Below, in pieces: positions 1 to 64,000 of a stretch of 64,000 bases of DNA. Positions within the stretch are counted from its first letter, which is position 1. Every line of letters starts with the position of its first letter. Origin of the DNA: Cystobasidiomycetes sp. EMM_F5 (Eukaryota); assembly GCA_051047955.1 (NCBI GenBank), contig JBPGPT010000005.1, forward strand, positions 310,001-374,000. Reading direction: 5' to 3'. A program made the translations under genes and the position numbers. The notes beneath the pieces are model-generated. The model ran no database searches. It saw only the letters and a list, made by a program, of their open reading frames with translations, and was not told where the DNA came from.

Positions 1-633
1 CTGATCCGCGAGACAAGCAGTCAAGGCGGCAGTCAGCGACCCGCCGGGGATCCAGGCTACGGTTTCAGCTGAAAGCGGTCAGGGTCATCAAGGACGGAAG
101 ATGCGCTGTGATGGAGGGGAGGAGAAGCATCATATTCAGTACACATAGATCACGCAGCAACATAACTTCGTGCAGGGGCTGATAAGGAAGCATAAAGGGG
201 TGTAGAGGAACTGAAGGGGCCGACGATGATTTGGGCGTCAGAAGTTCTTGGAAAAGGAGTGTGACAGGTAGCAAGTCACGACAAGGGAACTTCTGCCAAT
301 TCGAAGCTGAAATTCTGATTATTGCTTTGGCATAGTTTCATGGACGCAGGGGGATGATAAGAAATTTGGGCAGAGTGCTACAATGGGGAAGCAGAGATAT
401 CGAAAGCGGTAGACAGACAACAAGGACAAACAACAGATAGCAAACAAAGACGCATATTCATGCTCGGAGGTTCATCTGGTGGAATTGGGTTTGAATGATC
501 CCCGAATTATCGTGAATGTGATAATGCGGTTGACACGTACGACCACATCGTTACATTTCGCGGATATGTATAAAGTGTCGACAGACGATGCCATCTGTCA
601 AAAGAGGGACATTATCCCCTGAGAACACCAATT

Positions 634-1573
634 TCACTGTTGTGAATTCGATGAGCCGCCGAAGACGCCCTTGAACCAAGTACCCCAGGATTCCTTCTGT
701 CCAGTCGTACTCTTTGCGGATTCGGGATTCAAGTCCCCCTCAATCTCCTTGACCAGTAGTTGGAAGGCATTCTGTACGTTGTCATTGTGCTTGGCCGAAG
801 CTTCGGTGAACGCACAGCCGAGGGACCGCGCCAACGCTTCGCCATCTTCAGTCTTCACGACTCTGCGTGCAATCAGCTAAGCCCCATGCTTGTCAAGATG
901 GGTAAGTAGTATGCGACATACCGTTGCACGTTCAAGTCGCTCTTGTTGCCAACGATACACATTGGCACCTTGTCAACACCGGAGTACGACAGGATCTTCT
1001 CGCGAATGATGGGAATCATCTCAAAGGAGGCCTTGGACGCGATGGAGTAGACGAGAATGTAGCCTGAGCGGGTGTGGTATTCAACGTCAGCCATGTCTGC
1101 CGAACCATACCATTGACGGGAGGGCGGATTGCGCTCACCATGCCATCCTACGGCATACTTTGCATTCAATAGACTAAACTCGTCGTGCCCTGCTGTATCT
1201 TGGATTTCGAGGCTGCGTGAACGCTACATGTCAGCTGATCCGATACGCGGTCACAAACAACAGTACACCGCAGGCAGCTCACACATATTGCTTGTTCTTG
1301 TAGGTAAACTCCTTTGTGAAGCTCTCCTCGATGGTAGGGTAGTAGGATTCGACAAAATGGTTATCGCAGAACTGCAGGGTGAGCGAACTCTTGCCAACGC
1401 TGCGGGAGCCGAGAATGGCAATCTTGCGCTGCCTTGGAGGAACAGGCTTGCCAGACGGTGTTGTAGAGGCAGAAGTGCTGGCTAGCGGTGCTGGCCTTGT
1501 ATTACCGGTATCCAATCGTCAGCCCCTCCAATCTTAGCCTGGACGTATCCCATTCTCACCGTTCTTTCGGCAT
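634..1573 (-). CDS. RHB1: Rheb small GTPase (Ras family), about 5 exons
   Basis: P-loop ILGSRSVGKSS with the Rheb-type Arg, effector loop FVESYYPTIE, DTAGHDEFS, GNKSDL and EASAK. Inferred first exon ATGCCGAAAGAACG (1573-1560) is followed by a GTGAG donor. Confidence 0.93.
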
Positions 1574-1974
1574 GACTGGCTATTTACCCAGCAGACGGCG
1601 ACACGTAGTCTCAGTACTTATTTGTTGTTGTGGAAACGAAACAACTGCCGTGTCTGTTAATTCCCGCAGTTTCGCCTGGACCAAACCAGGGTATGCTGCG
1701 CTTCGCACAGTATCCGAAACCTGCACCAAAACCGATTCCCTTTGTCCCAATGACAGACTGACGCTCAACCACGCATACAACCCACCAAAGTGACTGAGAT
1801 TGGTGTAAAAGCAGCCTGGATTACTTGGACAACAGCTTTGAAGTATCGCTTCTTCCGCCACTGCTGGGAGAATTGCCGGCAACTAATTCGAAGCCGGGTC
1901 ATTTTGGCTTGGACTGACCCAGCTTATGCAAGAAACGTAGCCTCTGCGGAGAGCTGGATACTGCACGCGCTACA

Positions 1975-3445
1975 ATGTCCTTCAGAAGAGTCCCTGGAGC
2001 TGCAACCTCTATGGGCAATGTCCGGTTAGTCCGGCTAAGTTAATCAAGGTCCTTGAAAGCAGTCTGACCAGACAGCATGCGACAGGCATGGAATTGACAT
2101 TGACCTTCTCGTGAGGTAGCCGCTTCCTACTCGAAGGGTCATACTTCTAACCTGTTGCTGCAGAGCAAATACCTTGCTAGCCAGATTCCGCACCTAAAAC
2201 TCCCCCTAGACGTCAAGCAATTTAAATTTGGACAGTCGTGGGTCTTCATGGTTATTGTTGCATAATCATTCTTTTGACATACAACTCCGCGCCGTGTTAA
2301 GCAATCCCACATACTTTATCACGGACGCTTCCGGCAAGAAATATGTTATGAGAAAGAAACCGCCGGGAACATTGCTATCAAAGACAGCACATGCCGTTGA
2401 GAGGGAGTACAGGATCATCAAGACGCTTGGGGAGAAGACTGATGTACCAGTACCGAAAGTGTATTGCTTGTAAGTCGACGACAAACAACAGCTATACCTC
2501 ACGAGGCAGGTTCAATGTATCTCTTAGATGCGAAGACACGTCAGTAGTGGGTACCCCATTCTATGTCATGGACTTCGTGCAAGGCAGGATATTCGCCGAC
2601 ACGAGGCTAGCGGAGATCAAGTCAAATCAGGAAAAGCGAGCGATGTGAGTGGAGACGATTGAGTCAGCACAAAAATGCAATTACCGTTGTCCTGATAAGC
2701 GTGTTGCAGATGGGAAGCCACCGTCACTACTCTCGCTAAACTACACAGGGTGGATCCAGTCAAGATTGGCTTGAGCGATTACGGGTCGCATTCCGACTTC
2801 TACCCCCGACAGCTGAAATCACTAGGCAGAGTGTCTTCTATACAAGCTGCTGTCAAAGACTCTTCGGGTGACAGCGTTGGTCCAATACCTGGCATCGACT
2901 GGCTCACAAAGTGGTACACAACAAGGTGCCCTGTCGGGGAGATGACAATCATGCATGGAGATTACAAGCTTGATAATCTCATCTTCCACCCGACGGAAGC
3001 GCGGGTCGTCGCTATTCTAGACTGGGAGCTGTCGACACTGGGCCATCCACTTGCAGATCTGGCGAACTTGCTGCAGCCATGGGATATACCGTCTGACGGA
3101 TTGGAGGGAACAATTCTCGTTGGCTTGCAAGATCAGCCAGAATCTGCTGGCGTACCGCCCATTGATGAGATGATGAAGCTCTACTGTAGAGAAGCTAGTC
3201 GTCCATATCCCATACTACCCTGGCGGGCAGTCGTTTCCTTCTCGATGTTTCGGTTGGCCGTCATTCTCCAAGGGATAGCGGCACGCGTAGCTGCAGGCAA
3301 CGCAAGCTCCGAAGAAGCACAAAGCGTCGCCAAAGGCTTCAAGCCTCTCGGTCGCCACGCTGAAAAAATTGCACGCGACTTTGACAACGTCGCCGACGGA
3401 GAAGCCCAAATTGCCGAGACGGGAGACCCAAAAGCCAAATTGTAG
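1975..3445 (+). CDS. Aminoglycoside-phosphotransferase-like kinase (ACAD10/ACAD11 N-terminal domain family) with PTS1
   Basis: [33 protein letters not shown] and [15 protein letters not shown] motifs across spliced exons; C-terminus ends AKL. Confidence 0.88.
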
Positions 3446-3876
3446 CGAACGGTACGCGTTCTGAGCGCATATGTGATAGGCATTCTCTCGTAGGTAGTGT
3501 ATATCAGGAACGGCACACTAACGATATTTTGGCGTGATATTATCTGAGGAAGCAGAACTTTGAATTCTTCTCAGCTGCTCCCTTATTTTAACTGTCTAAC
3601 CCATGTGACTGACTTCGCACAGGCCTGATTCACCGCACAGCTGCGTTTCACGAGACATTTGGCTGCTCTACTATTATCACAAGATTCGGCTTTGGCCGAA
3701 CGGATACATACATGTGCTCGCGGAACACAAACCCAAATTCACGCTATTCTACTCAACGCTGGCAGTTCCCGTCCTTCTTCCTTTCCTTCTTCGCTCACTT
3801 CCATCCCAGATTCTGATTACGCTGAGACAACAACACAGTCCTATCTCATAACACACGCCCCAGACGATCTATCAAC

Positions 3877-5302
3877 ATGTCCGATGCTCAGCCTGCAGAA
3901 TGTGTATTTGCCTCCTCCAGACAGAAATTGTCCCTAACTGAATTTGCCAATTTTCCAGGCCCACTAAATGAGGATGTCGGTTCCATCAATTCTTGCGATG
4001 GGAGGGGCGAAGTAAGATATGCCTATTACGACTACAACCCGCGTCTATGGGCTTGTGCCCTTCTGGTGACGCTGTTCACGCTCTTAACCGTCGCACACTT
4101 TGCCCAAGCTGTCATTCGGAAGCGCTGGTATCTGCTCGGCACAGTAGGGCTCTGCGGAGTAGGAGAGGTCCTAGGCGTGAGCAGATGTCATTCCCGCCTA
4201 CTTCTACATTATGACTGAACATGCTTCGCGTAGTGGGCCGGGCGTACGTGGTCAAGCAGAAGCGTACAATGGGTCACGAACAACGGCGGATACTGGTTCT
4301 CAAACCGTACTGCATTCATGTTAGTCAAAACTTTGCAAGCTACATTTGTTCGAAGCTGAATTGAGTCTGTTGCCGTATTCTCAGGATCCAAATTGTAAGG
4401 CCTCGTATCTAGCACTATCGTCACGCGTCAATATGCTGAGGTAGTTATGGTACAGGCAACTCGATTATTTCACCAGCCTTCCTCGCCGCTTGCTGGTACA
4501 TTACCCTCGGTAAACTTATGGCTGTTCTTGGGTGCGTGTCTCATCACTAAGACTGTTGGTGCAGCGCTGAACCGCTTCATGCCATTTCAGCCCCCAGTAC
4601 TCACGCTTCTACCCTCGTACCTACGGGATTATCTTTGTTTGCGGCGACTTGCTGTCCCTCATCGTGCAGGCCTTTGGCGGTGCCACGGCTGCCGGCGCTG
4701 CGACTCTAGAGGATGCGAATAAGGGCAGCAACATCATGGTGGGCATATTGAAAGCACTTGACTGTCGTCATTATGGCTAAGTCTGCACGATTTTTCTAGG
4801 TCATCGGTGTAGGTCTGCTACTGCCATTTTTGATGTTTCATGACTCACATGTTCTACGATGATTCTCAGGTAATCATCCAGATGATAGTGATGGTTTTTT
4901 GACACAATTCTCCTCGCCGACTTTGTCATTGCATACCTCCGACGAACGCCCGTTAAACAGGTGCGCTTCCGCAAGACCAGGGCCACAGCCGCAGTACCTG
5001 CAGGAAGTCTTCCCTACGATGTCGAAAGGAAAGCCCGGCTCATGATTATGGCCATGGCGATCAGCACCTTCTTCGTTTTCATCCGTTCCATCTACCGTAC
5101 CATTGAACTGCTCAACGGCTGGCACGGCTCCATCATACGCAATGAGACTCTGTTCTGCATCCTGGATGCTGTATGTGTTCTTCTGGCGATGGTCATCCTG
5201 AATGTCCTCAATCCTGGGTGGTTGGTGCCGGCACATTCTATGACGTCGGACTCCAAGGTGGAGATGGAGAACTTCACCGAGGAATCTCTGCACAAGTCAT
5301 AG
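3877..5302 (+). CDS. RTA1/Rsb1-family 7-TM protein, copy 1 (apparent 1-nt frameshift near 4462)
   Basis: YDYNP, IFVCGDLLSLIVQAFGG and IRSIYRTIEL..GW motifs; 7 introns; collinear with copies 2 and 3. Confidence 0.85.
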
Positions 5303-5667
5303 ATGAAGCGGAGATTCGTTTGCAAGTCTGAGTCGCGATCTTTATTTCAGTCGTTGCTGTCTACTTTCTAGCTTTGCCACACAACCTTTGTTTGGTCAAC
5401 TACGTTTGGCCCGCTCTATCCCCGAGTCTGACAGCTGATCGTGTTGCGCATGTTCTGACGGAACTCTCTAACTTAGACTGGGTGCCTTGGCGACGGAAAA
5501 AATTTTCAACTCACGTTCAATCTGTGTCTCCGCTGAGCAGCACCCATCTTTACTTGGCCTATACGGCAGTCACCAACCAAGCAGTCTGTCTGACTCACGA
5601 CTGAGCTGTTACCATCCACCCTCTTCGCACTCGATGTACCGCCATCAGCAAGTGGCATTACTGAAAC

Positions 5668-7082
5668 ATGTCAGGCCTGAAGTCAGACGACTGTGAGTCT
5701 GGCCGGCTCATTCGACTCATTGAGATGGCTGACTGAAGCTCGGACCGTGTCATGACAGGCCCTGAGAATCCTGTCGTGGGCTCGGTCAACCTCTGCGACG
5801 GTACGGGCGAGGTAAACTTCGCGTATTACGACTACAACCCCCATTTATGGGTATGCGGCCTCTTCGTCGCTTTGTTCGCCATCACTACTCTCGTACACTT
5901 CGCTCAAGCTATTATCCGCAAACGCTGGTATCTGCTCGCAACGGTCTTCCTATGCGGTGTCGGGGAAACTCTAGGAGCGAGTTATTTCGTCGTTAGAGGT
6001 ACACAGCGCTTTCACTGACCATGACCGCTACAGTGGGCAGGCAGGACGTGGTCTAGTCGATCCGTAGAATGGCTGCCATCGTTCGGCGGATACTGGTACT
6101 CAAGTCGCACCGCCTTCATGTAAGTCATGATTTCGACCCAGGAAACCCAAACTCATAGGAACGTGCCTCATAGGTTACAGATTGTCAGTTCTCAGACTCA
6201 TCACGCTCGTCTCTCATAAGACTGATGGGCAACTCCACAGGCAACACTCATCATTTCACCAGCCTTTCTCGCGGCCTGCTGGTATATTACTCTTGGAAAG
6301 CTGATGGCTGTCCTTGGGTATCTAGAAACATAACAAAGGACAATGCACGCATATCTGATGACGGATCTCGTTGCAGACCGCAGTACTCTCGCTTCAACAC
6401 GCGCACGTATGCGGTCATTTTCGTCTGCGGCGATGTTCTATCCCTCGTCGTGCAAGCCTTAGGTGGCGCTATTGCAGCAGGAGCAGATACTCTGGAAGCT
6501 GCAAATCACGGCAGTGATGTCATGGTGAGCTTCGTATGTCTGCCAGCCGATGCGCGTTAGACTGACGAAAGTTGATCCGCAGGTGATTGGAGTGAGTTCG
6601 TAATAAGCGCTGTACTGACGGCCGCTGAAGTATGCCACTTTCAGGTCATAATTCAGGTTGTTATTATGGTTGTCTACACACTGCTGCTCTTCGACTTCGT
6701 CGTAGCATACTTGCGAAAGTCTCCAGTAAAACAGCTTCGATTACGCAAGACTCAAGCCATCGCCTCAATTCCAGCGGGTAGCCTAGACTATCACGTCGAA
6801 CACAAGGCTCGTCTTCTGATCCTGGCGTTAGGAATGTCTACTCTTCTCGTCTTCATCCGCTCAATCTATCGTACAATCGAGCTGCTTGACGGATGGCATG
6901 GAAAAATCATTCGGAACGAGACCTTATTCTGCGTGCTGGACGCTCTTTGTGTTTTCCTGGCAATGGCGGTACTGAATCTGGTCAACCCCGGCTGGTTCTT
7001 GCCTGCCAGTAATCTGCAGTCTCAGGCTTCATCGGATCACGAACTGGACAAGCTGGCCGAGAATCCAACTCGCAAATCCTAA
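5668..7082 (+). CDS. RTA1/Rsb1-family 7-TM protein, copy 2
   Basis: Same motifs (IFVCGDVLSLVVQALGG, IRSIYRTIELLDGW); intact spliced frame with 7 introns, including GC-AG intron 5977-6033. Confidence 0.9.
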
Positions 7083-7428
7083 CTGCTCCTCTCGCTCATA
7101 GGAGGGATTGTCTGCGCGTTTGAATACGATAGTTACTTGGAAAGGATAGAGGCTGTAGGATTAGGCTTCCTGCCGGATCACGGGAATTCTAGTAATCTTA
7201 TACTGCAATGAAGCCAACTGGTGCCCGGACGAGCATACTTACCTTCTCGTCTCACTTTGCCATGTATACGCGTAAACGTCCGGTCACGTTTTCTCGTCGC
7301 TCGGTGCGAGACTCGGTCCGGAGCGGGCGAGTCGGTACCTGATGGCGAAGATGCCCATCACAGCAGGAAAGGGAAGACCAGCTCGACTCTGACTGACTCA
7401 AACATATCAGTTCTATTCAACTTGCACT

Positions 7429-8697
7429 ATGTCGACCTCACGAGGCGGATGTATGCTTGAATATCGACTATCGACCTCGTAGCTTCCACTGACCATGTTA
7501 TAATGCGCAGGTCCTTTCACTAATGATATTATAGGGAGCCCGAATCGCTGCGTTGGGACCGTACAATACCAATTCTTCGATTACAACGTCCATCTATGGA
7601 ATGCCGCGTTATTTGTCGCGCTGTTTGGCCTCACTTCCCTCCTCCACCTCTGGCAGGCTATAAGAGGCAGGCGATGGTACATGCTCTGCACTATCTTCAT
7701 CTGCGGGATATGCGAGACATTAGGCGTGCGTGTTTTCCGCGTGCTGATGTGTGTAATGACATCAGGCTGATACTGATTCGCAGTGGGCGGGCAGATTATG
7801 GGCAAACCGCAGCGTGGTTTGGGTTGCTTCAAATGGAGGCTATTGGGCCAGCAATAGGACTGCGTTCCGTAAGCTTCGAATGAACAATAATCAATCTGCG
7901 CTGACTTTGTTCTCTGCTTTTCTGAAATGTCTCCAGTCATGCAGATCAGTACGCTTATCTTTGCACCTGCCTTCCTGGCTGCCTTCTGGTATATCCTGCT
8001 TGGCAAGCTGATACGAAGGCTTGGGTGAGGATTCTCTGCCATGTGGCTGGTCTGCTCAGCTAATCACTTTGCTTGCACCAGTCCGCAATATTCATCCATT
8101 AAGCCGCTAACGTATACAATTTTCTTCATCATTGGCGATCTTGTGTCATTGACGATACAAGCCGTCGGTGGTGGCCTCGCTTCTGCCGCAAACACGCTCA
8201 ATGGAGCAAACAACGGCGCCAAGATCATGGTTGCGGGCGTTATAATACAGATGTTCGTGATGATTCTATACACTCTGCTTCTCTTCAGCTTTGTCTATCG
8301 GTATTTCCACCGCAAGCCCGCCAAGCAGTTTCGTCTGCGCAGAACACAGCCATTCATGGAAGTTCCTGCTGGTAGCGTGGCTCCGGAAGTCGAGCGAAAG
8401 GCCAAAATTTTACTTGCCGCCATGCTTTTTTCTACACTCCTGATCTTCATTCGGTCTATTTATCGGACGGTCGAGCTTCTCAATGGCTGGCATGGGCCAA
8501 TCATAGGTAACGAGACTCTTTTTTGGGTACTGGATGCGTTCATGGTCTTCTTCGCAATGGCTATCTTCAACGTGATACACCCGAACAAATTCCTCGTCAA
8601 GGATGATAATCATACCGCACGAAGCATGGATGAAAAACATCATTTGACACAGGAGAAGAACACTCCGTCCGAGGCGGAAACTCCACCTATCGTGTAG
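7429..8697 (+). CDS. RTA1/Rsb1-family 7-TM protein, copy 3
   Basis: FIIGDLVSLTIQAVGGG and IRSIYRTVELLNGW motifs; 4 introns. Confidence 0.9.
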
Positions 8698-8947
8698 CCC
8701 TTTTCGGCAGACTGTAGACTTGGCTTGAGGCTTGAGAAGGTATATGCAGGCAAGACATAGGGAGAAGGATCTCTGATAAGAACAATGCCGTACAATTTAT
8801 TGCAATAATATCATAGCAGTGTTGCACATAGAGACATGACTGATGTCCATTCAATTTCTGCTTCAATTTATGACTTTATTTTAGCGCATTGCGCTCGCAT
8901 CGGCTATATACATTGTACGACACGTCAATACATCCCCAAGAATAACT

Positions 8948-10899
8948 CTAGTATGTATAGCGGAAGAACGGGTTCTTCATATCCGTCTCATCCGCGAAAG
9001 CCATCTCCTCCCGCTTCTGTTCTCGTCTGGCTGGGTCCATGGCTGCTTCAATCTTTGCGTTTCGCTTATTGTAGCCCCAGTTGAGGAAACGCAATATGAT
9101 TGCACCGACTATGGAGATGGCCAGACATGACATGATGGTGATTTTGCCAGAATGATAGGTGGGCGACTCTTGAGCCGGGAAGGTGTACGACCCGGCAATG
9201 TTGCCGATACTGAAAGCGACCATTGTGATAGCATTGCTCCATAATTTCTTTGTGCTTCCTGCAATGTTTGAGGCGTTCCAAGCGAGTTGTACCGAGAAAG
9301 CTGGACCAAACGTAGCTGTAAAACAAAAGGATAGATGAGTTGAGGTCGATAAAATCAATTGCTGAACATACCGGTTAGGTAGTATGCGGTGAGCAGCAGG
9401 CCCTTGGGACCAGTCGCAGCAACCAAAATAGCTCCTCCGACAACCGGAAGTACGCAGCATGCTGCTACCATCAAGCTTCGCTCGTGCGTGATATCTCCGA
9501 GTGCGCCTACTATGAGTGTTGTGCCCATTGCGATGACACCATGCGGCATCTGCAGGAGTAGAGACTGTCGGCTCGTATAGCCAAAGCCTCTGATCAAAAG
9601 AGACGTGAAATTTGCGATACCTGAAAGTTGATGAATCAGATACGGTGTACCCCACTTAAGACCGCCACTTCTCACCGCCGTTTGGAATCGATGTGAGCAG
9701 GACGAGTAGAATGTTGAGGAGTACTTTCGGGTCTCTAAAGATCTCCAAGACTTGGTAGCCCTTCCACTTTGTGTTTTGCGTGCCGGACTGATTCTTTCGG
9801 GTACGCAAGAGGACAGCAACCTTCTGCTCCTGAGTGAAGAATTTGGCTTGTACTGGCGAGTTTGGCAGGAAGAGAACGCATAGAACACCATGGATGACGG
9901 TCAGGGCACCAAAGAGGACATAGAGGATTCTCCAGTTGGCGAATTTGAGAGTGACACCGGACAGACCATACGCAATGGCACTTCCGAAGATTTCGGTGAA
10001 GCCATTCATGCAGTAAAAGACCATCTGCATAGGGAATGAAGCGAATGAGTATGTGTCGATGATGCGGTAAACAACATGCATATTGACTTACCACACGTCT
10101 GCCTTGACTGTACTTGGGGTACCTGATAAGGGAAACGAGTGTATTAGCTTTAGCAATAGCAAAACAGGGGCTGATGCTTGTACACACCACATAGCAATGA
10201 TCAAGATCAGGATTGGCGCAACACAAGACTCGAACATGCCCAGCAGGAATCGGACCGCGAACAGCGTTCCGAAGGAACTGCAAGCCGCTGTGGATGCCAG
10301 GAAGATTCCCCACACACTGCGTTTAAACTGTTCAGTAAAAGTCCTCTTCCCAAGGTTTGCCAGTGCTCACATCAGATTGCCGCCGAGATATGTACCCACT
10401 CTACCACTCTTCTGCGCCAGCCATACTGTCGGGAACTCCCACAGAAGGAAACCGTAGTAGAAGGAAGCAGCAATGTTGCTGTACTGGGTCCCCTTCAAAT
10501 TGGCATCTTCTTGCAAGCCCATGACGGAAGCATAGTTGAGTAGACTGTCAAAATGATGGTTCAGCGAGCGCTACTATGTGACTTCATTAACCAGACTCCT
10601 TACTTCTTGTCCAGAAACTGGAGCAGATAAGTCATTGCCAGGAGAGGAAGAATGATGAGATCAATCTTGCGCGTCAACTTCTTGTAATAGGCATCCGTGA
10701 ACTTGGCTTCCAATTCGTGAAAGTTGGCTGTCGTATAGCCCAGCTCGTTGATGAGCTTGAGTGCTTCGTCTCCATCTTTGATGGCATGAGCAGAGATGGC
10801 AGAAGCTGAAGTCTTGACTCGCGCAAGACCGTCTCCTGATTCGTAGTCGTCGCCCTTCTTCTCGGCGCCTGGTAATGACAGGTTTGCAGAGTATGACAT
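8948..10899 (-). CDS. MFS transporter, anion:cation symporter / allantoate permease (Dal5-like) family
   Basis: KLTRKIDLIILPLL..YLLQFLDK, RFLLGMFES, WRILY, NIAGSTKK and a C-terminal AFADETDMKNPFFRYTY. Confidence 0.9.
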
Positions 10900-11158
10900 C
10901 TTGGGACGGAAGGGAGGAATGGGAGGAAAGAGCAAGGGAGGGTGCAGAAGACAGAAGGGAAAGGCTAGCGTGTCGTAGAGCAACCTCTCTTTCTCGGAAG
11001 CAGCAGAAGCTTTCCATGATTGTAGCGATAATGATTGACAATATGCCGGTAGTGGCGGAACCGACGCGCGAACATATGATGGTAATCACTATCGGTTTGA
11101 ACGGAGCATTCACAATGCGGTCATTGGGCAGAAAAGACAGCGATACGGATGCCGATAC

Positions 11159-11168
11159 TTATATATAG
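11159..11168 (-). promoter_or_regulatory. Candidate TATA box of the MFS permease
   Basis: CTATATATAA on the minus strand, about 260 nt upstream of the ATG at 10899. Confidence 0.4.
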
Positions 11169-12036
11169 CATGCAAAGAGACCGATAGTGGCAGCATGCAG
11201 TCTTTTCGGATACAGTTCCGAAGGATCTTCGGATCCGAGTGGCAGAGTTGCGCGAGTTGACAAATCGCTATCAACCTGTTTGCGGAGATGCGTATCAGCT
11301 TGCCAGCTATCAGTATGTAAGCATGCGTTGCGATTAGCAAGGAGGTCAGCTTATAGTCCGCTGGAGGGTCAAAGATCTTCCTGAAGTTTGGCGGACGGGG
11401 CGACCAGGTTGATGAAGGAATGGAAATGAAACCAGATTGTGGAGGATACAGGCTATGTAAGCTGTAGTACACTACCATTGCAGAGCGCGCGTCGTAGCAT
11501 GTCTACATGGTAATATGGAAAGAAGACAACCTTCGCGATCAAACAAGCTTAGACCAGACCAGCATTTGACCAGACATCATTTCTGCACCTGTCCGACAAT
11601 AATGCCTCCAGTGCGCAAATACACGCATGCATGCACTAGATGCCTGGCGAAGAAGCCGGGGGCACAACTCATCACCATTGTCCATGATCAATTGAAGCCT
11701 TCAAGTTGGTGTCAAGTTGAACGGTCAATCTGGCTCATAAACCGCGATCTGTCTTGGGGGGACAGCCTTGCACTCAAGCAAGACATTCGTCATTGTTTGC
11801 GCACGGGAGAGGAGCGTGGATTGGAGGCGGAATCAGCAGCCCAGTCCCAGCTGTCATACCTCCTGTCGCTGCCGTGCAGCAAGAATCAACGGAGGAACTG
11901 TGTGCAAAAACGAGGAAGACGTTGACTGATCTAGCGTAGCGTCAGAAGGTATCGTGAAGTGGTTATGCTGCTCAGATCATGAAGCCTCACAGCGGCTGCC
12001 TTGTTGTATCGAGTTTCTCGATCGCTGACTCACTTT

Positions 12037-12042
12037 ACGCGT
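12037..12042. promoter_or_regulatory. Candidate MCB (MluI cell-cycle box) upstream of MCM4
   Basis: ACGCGT 55 nt upstream of the MCM4 ATG. MCB elements are known at fungal G1/S replication genes, but a single 6-mer is weak evidence. Confidence 0.35.
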
Positions 12043-12097
12043 CGTGTAATCTGTAATCTGCCCTGCTGCTGACCACCAATACAAACACACTGCAACC

Positions 12098-15000
12098 ATG
12101 TCGTCCAGTCCGCAGTATGCGCAGAATGACCGCCCCAATCCTCTTGGTGGACGGTCTTCCTCGCCGCTGCTGTTTCCAGACTCGTCGCCGCGTCAGAGCC
12201 CGGTCGCGTCGCAGCAGAACGGGGCAGGAGCAACAAGACTAGAAACGCCGTCAAATGCGCAAGCTCAGCGCTCAAATACCGTCGTAGGGTCAAGCTCACC
12301 CCTCCGCTTCCCATCCTCTTCGCCGCGTCCTGCTGCTGCATCTTCCCAGGGCACTCCACGAGGAAATGGCCCATCTGTTCGACCGCTGTTTGCACCAGGC
12401 TCAGCACCGCGCACAAATGGCTCGAGTGCACGGCGCAGCGCAGCGAGAGCTACACGTGGTGACCAAGCTGCTCCAAACGCGCCATCCAGCGAACCGCTCT
12501 TCTTCCCATCATCGGCAACTCCAAAGTCACGACGCGTCCGAGGAGACATCCACTCCTCATTGCCCATGTCGCCGTCCCCGCTGCGCAGAAATGGACAAGC
12601 GAACGCAAATGAGGACGGAAATGCACCAGACCCAGCTTCCTCTGCTGCCGGCGCGGCATCTCTGCATTCAGATGGCAGCAGGCTCGGTCGTGCTGCACCT
12701 TCGCTTAGCAATGTTGGCATGTCGTCGGATGCAGTAGAAGAGAATGAACGCAATCAAGGCGCACGCACCGTTATCTGGAATACGGCCGTCTCCCTCGACG
12801 AGACTATGAACAGCTTCAAGGCCTTTCTCCAAGATTTCAAGCTCAAGTACCGCATTGACGCAGCTAGAAAGGCTGGAAAGACAGTAGCTGACCCTGCAGA
12901 GCCCAACAAGCTAGTCTACGAGCACTAGTAAGCGGTTCGCGCGTGATCATCGCAACAGAGACTGAGAATCCGCAATAGCCTTCGGAAGATGCGGACATCA
13001 AAACAAACAAATCTCAATCTTGATCTCTCAGACTTGGAAGCGTATCCGTTGACAAAGAAACTGGCACGCTGGTTCCGCACATACCCTCAGGAAGTCGTTC
13101 CAGTCTGTGATCAAGTCTTGAAAGAGTCAGTGCCGTTTTCCAATAAACGCCATTCATGGCTAAATGGTTACACCACAGCTGCATGATAGACTTGGCCGAC
13201 AAAGATCATGCAGCAGACCCCACTGCTGTCACAGACCAGGAATTCGACCTCATTGACACCAGCATCTACAAGATCAGGCCATTTGGGATATATGAAGTAC
13301 CTGATGCAGTCGCCAAGGGGACGGCGCGGCTACATACACTCAAGGAGGAGCGAAGCCTGGGTATCAATATGCGCGAGCTGAATCCTCAGGATATCGACAA
13401 GCTGGTTACCGTCAAGGGATTGATTATTCGGTGCACTCCTATCATCCCGGACATGAAAGTTGGTAAGTACAGCGATCATGCATCGTCAGTATAAGCGAGC
13501 TCACATTCCCATCATAGCCTTCTTCCGCTGTCTGAACTGTTCACATACGGTGACCGTTGACGTTGACAGAGGCCAGATCGCCGAACCGGATCGTTGTCCT
13601 CGCGAACAGTGCAACCTGCAAGGTAGTATGGCTTTGATTCACAATCGTTGCGAATTTGCGGACCGCCAGGTAATCCGGCTTCAAGAAACTCCAGACGTTG
13701 TTCCAGATGGTCAAACTCCGCACACGGTCTCCCTTTGCGTGTACGACGAGCTGGTCGATTTGGCAAAACCAGGTGATCGCGTCGTCGTTACCGGTATATT
13801 CAGATCTGTACCCGTACGCGTCAATCCGAAGCAACGCGTCATCAAATCATTGTTCAAGACCTACGTCGACGCTCTACATGTTCGCAAGACCGACAAGAAG
13901 AGACTCGGGCTGGACCAGAGTACTCGGGAGACGGATAGTCCCAATAAGGAGCGATCAGTCGGGGTCGGACCGGACGAGGAGGATGAGGAAGCTGCTGCAC
14001 AGATTGCCTTTCCGAGTGATGGACCCGCAGAAGGAGGTATGGACCTGGATGACGAGACTTTTGGTGAAGATACATTGGCACCACCGCGACCTCCAGCGCA
14101 GCCTAAGCGGACGTTGGCAGAGCAAGAAGAGAAGCTTGTCGAGTTGTCCCGTCGACCAGATATCTACGATGTGCTAGCGAGATCGCTCGCCCCAAGTATC
14201 TGGGAGATGGACGACGTCAAGAAAGGCATCCTGTTGCAACTTTTCGGCGGGACCAACAAGTCCATTGCGCGCGGCGGAGGATCCGGTGGGCCGCGCTACA
14301 GGGGAGACATCAATGTCCTGCTTGTGGGTGATCCTGGTACTTCCAAATCTCAAATTTTGCAATACGTACACAAGATTGCACCGCGTGGTGTCTACACATC
14401 TGGTAAAGGCTCTTCGGCTGTCGGTCTCACTGCATACGTCACGCGAGATCCAGACTCCAAGCAGCTCGTGCTAGAAAGGTGAGGCCATTTTCTGCAAGTC
14501 ATGATCATTCCTTGTTGATGCATGTCGTTGATTAGTGGCGCGCTGGTACTGTCAGACGGCGGTGTTTGCTGCATTGACGAGTTCGATAAGATGTCCGATG
14601 CTACGCGAAGCGTACTTCACGAAGTTATGGAGCAACAGACCGTGTCTATTGCAAAGGCTGGCATCATCACTACTTTAAACGCGCGCACGTCTATTCTGGC
14701 AGCAGCAAACCCTGTCGGCTCGAAGTACAATCTCAAGTGGCCAATTACACGAAATATTGACTTGCCGCCTACTCTGATCTCGAGATTTGACTTGTTGTAC
14801 CTGGTCCTTGACAAGATTGACGAAAGCAATGACCGTCGCTTGGCCAAGCATCTTGTCAGCTTGTACCTCGAAGACAGGCCAGACACTGGAGGTCACGATA
14901 TACTAGTAAGTCATGTCAGGGTCTCTGACCGAAAACGCTTGCTGATTGTCGCCATCGTAGCCAATCGAGACTCTCACAGCCTATATCTCGTACGCACGGA

Positions 15001-15649
15001 CCCACATCAATCCGGAATTGACGGCACCTGCGTCGGAAGCCCTTGTACAAGCCTACGTGGCTATGCGCAGTGCAGGTATCGATGCTCGAGGAGGGAGCGA
15101 AAGACGTATCACTGCAACCACTCGTCAATTGGAGAGCATGATTCGATTGTCTGAAGCTCACGCTCGAATGCGCTACAGCGATCGCGTCGAGCTGCAAGAC
15201 GTCGAAGAGGCCAATCGGCTGATTCGCGAAGCTCTCAAGGAGAGTGCTACTGACCCCGTCACTGGCCTGTATGAACAACCTGTCTGCTCATTACGTGCAA
15301 TTTACTAATCTCCTCCCATAGCATCGATTTGGACCTGCTCAACACTGGTCATGGCATGCAACAACGCAAAATGCATGGTGACCTTCGCCGTGAGGTGCTG
15401 GCAATCCTCGAGCGCGTTGGTACCGACAAGGCAGTGCGGTGGAATGAGGTGGCCAAAACGCTCAATGACCAAAGTTCCATACCGGTCGAGCCTGCGGAAC
15501 TCACGAGTGTCATCAAGGTGGGTTTCAGATGCGATGATCGCGTAACATGTCAAGCTGACTGCGTGCTCAAATAGGAACTCGAGCAGGAGGGTCAAATTGC
15601 TGTTCGTGGAACACATGATAAGCGTACGCTGCGCAAGCTGGTAGCCTAA
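12098..15649 (+). CDS. MCM4: DNA replication licensing factor MCM4 (Cdc54/Cdc21)
   Basis: S/P-rich N-terminus, Zn finger, [19 protein letters not shown], Walker [21 protein letters not shown] arginine finger and [10 protein letters not shown]. Confidence 0.97.
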
Positions 15650-15938
15650 ACATGCACATAGCTGCTTTTCGACTTTCTTCCGCAAGTAGATTTTGTTTAA
15701 GCAATGCTCAGGGGTTTGGGTCAGGTCTGTCTGCCTTCGTTATGGGCGGAACCATGGTGGATTGTCAGACATTGTCACATTTGGTTAAGCCTGGATGCGT
15801 TGTGTGTGTAGCATCAGCAAATGGGCACCGGTAGCCAACATCAAGCGGCACTTTCATTGTCTGAGTGGCTCAGAATCAAACCGAGGAAAGGTTCATGAAG
15901 TGCAAAAGGCTCTTTGCTGTGCAATGTCTCCCTAGGCT

Positions 15939-16484
15939 TCATCTGTTCAAACTAGCCTTAGCGATGGCGTCAGCCCAAGCTTGATCCCAGCCCCGACGGT
16001 CAGCCTCAGCCTGCAGTGCCGCGGCGTTGGCCTTCCTTGCGTCTGCCACTTTCCTGGCGATACATGCCGGACTGCAATAGTTGACCTGAAATCCGCACAA
16101 TGCTGTATCGGGCACCGGGTTTTGGCAGGTCGGGCAAGGCTTGTTCTCCAGCCGGTTCAAGGGAATCTCGCTTCGTCGGGGCTTCTGATGCTGCTTTTGC
16201 TGCATCGTGACCATCTGTTGCTCCGGCATACCACGCCTGGCGACGCTATTCGCCATAGCCTGCCGTTGCATTGGCGGCACCGACACCGACCGAGGGTTAG
16301 CAGGTCTGGGATATCCGCGATAGCTACCCTCCTGGTTTGAGGCAGAGACGACGTTGGAGCTTCTCACTGAATTCTTCTTCGCATGCCTGGCTCGGGGATT
16401 GTACCGATGGAAGCATAGAAAGTTCAGGCATTGCCCACCAGTATGAGAAGTGTCTTCTCCGCATTTGTCGCAATTGGAAGGCAT
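15939..16484 (-). CDS. Hypothetical protein of about 181 aa with two Cys/His clusters
   Basis: Intronless ORF from MPSNCDKC; second cluster CPTC-x16-CSPAC. Confidence 0.55.
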   Translation of the reverse strand: MPSNCDKCGEDTSHTGGQCLNFLCFHRYNPRARHAKKNSVRSSNVVSASNQEGSYRGYPRPANPRSVSVPPMQRQAMANSVARRGMPEQQMVTMQQKQHQKPRRSEIPLNRLENKPCPTCQNPVPDTALCGFQVNYCSPACIARKVADARKANAAALQAEADRRGWDQAWADAIAKASLNR

Positions 16485-17147
16485 GCTGAAGAACCAGAAT
16501 ACTGGCTCCTCTTCTCTGAAGGATACTCTGACGTAGGCGGAAGGCAATCGTGAGCAATGGATGACTCGGTGAGAAGCAGTATAGAGCTGGACAACCCTGA
16601 AAGCAGCGATCTCCGTCCTTTTTGGATTCTCGACGACACACAGCCTCTGGTTGGCACCTCGCAGACACTGCACATAGCCAAAACACAGGATGAACGCACC
16701 GCATGTACAACATGCACCGGCACATCACCGCTTATTCCGCAGGGGATCCTTTGTACGAATCGGTGTCGCCTGTGACTTATCGCGAGAACTCACCTATATG
16801 TGCACCAGTTTCCACGGTCGAGGCCAGAATGTCGTCTACATCTTCCCCTTCGCCAAACGTGTTACAATGTCTTCCTAAGACCATCTTGATATCCTGGTAA
16901 ATTACTCATTACGCAAGTGCGGTTGCAGTTAACAATATGGGACAATGCAATGACTACGTTAAGCTCAAAGAGAAGCAAACGCACAACCTATGAAGTTGCA
17001 CCGTCATAACCATTACACACTGTCCAACTGCAAGACGAAATACGCCGTCGAGACATCATCTTTTGATCTGAAGCTGCCTTTCTGTCTCTTACATTCTCTG
17101 TCTCTTAAGATACCAGCAGCTCAGGTTCAGGACCAGGGTGCTTCAAG

Positions 17148-18796
17148 ATGGATTCGACCAAGACACCCGCCCTCAATCAGCTTATCGCGCGCGACTTACG
17201 CAATGCATATGCGGACGAAGGCATGAAGCAGCTAGTCAACGCTACTACAGATCCAACCTATATGAGAGCTTTGTTGACTGACAACCCCATCCCGAACGGC
17301 AACGCAAGCTTGATCAACAACCCGGCTGACCCAAATTTGGCCGCTAAAGCTGCGGAAGCTCTGTTCAAGGGAGACGATCAAAATATGTCAAGACCAGTGA
17401 GCAGCAGAGTCGCCGCAGCATAAGTGACTGTAACCTTAATTTGCTTTCACAGGATTTTACTCGGGCCAGGAGCAACAGTCTGCCACAACAATTGACGCCT
17501 AGGGATGTCCGCAGACTACTGGGAGTTCACGATCGCAGGAGGCGTAGCAAGCAGATTCATGGTCAAGACTACGCGTCTTCTCAATTGACAGCTTCAGAGT
17601 CCGATGACGATTTAGATGTAGCATCCGATACCGCGAGCGAGACATCAGTAGAATGTAAGCGTACCAATGAAGGCGGACGACATCATCATGCGTCTCCGCG
17701 AAAGCATAAACGACACCATCGACGCCCTAAACAGCGCGAAAAAGACGATGAGGATGTGGAAACCGAGTCGGACGGCAGGCATAGGGGAAAGCATAGACAC
17801 CACAGCCACCATCACCAATCTCGCGACACAGATGAAGAGAGCGACAGTGATTTGAGTGGAGACGACCACCGACGCAGTCATCGTCACCATAAGCACAAGC
17901 ACTCTCATCGTCATCGTCGGCACTCGTTTGACGATGATGACGATGCTAGGCGCCTTAGGCATGCCCTGAGGCGTGCTGAGCACGAGCAAAAGCATGGGGA
18001 TACCGTGCAGACTCTAGAGCTCGACAAAGTGCGCAACAGTCCTCGCGGCGTAGTTCCCATGCGTATCCGAACTCGCAGCCTACACGACAGTGGGTCGTCG
18101 AGATCGTCACTGACGTCTCCTGGCAGCGTTCACGAGCATTCGCATCGCAGCAGACACGCGTCTCCGACAGTACAGACCGCTGTTCGGCCTCTCAAGTACC
18201 AGCCGATGCAGGACGGGTCGGACTGGCCTCTCTTGTCGCGGTCTATTCCCGTAGTGGACAAAGACAACGTCGATGCCATCGACTCGGGAATGCTGCTTAC
18301 GGATCCAAAGTTCGCGCGGAAGAGAGCGCAGAGTCATAGCCACTCCCATTTGCCCTCGTGGCTGCAGGGGCCTCCGGAGTATACGCACCGCCGACCGAAT
18401 GATGTGGTCCCAAGTGTGCCATTCTCGGCAGAAGCCTTGTCTCGTAAGAACATGCGAAGAATGAACTACCTGATGCCGAGTGTGCGTATGCTCTTATTGT
18501 GTCTAAGCCTCCTCAGCTAACACTATGGATGTACTATGCAGACGCTTATATGGGATCCGGAGAATCCTAAACAAAACACCATGAAGGTTCGTCCACCGTC
18601 ATCCATCGAGATTGTATTGCAGAAGCGTACGCCAGAGCTCGACAAGCTGCGAAGTCAGCTCGGTATCAAGCCCGGTCAATGGCCTGTCGAGCCAAGCGGT
18701 ATCCACTTTCTCAACCGCAGGCTGGCGAAAGAGCCCATCAGACGCTTCAGGGAATTGATCAATCAGGAGTTGATTAGATACGAGAGTGGATGGTAG
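17148..18796 (+). CDS. Hypothetical protein with His/Arg/Asp-rich low-complexity middle
   Basis: Three ORF blocks (17148-, 17441-, 18536-) joined by short canonical introns. Confidence 0.7.
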
Positions 18797-19276
18797 TTTA
18801 TAAGACGTGTGTGTGCGGGTTGCTTTATTTCAGTAATTGTATACATCTCGACGGCGTCAGCGCTCAGATGCTACTACGGAACAATCGTTGTTGCGATCAT
18901 GAAAGGAAATCCAGCAACGAGCTCAATGTTATTGCAGACCTGTCACGGGCTTTCGTCACTAAATCAAAACAGAGGACCGGCATGGAGAAGACGCGGAGTG
19001 GCGACCAGGCAGGAGCAACCTACTTTGTCAACCGAAAGCGTCCGCTTGCACTACTGCCCACTTGCTATTACGTTTCTGCATTACTTTCGCGTTTCTCGTC
19101 GTTTCCCTTTCGTATTGAGGTAAGAGCGCCACTTTGTCGAGCCGCTCCCTCACGCTAAAGGGCAACTCGCTTCCCTCCGACACGTTACTGGGACAATTTC
19201 AGAATTCAAAGGTCGGATCTTGCTCAGCCTGCAGCACCAACACAGTCGCACACCCAGATAGACAACACACGCAATC

Positions 19277-21185
19277 ATGAAGGCTTTAATTCTCGGTGCG
19301 TTGGCTGGTCGTCGTAGAAATTTAGGCTGACGGGGTGCCTGGCGCGTTTGGAAATTGGTGTCGCATTCTCGCAGTCGGAGGTAAGCAAGGGTGTTAGCTA
19401 GCGGCGTGTTATGGCAGCTTTACTGATGTACTTTCTGTTCTGATTATGAAATGGTAACGGCTGCTTTGTCTACTGGCTGTGGTCGCGACAAATCACCGCC
19501 TCCGACGCGTTTTCCACACCAAAACGTGCGAATCGCCAACTTTGACACACGACGGCCCTACACTACGATGCTCTATCCGTATGGCATGTTGCAGGCTTCG
19601 GCACTCGGCTTCGTCCACTCACCCTCACTCTCCCAAAGCCGCTGGTTCCTTTCTGCAAGTGAGTTGCTTTCCGCTGCATTTTGTGTTCGCCTCAAAGAAT
19701 GTAACTAATGACATATCGTACGTGCAGTAAACCCATGATTATGCATCAGATTGAGGCGCTTGTCAAGGTCTGTTGGTGCATTCTACTTCCTCATCGTCTC
19801 GGCCAACCCCGCCTTGCGAAAGTGTGCCGAGCGTACAGATGGCGCAACCGTTGAGCAGGCCCAGAGACACTCCGATAAGGGCGTCGTGCACGGACGCTGT
19901 GTCTCGTGGGCGTCGCTCGAAAGAATTTGCGTTTCCTGCGACGGTTGCACTGTCCTGTCGACGACGCTCACGCCTATTCGCACAGAGAGAAAGATCTTGC
20001 GTCAGGACCGTTACTGACGCGTATTGGTTGCTTGTATCTGCAGGCTGGCGTTACCGATGTTGTTCTTGCTGTCAATTACCGCCCGGAGGTCATGGTAGCG
20101 TTACTGTCCAAGTGCGAGGAGCAATACGGCATCAAAATCACCTTCAGCGTTGAGTCTGAGCCATTGGGAACTGGTACGTGCGCGTGTAGCGGCCTTGCTG
20201 AGCCAGTATACTGACATCTGTCGCCAACAGCTGGACCGTTGGCCCTTGCGCGAGAAGTGCTAGCCAAAGACGATTCTCCATTCTTCGTCCTCAACTCCGA
20301 TGTTATCTGCAGCTATCCCTTCGAAGCTCTGCGCGACTTCCACAAGGCTCACGGTAACGAGGGCACTATCATGGTCACAAAGGTCGACGAGCCGTCCAAA
20401 TACGGTGTGGTTGTACAAGTACCAGGCAAGACTGTCATTGACCGCTTCGTGGAGAAGCCAGTCGAATTTGTCGGAAACCGCATCAACGCCGGTATCTACA
20501 TTTTCAACCCATCCGTCTTGAAGCGCATCGAGGTACGCCCGTGATCGTCCCGATTTTACTAGATATATGTACTGAGATATAAATACAGCTCAAGCCGACC
20601 TCTATCGAGAAGGAGACTTTCCCGGCCATGGCCAACGAGAAGGAGCTGCATAGCATGGACCTGCCCGGCTTCTGGATGGACGTCGGTCAACCGAAAGACT
20701 ACCTCAGCGGTACCTGCCTCTACCTCTCGTACCTGTCTTCGCAGAAGAGCAAGGCCGTTACGGACCCAGCGCAGAACCCATGGGTACACGGCGGCAACGT
20801 CATGGTCGACCCAGTCAGTTGATGATACTATGAAGGACTTTGCGTGCTTGCTGATGATATGAGTACTGTCTCACAGACGGCACAAATTGACCCATCCGCC
20901 GTAATTGGACCAAATGTCGTTATTGGACCTCGATGCGTCATTGGAAAGGGAGTTCGTCTGCAACGCTGCGCGATCCTGGAAGGCGCTCGCGTAAAGGATC
21001 ACGCATGGATCCACTCGTCCATCGTCGGCTGGAACTCGACTGTTGGACGATGGGTTCGGTTGGAGAACATTTCCGTACTTGGTGATGACGTTGCCATCAA
21101 GGATGAACTGCTTGTCAATGGCGCGTCTGTCCTGCCACACAAGAGCATCTCATCTTCCATCCTCACGCCAAGCATTGTTATGTAA
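19277..21185 (+). CDS. MPG1: Mannose-1-phosphate guanylyltransferase (GDP-mannose pyrophosphorylase)
   Basis: Spliced [62 protein letters not shown] and hexapeptide repeats; includes a 6-nt microexon at 19375-19380. Confidence 0.97.
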
Positions 21186-21689
21186 TTGCCCCTTACAAGG
21201 CAGTTGTAGCATGCTAGTCGATTTTAGATGACGAAAACTACCTTACGTCGCGTTTACCTTCCTCCTCATAATCCTTTCGGTCGATCCTTTCATCTAAGAA
21301 TACTCTCTGCTTTGCAGGTTGGTTCTCTGACTATATCGTCGACGTACAATCGCAACTTCGCTTTCTTTCCCTCCGAGTACTGTTCGACTCGGAGAAGCTT
21401 CCTTACCTAGAGCAATATAAGCCATCATCTCGCATCGACACTCGTTCTCCACATTCGTTATCTCAAAGACTAGCTACTCGTTATGCATACAGTAGGAGTT
21501 TATGAAAGCATTCTTGCTGATGGAGCTTGCATCTTGCGAATGGATTTGTTGCCATGATTGAGCGGCAGAGCCTTGCCTGCTTTACAAACGACACTTCGTT
21601 ATTGTCCATTTGCCATCTGTCGATCCGTACATGAACTTGCAGCGTCACCGTGCAAACGCTTGGACAGCCGCAACTTGCTCGCACTAAAC

Positions 21690-22088
21690 ATGGCCGTCTT
21701 TCCATCGCAGCGCTTGCAACCTCGCAAGACTACAGACTATGTTCGCAGTGCCTCTCGGCGTCATCCGTTCCTCTACTTTGGCTTGCCATTTGTCGCAGTC
21801 GTCGTAGCTGGATCATTTGGACTTTCGAGCCTGACGCAGACGAGATATGACCTTCGAGCTTCACGCGTACAGACGATGAGCAAGGAGGATGAGCTGCGCA
21901 TGGACAAGAATCGCAAAAAAGTCGATATTCGTGAAGAATACTTCAGACTGCAGGCCAAGAGTGGAGAGGACAAGACTGGATCTGGTGGACTTCGTGGAAC
22001 GCTGGATAGTAAAGACGAATGGGAGAATAAGAGAATACAGCGATTACCTGGCCAGGCAGAATGGGGCGAACTTCCCAAACCGACTTGA
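21690..22088 (+). CDS. COX16: Cytochrome c oxidase assembly protein Cox16
   Basis: RHPFLYFGLPF-TM-GSFGLSSLTQTRYD, KVDIREEYFRL, WENKRI. Confidence 0.9.
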   Translation: MAVFPSQRLQPRKTTDYVRSASRRHPFLYFGLPFVAVVVAGSFGLSSLTQTRYDLRASRVQTMSKEDELRMDKNRKKVDIREEYFRLQAKSGEDKTGSGGLRGTLDSKDEWENKRIQRLPGQAEWGELPKPT

Positions 22089-23147
22089 GCACTTGGATTG
22101 CTCTCTTTCATTGCACGACTCAAAGGATTGGCAAGGCAGACCTGTGACACGCAACACGTCTATACGTCATGCATAGATGCACCTCTGCACGGCTAAGCAG
22201 GAGGGGATCATCAAACTAATCTTGCGAGTTTCACATCCATAGCCACACCTGGCAGGGGTGCGGACATCTTATTATCAGTCCAACGGCACAGAGAGAGGAG
22301 ATCCACTATCTTATCACTTGGAACAGTGCTTATTGCGTATCTCCACGCCTCGAGCAGCGAATTCGGCATTCGTGGATCGCTACTTCTCTCGCAAGGCTTT
22401 TCTCGCGACGGTGGTCTGAATTAGCGAAGTCTGCAATGCAATCTGCCGTACATGCACTGTGCGCACTTCTGGCTCACAGCCTTACTGCGCACATGGATCC
22501 GTCGGCGGTTCTTTATCCATAATTGGCATGAACGGCTACCTTTACGCGCAACGTGCAGAGAGAACCTAACCCTTTCAAGACTCCAGAGCCTGCGAACGCA
22601 CGCCCTTCACTCACAACATGGGACGCATTCAACACATGATGAGAGCAACCTTGGCCCGATTGGATCTAGCTTACAACGCGGAAACCGTGGATAGGGCAGA
22701 TAGCTGCCTAGCTCTATCATCCGGGATTAGAAAGAAAGGAATAGGAAAGAAGCATAGCCTACAACTGCAGCTACAGAGTACTTCGTGCATAGAAACACAT
22801 CGCTTCTGACGTGTACCTTGTCTTTCTGTTTTTTCCGAAACTGCTGATCGCGTGCTCTATCGCGTGAAGCGTGTTTTTCGGATCCAGAAAACGAGCAACA
22901 AGGTCGTTGTCTAAGCAATTTTATCGGAGCAGAGGTATTGGAAATCCGAAAGATGCAGCCTTTTGTGTATATACGCTCGTGCAGCTATTAGAAGCTGCCA
23001 ACCTGTCTGTAGATCGAGCTTCTTCTGACCAAGGGGGATATCCCGTTTGAGGGCCGAGACCTCGCGAGCGGACCTGAGAATTCCAGTCTTGGACTTTGTG
23101 GAAGTCTAGCACGTCCAACTCTTGACGGAGCAGCACTGCTTCCATCT

Positions 23148-25065
23148 ATGACATCTGCGGACGACATGGACGACGCTGTGCTCCGCTTGCACCCGCCAGA
23201 CCTGGCAGCGAGCTTCGATATGCTCGTTCTGGGTTGCGGCGGAGGCCCAGTTGAAGATAATCTGTCGGCTTACCTGCTCAAGCCTAGCCAGCAGCCGTGG
23301 AGTACTGGCTTCACGAGCATCGACGGCGGTACGGATACTGGAATATCTTTTGGTCGCGTTGGCCTAGCTGAAGCCTTGTTTGCTGGCTCGTCATGCTTTC
23401 CGACCACTGGTTTGTTTTGATATCTCTGGGACGGCGACCGTTGGTCAATTTGGGTGTTCCTCTGTGGGGATTCTCCTCATTGCGCTTGACTCTTTCATGC
23501 GGACCTTGGGCTCTGCGGGTTTACAAACAACAGGATCATGCCTGGGAGCTCTGACGCGACTTCTGGCCAGCCGACCTGCAGCCTTTGCAGGGTTCGACTT
23601 GCCGACGAGCAACTATAATTCACCATTGGCCAACGCAGGCTATGTCTTCAGCCTGCTGCATAGCTTTCTCATAACCCATGCGCACTGGGGTGAGTGTACC
23701 TGCACTGCAAGACAGCCACGTGCCAGACAACTAACCTCGGAGACAATGCTCAAACAGATCATATATCTGTACGACATTTCCCGTCTTCTACCTACCTCTC
23801 TTGCTGAATTATCCACAGGGCCTTGTCCTGGCTTCCGGATCGGGCGCAGCGCAAAAGTCGGTGTACGGCTCGCGACAGACGCTGCAGAATTTGGAAGCAG
23901 CTATGAATGGTGGACTATGGCCTGTCCTTGGTTCATACGACAAGGACAGGAGCGTACCTTACATATGGCGAACGTAAGGATCGCGTTGTCAAAAGGAGAA
24001 TGTTTGCTGACTTGCCTGCGACATGTATTGCTTTCCCGACCCTTGTGTCAACGCGCAGAATGGATGCCTCATCGAAAGTGAAGCCATCGCCAGGCTTGAC
24101 TGCGACCATCAGGCCTGTCTCGCATGGTCGTCACCATAAAGCGACATCCTACGAGTCTTCTGCCTTTTTCATTACAAACGATGACAATGGCCGTAGCGTG
24201 CTCATATTTGGCGACGTCGAGCCTGACAGTGTCAGTGGAGAAGACCTGAATAGGCGGATATGGAAGGAAGCCGCCGAGCGGATACGAGAGAACCGCTTAC
24301 ATACTATATTAATAGAATGCTCGTATACAGTACGTGCAGGTTCCGTATGGGCGGCAGATTCCAAGGGCTTACGTGATCTTTGTATCTACTGCTAGTCATC
24401 TCGACCGCGAGACCAATTATACGGTCACTTATCCCCACCATTCCTCTTCGAAGAACTCGCAATACTCGCTTCCTATCTACATCTATACAACCATATTAAC
24501 GAACATAATGTCGATATCGCGTCCTTAGCACCCTCCTCGTCACCATCCGACCTGAAAGGCCGTTTACGTGGCATAAACGTCTGCCTAATACACATCAAGG
24601 ATCCTATGAGCGTGGTTGAGGTGATCAAGGCATCGGGCCCGACGGCAAGTGATCTCGACGAAACCCCCTCGTCAGTCCCAAATGCACTGGAATCAAATCT
24701 TGAGACGATATCGCAGCCTGATCCGGTGGTGTCAGAACCGACGTCAAAGCGGCGGCGGAGTTCACGGACTTCGACAACGCTAAGCTCCTCAATATCTTCA
24801 CCTTCTAACAGAATGAAGACAGCGTCCCCTCCCAAGCGTGCAGCACCGTCGACTGCAGCCGCATCTGCAACAGCAGCCGCAAGTTTGCCAGAAAGCTTCC
24901 GTTCAAAAGTTCTACACGAGGTAGAAGTGCTTGAACAACAATACCAGCTTGGAGCGAGATTCTTCGCATTACAACAAGGCATGCGAATAGGTGCGTTGCT
25001 CTGCGATCCATGCGAATGTATGTACTTTAGAAGCTGATTCGATGAATGCTACCGTAGCTATCTAG
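23148..25065 (+). CDS. PDE1: Class II (low-affinity) cAMP phosphodiesterase, metallo-beta-lactamase fold
   Basis: VLGCGGGPVEDN, spliced THAHWDHISG (HxHxDH), VSHG, FGDVEPDS, IECSY and LYGHLSP. Confidence 0.9.
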
Positions 25066-25481
25066 CAGACTATCATCTATCCGCTAATGGTGGATCCAGG
25101 AGGAAGGAACGAAAGGGCAAATACACGGGCATGCACTTGTCGTTCCTCCTTCTACAATCCTCTCCTTTGCACTGCAGCGTGATCATAGATCGCATGCCCT
25201 GGTGGCCTAGTCGTCATAAGTGAAGTTGGGGCCATGAGAACGTCGGAGGGTAGTGTAGAGGTACTACACATAGCATAGGCACGTCGAATAGCTGGCCTAC
25301 GAGGCGTCGTCCAATCATACGCATGATATCCAGCTCCTGCCCGATCACGAGCATTGCTTAGCGCTGACGGATGCCAAGTGACGATACCCTTTGCTGATTG
25401 ACAGCAGTCGCCGAGAGAAACAAGCGGCTTAAATTTTGCGTGCTATAACCTTGGATCGCATCCGTGCCTCTTGGAGCCTAC

Positions 25482-27204
25482 CTAGCCTTTTCGATAGTTG
25501 GCAAATGCAAGTAGGACGGCTTCAACGCAGGTGATTGTGGCAGCGGAGCCAATAAAGCTGCTCGCGATGGTTGGTCGATAGCCAACAAAGTACGCACGAA
25601 GGCCTAAGAGACGAGTTGACCAGAGTTCTAGCCAGGCGCTTCTTTCCCCTGGATGCCAGCTGCGTTTAAACCGCGACAGGCGCGCTAGTAGCGCATGCGT
25701 CGTCGTTGTTGGGTACATGTACACGTAGTGCTTCATTCCGTCGGAATATATCTGCCGTGACACGGATGTTATGGTCGGAGCAGGCTGTGAGTGAAAGGTT
25801 TGCAGACGCGTTTTGATGATGTCGAGGCTGCACAAATCAAAGTCAAAGCCAATGATGCTCAGTGCTTATCGGTTGACTCGACGTCGGGTCGCTCACGGAT
25901 ACGGTACCATAGCGCTCAAGCAGCCTGCCAGACCTCCTGCGAGTAGCGTCTGCAGTACAGTCACCGTCCGAGAAGGTCCGATGTCAGGCAGTATTTCGGG
26001 TACAGGTGTTACTTCTTCGTTGCGTGATACTTGTTGTAATGACAATGCTTGATTTGTGGACCATGAAAATACAGAAGATGGCGATGACGAATGTTCTGAT
26101 GCTAACGGATTCTCAAAGCGGAGAAGACGACGAAAGACGATATCTGAGGAGCGGCGTGAGCTGAGAGGACTGTATAAAACGCTTGTACGCACAACTAGAA
26201 AAGAATATGCCAGAGCTGACGGTATCTCTAAATGCAGTTGTAAGGCCGCCGTGGTAGAAACCTTATTCTGAAGTTAGAGCAAGTCCGTCATACAGCTCGA
26301 CAACCGGAATACCTTTAAAGCCTTCCTGATTGGCAATAAGCTTGGTTATGCCATAACTACCGAGTTTCCTCGACGAGGCTTGGTTCTCCACCTGAGCGCG
26401 GCATTTGATAACCTCAATCTGGTTTTGGAGCGTATCAGCGCAATCGTTAGAACCAGCGTATCGTGCACATACAGGCGTCTGTAAGAGAGCGCACAAGCCA
26501 CCGGCGATCGCACCGGACGCAAAGACTCGAGATATTTCAGAAGGATTCTGTCTGTCTTGATTGAACATTGACCTTGAAGGTATAGCGAGTTAGCCTTGTT
26601 TCCCCTTCGAAATCAGAAGCAAGCACACATTGACCGCCCATATATGCCGAAAAATGCAGCATCAATGAATGCTAGGCCCTGCAAAAGCGGCGAAATACTG
26701 AGCGTGCTCGAGAAGCTGACAGCATGTCTTGCTCACCAGAATTGGCGCTGCGGCTCCCGCTACGAGGAAACGCGCGCCCTCTGCTCTCCACAATAGCAAT
26801 AAACCTTCGCGCGTGCTTGCTGGAGGACGGCTTCCGGCTCCAGCTCTGGGAGTGCTAGGTGTATCGGCAGCGGTTGCAGCAGGTATTGCGGTTTGCATTC
26901 GCACTTTTCTGTTTATATTGCGTCGTTTAGTTGGACTTTGGGCGACCGAGATGCCTCGGTGCAGAAAGAGCTTACAATACTTCGAGTGGATTGGACTGTG
27001 GAGAATGATCAGATGGAGGGGCTGGGCAGATACGAGAATTGCGCAACACACGGCTAATATCCCCAGAGCACCACCGAACCATCCAGCGACTATATCGTCC
27101 AGAAGCTCGGGCTCATTGTGCCGGATTACGACTGCCGCTGGCTCGGCGGACACGGCAGAGGATGCAGCATTGGTTACCGTGCTCTTGATGGCATCGTATG
27201 ACAT
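25482..27204 (-). CDS. Mitochondrial carrier (SLC25) family protein
   Basis: Three PX(D/E)XXK signatures after splicing (PLEVLKVRMQ, PIEVIKCRAQ, PLDIIKTRLQ). Substrate uncertain. Confidence 0.88.
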
Positions 27205-27480
27205 TTGTCGAGCATGAGCTCAGGCTGATGCGATCTTGGATCTTGGATTGTTGCAACTCAGTACCGACGACCAGACTCGGCGAAGAAGCGTCGAGTAATG
27301 GCAGATTTGCAAATGGTGGGCAGGCGTTCAGCAGCCAGAATGGTTCCCAGAGGTCAGCCGCAATGTGCGAGCAGTCTGAACAAAATAAAGCTGGCCGATA
27401 ATCCAAGTGGGCGCATTTGATTTGTTGATCTTCGCCTTGAGCTTTGCATCACATCAACGCAGCAAACATCTGATAAAACA

Positions 27481-29346
27481 ATGGCACGGCGGGTTTGTCT
27501 ACAGCTATCCATGCAGGGCAACACTGGCAGAGTCACTGACGCGCAGCCCAATCACTCCAGCGAAAGAACCGCACACATGCCGCTAAAGCCGATCAGGCAA
27601 AAAAGGTCAATGATGGCACGCCCAAAAGTTTTGTCGTGCACAGCGGGCTTGTCGGGGGTAGCGTCAAGCAGCTGTCCAAGGATCTCCGACGTGTCCTCGA
27701 GCCAAACACTGCAACCCGTTTACGAGTGAGTAGACGACTTTTCCAGATTTTGTGGAAACGCTAATGACAGATTTTCGTATAAAGGAACGCAAAAGCAACA
27801 AGATTAAAGACTTCATCGCAATGTCTGGTCCATTGGGAGTGACTCATCTTTTGGTGTTCGCGCAGAGCGAGGCAAACAAATCAGCTGCCGAGGACGATAA
27901 AGAAGATCCAGCGTCTAACGTCAATATGAGGATAACGAGGCTGCCAAGGGGTCCTACTCTTGGCTTCAAGGTGTTACGCTATGCTCTGGTGCGCGATATC
28001 CTAGCCGCGACCAAGCGTCCGCACACGCCTGGCAAGGAATTCCAGACAGAACCGATTGTGAGATAATGCGAGTGTGACGCTGTCGCATCAATATGCTGAC
28101 TCTCCACAAGCTCATCCTCAACAACTTCTCATCAACCAACAATACAGCAGACGCACGGCAGCTGGGCCTAATGCAGACCATGTTTCAGAATCTGTTTCCT
28201 CCCATCAAAGTGCACAGCATGCCACTTGCATCTGCAAGGCGGGTCGTACTGCTCTCATACAACCCAGAGACTCGGACGATCGATTTTAGACACTACCTCA
28301 TTGCGGTGCGACCGGTCGGTGTGTCAAGGGCCGTCAGGAAATTGATTGATGGGACAACTGCAAGAAGGCGGCCGCGAGAAGGATCGGTCTACTCCGCTGC
28401 CGCTAGCGATGCAACTACCGCGACGTCTGCTTCTGCCTCCTTTGCGGCCCTCAAGGCCCGTGGTCTGCCAGATCTGCGTAGCGCCCAGGACGTCAGCGAC
28501 TATGTGTTGCACCATGGCGATCTTGGCTTCTTGTCTTCCGTAAGCGACGCAGAGAGCGATGCTTCTGGCGCAGAGTCGGAAGGCGAAGGTGGAGAAGGAG
28601 GCGAATCAAGTCGACATGTCGACCTGTCGTCGGCATATATTGGCCGAGCCAATCGAAATGCAGCGGTCATGGCTCAAGGCGGCGAGAAGCGTGCTGTGAA
28701 ACTTACTGAACTTGGACCACGAATGGAGTTGGGTCTCGTCAAGATTGAGGACGGTATCGGTGATGGCAAGGGAGATGTCTTGTTTCACGAATTTATTCAC
28801 AAGACGGCAAAAGAGGCGGCAGATATTGCTCGACGAGCCAAAGAGCGCGAAAAGCTGTCAATGGCTCGCAGAAAGGAGCAGGAGGCCAACGTCAAGCGGA
28901 AAAAGGACGCAAAGGAGAAATTGAAGGCGGAGAAGAAGCAGAGACGCGAGCGAAAGGAGGCAGATGGCGAGGATGTTGATGAGGATGAGGCTTCAAGCGG
29001 AGATGCAGCGGAGGAGGATGACGATGAATTCGCGTACGAAGATCTCTTTGCGGAAGACGGCACAGCTGGCGACGGAGTGGGCGCAGATGAAGCGTTACCG
29101 GGCGGCGATGAGATCGATGAAGAAGAAGAGCTCTTCGACGAAGGGGACGATTCTGACCCAGAAGGCGCGGCGGAACCTGCTGGCGACTCGAGTGACAGCG
29201 ATCATGAGCAATTGCCGCCCGCGAAGAAGCTCTCACGGCCAGGCTTGACGTCTTCAGCCTCGAAACCGTCAGCCGGCTCGAAGAATGGCAAGAGCAGGCA
29301 ACCGAAATTTAGTATGCGCACTAGCGGAAAGCCGCAGCGTCGATGA
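27481..29346 (+). CDS. SSF1: Ribosome biogenesis Brix-domain protein Ssf1/Peter Pan
   Basis: MARRRKNRTH, PKSFVV, RLPRGPTL.F, RAVKLTELGPRMEL and an acidic tail. Confidence 0.93.
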
Positions 29347-29508
29347 TCAGGTGTCTTGAGATTGTCAATGGCTTGATGTTGTGACTTGCTTAGGCCAATG
29401 TGCTCTGCATCATGATAATACAGGCATCCGTGTGTATGGCAAGATACACACGACCATGATTCTGCTAACTGGTTGGCCTGCTTATTACGCATCTGACTAC
29501 TTGAAGAC

Positions 29509-30764
29509 ATGGCCCATTTAACACCTGCACTCGGCGGGGACAACACGGAAAAGCTGCAGCTAGCTTCAACATTTGCTGAGAGCATACAGCGATTTCATTT
29601 TGAGGACAAGAGGACGCGTAGTTCTCCTAGGCGGCGCGTTACAAGTCCCGCCAGTGCTGCTTCAACGTCATACACAGTTTCCTGTTCCACACCGCCAACA
29701 AAGCGCAGGACATTATCAGATGGCAAAGAGTCATCTTCAACACTACACTCCGCCTCCAAGTCCCCTAGAAAGCGTCAAAAAACGAGAGCGACGTTTGAAG
29801 ACATGGCGGAGATACCGGATCGTTTAGCGAAGGATCTGGACAGTCGGTGGACTGTACTCTTTCTACTGATCGCAATGACCTGACTACGAATGATGAAAAC
29901 TGCCTCTAGTCCTCTTTTGCGGATACAACCCTGGCGTACGGTCATCCGAACTCGGCTACCACTATGCTCACCCCTCGAATCGATTCTATCGCATATTACA
30001 CGAGTCAGGATTGACAGAGAGGCGGCTGAAGCCTGAAGATTCGCCGTCTATGCCCGAAACTTACAAACTTGGCTTGACTGACCTCGTCGCGAGGTGTACG
30101 GCCCGCGCAGATCAGGTTTCTAGCCTGGAGTTTCAGGCTGGTGCTGTTGGCCTGCTGGAAAAGATTATCAAATGGCGACCAAAGATGTTCGTGCGAGTCC
30201 AGCTACGTGATCCGTCTATATGAGGCTGATATCTATTTTAGGGTATGCTTCGTAGGCATGGACGTATACCGCAACTTTCGCAAACATTTTGCGGCTGTCT
30301 TAGATAAGGATCGTGTCCGCGTAAAGTCGGAAATAGATGATAAGGTCACCCTTGTCCCGCGTTCTCCGCCCCCGAGCCCTCACAAACAATCTAAGAGCGA
30401 TGTTCGTCTGGGTCTACAGGAAATAGTGCTGTCTATCGCACCGGAGGATGTAGATTCTGCGCCAAGAGATCTGGTGAGGCTATTCGTCATCCCTTCTAGC
30501 AGCGGGCTAGCAGCTGGGTATAGTGTGAATGTTTTCGGCGGTATATGACGACGTATGCTAGCTAATCACTCCGTATTTCTGCAGGATCAAGATAGAATAG
30601 GATACCTCAAGCTTGCGAAAGAGATAGTCATGAGCATACGGGCAGGTTGGTACGCCGAACCATCTGACATTCTTGCTATCGATGCGGAGCTACATCTGGA
30701 GAGTCGCATCCAGCAACAAGCAGCTGGAAAGTGGAGCTTTGTAAAGTCAGAAGCGGATCTCTGA
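29509..30764 (+). CDS. TDG/MUG-family mismatch-specific uracil/thymine DNA glycosylase
   Basis: LFCGYNPG..S...GYHYAHPSNRFY, GLTDLVAR.T and FVIPSSSGLAA motifs. Confidence 0.88.
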
Positions 30765-30968
30765 AGAGCATTGAGCAATTGAACCGAGTCTATACATGCG
30801 TATCAGATTTTGCTTCACATGCGTGTTGCCCTATAGCAATCTCTGCATAGCCCCTATTCGCGGCTTCTTTCGGTATTCAGGCGCAGGCATTTAGAGGCGC
30901 AATGTTTGCATCATATGAAATTGCCCTGTATTGTGTACTCTTGCCAACACTGACAGACCACTTGAAAC

Positions 30969-32851
30969 ATGATACTCGACTCTGTGCTCGATAGGATTGG
31001 GCAGACTCCGCTCGTACGGCAAACGCGCTTGTTTGGTCCTCCTCGTGGCGTATGATACTGACACGTTTGATCGTTTTGTGCGGGCAGGTGCGAGCGGACA
31101 GGCTTGCGAAAGAGTATGGCTTCAAGTGCAATCTCTGTGAGTCTCGGCACAGCTCCAGATTATGAAATGAGCTGATGGCATTCTGTGTTGACAGTAATGA
31201 AATGCGGTTCGCAATCACGTATGCCTGCGCTGGAATGCGTTGACTGACATTGAAATGAAACTCAGAGTACTTCAATGCTGGAGGCAGTGTCAAGGACCGT
31301 ATCGCGTCGGTTACAGAACTGAACTCGAGGATTGTACCTGGCTGAATGATAGGCGAAACAGGAAACGCATGGTCGAGCAAGCAGAACGCGATGGAAGGCT
31401 AATTCCAGGAAAGAGTGTTGTCATTGAACCCAGTAAGTTCGGCGCGTCTTTGCAATATTGCATGCAGTCTGACGTGTACAATGCTTAGCCAGCGGCAATA
31501 CTGGCATCGGACTGGCTTTACAATGCGCGGTTAGGGGCTACAGATGCATCATTTGTATGCCTGAGAAGATGTCGGCTGAGAAGCAGATCGTTTTGTTATC
31601 GTGAGTAAGATGCAGCGGTCGCTTGATAAATCGCTAATGGCGCAGACAGTCTAGGGGCCGAAGTCATCCGGACACCGAATGATGCAGAGCACGATGATCC
31701 TCGTTCCCACATTCGTCAGTCTGCTCTCATGCGAAAACGGCGCATCGGCTTACTCGTACCCATCCAGAGGTCGCTCGCAAGCTGACCAACGAGATTCCCC
31801 ACGCTGTCATGCTGGATCAGTATGCCAATATACACAATCCGCAAGCTCACTACGAAGGCACAGCTGTCGAAATCATTGAGGACATTCGCGAGTCGTACAT
31901 TCAGTCTTCTTCAAGTCATAGGCGCAAGCGTAGTAGTACGATTGACCGGTTGTTGAATGGCTCAAGTCACCTTGAAGGCCTACCTACAACCGTCAACGGG
32001 GACAGAAACGGTGATAGTACAGAGACTTCAGCCTCAAGTCAAGGACGTCGGCGTAGCGGTACCATTGATAAGTTGCTGAACGGGTCGAGTCACTTGGAAG
32101 GTCTACCAACCACGATCAACGGAGGAGGGCGCAACGCTTCGTCATCAAAGCATGCCAACGGTGCTCATGGATCGCCATCGACAGATGCAGGTACTTGTGG
32201 AGAGGCCACTTCGTCACAAGGGAGACCGTCAAGTGGGCGAGTGGACCTGCTGGTTGCCGGAGCTGGAACTGGCGGATCTATAAGCGGCCTTGCGAAGCGT
32301 CTCAAGGAGGAGTACGGCTCGCCATCTAGGCCCGACGACTTTGAGGGGTGCCGTGTGCTCGGCGTGGACCCAATTGGCTCGATCTTGGCAGTTCCAGAGA
32401 ATCTCAACATCTTGCCAGGAGGTGCGAAGACGGCCTTTTACGCCGTTGAGGGTATAGGCTATGAATTCATTCCTCAAGTCCTGGACCGGGATCTCATCGA
32501 TGACTGGGTGAAGGTTGAAGACGACAGAGCTTTCGAGGTCGCGCGACAACTGATCCGCACCGAAGCGCTACTGATTGGTGGTTCAAGCGGTGCAGCTGTA
32601 GCCGGTGCGCTTGCCTACCTTACAGAAACTGAGAATGGCAAAGCGATAGCTCAAGATCCGAATGCCAACGTCGTCGTCATCATGCCAGATAGGTGCGTGG
32701 CCACGAGCAACGTAAACGCACTGTCCCATGCAGCCTACTGACTTCTTTGGCATACAGCATTCGAAATTACATTACAAAGCCGTGGTTAAAGCCGTCTGAG
32801 AAGAAACCGCTGCCAATGTCCGCGCCGGCGCCAAGTCAGCCTGTTTTGTAA
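30969..32851 (+). CDS. CYS4: Cystathionine beta-synthase (PLP enzyme) lacking a C-terminal Bateman domain
   Basis: [58 protein letters not shown] and PDSIRNY. Confidence 0.85.
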
Positions 32852-32985
32852 TTAGTGCTTGTCATACGTTGTTGCATCTTGCAGTCACTTAGCACAGCTG
32901 TACATGTCTGCCTCGGCCTGAATGTATTCGCTGCCCGAATCACTTGACGCGCAGTCTCGTTTACACCATCTCGGTATCTGCAAAG

Positions 32986-33946
32986 ATGAAGAAATTGCAC
33001 GCTGCCCTGTCCTCACATCCGCAGGACCCATCTGACCCTCATCATCGTGGCCCGCTTCACTCGCACCATCATCATCACAAGACTGACAGCCATGCGATAG
33101 CGCGCAGCAACTCGGCAACCGCTGTATCAGCTAGCGAAGCATCTTCTGCGACGGAGCATGGCGACGAAGGGCATATCGTTCGTGAGATGAGTCTGAACTC
33201 GACTACCGGGAGTATCGGCAGCACTTCGGCTTCCAGTCACAGTGGCAAGTCAACAGGCATTATATCAGTGATGAGTCGAGCACTACCCTCGCGCGGAGGC
33301 AGTGGTAGCGAAACTCCGGTCGACCGTGAAGCGATACGACAAAGTCTGTACGACCATGAACCAAGCGATGATCCCGTCACATTCGCATTTGATGCCTTGA
33401 GTTTCGTCTGGAGCACATCGCGCAAAGGGTCAAAAAAGAGGCTGTCTGAGCCAGACTTTGAGGATATTCGAAGGATCATAGTGCCCAAATACTATCATCC
33501 AGACTTTCGGCACAACTCGAATGGCGATTGGGAGTCTCTGGATACATGGCTAGACAAGTTGGAGGGCAACCGTGAGGTAGGCTTGAATTGCCCGTGAGAA
33601 TAGCAATCTTTGTCCTGATACCGACAGGTATAGCGCGCCAAAAGCATCCGCATACGCCTCATTCGGTCTGAGCGGGAAGGGTCACAACGACATAAGTCAA
33701 CATTACGTCGAGTTTCGGTGTTTCTGCATATGGAAAACATCGTACACACGGCAGACAGCGATGAAGAACCGGTACATATGCCAGTCTTCATCATCGTCGA
33801 CATCGAGAATGACAAGGTAAGCACACGAAGACTATACAAAATGGTCAAATCTGACTTTTTTGACATGAAAGATCGTAGCGGATCACGCAGTGTATGATAT
33901 GTCGCCATTCAAGAAGTCTACGCAGCTGGAATGCACTATCATGTAG
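32986..33946 (+). CDS. Hypothetical protein with Ser/His-rich N-terminus, possible NTF2/SnoaL-like domain and C-terminal CaaX (CTIM)
   Basis: Three exons joined by canonical introns give an open frame ending TGC ACT ATC ATG TAG. Confidence 0.65.
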
Positions 33947-34786
33947 CACATAGCCGCAGCCGCATGACCCATACTTCCACGTGTCAAGCCGTGGAGTAGA
34001 AGATTTGTGGCTATCGGATTGCCAATGGTCATCTGTGCTCGACACACGGGAACTGGAGCATGTCGCGCAACTACAGTGTACTTGAGATCGGCTCCTGGTA
34101 CATTCATCGCCTACCTGGTCCACGCGTTGACACTGCATTGCTTCATAGCCACTTGTCAGATAATGCTACTTACGCATCCCATACCGTGACGTTTCCTTCG
34201 AAGTATCTCACGGCCTGACAATGATCCATAGGCGCCTACGCAATCAGGGCCTCGTCAGCTGGACTGAATTCACTCCAGCCCCCACCTTCGATGATGTTGT
34301 AGCTGAGCAGCAGGTACCAGAGGCTCTCTTAGAATCTCGGTCTGCCAGCAATTAGCAGTAGCTGCTGCGTGCATATTCGCATGCGTCGATATCAGCCTAC
34401 AGCTCAATCTGTGCGGCAATCAAGGCAACGGCACGCTGGGCGGTGTGCCAGTTTCGTTCGTCAAAGTTAGTCCCAGTACATCTTTCCGTTCGTTTCTAGC
34501 TCGTTATCCGACCACCATTTGTAAGCGCAGCACAAGCTATTGTCGGAGATTACTATTGCATTTTCATCGATGCTAGACGTTTCTCAGCCCTATTGCGCAA
34601 TGTTTGACAGCCGAGGCAGTGCTGACACCCCCTTTGACGAAATTTCCAAAAATGGCAGCCAAATTCGCACTCTTTACGAGGACAATGGTGCACCTCCTGA
34701 AATAGCACATCATTCTTGGATTCTTGTACACCTTCTGCAAGTTTGTCATTCTCACATTCGAGTTGCACCCAGCCACATATCCAGCC

Positions 34787-35977
34787 ATGTCCGCCAAGAT
34801 TGCAGTCATCTACTGTGAGTAACCTACAGAAGAGGGCTGCCCGGGACCTGGTTCGCGAAGTTACTGACGCAATATTTTCGTTTGATGTTGCTTTCAGACT
34901 CGACGTATGGCATTGATTCACAACTGCATGTCCCGATGAATCTTACTAACATCTTTGCATCCGCCGCCTTCTCCGTTCCTTAGCTATGGTCACATCGCAA
35001 AGTCAGTTCCTCTGGTACTAAGTGAAAGTCTTTGATGCGCTAAAGTCATTAAATTCTCTATGCTTCTACTTTTTTCATATTCCCACACTCACCTCGTCAT
35101 ATCGAAATGCGAAACAGGCTCACTGAGCACATAGTCGCGGGCGCAAAAGCTACGTAGGTTGATGTCGCGTCTAACAACATGAGTACAAAGGCTTACTGCT
35201 CTTCATCACAGTGGTGCACACGTTGATGTATATCAGATCCCGGAAACTCTCTCCGCGGAAATTCTCGGCAAGTAAGTATTGGCGACGTCGGTATCAGGTC
35301 ATTCGCATCTCATCTGACACGACGCTCATCTGGCAAGACAACATGCCATACCCAGACCAGATCTTCCAGAGATCACGCCAGTCACGCTCGCTGAGTACGA
35401 TGGTGTGAGTCCGCTTTGAATACATCCACCGACACAGAAGAATCTGATGCTTGTACTCCCAGTTTATTCTGGGCGCTCCCACGCGGTACGGCAGAGTACC
35501 AGCCCAGGTGTCGGCCTTCTTTGACAGCACTGGAGGGCTGTGGGCCAAGGGCGAATTGTGAGTACAGGAATTGGTACAGCGGGGTCTTCTGATCGATCAT
35601 CCAATCAGAGTTGGAAAGTTTGCGTCCGTGTACACCTCAACTGCATCTGTGAGTCCGACAATTGGTTGCATGAGCATTTGTTGTCCTGACATTTCCTGCG
35701 ACAGCAACATGGAGGACTTGAGACTACGGCTCTGACTACCATGCCGTTCTTCGTGCACCATGGCATCAACTACGTTCCTATCGGGTATGCGGCGCCTGAG
35801 CTCACTGGACTGGACTCCATCATCGGAGCATCTGCTTATGGCGCCGGCACGGTCGCCGCCGGTGACGGATCTCGTCAACCTACGAAGGAGGACTATGCAG
35901 TTGCAAATTTCCAGGGCAAGCACTTCGCCAACACCGTCAACACTTTCGTAGCCGGGAAGCACGCACTCGCAAAGTAA
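34787..35977 (+). CDS. Flavodoxin-like NAD(P)H:quinone oxidoreductase (WrbA/Pst2/Ycp4 family)
   Basis: Spliced [34 protein letters not shown] and [14 protein letters not shown]; many small exons, including a 7-nt one. Confidence 0.93.
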
Positions 35978-36290
35978 GCTTGTAGCCTTGTCTGGTGCCC
36001 CGTACTACGCGTCCACAGCCATACAACACCATCGCGTTTATCCCGTAATACTTATACACTTATAAAGCGTAAGGCCGTTGTATAAGTGATCGGTTTAGCA
36101 AGTCTTTAAACCATCCCTATCATACAAAGGCTGCTGATCAGGAGACGCTCACTGGCTTTCATCCAGCTCCTCCTTTGCATTCACCCGCTGCATACGTCTT
36201 CGATCTTCCCTCGCTTGCTTCGCTGTAATGTGTATACCGCTGCTGATGAGCTTCTCCTCATATACAACCGATATCTACTGGTACTTCTAG

Positions 36291-36617
36291 CGGAACGACT
36301 ACGGCAGCCCGGGCACCTCCCGTGACAGAAGCAAGTCCATCGACGGCCGTACAACAAGCGACAGGTACGACATCTCCGAATAGCAATTTGAGATGTGCTG
36401 AGAAATGAAAATAGCTGTCGAGCCAAAACCCTACGTGGTTGATACGCCGCTGCGAACGAATGGCGCATTCGCCACCGCCGTAGCCGTGCCAGCAGCGACT
36501 ACATCAACGCCCACTACTACCAGCCCAGCCGTGCAGAACACTGCGTCTGCGCAGAAAGCAAAGAAATCTAGCATCTGGACACGATGCTGCGGTAATGAGT
36601 CAGATTACGCAAAGTGA
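36291..36617 (+). CDS. Small Thr/Ala/Pro-rich hypothetical protein ending KKSSIWTRCCG...; start not resolved
   Basis: Two in-frame blocks joined by a GTACGA..TAG intron. Confidence 0.4.
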
Positions 36618-36885
36618 ACATCAGCGGTTCAAGACGACCTCCAGCAGTGTAAATATGTGTGAAATGAAGCTGCTGGGTCCTGTAGATATTCGGTGCTATC
36701 ATGCACACTGGCGGCTTGAATCAGCATGTTCTATATACACTGTTGGACTGAAGTGCTATTCCTTGCACTCTGTGGTTACTCTCCATCAGCACTGCCTATT
36801 GATGCGATGGCTATCCCCAGGTTTTGAACTGCGGTTTGACTGTATAAACTTTAACTTAACCCAATCTCGTCATGTCCCTCAATCC

Positions 36886-39800
36886 TCAATGTCCGCGCCA
36901 TGCTGTTGAGAAATGGTCGGCTAGGAGGTCGAGTCGAACGAATAATCCTCACCTCGAGCGCGCTCTACTACAAACCAGATGCTGTACTCATTCATTCAGC
37001 CGGTGCCTCCCCCAACCGGGTATGTGCGCGCGCTTACCGACTGCCATGTTTCGATCCTTTGAGCGTAACACCATGGCGTCGAATCGTTTCAATAAGTGTC
37101 TCCTTCACCTTGGCTGGAGCATTGGTGAGGAGGAGCGTCACAATCTGACTGCCATTTGCAGTCTGGCAAATGTTGATTATTGCTGGGCGACCCCTGCACC
37201 ATCGAGTTAGCTACATCACAGGCTGCAAATCGGTCTGCTCACCCAGACGTGTTGCATATCTGTTTCACATAATCGTTGACAATTGACGATTCCATACCCG
37301 AAACTTTGATCATCTTCTCGCTACGGTATGGCAGGATATCAATACCCAAACCTGCCTCTTCAACTGTATACTGACATCGCCTTGGCGCCGAATTGATCTT
37401 GAGAGATGTTGATGGCAGAACGGAGTAACAGACGGAAGATCTCCTCACGATCCTCGTCCTATGCGTCGTCAGTTTGAGAATATACCGCTAGCGGTCAGCC
37501 TACCTGTCCGTGTTCGATCAGACTACGCCAGGAATGGTAGTCAGCAAATGTCCAGTCAAATGGTGAGCCCGCCTACTGTAATACTACAAACGTGGCCCAT
37601 TGGGAGCTACAGAGTTCAACGGTGTCTTTAATCAGCCCTTGCGCGATAGCATGTTTCTCTGCATGTGGCCAGTTCTCAAGCACAGCTTGGCAGAGTAGAC
37701 TTCCTGTCTCATCCATAGCCACTCTGGACCAGTCGGGTATAGCTTTGAGTACAGTGTATAAGTTGCTTGGTGGATTCGGAGAAGCCAGGATCTTCGACCA
37801 GACATGACCAGCAGATTTACTACCAAAATACTAAGTATGGATACCCGATTGTCCAATTTGTGCGTGCCTACTTGGTCAAGGTTCGAGGATTGGCGCTCAT
37901 CCTGGATGCAAGGGGTCAGGTGTTGAATGGGTTTCACCAAAGGACACCTACTCTGCAACCACAGCATACGCAAAATTGTCAACAATGTCAAGTGCTTTCT
38001 GCACGACGTGAGAGCCATAGGTATCGCAAGCCATTGTATTGAGATTTCCGCGCATGATATCGCCAATGGTTCGGCATTGGGCAACGTCTGCAAGGTCAAG
38101 GCACCGGGAGACGACTACATCAACGAAAGTCAGTCACGCAAGGAACATCTGGCCGCAGCGTGATACTTTCTGAAGTTTCCAAATCTCCAGACCGAAATCA
38201 TTAGCAAAGTGGCACTACGAACTCGCACAAACCATACTGACCTGTTTGTAACGAGATCAAGTGTGCGTGGAACGATGCCATTGATAAGCTGCGATCGTGA
38301 GATAGGGTCTTGACAATTCTTGAGCTTTTGTTGCAGGAAAATGCTGGCTTGCTGATCGTTTTTGTCGATAATCTGACGAAGAATGGATTGTACAGTCTGC
38401 CAATACATTTTAGACTGTCGCCGGAGACTCTAGACTTAGCCCTTACTGCCGTGTCTGGTACGGACTCGTCTTGCAGTAATTGCCGATAATTTGGCTGTTC
38501 GGTACGCCGCTATGCAAGACCTTATCAGCGTGTGACGGCGCATCTTATAGATTGTGACTTACTGGCTGTTCTGGTAGCACTACACCAGAGGCCGACGCGA
38601 CCGCGTAGAAAGAATCAGAAGTCGAACGACCTGATCGTGTTTCACGAACAGGGCTTGTCTGACTTAACGACATGACCGACCCTTCCCCACCAGGATCCTG
38701 TCTGGAAGGCGCTCTTGCCAGATCATTTGCTTGTATTGCTGCAAACCTGGTCGTGATTGTTGCTGGTGGACCTACTCTAGCGATGCCGGTGTCAGTGGAC
38801 GTGGAAGCCCGATGAATGTCTGGTGCACTAGTACGATGCAGGTTCTGGTAGCGAGGCGGCAAGCTGCCTATCTGGCTTGGCTTGCCATACGAATCCGCGT
38901 TTGACAAGGAGGCAGCATTAAGCGGTATCCCGAAATTTGTATTCTGCGAAAGGTTCGCAGCAAACGCCTGGTCTGTGTACCGAATAGGTTGAACTTGCAT
39001 TTCGGCCGATCCGAAGATCGGTCGAGCAGTCTGCGAGGCCAAAGTCGCCAGAGTTGGAGTAAGATGCTGTTCGTTTCCTTTATCATTCGTAGAGAAGGAT
39101 AAGGATTGTGAGTTTGCATTTTGCGGAGCGCGGATAAGAATTTCGTGATAAAGAGCTAGGCGACTTTCAATACTTGCAAAGTCGCTTGCGTATTTTGATA
39201 TTGTCCGCTCCTGATGACTAACTTGCGCCTGCAGCGAAGTCACGTCATGGCGAAGCAGGATGACGAGGTCGCCGAGTCTGGTCACGTTGTCGAGTCAGTA
39301 ATATGACAGGCGATACACAGTCCGGCGTACCCTGTAGCATGTGCTGAGCGGGCGTCTGATGTGTCGAAAGCAAAAGACTGGGTCTTGCGAGTCAGCGAGC
39401 ACGCTGACATCGTACATGCCATACGTACTGAAGACCTTGTAAGAGCAGGCACCGCATTGCTCGACATTGACGAGCGAGACGAGTATAGTTCGTGATGTGA
39501 CGTAGACGCATTGTAGCGCAGACCACGGACATCATAAGGGTATCTCTGTGTAGAGTTGTCGGCAGGCGCTGGAGCAGAGTGCAAGCTTGCCAACGTAGAA
39601 GCTCGGCTTCGATGGATTTCTTCCAGCGGCGACCGTGAATCACGCCCGTAAGGTTCAGATACTTGTACACCGGACTGTCCGATCCACGTCGGATGTATAC
39701 CACCAGGTATAGTATCATAGCTTCGCGTCTGATCAGCATTGTTTGTACGGTCTCTTCTATCGTCACGATCAAATTGTAGATTCTCATTGTAGGAGGACAG

Positions 39801-40544
39801 GCGAGCAGCATTGTACGGGCCCGTACCCATCGATTGGCCCTCTAGCCAGGTTGTCGTACGATCAGCAGGTCCAATTCGGCTTGCAGAGCTCCCGGTGTGG
39901 TTGTTTGTGCTTGCAACGACAGGACCAGAAGACTCGAAAACACCTTGCCGTAGTCTTAACGCAAGGCGTTCTTCCTCAGGAGAGTACTCTGGTTGCTGAA
40001 GTAGGCGAGTGGAAGCGCCGACGTCACCCATGGTCTCCGTATTGAGACGACTATCTTGGATATGGGGCATGTAGAAGGCGTGACCATCCTCCATGCTGAC
40101 GCGCAATGCGTGCGTAGGATCTTTACTGAGTGTAGGAGTAGGACAGGGATCTATTACAGCAGCAGATCTAGCTGTGGCAGAGTCGATGTAGAGGGCATTG
40201 GTAGAAGAATGGAAGGGGGATGCGGAAGGAACATGAAGATTGGATGACAAAGGTCCGCCATCGGCATCAAGGGAAGTACGGTGGGTCGTGTAGTCATCCG
40301 AAGACTGGGGAGATGAAGATGGAGAATGATCACTCTTCAAGCGGAAGACGTCAGTTATTTCCATGGCATCAGCGCCGTAGGAGATGGTACTCACATCATC
40401 TTCGCTGGACTCGCCAGAAGGACTCCTTTGAGATTCTGCATACGTCGTCTCGAGTGCATGATGCTCGACTGTCGGTTTACCGCTACTTTTGGCAATGTCT
40501 GGAATACCAGTATAGGCGGTCGGTGCACGCTGCAGCTCGCGCAT
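36886..40544 (-). CDS. Pumilio/Puf-family RNA-binding protein with long disordered N-terminus (meiotic Puf-like); ends approximate
   Basis: DQQASIFLQQKLK, NRFGNF and further Puf-type repeats; C-terminal TLKGSKHGSR. Confidence 0.8.
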
Positions 40545-40971
40545 GTTGCGACAAGCGAGGAAAGCGTCAACAGCGGGAGCTAGACACGGAGGGCAGGGAA
40601 TGATATTATGTATCAGTGACACATGTTAGCTGTGCTTTGCGAGTGGAACGAATGGGACGGATGTCAGTTGGCTGGAAGGTGAGAGGGGTTGTTTATCGCC
40701 ACATCAGAAGTCAGCTCGCGAAAAGGTGAAAGGATTTTAAACTCGATATTCTACAAACAAGCCATGCCTGACTATTAGGAAGCCTGCACTCGTTGTGTAA
40801 CTGTCCTCCGAATAAATTGTCCATCGTTTCCAGCTCCGCAAAGTGTCCATGATCCCCAGTGGCGGGAAGAGACACAACATTAAATATACACAAACTACAT
40901 TATCGCGTGCAATGCCTATATGCATAAATCAGGTGACCGTTATGCGAGATTAATCGAGAGGACGGCTTTGA

Positions 40972-43298
40972 TCAGATGAAGCATGCAATAATTGCCGACG
41001 ATAGTGCCGCAACGATGCACGACAATATATGTGCATTGTTAGTAGAGTAGGCCGAGTTGACGACGTTGGTCTGACTAGGAGCCTGGTTATTAGCAGCAAC
41101 GCCGGCGCTAATGCTTGTCGATGTCGGTGTTGTCGTGCCCGGTGGCAATCGCGAGCCTGTAGGCAAGCTACTACCGTTTACGGAGGCTGTCGGTCCTCCA
41201 AAGATACCCGTAGGAGCAGAGAAGGAGACGCTCGCAGAGGTTTCGAATGGTAAGACTGGATTGTCGATTGCCAATACTGCTGGAGACAGGTTGGCGAAAC
41301 CAACAGATGGACCGGGAGAGTATCGGAAAGCGCTACTCGAGAAGTCAGACAGTGTGTCACACACCTGACAAGTCGCGTACTTACGTATATACGTTTTTAA
41401 GGAAGGCTGCGCCAATGACCCAGCTGATGACTTGAGCCGAGCCAGAACTCAGCGTCAGGTCGAAAAAGGCTCCTAGACACTGATCATCGCGGAAGATGCC
41501 CAAATTCAAGTCCTGTGCCGACATTTTATATGTCTTCAAACCGCACTTCAGCTCGCGACTACATGCCAGCTGAAACGATGATGAAATACACTCACGACGT
41601 TGCCAAACTGGAATCCAACAGAGATGTTTGCGTTGCACGGGTAGGTATAAAAGCCTTCATACGCGCCATCCAGAGCATAGGCTCCCCCAATCTGGGTATA
41701 CAATTGCTCGACCACCGCAGCCGGACCGCCTACAAGAGTCGTTCCTGTATCGATAGCGACATTTGGCGTGCCCATGCCTGTCAAGTTCTGTCCGTTCAGT
41801 GTGAGCGATTGCATTGGCACCACCCAGTAGGACGCGGTATTTGGGGGCACGTCAATCCAATTCAAGGGTGCACTGTAAGAGTTGTTTGACAGCGTTCCAA
41901 GTGTAAAGAGGCCTCTGATAGTGGGTCGAAGTCAGTCATGTGTAGAGCACGGGTTGTGTAGTCTAGGCCGCACCCAAACTCCGCGTGCGAAGTATTTGTA
42001 GAGTTGATATATCTGGTAAAGTAGAAGGAAAAGCCGGAAAAGTCCACAGCCGGTACGCTCATATTGAGAAAGTTCTGCCATATCGGCGTCGTCCTTGTCG
42101 CTGAGAGAGAAGGAAAGCCCAACCCTGTAGCAGCTGTCTCAGTCCAGTTTAGACCCCGTGACTTTAGTAAACCTACCCATTATACCACTAGCATTTCCTG
42201 CAATTAGCGTATCTCCGACAGAATCTGCTAGGCCAATCGTTTGATTGGTAAGGCTTCGTCCTGCCAAGGTGACGGTCTCGTTCCATAGGTTCCCTCTCGC
42301 TGTACCCTGCGAAGCCAAATGTCAGGCATACAATTGCCAAATTGCAATGAACACATACTGAGCCATATGCAATGGAAAAGGGCTTCAATGGCTGCAGAGC
42401 GGTGGATGATTGATTTGCGTTGAAGGTCCGGGTAGAATTGCACCCTTTCGTTGTGCAGTTACTGTCTACAAGCCAAAAGTCGGCTGAGCCAGTGTCGAGT
42501 ATGACGTTCTGCAAACATTGTACGACGTGTCAATCTAGCCTCTGAGGAGGGATTACCAAACCTACGAATGCTTGTCGTGGTGTGCCAACGTGTATTGGAG
42601 CCTAACGCAAGAGCGGCACATCAGCAGGCATCGACAGCCGTAGTTCCATAGGAGTGACTGACGTAGTATTCGCTACGAGGACGTCACAGAGGCGACAATA
42701 ATCATGCATTAAGTTCGGTAAAAACAAAGTCAGCTTTCAGACGCGGATAGCTGTCACATTCGCAGAGAACAACGCACAGATCAGACTCCCAATTTGTGAG
42801 GTTGACTTTGCCAATATTTGGGCTGTCAGCAGGTGTCGCAGTAGCCAGACCAGTCGGACTTGAGAGTGTTGTGGCGACGGCTGCCGACAGAAACGAAGCG
42901 ACATCTGGTGGAAACGACGCCGACGAGGCTACTTGACGGGGCTGCCTGCGGTGCTCGGTGACTTGGCTGCGTCTCTGCAGAGGCTCATCCTGGTCTGGCC
43001 CATACCGCCCCAGGATGCGGATTCGTTCTCGGACTGCCCACTCTTGGAGGCTCACTTCTGAGCGTTTCCTGTTACGATGACCATTTCCATGCCGCAGGGC
43101 TATCACTGATTTGAGCTGCCTGGACTGATGTCGTGTCGGCGGAGCTGCTGGCTGCAGTGTCGGGCCAGCCGCAGCAGCCAAGACTGGCGCATCGTTGTTG
43201 ACCGTGCTGGCGCTGGCAGTGCTCGCTAGCAGCCAGCTCAGTACCAGCAGCATGGCAGCTCTGGGTGATATCCGCAGGTTCAGCTGCTGCGTGTCCAT
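40972..43298 (-). CDS. Secreted A1 aspartic protease, probably GPI-anchored
   Basis: Signal peptide, propeptide with KR site, ILDTGSADFW and AIDTGTT catalytic motifs, WVIGAAFLKNVY, S/T-rich stalk and hydrophobic C-terminus. Confidence 0.92.
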
Positions 43299-43814
43299 GG
43301 TTGTGCAGGAAAGTGTCAAAGCAGATTGGGCGACTTGGCCATTTCGAGGTGTCAACAACTTCCCGGCCAAACAATACTGTCAAAACTGGAATGTATCGAT
43401 ATCCATAAGGGCACGACACAACGAGACACATGTACATTGTATAGAGAGAAGAATATTAGGTGGGTTCGACAGTTCAAGCAAGTCTAGTCACGCAATGTTA
43501 TTATCGCTGCGGAGATGATGGAGATTCGGAATGGAGGGCTGGAAAACAACAGTGATAACAAGCGTTGACGGAGGAAAGATCATCAAGCTCCATCGACAGA
43601 CGGTGTCCTTGACGGTGATTGACCTTGATTGAGAAGCGGAGAAAGGCTGGCCATGACTACCCAGAATGAGTGTAATTTACTTTTGGAATATGGCAGTCAT
43701 TTCTCCTCCCTACGATGCACAATACGACACGGGTACCGTGCAGGCAAAGTGGTAGTGAAGTAATGACTGTCGAGAATATGCGGCGCGGTCCAGTGGGTTG
43801 CAAGACTACGTTCT

Positions 43815-46424
43815 CTACTTGTTGCTCGGCGAGAAGGCATGCTTTACCTTTTGGAAGAAGCTGCTCTTGCGCTTGCGTTCAGTCGTGGCAGGCGTAGCGG
43901 GCGTCGAAGGGGCAGTAGCGTATTTATCGCTCGTACCGGTAGCAGGTGTACCGTTGGCTGCATTTGCCGAAGTCTTTTGCGGCGTGACTGGTACTGGCGC
44001 TTGTCCCTTTCCGAGAGAAGAGGTATCCTTCTTGCTCAGAGTGGAAGTCGGCGTCTTGAGCGCAGACTTGGTCTCTGGAATCTTGCCCACACCAGCTGCA
44101 GCTGCTCCTTGGCCAGCAGGTGTAGTCTTGCTTGCAGAAGTGGTAGATGTAGTGGTAGTGGTAGCAGTAGGAGCGACCGGAGCGTCTGCCTTCTTGTCGT
44201 CACCTCGCGAGATCTTCTTCTTGAGCTTTTCAGCAATGCCCTCTCCGCTCTTCTTGCCAGCGGAAGAGTCCTTCGACTCGTTGACGACGGCAGGAATGAC
44301 GACAGGGTGAGTATCGGTAGATGTAGAAGGAGCAGCGGGGGTGCTACTAGTCTTGGCAGGTCCAGAAGCGACAGACGCAGGATTAGCAGAAGTGGTCTCC
44401 TTTGCAGGTACTGGTGTTCCAGTCTTGGCGGCGGTGTGGTGCTGCTCTGGCTCTGCAATCTTGACTGGTGCAGGAGATGATCCATCGGTAGGATAGATTG
44501 GTCCGCCAAAGCCGGTGACTGGCGGCAACTGAGGAGCACCGCTCGAACTGGTGGTCGAGGAGGGGACAGCAGGTCCAGCTATTTCAGCGAGAATGCTTGT
44601 CAGCGCACTCGGAAGCGACTCGAGCAGCTTGTGTCTACTTACATTTCGCTTCAACAGGCGGCGCAACAGCAGCGGACGTGAAGGCTGGTTGAGGAACAGC
44701 ACTGCCAGTAGCAGGCGAGGTGACGCCCAGAGCCGAAATGCCAGAGGTGATAGCTGCTCCGAGTGCCTCAACAGCACCGGTCACTTCCTTCTTGGTGTCA
44801 TCCAGTGTGACGCGACTCATCTCCTTGGATACAGCGGCAGTAGCGTTGCTAGAAGCGATTGGTGCAAGAGCAGCCTTTGCATCTGCGGCTTTGTCGGCCG
44901 TACCGACAGTGGTGCCGGATGGCGCAGCGGTGGGCTTGGTCGATGCAGCTGTATCTCTGGTTACAGGCAAGACTGGAGTAGCCTCCGCAGAAGGGTGGAC
45001 AGCGGCACCCTCGATCTTTGCTACCACAGATTCTGCGGCCTGCTCAACTGCAGCTACAGCACTAGTCGCTAAGTGGGAGATGGCAGAGAATATGCCCTGC
45101 GAGCTTGAAGCAGGGATAGACGACGGCAGGACAGGCGCATCCTTGGTAGAAGCTGGCAGAGGAGCTTTGGCAGAACTACCGTGAGAGGTGGACGATGGCC
45201 CGCCAACAATGGTAGCCGTTGTGGCAGTGGCAGCCCCAGTTGCTGGATTTACAGAAGTGCTGGAACCGGATCCGCCAGAGATGACCTTCTCTGGTGCCTT
45301 CTCGCCAGACTTGGCGGAAGAAGCAGCAGCTCCGCCGATGCCGACTGCGCCAAGCAAAGCGCCAGCTCCAATAGCCGCGGCACCCGACGATTGACCAGTG
45401 TGCGCGCCATTGGCAGAGCTGGCCGGAGCGTGGGTCGTATCGGAGCCAGACGAAACGGACGGTTTGGCAAGGTCTAAACAACGTTTACATTAGTTAGGGC
45501 GCCATAACGACAGACTGAAAATGTAGCACACCATTGACAGAAACGCCGGTCCCAGAAGCGGACGCCTGAGTTACGTTTGGTGCGACCTTTTCGACGCCCT
45601 GGACACCGCCGGCAATTGGCGAGGCAGATTTTGCTACCGGTGAAGATGGTGATGCCGTTGTGCCATTGTGAGTAGTAGCTACGACCGGACCAGAGGGTGT
45701 AGACTCATGTGCGGCTCCCTCTGTTATTGGTTCTTTAGCGGCGGAAGTCGTTGACCCAAGCAGGCCAGCTGGGACTTCGCTCTCCTTTGGTACTGCAAGC
45801 GAACCACAAATTAAATTAATGAACACTGTTTGCAGGCTTTCTCTCATCGCGTCGGACGACGCCATAACTTTCGAGTCTTGCCGGCGCACGCCTAGTAGCG
45901 AGAAAACCCTGCATTCGTGAAAGATGGGGAACTTACCGTAGAAGACGTTGTTTGCAAGCCCTCTCTCGTCTGTCTCAGTCTGCTCCTGAGGGTTGACTTT
46001 CCATTCGCCGTCAATTATGTACTATTTGACGATTCAAAATTCACGTTTAGCGCGTTTCAAGACTTTACCGTGGCAGCACAGCTCACTTTGTAAGAGATCT
46101 TCTCTCCGTATGGAAGGTGCTATAGAATGACAGGAGAAAGTGTCCTTATCGTGAGCTCGTGCTCTCGAGCAACCGTGTCCCTATGCCAAATTCGTGCGGC
46201 CTTCGGCTTCAAGACTCACCACTGAAGCAATCCAGTACAGGTTGGGAATCTTGGTGAGCTTATGAGCGTTTCTAGAGGGAGCCAAGCCGCCATCAGCACA
46301 TCCTGCGCCCTAGTCATTGTGCGGACTCAGCGCACTCGTCCCAATTGCACCACGAGCCCGTCACTCTGACAGACTCGTGGTTCAGGTCGTAGAGAATAAA
46401 ATCGCGGAGGTATCCAGTCGTCAT
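43815..46424 (-). CDS. CBM48/AMPK-beta-like glycogen-binding domain protein with long A/S/T/P-rich tail (Crp1/Mdg1-like)
   Basis: Spliced VRVTGSWCNW..LPYGEKISYKYIIDGEW..DERGLANNVF; C-terminal KRKSSFFQKVKHAF. Confidence 0.85.
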
Positions 46425-46904
46425 GGTTGGGGTATAGCTGCAGCAGGTTGCGTACTCGGGCTATCACGTATGAGCTTGCTTTCACGTTCCGTCGAGCGAG
46501 GCAGAAGTCAGAGCAGCGCCTTTCTTTCGACCAGCCTGCGAGAGGCGTGACGTTGAGCGCCGAATCTTGATCGAAATTGCAAAGACTTTGACTTTGGGGA
46601 ATTCGCATGGCATTCGCCAACAACGTACATGGTTGGCTACAACGGACTACGCAGTCATGGTACAGAATTCACCGTTAGAAAATCCCATGCCGGCAATTTG
46701 GGCTAATGCTGCCAGATGGCGAGACTGGGGGTCGGGACCAGAGACTGCCAAAACGCACTGATCACTCATTTGCAAGCGTTTCAGTCTGTACAGGCGCTTT
46801 AGGAATCACAGAGATACTGGGGACAAGTCGTCAATTTGCTCCTTGGTCTGTTTTCTCGGCGTTGAAGCGATGAGCTGCTGACTTACCAGACACGTCCTGA
46901 TGAC

Positions 46905-47582
46905 TCAGACTTGGTTGATAGTTCCGAACGAATGGCCGAAGTATACCGTGTAACAGGTCGCTATCTCGCCAATGCTCAAATGCGTTTCCGAGGCTTTATC
47001 AAACAGCTCCATAACCCACTTGCGGACTTGGTCGACCGTCTTTTTATCCTTACATTGCTGCTGAGCGTCCTTGGTGACCACATCATTGTAGAATATCAGA
47101 CCAGGTCCTGCGAGCGTAGTATCATCGTGATGACCTCTTCTCCACTTTCGGTGCGGTCGACGATCGCGAAAGCAGACGACTGGTGATGAATTTGTGCAGT
47201 GAAGGCGACGGCCGTATGGTCCGCCCGGAAGTATCGTCCCCTTGCCGTATGCAGAAAGCCTCGGACAGCTGCCTCGGTGTCGCCAGGAGAGGTGCCGTGA
47301 ACGCCTTGCTGCTCCAGCCAGTACTCGCAAGCTGTTTGCATGATCCATGTGGAAATTGACAACGATATCACTTTTGACGGCTGCTAGGCGCCTCGAAACC
47401 GGGTGGCAGCAATGACCCCTCGATGTGGAAAGCTGTTGCCAGCTTTATGAGGATGCGCTGCGAGGTTGAGTATATTGGACGGCTTTAGTAAAGTCACGAA
47501 GTAAGCGCCAGGCAAAGGGCACGAGTCAGCGTCAGAGGCGATCAGGCTGACATGACAGTCATTTCGGTAATACAATTGCATG
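46905..47582 (-). pseudogene. Disrupted paralog A of an orphan family
   Basis: Homologous to 48099-48888 (WLE..GV, YFR.DHTAVAFTA.IH, GPG.IFY, QVR.WV). 1-nt frameshift near 47123 and in-frame TAG at 47384-47386. Start uncertain. Confidence 0.6.
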
Positions 47583-48098
47583 ACGATTATCAAGTTATAT
47601 GAGCATGAGAATGTAAGCAGACAGTCGGAGCAGCTGAAGATACAGTGCATAAATGTACGCTGTTAGCACCATGAACTTGCAAACTCTCATGGTCAAGACA
47701 GCGGGACTTCGTAAATCGCAGCGGTGTACTAGAAGGGACACATGATGCAGATGAGTGCCCCTTTCAGTCGTTTGTAATTGACCGGTAAGCCATGGATATG
47801 TGATCATCGCTTCGATGTTGCTATCGTCCTAGATGCTCCTGCCCTCCACAGTGTCTATTGCTATGAAGCGCAGGGGGATCTCGACAGAGCGTAGACGAAG
47901 GTTGTACAATTTGACACGACGCAACTATAAGCGCGACGTCGATATACGGGAGGATCTCAATTGAACCTGACCCCGCTTGACCTGACGGGCACAGCTGGTC
48001 GAATAGACTCTTGAAACGGTATCGACCACGCATCTGCAAGTGATTTGATCTGCTGGGGAGTGCCAGGGACGAGCGAAAGGCTGTGCGCGATAATCAGC

Positions 48099-48888
48099 TT
48101 AACAGTGAAGCGCTTTGCAGATCACACCGTTGACTGACAAGACTCGATTGGCATCACTTGTTGACGGCTCCGAATGAATGGCCGAGGTGTATTTGGTGCC
48201 GACGCGCCATGCTCCAAGCTCTCCAACACGCAATTGCGTCGTTGGTACATTGTCGAAATGGTCCGCGACCCATCTGCGGACTTGGTACTCGCTCTTTCCA
48301 GCATCGCGCTGCTCTTGGGCGCCTTTGTTGACCACATCGTGAAGAGGATCGTTGTCGGCAACATGGTAGAAGATTGTGCCGGGTCCGACGAGTACTGTGC
48401 CAAGCTTGATGATGTCTTCTCCGCTGCTAGCATTCCAGTAGGGTACGTCGTCGCCGTCGTGATGAGGACGAGGGATTTCAAAAGCATTTGACGAGCCATG
48501 TATGCGAGCAGTGAAAGCAACAGCAGTGTGCTAAGGGCGGAAATATTTAGCTTTAGCGGCTTGCAAGAATCCCGACACCGCTAGCTGGGTACTTCCAGAG
48601 AAGAAGCCGCGAACGCCATGCTTTTCAAGCCAGTCGGCGGCTAGCTGCGCAAGACACTCGTTATTCATGCCGAAGATATTGAGATTACTGGTTTCGTCCA
48701 ACAGAGGTGGCTCCTGTTGGTACACGGAGGGACTTCCAGTATTGCTTGAATGCGTAAGCGTCAACTTACGGAAGCAGAGGAGTCACGAGTATCGCTTTGA
48801 CTGACCTTGTGCTAGTAAAAACCGCATTGATGCTAAGCTTGACTGGGCTAGGTGTGAAGCGCTCTGTATGGAATGCAAGTTCCGCCAT
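48099..48888 (-). pseudogene. Disrupted paralog B of an orphan family
   Basis: One in-frame TAG at 48531-48533 inside the conserved YFRP*HTAVAFTARIH; the frame then stays open to 48099. Confidence 0.65.
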
Positions 48889-49407
48889 CTTCGGAAGCGT
48901 ATTGTATGCGTACAAGATTGAGGGGAAAGGTTGGGAGGAGGAAAAGCGAGTTCGGAAGATCTTATGACTTGGTCGTCAAGCTAGGCGCTGACAGTCCAAC
49001 CTCCAGCCACAACTGAGACAGACACGAGTAGTACGGCGCACACGCAGATGTGTCACTTGACCTTGCATTTCGCTGTCAATCCTGCTGAGCAGTTCACTCT
49101 GAAGGAAGCATGTGCTGAACGTAAGTCGGGAATCAAAAGCCCTACGTTAGTCCAGCAACTGCAGTGAGACCTTGAAAGGGTCCAAAGCCATATACATAAT
49201 CCATGCAGTCCTTTAAACCAGATCCGTTCGGTAGGATCAGATGGTCAAGAGAACTTTGTCTATTGAGCTTTGCCGTCAACTGAATCATTGCGAACGCATG
49301 CCAAAGCTAAGATTGCCGTCAACCGCATAGAAAGCGTTAGTGATCAACCTTGGCTCCGCATGCACTCTGTGAAACAATAAGGACAGCGTTGGAGCAGTAC
49401 TGCAGTC

Positions 49408-49999
49408 ATGCTTGGCTTGAAGGCGACCATGGTGGGCTGGAGCGAAGAAAGGCGGCTGTCGGGTGTCTGACTTATTGGGTTCGTATGGATGCAGTCGATC
49501 ATCGACAACTCTGGTGCAGTCCTGGCGGAGTGCGTCAACGTACTGAAATGCAAGACTGGGCACGGCCATGCTCGGATAGGTATGCTTTGCAGATACAAAT
49601 TGGTTTGAAGGAGATTGCTAAAGGCTCCCTGCTTACCGTTTGCCAGGCGACGAAATTGTGGTGGTCGTAAAGAAGGCCCGGCCGATTCCTACTACAGCTG
49701 CGGCGGGCAGCGCAGCTGCTAACAAAGTACGCAGAGGCGATGTGAGACGAGCTGTCGTTGTCCGCACAAAGAAGGAAACCCGGCGGCCGGATGGACGATG
49801 GATCCGTTTTGATGACAATGCAGCCGTACTTCTGAACAACAAGGTAAGCCAGACCTTTCTTGCATCTGTTGCTCGTCTAACCTCCGATCCTCATCATAAG
49901 CGTGAATTATTGGGAACCCGCGTCAACAGCATCGTCGCAGCGGAATTGCGGGAAATGGGCTGGAGTCGAATATGCTCATTAGCGCCAAAAGTCGCTTAA
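49408..49999 (+). CDS. MRPL38: Mitochondrial ribosomal protein uL14m
   Basis: [53 protein letters not shown]. Confidence 0.93.
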
Positions 50000-50846
50000 C
50001 AACATCACAGCCTCAATCCTCGCATCTCAAGCAGTTACTTGATGTTGTAACACTATGCGCAGCCTCGCAATTTGAACGCACGCATGCTCTTCGCGCAAAC
50101 AATATTAACGATTAACGATAACTCCCAATTAAGCGCTGATGTTGGACTATCTGGTTTCTGGCCGGATCAGACTCCCTGATAGCGATGGAAACACCTGCCG
50201 GGTCGATCTGGTCTTGATGCCTAGGTAAAAACACGTTCGCTACGTCATCACCAAATCAGCTTGACAAGCTTTTCTTGCAGCTTTATAGATCAACGTCGTT
50301 ACAGCCGTGTTCTCATATGCACACACATTCACACGACGATGGTGTGTGAGGAATAGGAGAGAGAACGAGAACTGCTCACGATGTTTTGGCATTACAACAA
50401 TCGTGAGCTGTGAAGGACCATCAAGACACGAACGATACGATAAATCGCCCACCACGGCCAGTCAAGGGAGTAGGCCAGCTGTATCTGAAAAAAGACACGT
50501 CCCGAATATCCTTTCTGTGCGCGTTTCCAAGGTAAACAACCCACCCGTAGGCCGAATGTAAAGTCCAAGCCATTTGCTTGAAGTTCAGCTAGCTGTTATG
50601 AGAGAATCAGCACCGGCATTGGGAGTAGATTGTCTGCAGTGTACCACGTAGAGGCTTCCATTACCACCCAAAAGTCATTGCGTACCCCTCCGTTTTGCCA
50701 CCCGAAGATCGGGTTTCCGTCCCTGCAAATTTTCAAATCAGCTGGCCTCTTTCCCTTCCAACCAAGTTTCTTGCACCTTTTGACGAGGAGCAGAGCAGTA
50801 CAGCCGCAAGACGCAACGCAAAGAATACACACAGTCAACACACAAC

Positions 50847-52666
50847 ATGTCTGCTGAAGGATGGGGACAGAGCAACGACGGGGGTGCGGGTGCGGGGAGT
50901 GTGTTGCTGTCTGACAAGCGTTCTCGAGGGCTGAGGTTAGGGCCTCGCGTTACCACCGGACACCCTGTTGGCCGTCTCGCTCTTCTCTTGATGTCTCGCG
51001 CCGTATCTTCGATGCCTTCGTCGTCGTCCACTCCTCGCATCTCGCGTCCCCATTCCGTCGCTTCTCCCTCTCGACCTACCCATCTCTCCGCCCTCCCTAA
51101 AACCATAACCCGATCATACGCACGCTCAGGTTACGGTGGTGCAGATACCACCTCGTGGGGTGTAAGTAGCGAGGTTGATACGTCGGCATGGTTGTCTTAC
51201 TGACTGCGTTGATGCTTAGAACTCCGGCGGAAACAGCGGCTACGGCCAGCGATCGACCGCCTGCTTCAACTGCGGACAAGGTTAGTCTCAGAATCCAATC
51301 AATTATTACGCATACTGATTATTGCCCTTGTACAGAGGTGATTGTTATTCCATTCCAGACTGTGTTTGCTCTCCTGGGTGCCCTCTCCTTCCACATACAA
51401 AGCTCGTTTGGCAGCTGTCCTAGTAAAGCTAGCATACAATGTGCCAGCAGAGTCTTGTTTTCCATCCCATCATCCTCTCCTCCTCACGTGTGTCGTAGCG
51501 TACAGAGTCGTCTTCGGAAGGTGGTCGGAAGAGTGCTTTCGAAGCCGTTTGGCGTGATTGACGAAGAGCAGCAAAGTGAAGTGCAGTCGAAGATGCAGAA
51601 GAGGGTCGAGTCGAGTCCTACGATGTTTCGTCGAGATTCGAGGAGTCACGGTTTGCAATGCATTCATTTCCGTTTCGAACTGCTTGATTGCCCCTTTGGC
51701 TGTTTTCATTCGACATCCTAAGTCTTTCCAATCGTGAGCAGGTGTGCGGGAACAAGTAGTCGGAGCTAGACACGAGCGAGGTTGGCGTGATGCAGAGGAG
51801 TCGAGCTGGGGCGAGGTCGGAGGTCCACTTGTGTGATTTTTGACTAACTGTGCATCTGTCCAACTCTCCTGATTGGTATTCTGCATACTCCCGCACTCCC
51901 GCATCTGACCGCGCACCACATCACTACATCGACCCTGCTTTTAACGCATTGTACTGATTTACTTGACCCATTACCTCTGCCATTCCGTCTCGCGCTCGCA
52001 TCAGGGTCACCGATCCAGCGGTAAGTTGCAATATGATCTGGCCGACTTGGTCATCGTCTCTGACAGATTGTGTCGTAGACTGCACCGAGCCCCGCAAGCC
52101 CCGTGCCTGCTACAAGTGCGGCCAAGAGGGTCACATGTCTCGAGACTGCCCAGATGCTGGCAACAGCGCCGGAGGTGGTGGCTACAGCAGCCGACCCGAC
52201 ACTCGGTCGTGCTACAACTGTGGACAGAGCGGACACTTGTCGCGCGACTGCCCAACCAAGTCTGACCGCGGATACGGCGGATCGAGCGGAGGAGGAGGCG
52301 TGAGTTGCTACTTTGCATGTTGATCGATAGCAGTGCTCAATCTCTGTGTTCTTCTCTTGTAGAACTGCTACAACTGTGGACAGCCCGGCCATCTGAGCCG
52401 TGACTGCACTGAACCCCGCTCCGACAGCCGCGGAGGCGGAGGAGGAGGCTATGGCCAACGAAGCTCGGGCGGACGCTCGTGCTACAACTGCGGCGGTGAC
52501 GGCCACATTTCGCGTGACTGCCCCGAGCCACGACAGGGTGGAGGTGGAGGAAGTGGCTACGGTCAGCGAAGCGGCGGTGGAGACCGTGCATGCTACAACT
52601 GTGGCCAGACTGGACATTTGTCCCGTGACTGCACCAACCCGGCCCAGTCTTCCGGTGGCTACTAGA
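50847..52666 (+). CDS. CNBP/Gis2/Byr3-like multi-CCHC zinc-knuckle RNA-binding protein
   Basis: Six CX2CX4HX4C knuckles ([42 protein letters not shown] and others) with RGG/GY linkers; requires the 2-nt exon 51336-51337. Confidence 0.9.
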
Positions 52667-53221
52667 TGAAGAGGTGAAGGAGGGATGATGTGATGGATTT
52701 TCGCAACACGGGCCGCTCGTCTCGTTCCTTCGATATCGTCACCGTCAAATACTCTGCAAATCCTCCTGCTTTCCTGCTGTCTGCCGCACTCTGCTCGAAT
52801 CTCAATCCGAATAGCGGTACGGCAAAACCCATTCAAGTCTGCAAACACTCTCAAACACACAAAAACACCGCTACAAAGGGAAGTGAACTGAACCGGAAAG
52901 GATCTGCTGGATGCTCTGTCAATTAGCTGTTCTCTCTTTACACTTTACTCTCCCGATGTATCTCCCTACTCTGCAAAGCCTGCCGCTAGTCAATGTCAAA
53001 TGTGATTTTCTCTTTCTCTGCTTTGTCTGTGACCACTTGCCCTTGACATTGCACTTTGGGCAGTTTTCGCGAGCCTTTCCCCTTCCTCCCTCGGGTCTTT
53101 GCGTTTTTCGATCTTTTCCGGAGGGTTTTGGCGTGGCGAGGAAGTCTTTTGCTGAGCCGGAGAGAGGGGAGAGGCTCAAGGGAGGGGGTGTTGGCAGGAC
53201 GGACACTCGCATACCTCGACA

Positions 53222-53855
53222 ATGTGAGTATGCACGGCACTACTATGCAATGCACAGCGATGCCCCCGACAAGCTATGCATGACTCAATGACAATCCGAC
53301 TGACTGCAATCTCGTGTGGGCAGGCCTGTTCAGCCGACAAAGACAAAGGCCCAGAAGGCAGCAGCAGCTGCGTCCTCGTCCAGGGGAAAGAAGAAGAAGT
53401 GAGTAGCGGTAGATGTGCCAGGCGGGATTTGCGAGCAATCAAGGCTGACGATGCGCGATCCGTAGGTGGTCCAAGGGCAAGGTAAAGGATCAGGTAAGGA
53501 TATGCTCGAACACAGCGGCAGCATGGTGTGAGGTAGTGTATAGCGACTAATGTATCATCAACAATCAGGCCAAGCACGCCGTCACCCTCGACAAGCCTAC
53601 CTTTGACCGCATCTACAAGGAAGTCCCAACCTTCAAGCTCATCTCCGTCGCAATTATCATTGACCGAATGAAGGTCGGAGGCGCGCTAGCGAGGAAAGCA
53701 ATCTACACGCTGGAGAAGGAAGGGTGAGGCGGACTCTGCTGTGAAGTGTACTAGTGTCATCAGTCCACTGACGCATCTCCCCTCACAGACTCATCAAGAG
53801 GGTAGTACACGCTCGTGATCAGCTCATCTACACTCGTGCGACAGCGGCAGAATAG
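53222..53855 (+). CDS. RPS25: 40S ribosomal protein eS25
   Basis: KKKKWSKGKVKD, KEVPTFKLIS, DRMKVGGALARKA and QLIYTRAT; ATG split by the first intron. Confidence 0.96.
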
Positions 53856-54389
53856 TTTTGTTTGTCTCAGTGCATTCGTGGGATATGCTGTAACTCTTCT
53901 TTCGCAATATTTTGGCTTTCCATCCTTGGGTTTGGATTTCCTATCTGGCAGGAATAAGCGCATTGAGGTACTAAAGCCGACCAGATTTTTATTTCAACCA
54001 CAACGACACTGCCGCTACGAGACGAACATTATATGACGATACTGATTAAGCTCTGTGTCATTCTTGCGTTTCCCGCCGACTAAGCTGTACAGGATTATAC
54101 AGCGCAGTTGATTATTGTGTCTCAATACTTCACTGACTGCGGGTGTGGCGCCGGCAAGCGTCTCTTGATAAGAAGGCGTCCTTTACATTATACGGTTCAG
54201 GCAACGACTTGGCAGGTCTGTTCCTGAGTGATCTCCGCTAGCACGGACGGGTCTTGAGCCAATCATGCCAGAAAGTTTGCACTCTCAATTGCGCGTCATG
54301 AAAGCTGTCGATACGTGTTGATGCCCCCGAGTGGGACCTAGTAATGAATTTGTGGCTTCCCGCCCTGGTATTAGCAATGTTGGCGGCAA

Positions 54390-55967
54390 TCACGCCCATT
54401 CTGCTTGTAAGGCTGCTGCAAGTTTTTTTGCTCGACCCTTGACTTGTCCGGGCGCGCCCATGACCGTAAGTCGTATCTGGCCAGCTTCAGTCTCTAGACT
54501 TTTGGCCAGCGTTGAGGATGCCGGGTGGGTTTCGTATCTGCCGAATGCCCAATTCAGGACGTAGAATGGAGCTTCTGTTCCCGAGTCTGATAGGCGTACA
54601 AAGCCTTTCACGCGCCAGACCTCTTCAGACGGGAGTTTGGAAAGCGCCTCTTCGAGTTCTTGACGCGTTAAAGGTTCAGGTCGCTGTTCTGCAGCTTGGG
54701 ATTCGAGCATAGCACTGCTTTGTGTCTGACTGTGTTTGTGATGCGCAGCGTCTTCTGTATGCGAATGGCCGGGTTTTGATCCACCACGCCATACACTGCA
54801 CGTCTGCACCTCCCCTCCTTGTGTACTCGCATGCTGTCCAGCCTGACCGAGCAAACCGATCTCCAATCTATCCAACTTTTCACTTTGCACAGCATCAAAC
54901 ACTCGACTCTGCGAGCCGGGGGCAGAGAGCAGTCCAAAGATGAGATCGGGCGCGGGTGGGCCGTCTCGTGAGATTTTGAGTTTCGGCGTCTCGGTGTTGA
55001 GCTCGTATAGCGCGTCTAGCACTTTGTCGAGCTGTCGTTCGTCAACCAACTCGTGCTTGTTCTGTGGGAGAGTATCTCAGCAGATGTGGGGATAGTACAG
55101 GCCTATAGCCTTACTAGAAGAAGGAGATCGGTATATTTGGCTTGCATCTTGGCACTGCGGTGTTCATGTTAGAATAAAAGGAAAGAGGCTAGTCGAGACT
55201 ACGCACGTTGGACTTGTATCCTCATACCCGGTAAAGTTGATACAATCAATAACGGCTGTCATTGTTAATTAAGCGTCATGTACATTGAAAGCGCGCGGAA
55301 TTATATAAGATGAACGCACTGACGACAGCATCAAGCTTCAGACCCTCGTCATCTAATTGTCTGACTTGCCAAGCCAGAGTTGCTGGAAATGCGGAGCCTG
55401 ATGATTCAATTATGATGCGGTCTGGCGCATATTTTTCTAAATCGGCAGAAATGTTCGCGTGTCAGCGCAGAAATGACAGGCTAGGTCATGCCAACCTTGT
55501 ATCTCTAGTAAAGCAGTCCTCATTTGACCGACCAAGACACAGCACATACACCCGTCTAGCGATTAGAAGGGGTTAGCAGTAAACCCCCTCGCCCTCGGCG
55601 CAGTAGCAGCACTTGCTCAAAATTTCCGAGACGGCTTCCACAGAACTCTCCTTTGCAAGCTGGCTGTCGACTTCGACATCGCCAAATTCATTCTTTAGCA
55701 GCACCACCCTGTAATCTTTGGGCAGTTGTTTTAGAAGAGCGAGGATGATCTGGAAGGAAATAGAGCATCAGTTGGTTAGGAATATATTGGCTCGACGGCA
55801 GCCTGCAACTTGCAGTTGTCTTTCCTGCGCCCAGGCTGTATGATATAGTCAGTCCAAATCGCACCTCATGACCGCATCAAAAGGTCCGCCCAAACTCACA
55901 ACCCCGTAAAGACCGACACTGGGATTTCTTTTCCTTTAGCCTTTACATCAGCGACATCGTCAGCCAT
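54390..55967 (-). CDS. CobW/COG0523 (ZNG1-like) P-loop GTPase metallochaperone
   Basis: TGFLGAGKTT, KNEFGD, NGCMCC (CxCC), IIIESSGSA and C-terminal WRVKGF. Confidence 0.92.
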
Positions 55968-56146
55968 TTCTGCGTTAGTATTCAGCCTCGTTAGGAAAAC
56001 CTATTAGTCTGGTTGAAGCCTTTGACAACGTCGCAGTCCAATCGACCTTTGGATATCGCAGTCCCGACTTGACGTGGAGACGGCTTTAAGTAGCAGCATC
56101 TCAGCACATCAGACCCTGGGCTACGCTGTAATTGATTGTCAACACT

Positions 56147-58053
56147 ATGGCCAGCTCTCGCAAGCTCGATATCGCCGGCGACAAGCTGAGAGCACGTCAG
56201 ATAGGCTGGGAGGTGAGTGCTGGCTGGGACATTCAATGAAGAACCACGCAAGCTGATATGAGCAATGCAATCAACTTGCAGGGCTACTCTAGAGCTGGTG
56301 ACCTATCGCAGGACCAGCTACAATCTGTGCTCCGGCTCGCGAAACAGCCAAAGCAGTCTACGGATCAGATACTGAGCCAGGTGCGGCTACTTTCAATGTA
56401 TTAGGTGCGGGGTACGTCTGATGAAGGTGTGCACAGAGTCCTTCAGCCTACGCCGCTCTCTTCGTCAAGCTGCTTGCGTCCATCAACCGAACTGATGCAC
56501 AACAATGGGCACTCGTCATGCTGGGCGACCTCGTCTTGGGTGAGCAGCGCACGGAGCTGTTGAGACTGTTACATCAGAACTGAATCTTTCGTCGTTCTGA
56601 AGGACACGACGATCATTCGGTAGTCCTTGAGGCTCAGCCTTGGGATGCATTGTGCCGGTATGCAGACCCGCTCGTTGGGTGCACGTAGAGGCAAACACTG
56701 AACCTCGCCTACCTTACGAAGACAACTGGATAGCTCGGATGAGTTCTGCCAACTGAAGGCAGCTGTTATCGTCTCACTATTACTACCGTGAGAGCCTTAG
56801 CAATATCATTCGAGACTACAACTGATGGTTGCCCTTGCCTAGCGTCGACTCCAGCGCTCCATCCAAAGCTGCGAACAAGTTGACACGTGTACTCGGTTCC
56901 TTCTTGCGTAAGCCTAATCTCTTTTTGTACAATCTTGTTGATGTCGAACCATGCACTTTTACCAGGACAATCCGCCGACAACCAAGACATTGCCTTGCAA
57001 TGCTTAGGAGAAGTACTTCGGTCGCATACCATACGGCTGGCGGTATGGAATAGTGAAGCGAGTGATAAAGGGAAAGGACAGGCTCAAGCCGGTGATGGCA
57101 AGATCATCGAGGGCCTGACAAACATGCTCAAAAGTATTATCAATGCCAATACGCCCGTATCGCCTCAAGTGCAGTACCAGATCGTGTTTTGCTTCTGGCT
57201 CTTCAGCTTCGAGCAGGTAGTGTGTGATGGAATAGAGGGGTGAGAGTCTACTTCTTGTCTGCAAGCACGTCTGGACAGCTAAATATCTTGTCTGGATTAT
57301 ATAGTAAATTTGGAGTTATTGCGCTGCTTTCCGATGTTGCGCGGCGTGCTGTCAAAGAAAAAGTAGTCAGAGTCATTCTTTCCCTCTTCAGAGTAAGGCA
57401 AAACATGCGCGCCTCCCATAGATCACATCTGATATTTGATACATCTTAGAACCTCTTAACTCTGTCACCTAACGCCAACAAATCCTCCCTCCTAATGCCT
57501 TCGAGTGGCATCCTTCAGTTCACACAGAGCTTGATGACGAGCAAACGATTCTTTGGAGATGATGAAATTCGGGACGATACCGAGTGGCTCCGGGATTTCC
57601 TGAAAGCTGCCAGCCGGGAATTGACGTTTGTCCTGTCCTTGTATACCCTATTTCATACTTTACCTGACTGGTCTTATTTATTGCAGGACGTGGGATCAAT
57701 ATGTTGCGGAAGTCAACTCGAAGCACCTTGCGTGGTCGCCAGTACACACGGATGACGAGTTCTGGTCTTCCAACGCCAGCAAGCTCTCCTTATCAGCTGG
57801 TTCCAACCAAGGCGTTCTCAACAAGCTTGTCGCGCTTCTCGACCAGGAGGAAGGGCGTCCTCCATCCACCTACGCTATCGTCTGTTCCGATCTCGTCATG
57901 TTTATCAAGTATCACGAGCTTGGCAAACGTGACGTACAAAAGCTGGGAGCAAAGCCGAAAGTACTGCAATTGCTCAGCCACTCAGATCCGGACGTCCGGT
58001 ACAGGGCGTTGGTTGTTGTTCAGCTCCTGGTCAGCCAAAGCTGGGCAGCCTGA
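56147..58053 (+). CDS. VMA13: V-type ATPase V1 subunit H
   Basis: RARQIGWE, QVQYQIVFCFWLFSF, AVKEKVVRV, HLAWSPVHTDDEFWSSNA and DPDVRYRAL. Confidence 0.93.
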
Positions 58054-58362
58054 GTATATAGAAGAAGTCAAGAAGCATATCTGTACTACTATCTCCAACT
58101 CATACTTGTACACACTGATCCTACCGGCAATCGCAGAACGAATACGGATGGCCGTCAACGCGCTTTCGATTCCGCTTAGTCATATGCCTGATATTCATGT
58201 ACTCACGGAAAATGATGAAGTGAAAGAACTGACGTGAGACTCTGTTGGCATCGTCGATGTTCATCATGCAGCTAACAGCCCCATGTGATTTGGTGGGAGG
58301 CAGGATGCGGAGAGCTATCATGCGAGGTGGCGCGCTAGATAGATGCTGACTGGGTGGAAAGG

Positions 58363-58369
58363 TATAAAA
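58363..58369 (+). promoter_or_regulatory. TATA box of the secreted coiled-coil gene
   Basis: TATAAAA followed by a pyrimidine-rich tract, about 190 nt upstream of the ATG at 58557. Confidence 0.55.
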
Positions 58370-58556
58370 GCAGCTGATTGCTTCCCTACCTCTCCTCTGC
58401 TCTTTCCTCATCATCAAGCACCGATACTACAAGTCTCCACGCTCACTTCAGCCCACATTCTCATCAGAGACCCACATTCGCTCATATCGAACACGCAACC
58501 CAAAGCACAACGACAAGTCGCTTCTTCCTTTACCATCACCCACACCGAACGGAAAC

Positions 58557-59542
58557 ATGCGTACTTCCATCCTTGTAGCATCATCCGTTATCGCAAGTGC
58601 TTATGCCCGCCCCTTCGCTGGCCTCTGGTCGTCCGGAGATGCGCCTGAAAATAACAACTTGGTGGGTCCGACACTCTTTTCACATGTGATCCCGTCGTTG
58701 GTATGCTAATACTCTGCTTGCACTAGCCTGTCGTAAAGGTAGATTCCACCACTCACGCCAATGTCCTTCCGGCAACAGCGGATGCCAAAGTCTGCGCCAA
58801 AGTGGATCTCAACCTTCCAAATGCCGACGTCGACTGCCACGACGGCGACCAGCCAACCGCAGCCTTGCAGGTTCCTGATAACGACTCGGAATCACAGCAT
58901 GACAAGGACGAAATCAAGAAGCTTCAGCAGCAACTGGATGATACCCGGGCGCAAATTGATGACCTTACAAAGAAGCTCCAAGACACTCAAAATGACGAAA
59001 ACACTTTGGCGGACCTGCGCATCAAGCTTCTGGCCGCCCTAAATCTCGATGCAGACTTGACCAAGCAGCTACAAGCCGACAAGGACAGCTTAGCTAGCGT
59101 GGACGATTTGCATCACAAGCTCGACTGGTCCACTAGTCAGATCGATGACCTGAAGAAGCAGCTAGAGTCGGCTAAAGCGGACTCCGCCACACTAGTTAAT
59201 GTCAAGGCAGAATTGCAAGCCGCACTGGCCGATAAGGACGACCTCTCGAAGAAGCTTGCCGCTGCTCTTTCCCACTCTGACGATCTCGCCAAGCAGCTAG
59301 ATGCGAGAACTCACGAGTGCGACCGGGAGAATCTCCGGGCCACCGTTTCTGCTCCAGTCAAGGCTGTCGAAAATAACGAAAAGCAGACTGCCCAAACCTC
59401 GTCGGAAGATGTTCACCAAGATGTCAAGCAGAACACGCAGCAAGGCAAGCAACTGGGCCAAGACATCGCGAATGGCGCATCCAATACCGTTTCTAACGCA
59501 AAGGAGATCCACCTCAACGCTGATGCCGACCATTCAAATTAA
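58557..59542 (+). CDS. Secreted coiled-coil orphan protein
   Basis: Signal peptide MRTSILVASSVIASAYA|RP, one intron, heptad DDL/KKL repeats. Confidence 0.75.
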
Positions 59543-59930
59543 TGATGGAGACTTCGAAAGATGACGCAGTAATACTGGAGAACCATGGACGCTGTGAATG
59601 GACGCTGTAAATGGACAGTGTAGGTCTAGGGTGTACGATAGCCGGTACTCTAATATAATCATATTGAACCAGACAAGACCTCGGACTATCCCTATAATGT
59701 AACGTAATGTAAAGTATAATGCTTTTATGGCACATGTGGTGACGAGATTGAAGACTATCTGAGCATTGAGCATATTCAAGACTTGCATTTAGCGGGAAAA
59801 GCATCTATTCTGTACATTCCGTTTATTTGTACAAGACAATGCATGGGTCTCATCATACACGAATTGATTGCTGTGGTTGACTGAGCGTCTATGGAAGGTA
59901 CTGAGTAAAACACAAATCAGGAGGAAGACA

Positions 59931-62900
59931 TCATATCCTTTGATAGAATAGTAGGTATGCGCTTTTGTCTGGAATGCCTTGTAGCCTGCTCGCGGAAGGC
60001 AACGACAGCCTCAACTTCTCGCGATCGAGGTCGACAGTCGCATCTTCAGCAGTCATAGGAGTGATGAGGGTATCGTCGATGCCCAGCCACCTCCCATTGT
60101 TTTGACGAACAGCAACTGTATAGTGTCCGCCCGACGCAGACTTGCCGTGATGATACACGACACCGGTTAGGCGATACCGTGTTCTCGTCATAGTCGCCCG
60201 CCGTACTGGCGAAAGGCATTCGCGTGGAATCTCCAGCTCAGTGTCGTAAGCGATTGCTTTATGAGATTTGAGAACTCCGCCAGCGCGCGCATCATACACG
60301 AATCGCTTTAGATGTAGAATTAGGACCGGAGGCAGTGTTTCAATGTATACTTGCTTGATGGCGTCCATCTTGACGTTATCTCGATTGGTGACGTCTGACA
60401 GGCTTTCAGGTTGCGAAATATACGCTAGTGCGTCCGCTACGCTCGTAATCTGACCAGCCTGAGGAGGTTGCTATATGTCAGTTTGTACGCTACCCACTGA
60501 CGCAACGTAATCTTACCTGTATCTCAAGCTGCAAGCTGATATATGGCTCCAACGTCACGCTGTCTTTCTGCCCGGAACGGCGCAGAACGCTTCTCAGCTG
60601 TCCGCCGAATATTTTTGTGATGGCTGACTCGCTCGACTGTGTTGTGCGCGTGGTTGCTGTTCTGCCTTTGCTACCTACTTCAAGCCAGTCCTCCGCATCG
60701 GCTTCTGCAGGATGCGCTGATGGAGTATGCGTACTACTACTCGGTTGGGACTGTATTGATGCGGCGTAGTCGGCTGCGCCATTCACACTTTGCCGATTCA
60801 AGATATCTATTCCCTGCTTGAATCCCTTTGATGCCTTTTCCCAATTTGATCGGTCGTGCTGTTCAGTCTTGATGAGGAGCTCTTCATGAAGGGTGTCCAA
60901 AAAGAAGCCCAAAAATTCCTGCGCATCCTCTTGCGACAGGTAATTGTTTGTCGGCGTACTACTGCCGCCAATTGCGCTGCCTCTGCTCGCGGATCTGGAA
61001 TGTGATCCGCCAGCGGGATAGCCGTTCGTACTCGAAGTTTGTGAGCCTGAAGTCGTCCCAAGAATACTTGAATTCTTATGGCTTGATGTAGATGGGTTGT
61101 AGAATCCCATCTGCGCGAATCTTGCGTTACGATTCAGAGCGTGGTAGATGACATTGGGAATGAATGCTCCATCACCGTCGCGTGGGACCTGCTCCTCGTA
61201 CGTCTCTCCGGCTTTGATGTGGTTCTCCTTTTCCGCTACACCGTTTGACGACTGGCTAGTCTTGAATTCTTGGAGGTAGCCTACCATAGCATCCAGTAAT
61301 GGAGTCTTACCGCCAAGATCTTCGGAAGTGTGCAGACCGATGAGGGAGATGAGGTTGTAGAAGGGTGCCGTAAAGAGGAGTACTTGCAGAATAGAGTTCA
61401 TGAAGCATGCGTTCCCGGTGTTGACCAGTCCACGTGGGTAGAGAACGACGCCAGATGATGAAGATTCGACACCATACAAGATCTCGCCGAGAGTACGCTT
61501 CTTTGCGATAATACTGCTGAACAGCATTGAGCCATTTGAGGCATTCGATACGACTGACCCAGCCTTCGAGGGCGACCGTTCATGCTTATGTGATGCATCA
61601 ACCACGCCATTGCTGCTGCTCTCTGCAACAGGTGGCAACTCCTTGTGTTCGGGCGGAGGCGGACTGACATGTCTTGGGGTCTTGTCATTACCTTGTGCGG
61701 TATGTTCTGCACTCCCGCTTCTGACCTTTGTCAGATCACCCCGATGCGGCACTGTCTGACCGCTGCCATGAAGAGAATGTTCCGCTTCAGTAGGACTGTC
61801 AGCCGGAAGAGCAATAGACACTCGTTTCTTCTTTGCCGCCTCTTGCTCAATCACTTCGGGCGACAAGCCAACATTACGCACTGCCTGTCCAGCAATCACA
61901 AAATTATTGATGGGCCGCACGAGATCCGCCCAACTCCGTCCTGTATTCTTTAGCGCGCTCTTGGGCGGCGATTTCGCTGCCGAAGAAGGCGTAGAGGAAG
62001 GCCCTACATTCGGCGGAGTTGAAGGCCGCATTACGCCAGCTGCTGCTGTATCCTGCTGTTCCTGCTGCGTCGGTGGGTGAGATCGAGCTTTCTCAGGATG
62101 GTCACGATGAAACTGTTCGAGAGCTTGCGGGTCCAACGGAGTGACGAGATAGTCTCGCTGAGTGACAGCGGGAGCATTCACGGTAAGAGGGGCAGTCGGT
62201 ACAAACATATGACCCGTCTGGACAGCTGGACCCGACACGATGCTCATTTTCGTATTGCCGTACGAAGGTGCTGCATTACGAGCTGTATTTCCCGCCGTCG
62301 AAGCCGCAGTGGCTTCAGCTTCACTCGGTAGTCGTAAGCCTGTAGAGACTGGAGACGGAGTGAATTGCTTTGCGCCAGTCTTTGATGTAGATTTCGCTTC
62401 TCCGGTAGTTGTGCTGGATGTCGCAGCAGCCGTTGTCGAGAGGCGATCCTCTCCGGCAGATTTGGTGACGGAGGGCTGTCTGGTCTTTTTGGTTCGCTGT
62501 CTCATACCCTGACCTGGTCCGTACGGAATATCCGGAACTTGAGCTACGGCAGGCGGTCTCAGAGCTGCTCGAAACGTGACTCCTGGTGCTTGCAGTGGAT
62601 TCTCTGGTGCCTTCATCGATATGGGTACAGGCGACATACTCCTCGCTGGCGGAAGCTGTGCATTATCTCCTGTCAATGCGGTTGTTGGATTGTTGAGCGT
62701 CACGCCGGGCGGAAGGGGAGGAGCGGGCACCAAAGACTGAACAGGTCCATCTCCCACGACTTTATCACGTGGTGCTGTCGGTAATGATTTTTCGAGAATG
62801 TTGACCTCGGAGGGGAGTGCGAACGCTGGTACGCCATACTCTTTCGAATGCTGGACTGTTTGAGGTTGCTTGGCAGTCCGTGTGGGAGACATGGGTGGAT

Positions 62901-63593
62901 TGAAAGAGGGTGTCGCAATAAAAGACGACTGCGTTGTGTTTATACCTTCTGCCACTGTCGATGTCTGCGTCTGCGTCTGCAGTTGAGACCCCCGCCGTTC
63001 CCTTCTCGCCTGCTTTGTCGGGGTAGCAGTAGGCGATGTAGCAGCTGTAGATGGGACTGTAGACATGAAGGCGTCAGTAGCGTATTTCTTTCTCTAATCG
63101 ACTCGACTCGACGACGACGGACTGGCTGAATTGCTCGATGACGACGATGGCTGCAGAGGGGACGACAGGACTGAAGCTATCGACGGAATCGAGGCGGATG
63201 ACACTGCGACTGGATCAGCTGCTCCTGCGACGTCGTTCGATGACTGTGCTTGACTCTGGCTTGTGCTGCGACTGCGGTGATTTGACGATGGTGTCGCTGG
63301 TAGGGTGCTGGGAGTCCTGAAGGATAGCATGTTTGGGGGAGCTGTGAATGAGGCTGGGTGGGAGTGATAGTACGACACCGACAGAGTGTATTATATTTCA
63401 ATGTCAGCTCCATATATCGCCATTTTGGATGCAAGTCTCACTCACCCAGACGGGAGCGCTTCAAGGAAGCAATGACGAGCCCGCAATGTCGAGCGCAGGA
63501 GTGGAGTACTGTCAGCGTGTGCTTGCTACAAATGTAACTGCAATGTAAACATGACCGCATACTCACCTCCTTCTTAAGCGTTGGCTGGTACAT
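59931..63593 (-). CDS. UBP3: Ubiquitin-specific protease, USP10/Ubp3-like; 5' exons approximate
   Basis: PRGLVNTGNACFMNSILQ Cys box, QEDAQEFLGFFLDTLHEEL, HLKRFVYD and HHG.SASGGHYT His box. Confidence 0.9.
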
Positions 63594-63854
63594 TTAGCCA
63601 AGAATATGGCAGTGACCGTGACGATGGCTGAGCGAGTGCTGCGTGCAAGGCGGGCAGCGTCGTCGCAGGATTGTAGTATTGCTGCTGATTAGCTGGGTGT
63701 CGATTATCCTACTGGAGCATGGTTGACTGGTGGGAGCAGAGTGAGGCATGAATTCCACTTGTATTTTATATTGCAGCTCTTTCTTTGAATACAATCAATT
63801 AAATACTCTGCATTCATACATTCATACACTGCTACACTACATCCACCCTGACGC

Positions 63855-64000
63855 ATGGCCAACCCTCGACAGCGCAGAAAGGCTCGGAGCGGAGTGAGCA
63901 GGGTAAGGCAGTCGTCGAGGCAGCAGGACAAGCTCAAGAAGATTGTGGTGCGAGGTGATTTGGAAAGACAGGCTATGCAGTCAAATTGGGTGTACGCTCA
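63855..64000 (+). CDS. NOP16: Nucleolar protein Nop16, 5' part only (runs off the window)
   Basis: N-terminus MANPRQRRKARSG, typical of fungal Nop16. Confidence 0.75.
   Translation, partial: MANPRQRRKARSGVSRVRQSSRQQDKLKKIVVRGDLERQAMQSNWVYA

What the first reader, a model, noticed from the sequence alone, without database searches (positions are those of the whole stretch)
19381..52004. Recurring intron class: distant branch point followed by a 158-187 nt AG-free extension, in three unrelated genes
Seen: most introns here are about 50-75 nt, but four long ones have no AG dinucleotide for 158-187 nt before the 3' splice site. These are MPG1 intron 2 (AG-free 19418-19592, TACTGAT at 19421), PDE1 intron 1 (AG-free 23374-23531, GCTGAA at 23367), CNBP-like intron 1 (AG-free 50941-51127, CTGAC/CTGAG at 50911/50931) and the CNBP-like long intron (AG-free 51823-52002, GACTAAC at 51842). 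In the first three, the branch motif lies about 30-50 nt from the donor, as in ordinary short introns, so the extra length is all between branch point and acceptor. Known: distant branch points with AG-exclusion zones mark regulated exons in animals, whereas fungal branch-to-AG distances are usually short. Inference: this lineage may use scanning-type 3' splice-site selection, with similar-length lariat tails acting as regulatory platforms. The coordinates span the four loci.
Basis: partly seen in the sequence, partly recalled or inferred. Interest (0 to 1): 0.8.

Follow-up and report, generated by a model that had tools for sequence, protein, structure and literature searches.

The report
Long AG-free tails in fungal introns
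Four introns in three unrelated genes of a yeast-like fungus lack any AG for 158-187 bases before their 3' end, which fits branch sites lying unusually far from the splice acceptor, a known arrangement that is rare in fungi.

Summary
Each ends at a 3' splice site that I verified by homology (MPG1, PDE1) or by spliced contigs (CNBP-like).

Composition does not explain them. Shuffles that keep local composition expect about 0.6 such runs per window, against 4 seen. In the zones AG occurs 0 times and GA 28 times.

All 16 of 16 ordinary verified introns have a CTNAN branch motif 11-48 nt from the acceptor. In three of the long introns a branch-like motif sits 43-46 nt from the donor, the ordinary donor-to-branch distance, and AG stops there. 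The orthologous MPG1 intron in two metagenomic relatives has the same build (tails of 156 and 140 nt) without alignable sequence.

Best reading: AG-exclusion zones downstream of distant, or multiple, branch sites, with the first AG used as acceptor. Branch points are not mapped, and all four introns also carry weaker candidate motifs 21-54 nt from the acceptor.

There is no evidence for RNA structure, a shared element, a known RNA family or a "regulatory platform". This is a new member of a known kind, of moderate interest.

The parts
19381..19594 (+). MPG1 (GDP-mannose pyrophosphorylase) intron 2, 214 nt. The AG-free tail is 19418-19592 (175 nt). The only CTNAN motifs are CTGAT with branch A at 19426 and 19443, which are 168 and 151 nt from the acceptor.
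   Evidence: Boundaries come from homology. Shuffle P(no AG) is 2e-5.
19375..19380 (+). 6-nt microexon TCGGAG between MPG1 intron 1 (19296-19374; CTGAC 44 nt from its acceptor) and intron 2.
   Evidence: The spliced model reads MKALILVGGFGTRL and matches homologs ungapped. The same hexamer is present in the cDNA-like contig L001.
19768..20043 (+). Control: MPG1 intron 4, a 276-nt long intron without the feature. It has 14 AGs in its body, CTGAC 26 nt from the acceptor and an AG-free tail of 36 nt.
23329..23533 (+). PDE1 (class II cAMP phosphodiesterase) intron 1, 205 nt. The AG-free tail is 23374-23531 (158 nt). It has no canonical CTRAY. CTGAA has its branch A at 23371 (42 nt from the donor, 162 from the acceptor). 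CTCAT lies at 54 nt and TTGAC at 44 nt from the acceptor.
50890..51129 (+). CNBP-like (zinc-knuckle) intron 1, 240 nt. The AG-free tail is 50941-51127 (187 nt). CTGAC has its branch A at 50914, only 24 nt from the donor, and is followed by unused AGs. CTGAG has its branch A at 50934. CTAAA lies 29 nt and ATAAC 21 nt from the acceptor. The intron is in frame and has no stop codon.
   Evidence: Joint 50888/9 to 51129, GT..AG, in one contig of run X12. Also.
51338..52004 (+). CNBP-like long intron (B), 667 nt. The first 485 nt hold 46 AGs and no CTRAY. The last 180 nt (51823-52002) hold no AG and four CTRAY motifs, with branch A at 51847, 51872, 51908 and 51957 (157, 132, 96 and 47 nt from the acceptor).
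   Evidence: The acceptor follows from the X12 contig that joins 51280 to 52078 with 'AG' plus the 16-nt exon in between.
51336..51337 (+). 2-nt exon 'AG' between intron A (51281-51335, 55 nt, CTGAT 17 nt from its acceptor) and intron B. It is needed to read CFNCGQEGHRSSDC.
   Evidence: Letters between the two sides of the joint (table 5c). Spliced model. The two-step splicing itself is inferred.
52005..52020 (+). 16-nt exon directly after the long intron, followed by an ordinary 58-nt intron (52021-52078).

Best explanation
These are AG-exclusion zones. In each of the four introns, one or more usable branch sites lie far upstream of the acceptor. In three of them the site is at the ordinary distance of about 43-46 nt from the donor. 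After branching, the spliceosome ligates at the first AG it meets downstream. Any AG arising in between would become the acceptor and break the reading frame, so selection has removed all of them over 158-187 nt.

Shown: the AG depletion, its start at a branch-like motif, the true splice sites, the contrast with ordinary introns, and the recurrence in orthologs.

Inferred: that the distal motifs are the branch sites actually used; that the search for the AG runs over 150-200 nt without help from RNA structure; and that such introns complete the second step slowly. The last point rests on published work on branch-distant acceptors.
For: 1. The four longest AG gaps of the + strand each end at a verified acceptor.
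2. Composition does not explain them. 4 were seen against about 0.6 expected under local-composition shuffles. AG is 0 against GA 28.
3. There is a sharp switch inside the introns. Parts upstream of the first branch motif have 72 AG in 858 nt (0.084) and one CTRAY. The tails have 0 AG in about 700 nt and six CTRAY.
4. All 16 of 16 ordinary verified introns carry CTNAN 11-48 nt from the acceptor (12 of 16 carry the canonical CTRAY). MPG1_i2 has none nearer than 151 nt.
5. The distal motifs have their branch A at intron position 46, 43 and 45. In the orthologs L005 and L007 it is at 44. This falls inside the ordinary range of 35-57.
6. CTGAA and CTGAG, the weak distal motifs of PDE1_i1 and CNBP_i1, are the only candidate branch motifs in the ordinary introns PDE1_i3 and MPG1_i6.
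7. AG is also absent from the middle segments, far from either candidate branch site (shuffle P 0.026, 0.056, 0.20).
8. The orthologous MPG1 intron in L005 and L007 (84% protein identity in the query exon) has tails of 156 and 140 nt beginning at CTAAC or CTAAA. It is not alignable to the window's intron.
9. Intermediate cases exist. CTGAC lies 44 and 48 nt from the acceptor in MPG1_i1 and PDE1_i4, with AG-free sequence between. In intron 1 of L005 and L007 a conserved block CGCGCTGATCA lies 69 nt from the acceptor.
Against: - No branch point is mapped.
- Every one of the four introns has a weaker candidate nearer the acceptor: CTAAA 29 and ATAAC 21 (CNBP_i1), CTGAT 47 (CNBP_B), CTCAT 54 (PDE1_i1), and TTGAC at 49, 44 and 38.
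- In CNBP_i1 the only canonical CTRAY (branch A 50914) is followed by AGs at 50917, 50927, 50934 and 50939 that are not used. The rule therefore needs the extra assumption that a branch 24 nt from the donor is too close to work.
- Three of the four zones are A- or G-poor, and their own shuffle P values are only 1e-2 to 1e-3.
- The tails of L005 and L007 are G-poor (0.12 and 0.08), with P 0.004 and 0.026.
- Only 2 of the 7 metagenomic loci with an intron at this position have tails >=140. The closest of the 7, L002 (86%), has a tail of 38 nt.
- No case was found on the - strand.
- The RNA support for the CNBP introns is one contig per joint, from one run, from a non-identical strain.
Confidence: 0.6

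Rival explanations
1. The branch sites actually used are the weaker motifs 21-54 nt from the acceptor. This spacing is also seen in two ordinary introns here (44 and 48 nt). The upstream branch-like motifs are only decoys. AG is still selected against downstream of them, because any nearby AG would create a short cryptic intron.
For: Candidate motifs at 21-54 nt exist in all four introns. TTGAC lies 38-49 nt upstream in 3 of 4. In intron 1 of L005 and L007, TTGAC and TTAAC align about 35-40 nt from the acceptor. A conserved block at about 30-55 nt from the acceptor is seen in L005_i2 and L007_i2. Branch-to-acceptor distances above 30 nt are rare in S. pombe, about 40 of about 5250 introns (PMC9508853, passages read).
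Against: A decoy would only forbid AGs within efficient reach (tens of nt), yet AG is also missing from the middle segments. MPG1_i2 has no CTNAN nearer than 151 nt, while 16 of 16 ordinary introns use CTNAN. TTGAC is not present at that place in the orthologous L005 and L007 intron 2. None of the 16 ordinary introns needs a TTRAY branch.
Confidence: 0.25
2. Chance and base composition: pyrimidine-rich, A- or G-poor intron sequence that happens to lack AG.
For: Gaps >=160 occur 9 times in 47 other fungal loci and are explained there by composition, with about 7 expected. Three of the four zones have A at 0.13-0.18 or G at 0.15-0.16.
Against: 4 were observed against about 0.6 expected with local composition kept, and never >=4 in 900 + strand shuffles. 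GA is 28 against AG 0. The MPG1 zone has ordinary composition (A 0.22, G 0.21) and P = 2e-5. All four abut verified acceptors on the sense strand. The same architecture occurs at the orthologous intron in relatives.
Confidence: 0.05
3. The tails are functional elements in their own right (an intron-hosted RNA, a protein-binding platform or an intronic DNA enhancer in 5'-proximal introns), and the lack of AG is a side effect. Alternatively, they are copies of an inserted mobile or introner-like element.
For: All four lie near the 5' ends of their genes. Their lengths are similar, 158-187 nt.
Against: Rfam gives no match at the gathering score or at E<=1. Folding z-scores are +1.29, +0.79, +0.81 and -0.39. 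The four share no sequence beyond 7-13 nt chance matches. The window's MPG1 intron cannot be aligned to its orthologs, although the AG-free build is kept. A sequence-specific element would not remove one dinucleotide only.
Confidence: 0.05

Closest known systems
Vertebrate introns with distant branch points and AG dinucleotide exclusion zones. The Gooding et al. 2006 class is recalled, not read. For the OGDH exons 4a/4b intron, with distant branch points near the 5' splice site (PMC7969005), only the start of the abstract was seen in the listings.
   Same: A long AG-free stretch ends at the acceptor. A branch-like motif lies at its upstream edge. In three cases the branch is close to the donor, as in OGDH.
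   Different: Here the introns are in a short-intron fungus and in housekeeping genes. They appear constitutive, with no mutually exclusive or regulated exons in evidence. Branch points are not mapped.
S. cerevisiae introns with long branch-to-acceptor distances bridged by RNA structure (PMC3239191, abstract start seen in the listing; Meyer et al. 2011 recalled).
   Same: A fungal intron with a long spacing between branch site and acceptor.
   Different: There is no sign of an evolved structure: the folds are no more stable than shuffles. The distances would be 150-195 nt.
S. pombe introns with a branch-distant 3' splice site that need Sde2, Cay1 (Cactin) and Tls1 (PMC9508853, passages read).
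   Same: An intron-rich fungus. A near acceptor is preferred over a distant one when both are present, which is what would select against intervening AGs.
   Different: In S. pombe only about 40 of about 5250 introns have a spacing >=30 nt. Here the spacing would be five times longer, in 4 of the window's introns. Factor dependence is untested.
C. neoformans introns with non-optimal predicted branch-to-acceptor distance (bioRxiv 10.1101/2021.03.19.436190, passages read).
   Same: A basidiomycete with many short introns, in which branch-to-acceptor distance governs sensitivity to accessory spliceosomal proteins.
   Different: In the passages I read, that work uses predicted distances and does not describe AG-free tails of this length.

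Membership tests
Distant-branch-point intron with AG-exclusion zone | An AG-free stretch before the acceptor far longer than in ordinary introns and than composition predicts | tested here: met
   Tails are 158-187 nt, against 10-58 nt in 16 ordinary introns. 4 gaps >=160 against about 0.6 expected. AG 0 against GA 28.
Distant-branch-point intron with AG-exclusion zone | A branch-site consensus at the upstream edge of the zone | tested here: met
   Canonical CTGAT (MPG1_i2) and CTAAC (CNBP_B) lie 5 and 21 nt inside the zone. CTGAA (PDE1_i1) and CTGAG (CNBP_i1) lie at its edge. These two variants are the only candidates in the ordinary introns PDE1_i3 and MPG1_i6.
Distant-branch-point intron with AG-exclusion zone | No equal or better branch site close to the acceptor | tested here: inconclusive
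   Met for MPG1_i2 (nearest CTNAN 151 nt). PDE1_i1 has CTCAT 54 and TTGAC 44. CNBP_i1 has CTAAA 29 and ATAAC 21. CNBP_B has a canonical CTGAT 47.
Distant-branch-point intron with AG-exclusion zone | A mapped lariat branch at the distal site, and an inserted AG that captures splicing | not testable with these tools
   Only contigs of older runs could be laid, in a single call. There are no raw reads and no bench work.
Distant-branch-point intron with AG-exclusion zone | The architecture is kept at the orthologous intron while the sequence drifts | tested here: met
   MPG1 intron before GFGTRL: L005 has a tail of 156 nt and L007 140 nt, and neither can be aligned to the window's intron. Of 7 loci with an intron at this position, 2 have tails >=140.
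Structure-bridged long branch-to-acceptor introns (budding yeast type) | A stable RNA structure between branch site and acceptor | tested here: not met
   z-scores are +1.29, +0.79, +0.81 and -0.39 against 200 dinucleotide shuffles each.
Introner-like or other repeated inserted element | Near-identical copies in unrelated genes | tested here: not met
   Only chance matches of 7-13 nt among the four. No 7-mer is shared by three.
Intron-hosted snoRNA or other described RNA family | A match to a curated covariance model | tested here: not met
   0 matches at the gathering score in the window. 0 matches at E<=1 in 19250-23600 and 50800-52100.

The most novel reading that the evidence does not exclude
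This lineage (Pucciniomycotina-like by its best named protein hits) routinely branches at the ordinary 5'-proximal position and then finds the first AG over 150-200 nt of unstructured RNA. This would be a few per cent of its introns, far more and far longer than in S. pombe. It may use such slow second-step introns next to ultra-short exons (2, 6, 16 and 19 nt here and in relatives) to order or tune splicing.
Probability: 0.2. Interest if true: 0.7.

Novelty: new member of a known kind. Interest (0 to 1): 0.5.

Why it matters
If the distal motifs are the real branch sites, this fungus tolerates branch-to-acceptor distances of 150-195 nt without helper structure. In fission yeast fewer than 1% of introns exceed 30 nt (PMC9508853). 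That would give a natural, genetically simple system for asking three things: how the spliceosome finds the acceptor after the first step; which second-step factors allow long searches; and whether such introns delay splicing next to microexons. It also matters for gene annotation. Branch-aware intron models trained on short spacings would mis-call these acceptors and the adjacent 2-nt and 6-nt exons.

Tried and rejected
- Whole genome: none is held for this window, so no genome-wide count was possible.
- Sequencing runs: no RNA holder is listed. The one read-laying run covered 46001-60000 only.
- Earlier findings of this scan: none for this genome or for these words.
- Intron finding by a loose donor+CTRAY pattern: no enrichment over shuffles, 116 and 115 against 106.
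- ORF-joining search: mostly false positives inside ORFs. A stricter pattern gave 88 candidates against 31.7 expected and was used only for the distance histogram, which peaks at 13-21 nt. The position matrix built from it is circular, because CTRAY was imposed.
- Other AG-free runs of 90-133 nt on either strand: none looked like an intron tail.
- Pfam on the two PDE1 exons that flank the intron: no hit. Replaced by homolog alignment.
- Folding, Rfam and pairwise BLAST of the tails: nothing.
- Pyrimidine content after the distal motifs (0.55-0.70 over 20 nt, apart from 0.40 after the second MPG1 CTGAT) is like that of ordinary branch-to-AG segments (mean 0.60), so it does not discriminate.
- Literature: 'AG exclusion zone' + fungi gave 3 papers, none on fungal zones. 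'AGEZ' gave 371 papers; of the 25 listed, those on splicing are human, bovine or other vertebrate work and none is fungal. Searches on distant branch points in yeast, on Cryptococcus and on fungal microexons gave context only.
- A link between microexons and long AG-exclusion zones was sought in bioRxiv 10.1101/2024.09.17.613571 (passages) and not found there.

Full report
**What the window is.** The window looks like nuclear DNA of an intron-rich fungus. GC is about 0.51 and it holds many short ORF pieces. The best named protein hits are Cystobasidium minutum (88%) and Mixia osmundae (87%) for the MPG1 exon, followed by Microbotryomycetes. For the PDE1 exon the best named hit is Cystobasidium minutum at 64%. 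It is therefore probably a member of the Pucciniomycotina. No whole genome is held.

**The observation.** The AG positions and the quoted motifs are at the stated coordinates.

**Are they introns?** Yes, all four.
- MPG1. Exon 3 aligns to residues 10-29 of solved GDP-mannose pyrophosphorylases. The spliced model with exon 1 (19277-19295), a 6-nt exon (19375-19380) and exon 3 from 19595 is 236 of 262 residues identical, ungapped from residue 1, to homolog P0010. Intron 2 is 19381-19594.
- PDE1. The gene is a class II phosphodiesterase. The spliced model aligns continuously with P0004 across ...SIDGG|SCLGAL... and four more junctions. Intron 1 is 23329-23533.
- CNBP-like gene (zinc knuckles). 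Contigs of run X12 join 50888/9 to 51129 (GT..AG, 240 nt skipped) and 51161 to 51220. They also join 51280 to 52078 with 17 letters in between, which are 'AG' plus the 16-nt exon 52005-52020 with one mismatch. Each joint rests on one contig of one run, at 88% minimum likeness, from a strain that differs by a few letters. The resulting model gives a regular zinc-knuckle protein.

**More than chance?**
- A geometric model expects 0.06 gaps >=160.
- Shuffling within blocks of 50-200 nt keeps local composition. It gives a mean of 0.16-0.28 such gaps on the + strand and never four in 900 shuffles. For both strands the mean is 0.57-0.63.
- Within the four zones AG is seen 0 times against 22.2 expected from base content, while GA is seen 28 times. 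No other dinucleotide falls below 0.72 of expectation.
- Per-zone shuffle probabilities are 2e-5 (MPG1), 1.2e-3, 1.1e-2 and 2.4e-3.
- As a control I took 47 non-redundant fungal MPG1 loci from metagenomes (167 kb, both strands). They hold 9 gaps >=160, but about 7 are expected from their local composition. Long AG-free runs as such are therefore not rare in fungal DNA. What is unusual here is the excess over composition, together with the fact that all four abut verified acceptors on the sense strand.

**Ordinary introns.** I assembled 20 introns verified by homology or by contigs.
- The 16 ordinary ones are 50-85 nt long, except MPG1 intron 4 at 276 nt.
- All 16 have a CTNAN motif 11-48 nt from the acceptor, and 12 of 16 have the canonical CTRAY.
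- In the 15 short ones the branch A lies at intron position 35-57.
- A noisier pattern search over the whole window (88 candidates against 31.7 expected by chance) peaks at 13-21 nt between branch A and acceptor.
- MPG1 intron 4 shows that length alone does not make an AG-free tail. Its body has 14 AGs and no CTRAY, and CTGAC lies 26 nt from the acceptor.

**The four long-tailed introns.**
- MPG1_i2 has CTNAN only at branch A 19426 and 19443 (168 and 151 nt from the acceptor). The last AG lies 9 nt before the first of them.
- PDE1_i1 has no canonical CTRAY. CTGAA has its branch A at 23371, overlapping the last AG.
- CNBP_i1 has a CTGAC only 24 nt from the donor, followed by four unused AGs. 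It then has CTGAG with branch A at 50934, and the last AG lies 5 nt after that.
- CNBP_B has no CTRAY and 46 AGs in its first 485 nt. Its last 180 nt hold four CTRAYs and no AG.
- In the first three, the distal branch A is at intron position 46, 43 and 45, in the middle of the ordinary range.
- Pooled, the intron parts upstream of the first branch motif have 72 AG in 858 nt (0.084), against none in about 700 nt of tails.
- This switch at a branch-like motif is what the standard rule predicts, namely that the first AG downstream of the branch becomes the acceptor.

**Against a simple reading.** Every one of the four introns also has weaker candidates nearer the acceptor.
- CTAAA at 29 and ATAAC at 21 in CNBP_i1.
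- A canonical CTGAT at 47 in CNBP_B.
- CTCAT at 54 in PDE1_i1.
- TTGAC at 49, 44 and 38 nt in MPG1_i2, PDE1_i1 and CNBP_B.

Spacings of 44 and 48 nt occur in two ordinary introns, MPG1_i1 and PDE1_i4. The branch actually used may therefore be proximal, or several may be used. However, AG is also missing from the middle segments that lie more than 40 nt from the distal motif and upstream of the proximal candidates (shuffle P 0.026, 0.056, 0.20). A mere decoy would not require that.

**Orthologs.** One scan of metagenome contigs with an MPG1 exon gave 80 loci.
- Seven have an intron at the same position, just before GFGTRL.
- Two of them, L005 and L007 (84% protein identity in the query exon), have introns of 189 and 182 nt with AG-free tails of 156 and 140 nt. 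The tails begin at CTAAC or CTAAA with branch A at position 44.
- Their sequences align with each other, and the distal motif is kept while a mid-intron CTAAT is not. They do not align with the window's intron.
- Their tails are G-poor, so their own shuffle P values are modest (0.004 and 0.026).
- The other five have tails of 24-114 nt, and L002 (86%) has 38.
- In intron 1 of L005 and L007 the only CTRAY lies 69 nt from the acceptor, inside a fully conserved block CGCGCTGATCA. This suggests that long spacings are used in this group.

**What it is not.**
- The four introns fold no better than shuffles, with z-scores of +1.29, +0.79, +0.81 and -0.39.
- Rfam gives nothing at the gathering score or at E<=1.
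- The four share no sequence.
- Nothing supports a regulatory platform or a repeated element.

**Comparison with what is known.** AG-exclusion zones downstream of distant branch points are known in vertebrates. The class as such is recalled from memory. For the OGDH case, with branches near the 5' splice site (PMC7969005), only the start of the abstract was seen. In S. pombe about 40 of about 5250 introns have a spacing >=30 nt. There a near acceptor wins over a distant one, and Sde2, Cay1 and Tls1 help distant ones (PMC9508853, passages). In C. neoformans the predicted branch-to-acceptor distance shapes dependence on accessory factors (bioRxiv 10.1101/2021.03.19.436190, passages). My searches found no description of fungal AG-exclusion zones (listings only). 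Subscription papers are not covered.

**Verdict.** The zones are most likely kept AG-free by selection against competing acceptors downstream of usable branch sites (0.6). The case is strongest for MPG1 intron 2 and weakest for CNBP intron 1. Which branch is used remains unmapped. This is a new member of a known kind.

Noticed in passing
window 51336-51337 (with 51281-51335 and 51338-52004): A 2-nt exon 'AG' appears to lie between a perfect 55-nt intron and the 667-nt intron. The spliced contig reads CAAG-AG-GGTCACC..., and the first zinc knuckle CFNCGQEGHRSSDC needs these two bases. The only alternative is a GT..TC intron. The order of the two splicing events is unknown.
   Followed up: partly
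window 19375-19380; 23758-23768; 52005-52020; L005 1808-1826: Very short exons cluster around the long-tailed introns: 6 nt (MPG1), 11 nt (PDE1), 16 nt (CNBP-like), and 19 nt before the orthologous long-tailed intron in L005 and L007. Whether the two features are linked is untested.
   Followed up: no
window 50884-51129: CNBP-like intron 1 is 240 nt, in frame and free of stop codons. The donor hexamer GTGCGG is duplicated in tandem at 50884 and 50890. One X12 contig covers 50884-51088 unspliced. Contigs cannot tell whether that is pre-mRNA, a retained intron, an excised intron or DNA.
   Followed up: no
window 19545, 23489, 51966: TTGAC has its A 49, 44 and 38 nt before the acceptor in three of the four long-tailed introns. 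By rough arithmetic of my own this is unlikely by chance, but I noticed it only after looking. It is not present at that place in the orthologous intron 2 of L005 and L007.
   Followed up: partly
L001 46-85: A cDNA-like metagenomic contig (90% identity in the MPG1 exon) reads ATGAAGGCCCTAATTCTC+TCGGAG+GCTTCGG. The 6-nt exon is therefore present, but the junction is one base short of the expected reading frame. This could be an error, an unproductive isoform or a shifted donor.
   Followed up: no
L005 1649-1807 and L007 97-252: Intron 1 of the relatives' MPG1 follows codon 2, a position where the window has no intron. It has its only CTRAY 69 nt from the acceptor, inside a fully conserved CGCGCTGATCA block. 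The window instead has an intron between codons 6 and 7, which creates the 6-nt exon.
   Followed up: partly
window 23690-23757: In PDE1 intron 2 an AG lies 8 nt after the branch A of CTAAC and is passed over for the CAG 23 nt after it. A minimum branch-to-AG distance therefore applies in this organism.
   Followed up: no

Follow-up and report, generated by a model that had tools for sequence, protein, structure and literature searches.

The window (the whole 64-kb stretch of DNA that was analysed) carries on its + strand a gene for a CCHC zinc-knuckle protein, read from an ATG at 50847 to a stop codon at 52663-52665. In the first knuckle of this gene an acceptor, TACAG (51331-51335), and a donor, GTGATT (51338-51343), are separated by the two letters AG (51336-51337). 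The original prediction, made from the letters and their reading frames, was that this AG is an obligatory exon of two nucleotides. On re-reading the sequence, all of the letters and coordinates on which that proposal was built were recovered. The features of the gene, with the contig joints from the sequencing runs X12, X1 and X2 that bear on them, are as follows.

50847-50889, + strand: coding part of exon 1, ATG at 50847 (X12 joint 50888->51129, with GT..AG ends when the cut is moved by +1; frame checked)
50890-51129, + strand: intron 1, 240 nt (X12 joint)
51130-51161, + strand: exon 2, 32 nt (X12 joints on both sides; frame checked)
51162-51219, + strand: intron 2, 58 nt, GT..AG (X12 joint 51161->51220)
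51220-51280, + strand: exon 3, 61 nt, first half of zinc knuckle 1 (sequence and X12 joint)
51281-51335, + strand: intron A, 55 nt, GTTAGT...TACAG, with CTGAT at 51315-51319 and the branch A 17 nt from the intron end
51336-51337, + strand: proposed 2-nt exon AG (AG present in the X12 contig; placement inferred from the splice signals)
51338-52004, + strand: intron B, 667 nt, GTGATT...ATCAG, with the last CTGAT at 51954-51958 and the branch A 47 nt from the end
52005-52020, + strand: 16-nt exon GGTCACCGATCCAGCG, the second microexon (G H R S S plus G; in the X12 contig with CGA->CGT at 52013, synonymous)
52021-52078, + strand: intron, 58 nt, GTAAGT...CGTAG, with CTGAC at 52060 (skipped in the X12 contig)
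52079-52299, + strand: exon 6, the end of knuckle 1 (AC TGC), knuckles 2-3 and Gly-rich linkers (Pfam zf-CCHC, PF00098)
52300-52362, + strand: last intron, 63 nt, GTGAGT...TGTAG (joint 52299->52363, GT..AG, in contigs of X1 and X2)
52363-52665, + strand: last coding exon, knuckles 4-6, stop TAG at 52663-52665 (Pfam zf-CCHC)

The zinc-knuckle gene and its product

The last letters of exon 3, up to 51280, are ...TGC TTC AAC TGC GGA CAA G, with GTTAGT next (51281-51286); the acceptor ...ATCAG ends at 52004 and the 16-nt exon, GGT CAC CGA TCC AGC G, occupies 52005-52020. GTAAGT and a 58-nt intron come next, and coding sequence resumes with AC TGC... at 52079. The original argument from reading frame was borne out: a direct join of 51280 to 52005 shifts the frame and leads to a stop codon at 52263-52265, 34 nt upstream of the last exon junction, and with the AG added the frame is restored and stays open over 225 codons. 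The restored product, CFNCGQEGHRSSDC, is a full C-x2-C-x4-H-x4-C knuckle in which the two nucleotides complete the codon GAG (Glu) of CGQEGH. The knuckle, of 14 residues, is split by three introns and runs through both the 2-nt and the 16-nt exon.

With the AG included, the model has seven exons, 678 nt and 225 amino acid residues, begins with ATG, contains no internal stops and encodes six C-x2-C-x4-H-x4-C knuckles. Pfam zf-CCHC (PF00098) was detected in exon 6 (E 1.6e-19, 69.4 bits, two stretches) and in the last exon, exon 7 (E 1.9e-27, 94.5 bits, three stretches), both scores lying above the gathering cut-off of 20.8 bits, which places the protein in this family; knuckle 1 was assigned by the C-x2-C-x4-H-x4-C regular expression only. 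Exon 1 ends at a pair of tandem donors, GTGCGG|GTGCGG (50884-50895), which start at 50884 and 50890, 6 nt apart and in the same phase. The X12 contig agrees with the second donor, which places the start of the intron at 50890. Splicing from the first would shorten the mRNA by two codons, a form not seen in the contigs of X12.

The gene had been called CNBP/Gis2-like, which is a fair description of a multi-knuckle CCHC protein. CNBP/Gis2, HEXBP and CnjB-type proteins resemble it in their repeated C-x2-C-x4-H-x4-C knuckles (PF00098) and Gly-rich linkers. Orthology, by contrast, is unsupported: CNBP/Gis2 has seven knuckles as against six here, and the named ustilaginomycete Gis2-like proteins among the matches are 39-49% identical over the last exon. 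Protein searches with the last exon (word index and HMMER) gave repeat-driven matches only, at up to 70% identity; among the 295 proteins examined no ortholog stood out and none had a matching N-terminus. Two Penicillium proteins (P0022 and P0025) share the motif CxNCGQEGH....C-TEPRK..AC. Searches of metagenomes with exon 6 as the query revealed no orthologous locus, the best match being 65% identical (80 loci of 234 tblastn-confirmed stretches).

Interrupted knuckles were found at two of those 80 metagenome loci, L055 and L076. On the unrelated, AT-rich eukaryotic contig of L055 (940-1140), a knuckle of a CCHC gene is interrupted by one intron, with no microexon, at the codon position seen here (CAA G|gt...ag|TT GGA CAT); another knuckle-interrupting intron lies at about 568. 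Distantly related organisms repeatedly have introns within the CGQxGH motif. Annotated Gis2-like proteins of Moesziomyces, Testicularia and Thecaphora (P0044, P0057 and P0012) start with garbled sequence that ends abruptly within a knuckle or immediately ahead of one, which suggests that introns have been mis-predicted where related genes encode their knuckles. In the window, the MCM4 gene (12152-15520, + strand) has an exon no more than 75% identical to any named protein, and its best named matches are almost all from basidiomycetes, Microbotryomycetes first. Given this level of identity, the source organism is a basidiomycete without a close annotated relative.

Transcript contigs and the source of the two nucleotides

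Contigs from four runs (X12, X1, X2 and X13), the best-matching of 15, were examined; none of the 15 is recorded as RNA. The junction is covered by X12, and the contigs of X13, X1 and X2 do not reach it. One X12 contig (depth 17.4, with at least 37 letters on each side) connects 51280 to 52078/9 through 17 letters, which spell AG and then the 16-nt exon, altered by one synonymous change. The cDNA junction that had been forecast is thereby found, one synonymous base apart. The same contig settles a premise of the forecast, that the first knuckle belongs to the mRNA, since exon 3, the AG, the 16-nt exon and exon 6 are all carried on it. Transcript support for the AG consists of this one contig, from one run of unrecorded library type.

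The other X12 joints, 50889/51130 and 51161/51220, both have GT..AG ends, and X1 and X2 share the joint 52299/52363. Compared with the window, the spliced X12 contigs show two differences in 101 nt, none in 54 nt and the one synonymous change in the 16-nt exon; the X12 junction comes from a genotype slightly different from that of the window. X12 also includes a contig within intron 1 (50884-51088, 205 nt, three differences), which indicates that the same organism's unspliced RNA, or its DNA, is present in that sample. The form that includes the AG is the only one seen in the contigs of the four runs. No skipped or alternative junction was present among the six joints listed for these runs; as assembled contigs drop rare forms, this absence is weak evidence. 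Partly spliced intermediates and lariats were likewise not seen among the assembled contigs, none of which covers 51308-52067.

Since AG is the whole of the exon and also the end of every intron, the letters of a transcript cannot by themselves place it. The X12 contig aligns equally well to the window with a single gap, 51281-52002, which has GT..TC ends. This is the sole alternative alignment: the left side stops at 51280 and the right side extends back by exactly 2 nt. Within the 724-nt interval 51281-52004, AGAGGT occurs once, and it is present in 1049 of 5000 dinucleotide-preserving shuffles of the interval. Around it the elements of a splice site pair follow one another: CTGAT, whose A lies 17 nt upstream of the end of the intron, a run rich in pyrimidines, then CAG, AG and GTG. 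The complete arrangement, CTRAY, 5-40 nt, then YAG|AG|GTR, appeared in 23 of 5000 such shuffles, a count to be read with the fact that this strict pattern was defined only after the site was seen. Across all 64 kb of the window this strict pattern has two occurrences, one on the + strand at the microexon site and one on the - strand.

Two readings in which the AG at 51336-51337 is not the source of the two letters, or in which the contig says little about this gene, were weighed against these data. If 51281-52002 were a single non-canonical GT..TC intron, the AG of the mRNA would be 52003-52004 and TACAG|AG|GTGATT a coincidence. That the X12 contig permits this one other single-gap alignment is in its favour; set against it are the full set of branch site, acceptor, AG and donor exactly where two nucleotides are needed, with the shuffle count given above, and the AG ends of all 10 other introns examined in the window. 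A TC 3' end is not known to belong to any recognised spliceosomal acceptor class (GT-AG, GC-AG or AT-AC), and for this reason the single intron is judged very unlikely. The contig might, on the other hand, not be mRNA of this gene at all, and instead derive from the DNA of an intronless copy or retrocopy, or from another organism in X12, with the locus in the window perhaps spliced differently or a pseudogene. The unrecorded kind of X12, the presence in that run of related sequences about 90% identical (contig 4, which differs at 21 of 204 nt) and the contig over intron 1 (50884-51088) would all allow this. The spliced X12 contigs are nevertheless nearly identical to the window, each stretch that they skip is bounded by GT..AG in the window, and the frame of the window is intact over 225 codons only with the AG; a retrocopy, too, would preserve the spliced product. 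We consider such an origin of the contig extremely unlikely.

The AG has canonical splice signals on both sides, as expected of an ultra-short microexon (at most 3 nt), with a downstream donor that lacks G at +5, and its letters stand at the mature-RNA junction in one X12 contig. Taken as a whole, these findings make it highly likely that AG 51336-51337 is a real 2-nt internal exon of a six-knuckle CCHC zinc-knuckle gene in a basidiomycete fungus. Its inclusion appears to be constitutive.

Splice signals and the order of intron removal

In size and signals intron A is typical of the short introns in this gene and in MCM4: these measure 52-63 nt, begin with GTNNGT and carry CTRAY some 15-17 nt upstream of YAG. 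In MCM4 itself the introns are about 52-60 nt long, the donors are GTAAGT, GTCAGT or GTATGA, and the branch sites are of the CTRAY type. Intron B is about 12 times the usual length, and its donor, GTGATT, has no G at +5 and departs from the GTNNGT of the other nine introns examined. There is no AG between the last CTGAT of intron B and its acceptor ATCAG.

Intron B had no Rfam match at E values up to 1 and no copy elsewhere in the 64-kb window, and being single-copy there it is not an introner-like repeat within this stretch. It showed no excess folding stability (z +1.35; 19 of 20 shuffles fold at least as well), and its stop-free frames reach up to 156 codons. A 10-bp helix that could pair the microexon and its donor (51333-51342) with 51970-51979 was rejected as being at chance level, 621 of 1000 shuffles containing an equal or longer one. 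At 51489-51506 intron B contains TGTGTCGTAG, a copy of the acceptor of the next intron (52069-52078), followed by GTACAGAG, which repeats eight letters of the microexon region (51330-51337) without the GT donor; these sites are possibly decoys or possibly chance matches. A pattern scan of the window also gave a candidate 1-nt exon at 30187-30248. It was rejected, as 30187-30241 is an ordinary intron and coding continues past its acceptor; the surrounding reading frame (29897-30330, + strand) presumably encodes a protein resembling mismatch uracil/thymine DNA glycosylase.

Two separate canonical reactions would insert the AG, one removing intron A (55 nt) and the other intron B (667 nt). U1 pairs with a donor from about -3 to +6, and the AG of the intron A acceptor sits at -4 and -3 of the intron B donor. 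Since this acceptor and this donor are 2 nt apart and can hardly be engaged together, the two introns would have to be removed one after the other, an obligatory sequence to which the spacing of the sites points. Removal of intron A first is somewhat the likelier order, because intron A is complete 55 nt past its donor and the 3' end of intron B lies 667 nt later; the reverse order is chemically possible too. Intron A would be recognised by intron definition, and its removal would give ...CAAG-AG|GTGATT, that is, an exon 3 longer by AG that bears the donor of intron B. Intron B would then be excised once its distant 3' end is transcribed. As the context from -4 to +6 is unchanged after intron A has been removed, the donor of intron B would need no remodelling.

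On the exon side of a donor, the consensus that pairs with U1 has A at -2 and G at -1. The microexon AG would thus add two U1 base pairs and may compensate for the absent G at +5 of GTGATT. The choice of acceptor also seems safe, because CAG is the first AG past the branch site and the next, GAG, is of the poorest acceptor type. A preference for CAG over GAG would guard against a 2-nt slip that destroys the frame.

The original prediction had also offered the site as a sensitive point for nonsense-mediated decay (NMD). In that case the 2-nt exon would be real and its use regulated, with skipping, or use of the second AG, giving a frameshifted, NMD-prone mRNA, so that the level of the protein is tuned and perhaps autoregulated by the RNA-binding product. 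Skipping leads to the premature stop at 52263-52265, followed by about 340 nt of former coding sequence and the 3' UTR; a donor weak at +5, combined with an intron B some 12 times longer than usual, could render the choice a sensitive one, and a regulated microexon has been described in the account of Trichoderma Xlr2 (PMC11121469). Against this, none of the six joints in the four runs is a skipped or alternative one, a weak argument as contigs drop rare forms, and the stop is merely 34 nt before the last exon junction. Regulated use of the exon is, on balance, improbable. A more specific form of the idea is that the 2-nt exon, the weak donor and the 12-fold over-long intron B act together as a kinetic gate, in which splicing of intron A would have to precede transcription of the remote 3' site of intron B for the AG to be included; the speed of transcription, or binding of the gene's own single-strand nucleic-acid-binding product, would then favour the frameshifted form, and the protein would be autoregulated in this way. 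This is speculative and we hold it to be distinctly improbable.

Relation to known splicing systems and meaning of the site

Exons as short as this one have precedents close to the case described here. The long-read annotation of Coprinopsis cinerea, as summarised in its report, includes 57 two-nt exons in 50 genes, together with 13 one-nt and 27 three-nt exons (PMC12230235). Like the AG, the Coprinopsis exons are internal coding 2-nt exons of a basidiomycete, their omission breaks the frame and gene predictors miss them (PMC12230235). Coprinopsis belongs to a different fungal lineage, and, unlike in that comparison, the 2-nt exon here precedes a 16-nt exon and both lie within one 14-residue knuckle. 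In plants, APC11 and VPS55 are described as having constitutive 1-nt microexons validated by RNA-seq and RT-PCR (PMC8831610). As at this locus, an exon shorter than one codon is flanked by canonical introns and is absent from annotations, and missing it truncates or alters the N-terminus; the plant exons differ in being of 1 nt and not 2 nt and in their conservation across land plants, according to the same source (PMC8831610). The two-nt exon is a known but rare type, to which this locus very probably adds a new case.

The original prediction had suggested that the splicing is recursive or stwintron-like. Recursive splicing through a zero-nucleotide exon has been described at the ratchet points of Drosophila (bioRxiv 10.1101/006163), and stepwise splicing at abutting sites, again with a zero-nt exon, in BOT1 of the basidiomycete yeast Cryptococcus neoformans (bioRxiv 10.1101/224170). 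These systems, as described there, share with the present site an acceptor and a donor that abut within an apparent single long intron and two successive canonical reactions. They differ in that their first ligation restores the 5' splice site and zero nucleotides are kept, whereas here GTGATT pre-exists and 2 nt are kept. The donor is not regenerated and the junction does leave something in the mRNA, so the word 'recursive' holds as a description of how the splicing works and does not hold as membership of the class.

The second suggestion fell. A stwintron is defined by a donor, branch site or acceptor of one intron that is interrupted by another intron (PMC8469720), and stwintrons are described as the spliceosomal twin introns of Pezizomycotina (PMC8469720, PMC9024468, PMC12403724). 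They are alike in being fungal and in needing two consecutive U2-type reactions for the mature mRNA. Stwintrons, however, are nested and interrupt a signal, as these sources define them. Introns A and B are neighbours, each with an uninterrupted donor, branch-like site and acceptor, side by side; as no splice signal is interrupted, the arrangement is not a stwintron.

The practical consequence of such an exon is for annotation. By overlooking the AG, a predictor would either omit about 60 residues at the N-terminus, along with zinc knuckle 1, or begin them in the wrong place, and such misannotation matches that described in the reports on plants (PMC8831610) and Coprinopsis (PMC12230235). The finding would not surprise a specialist, and it is useful for both annotation and splicing studies, as the locus is a compact natural test case of an intron-defining spliceosome that faces an acceptor and a donor only two nucleotides apart.
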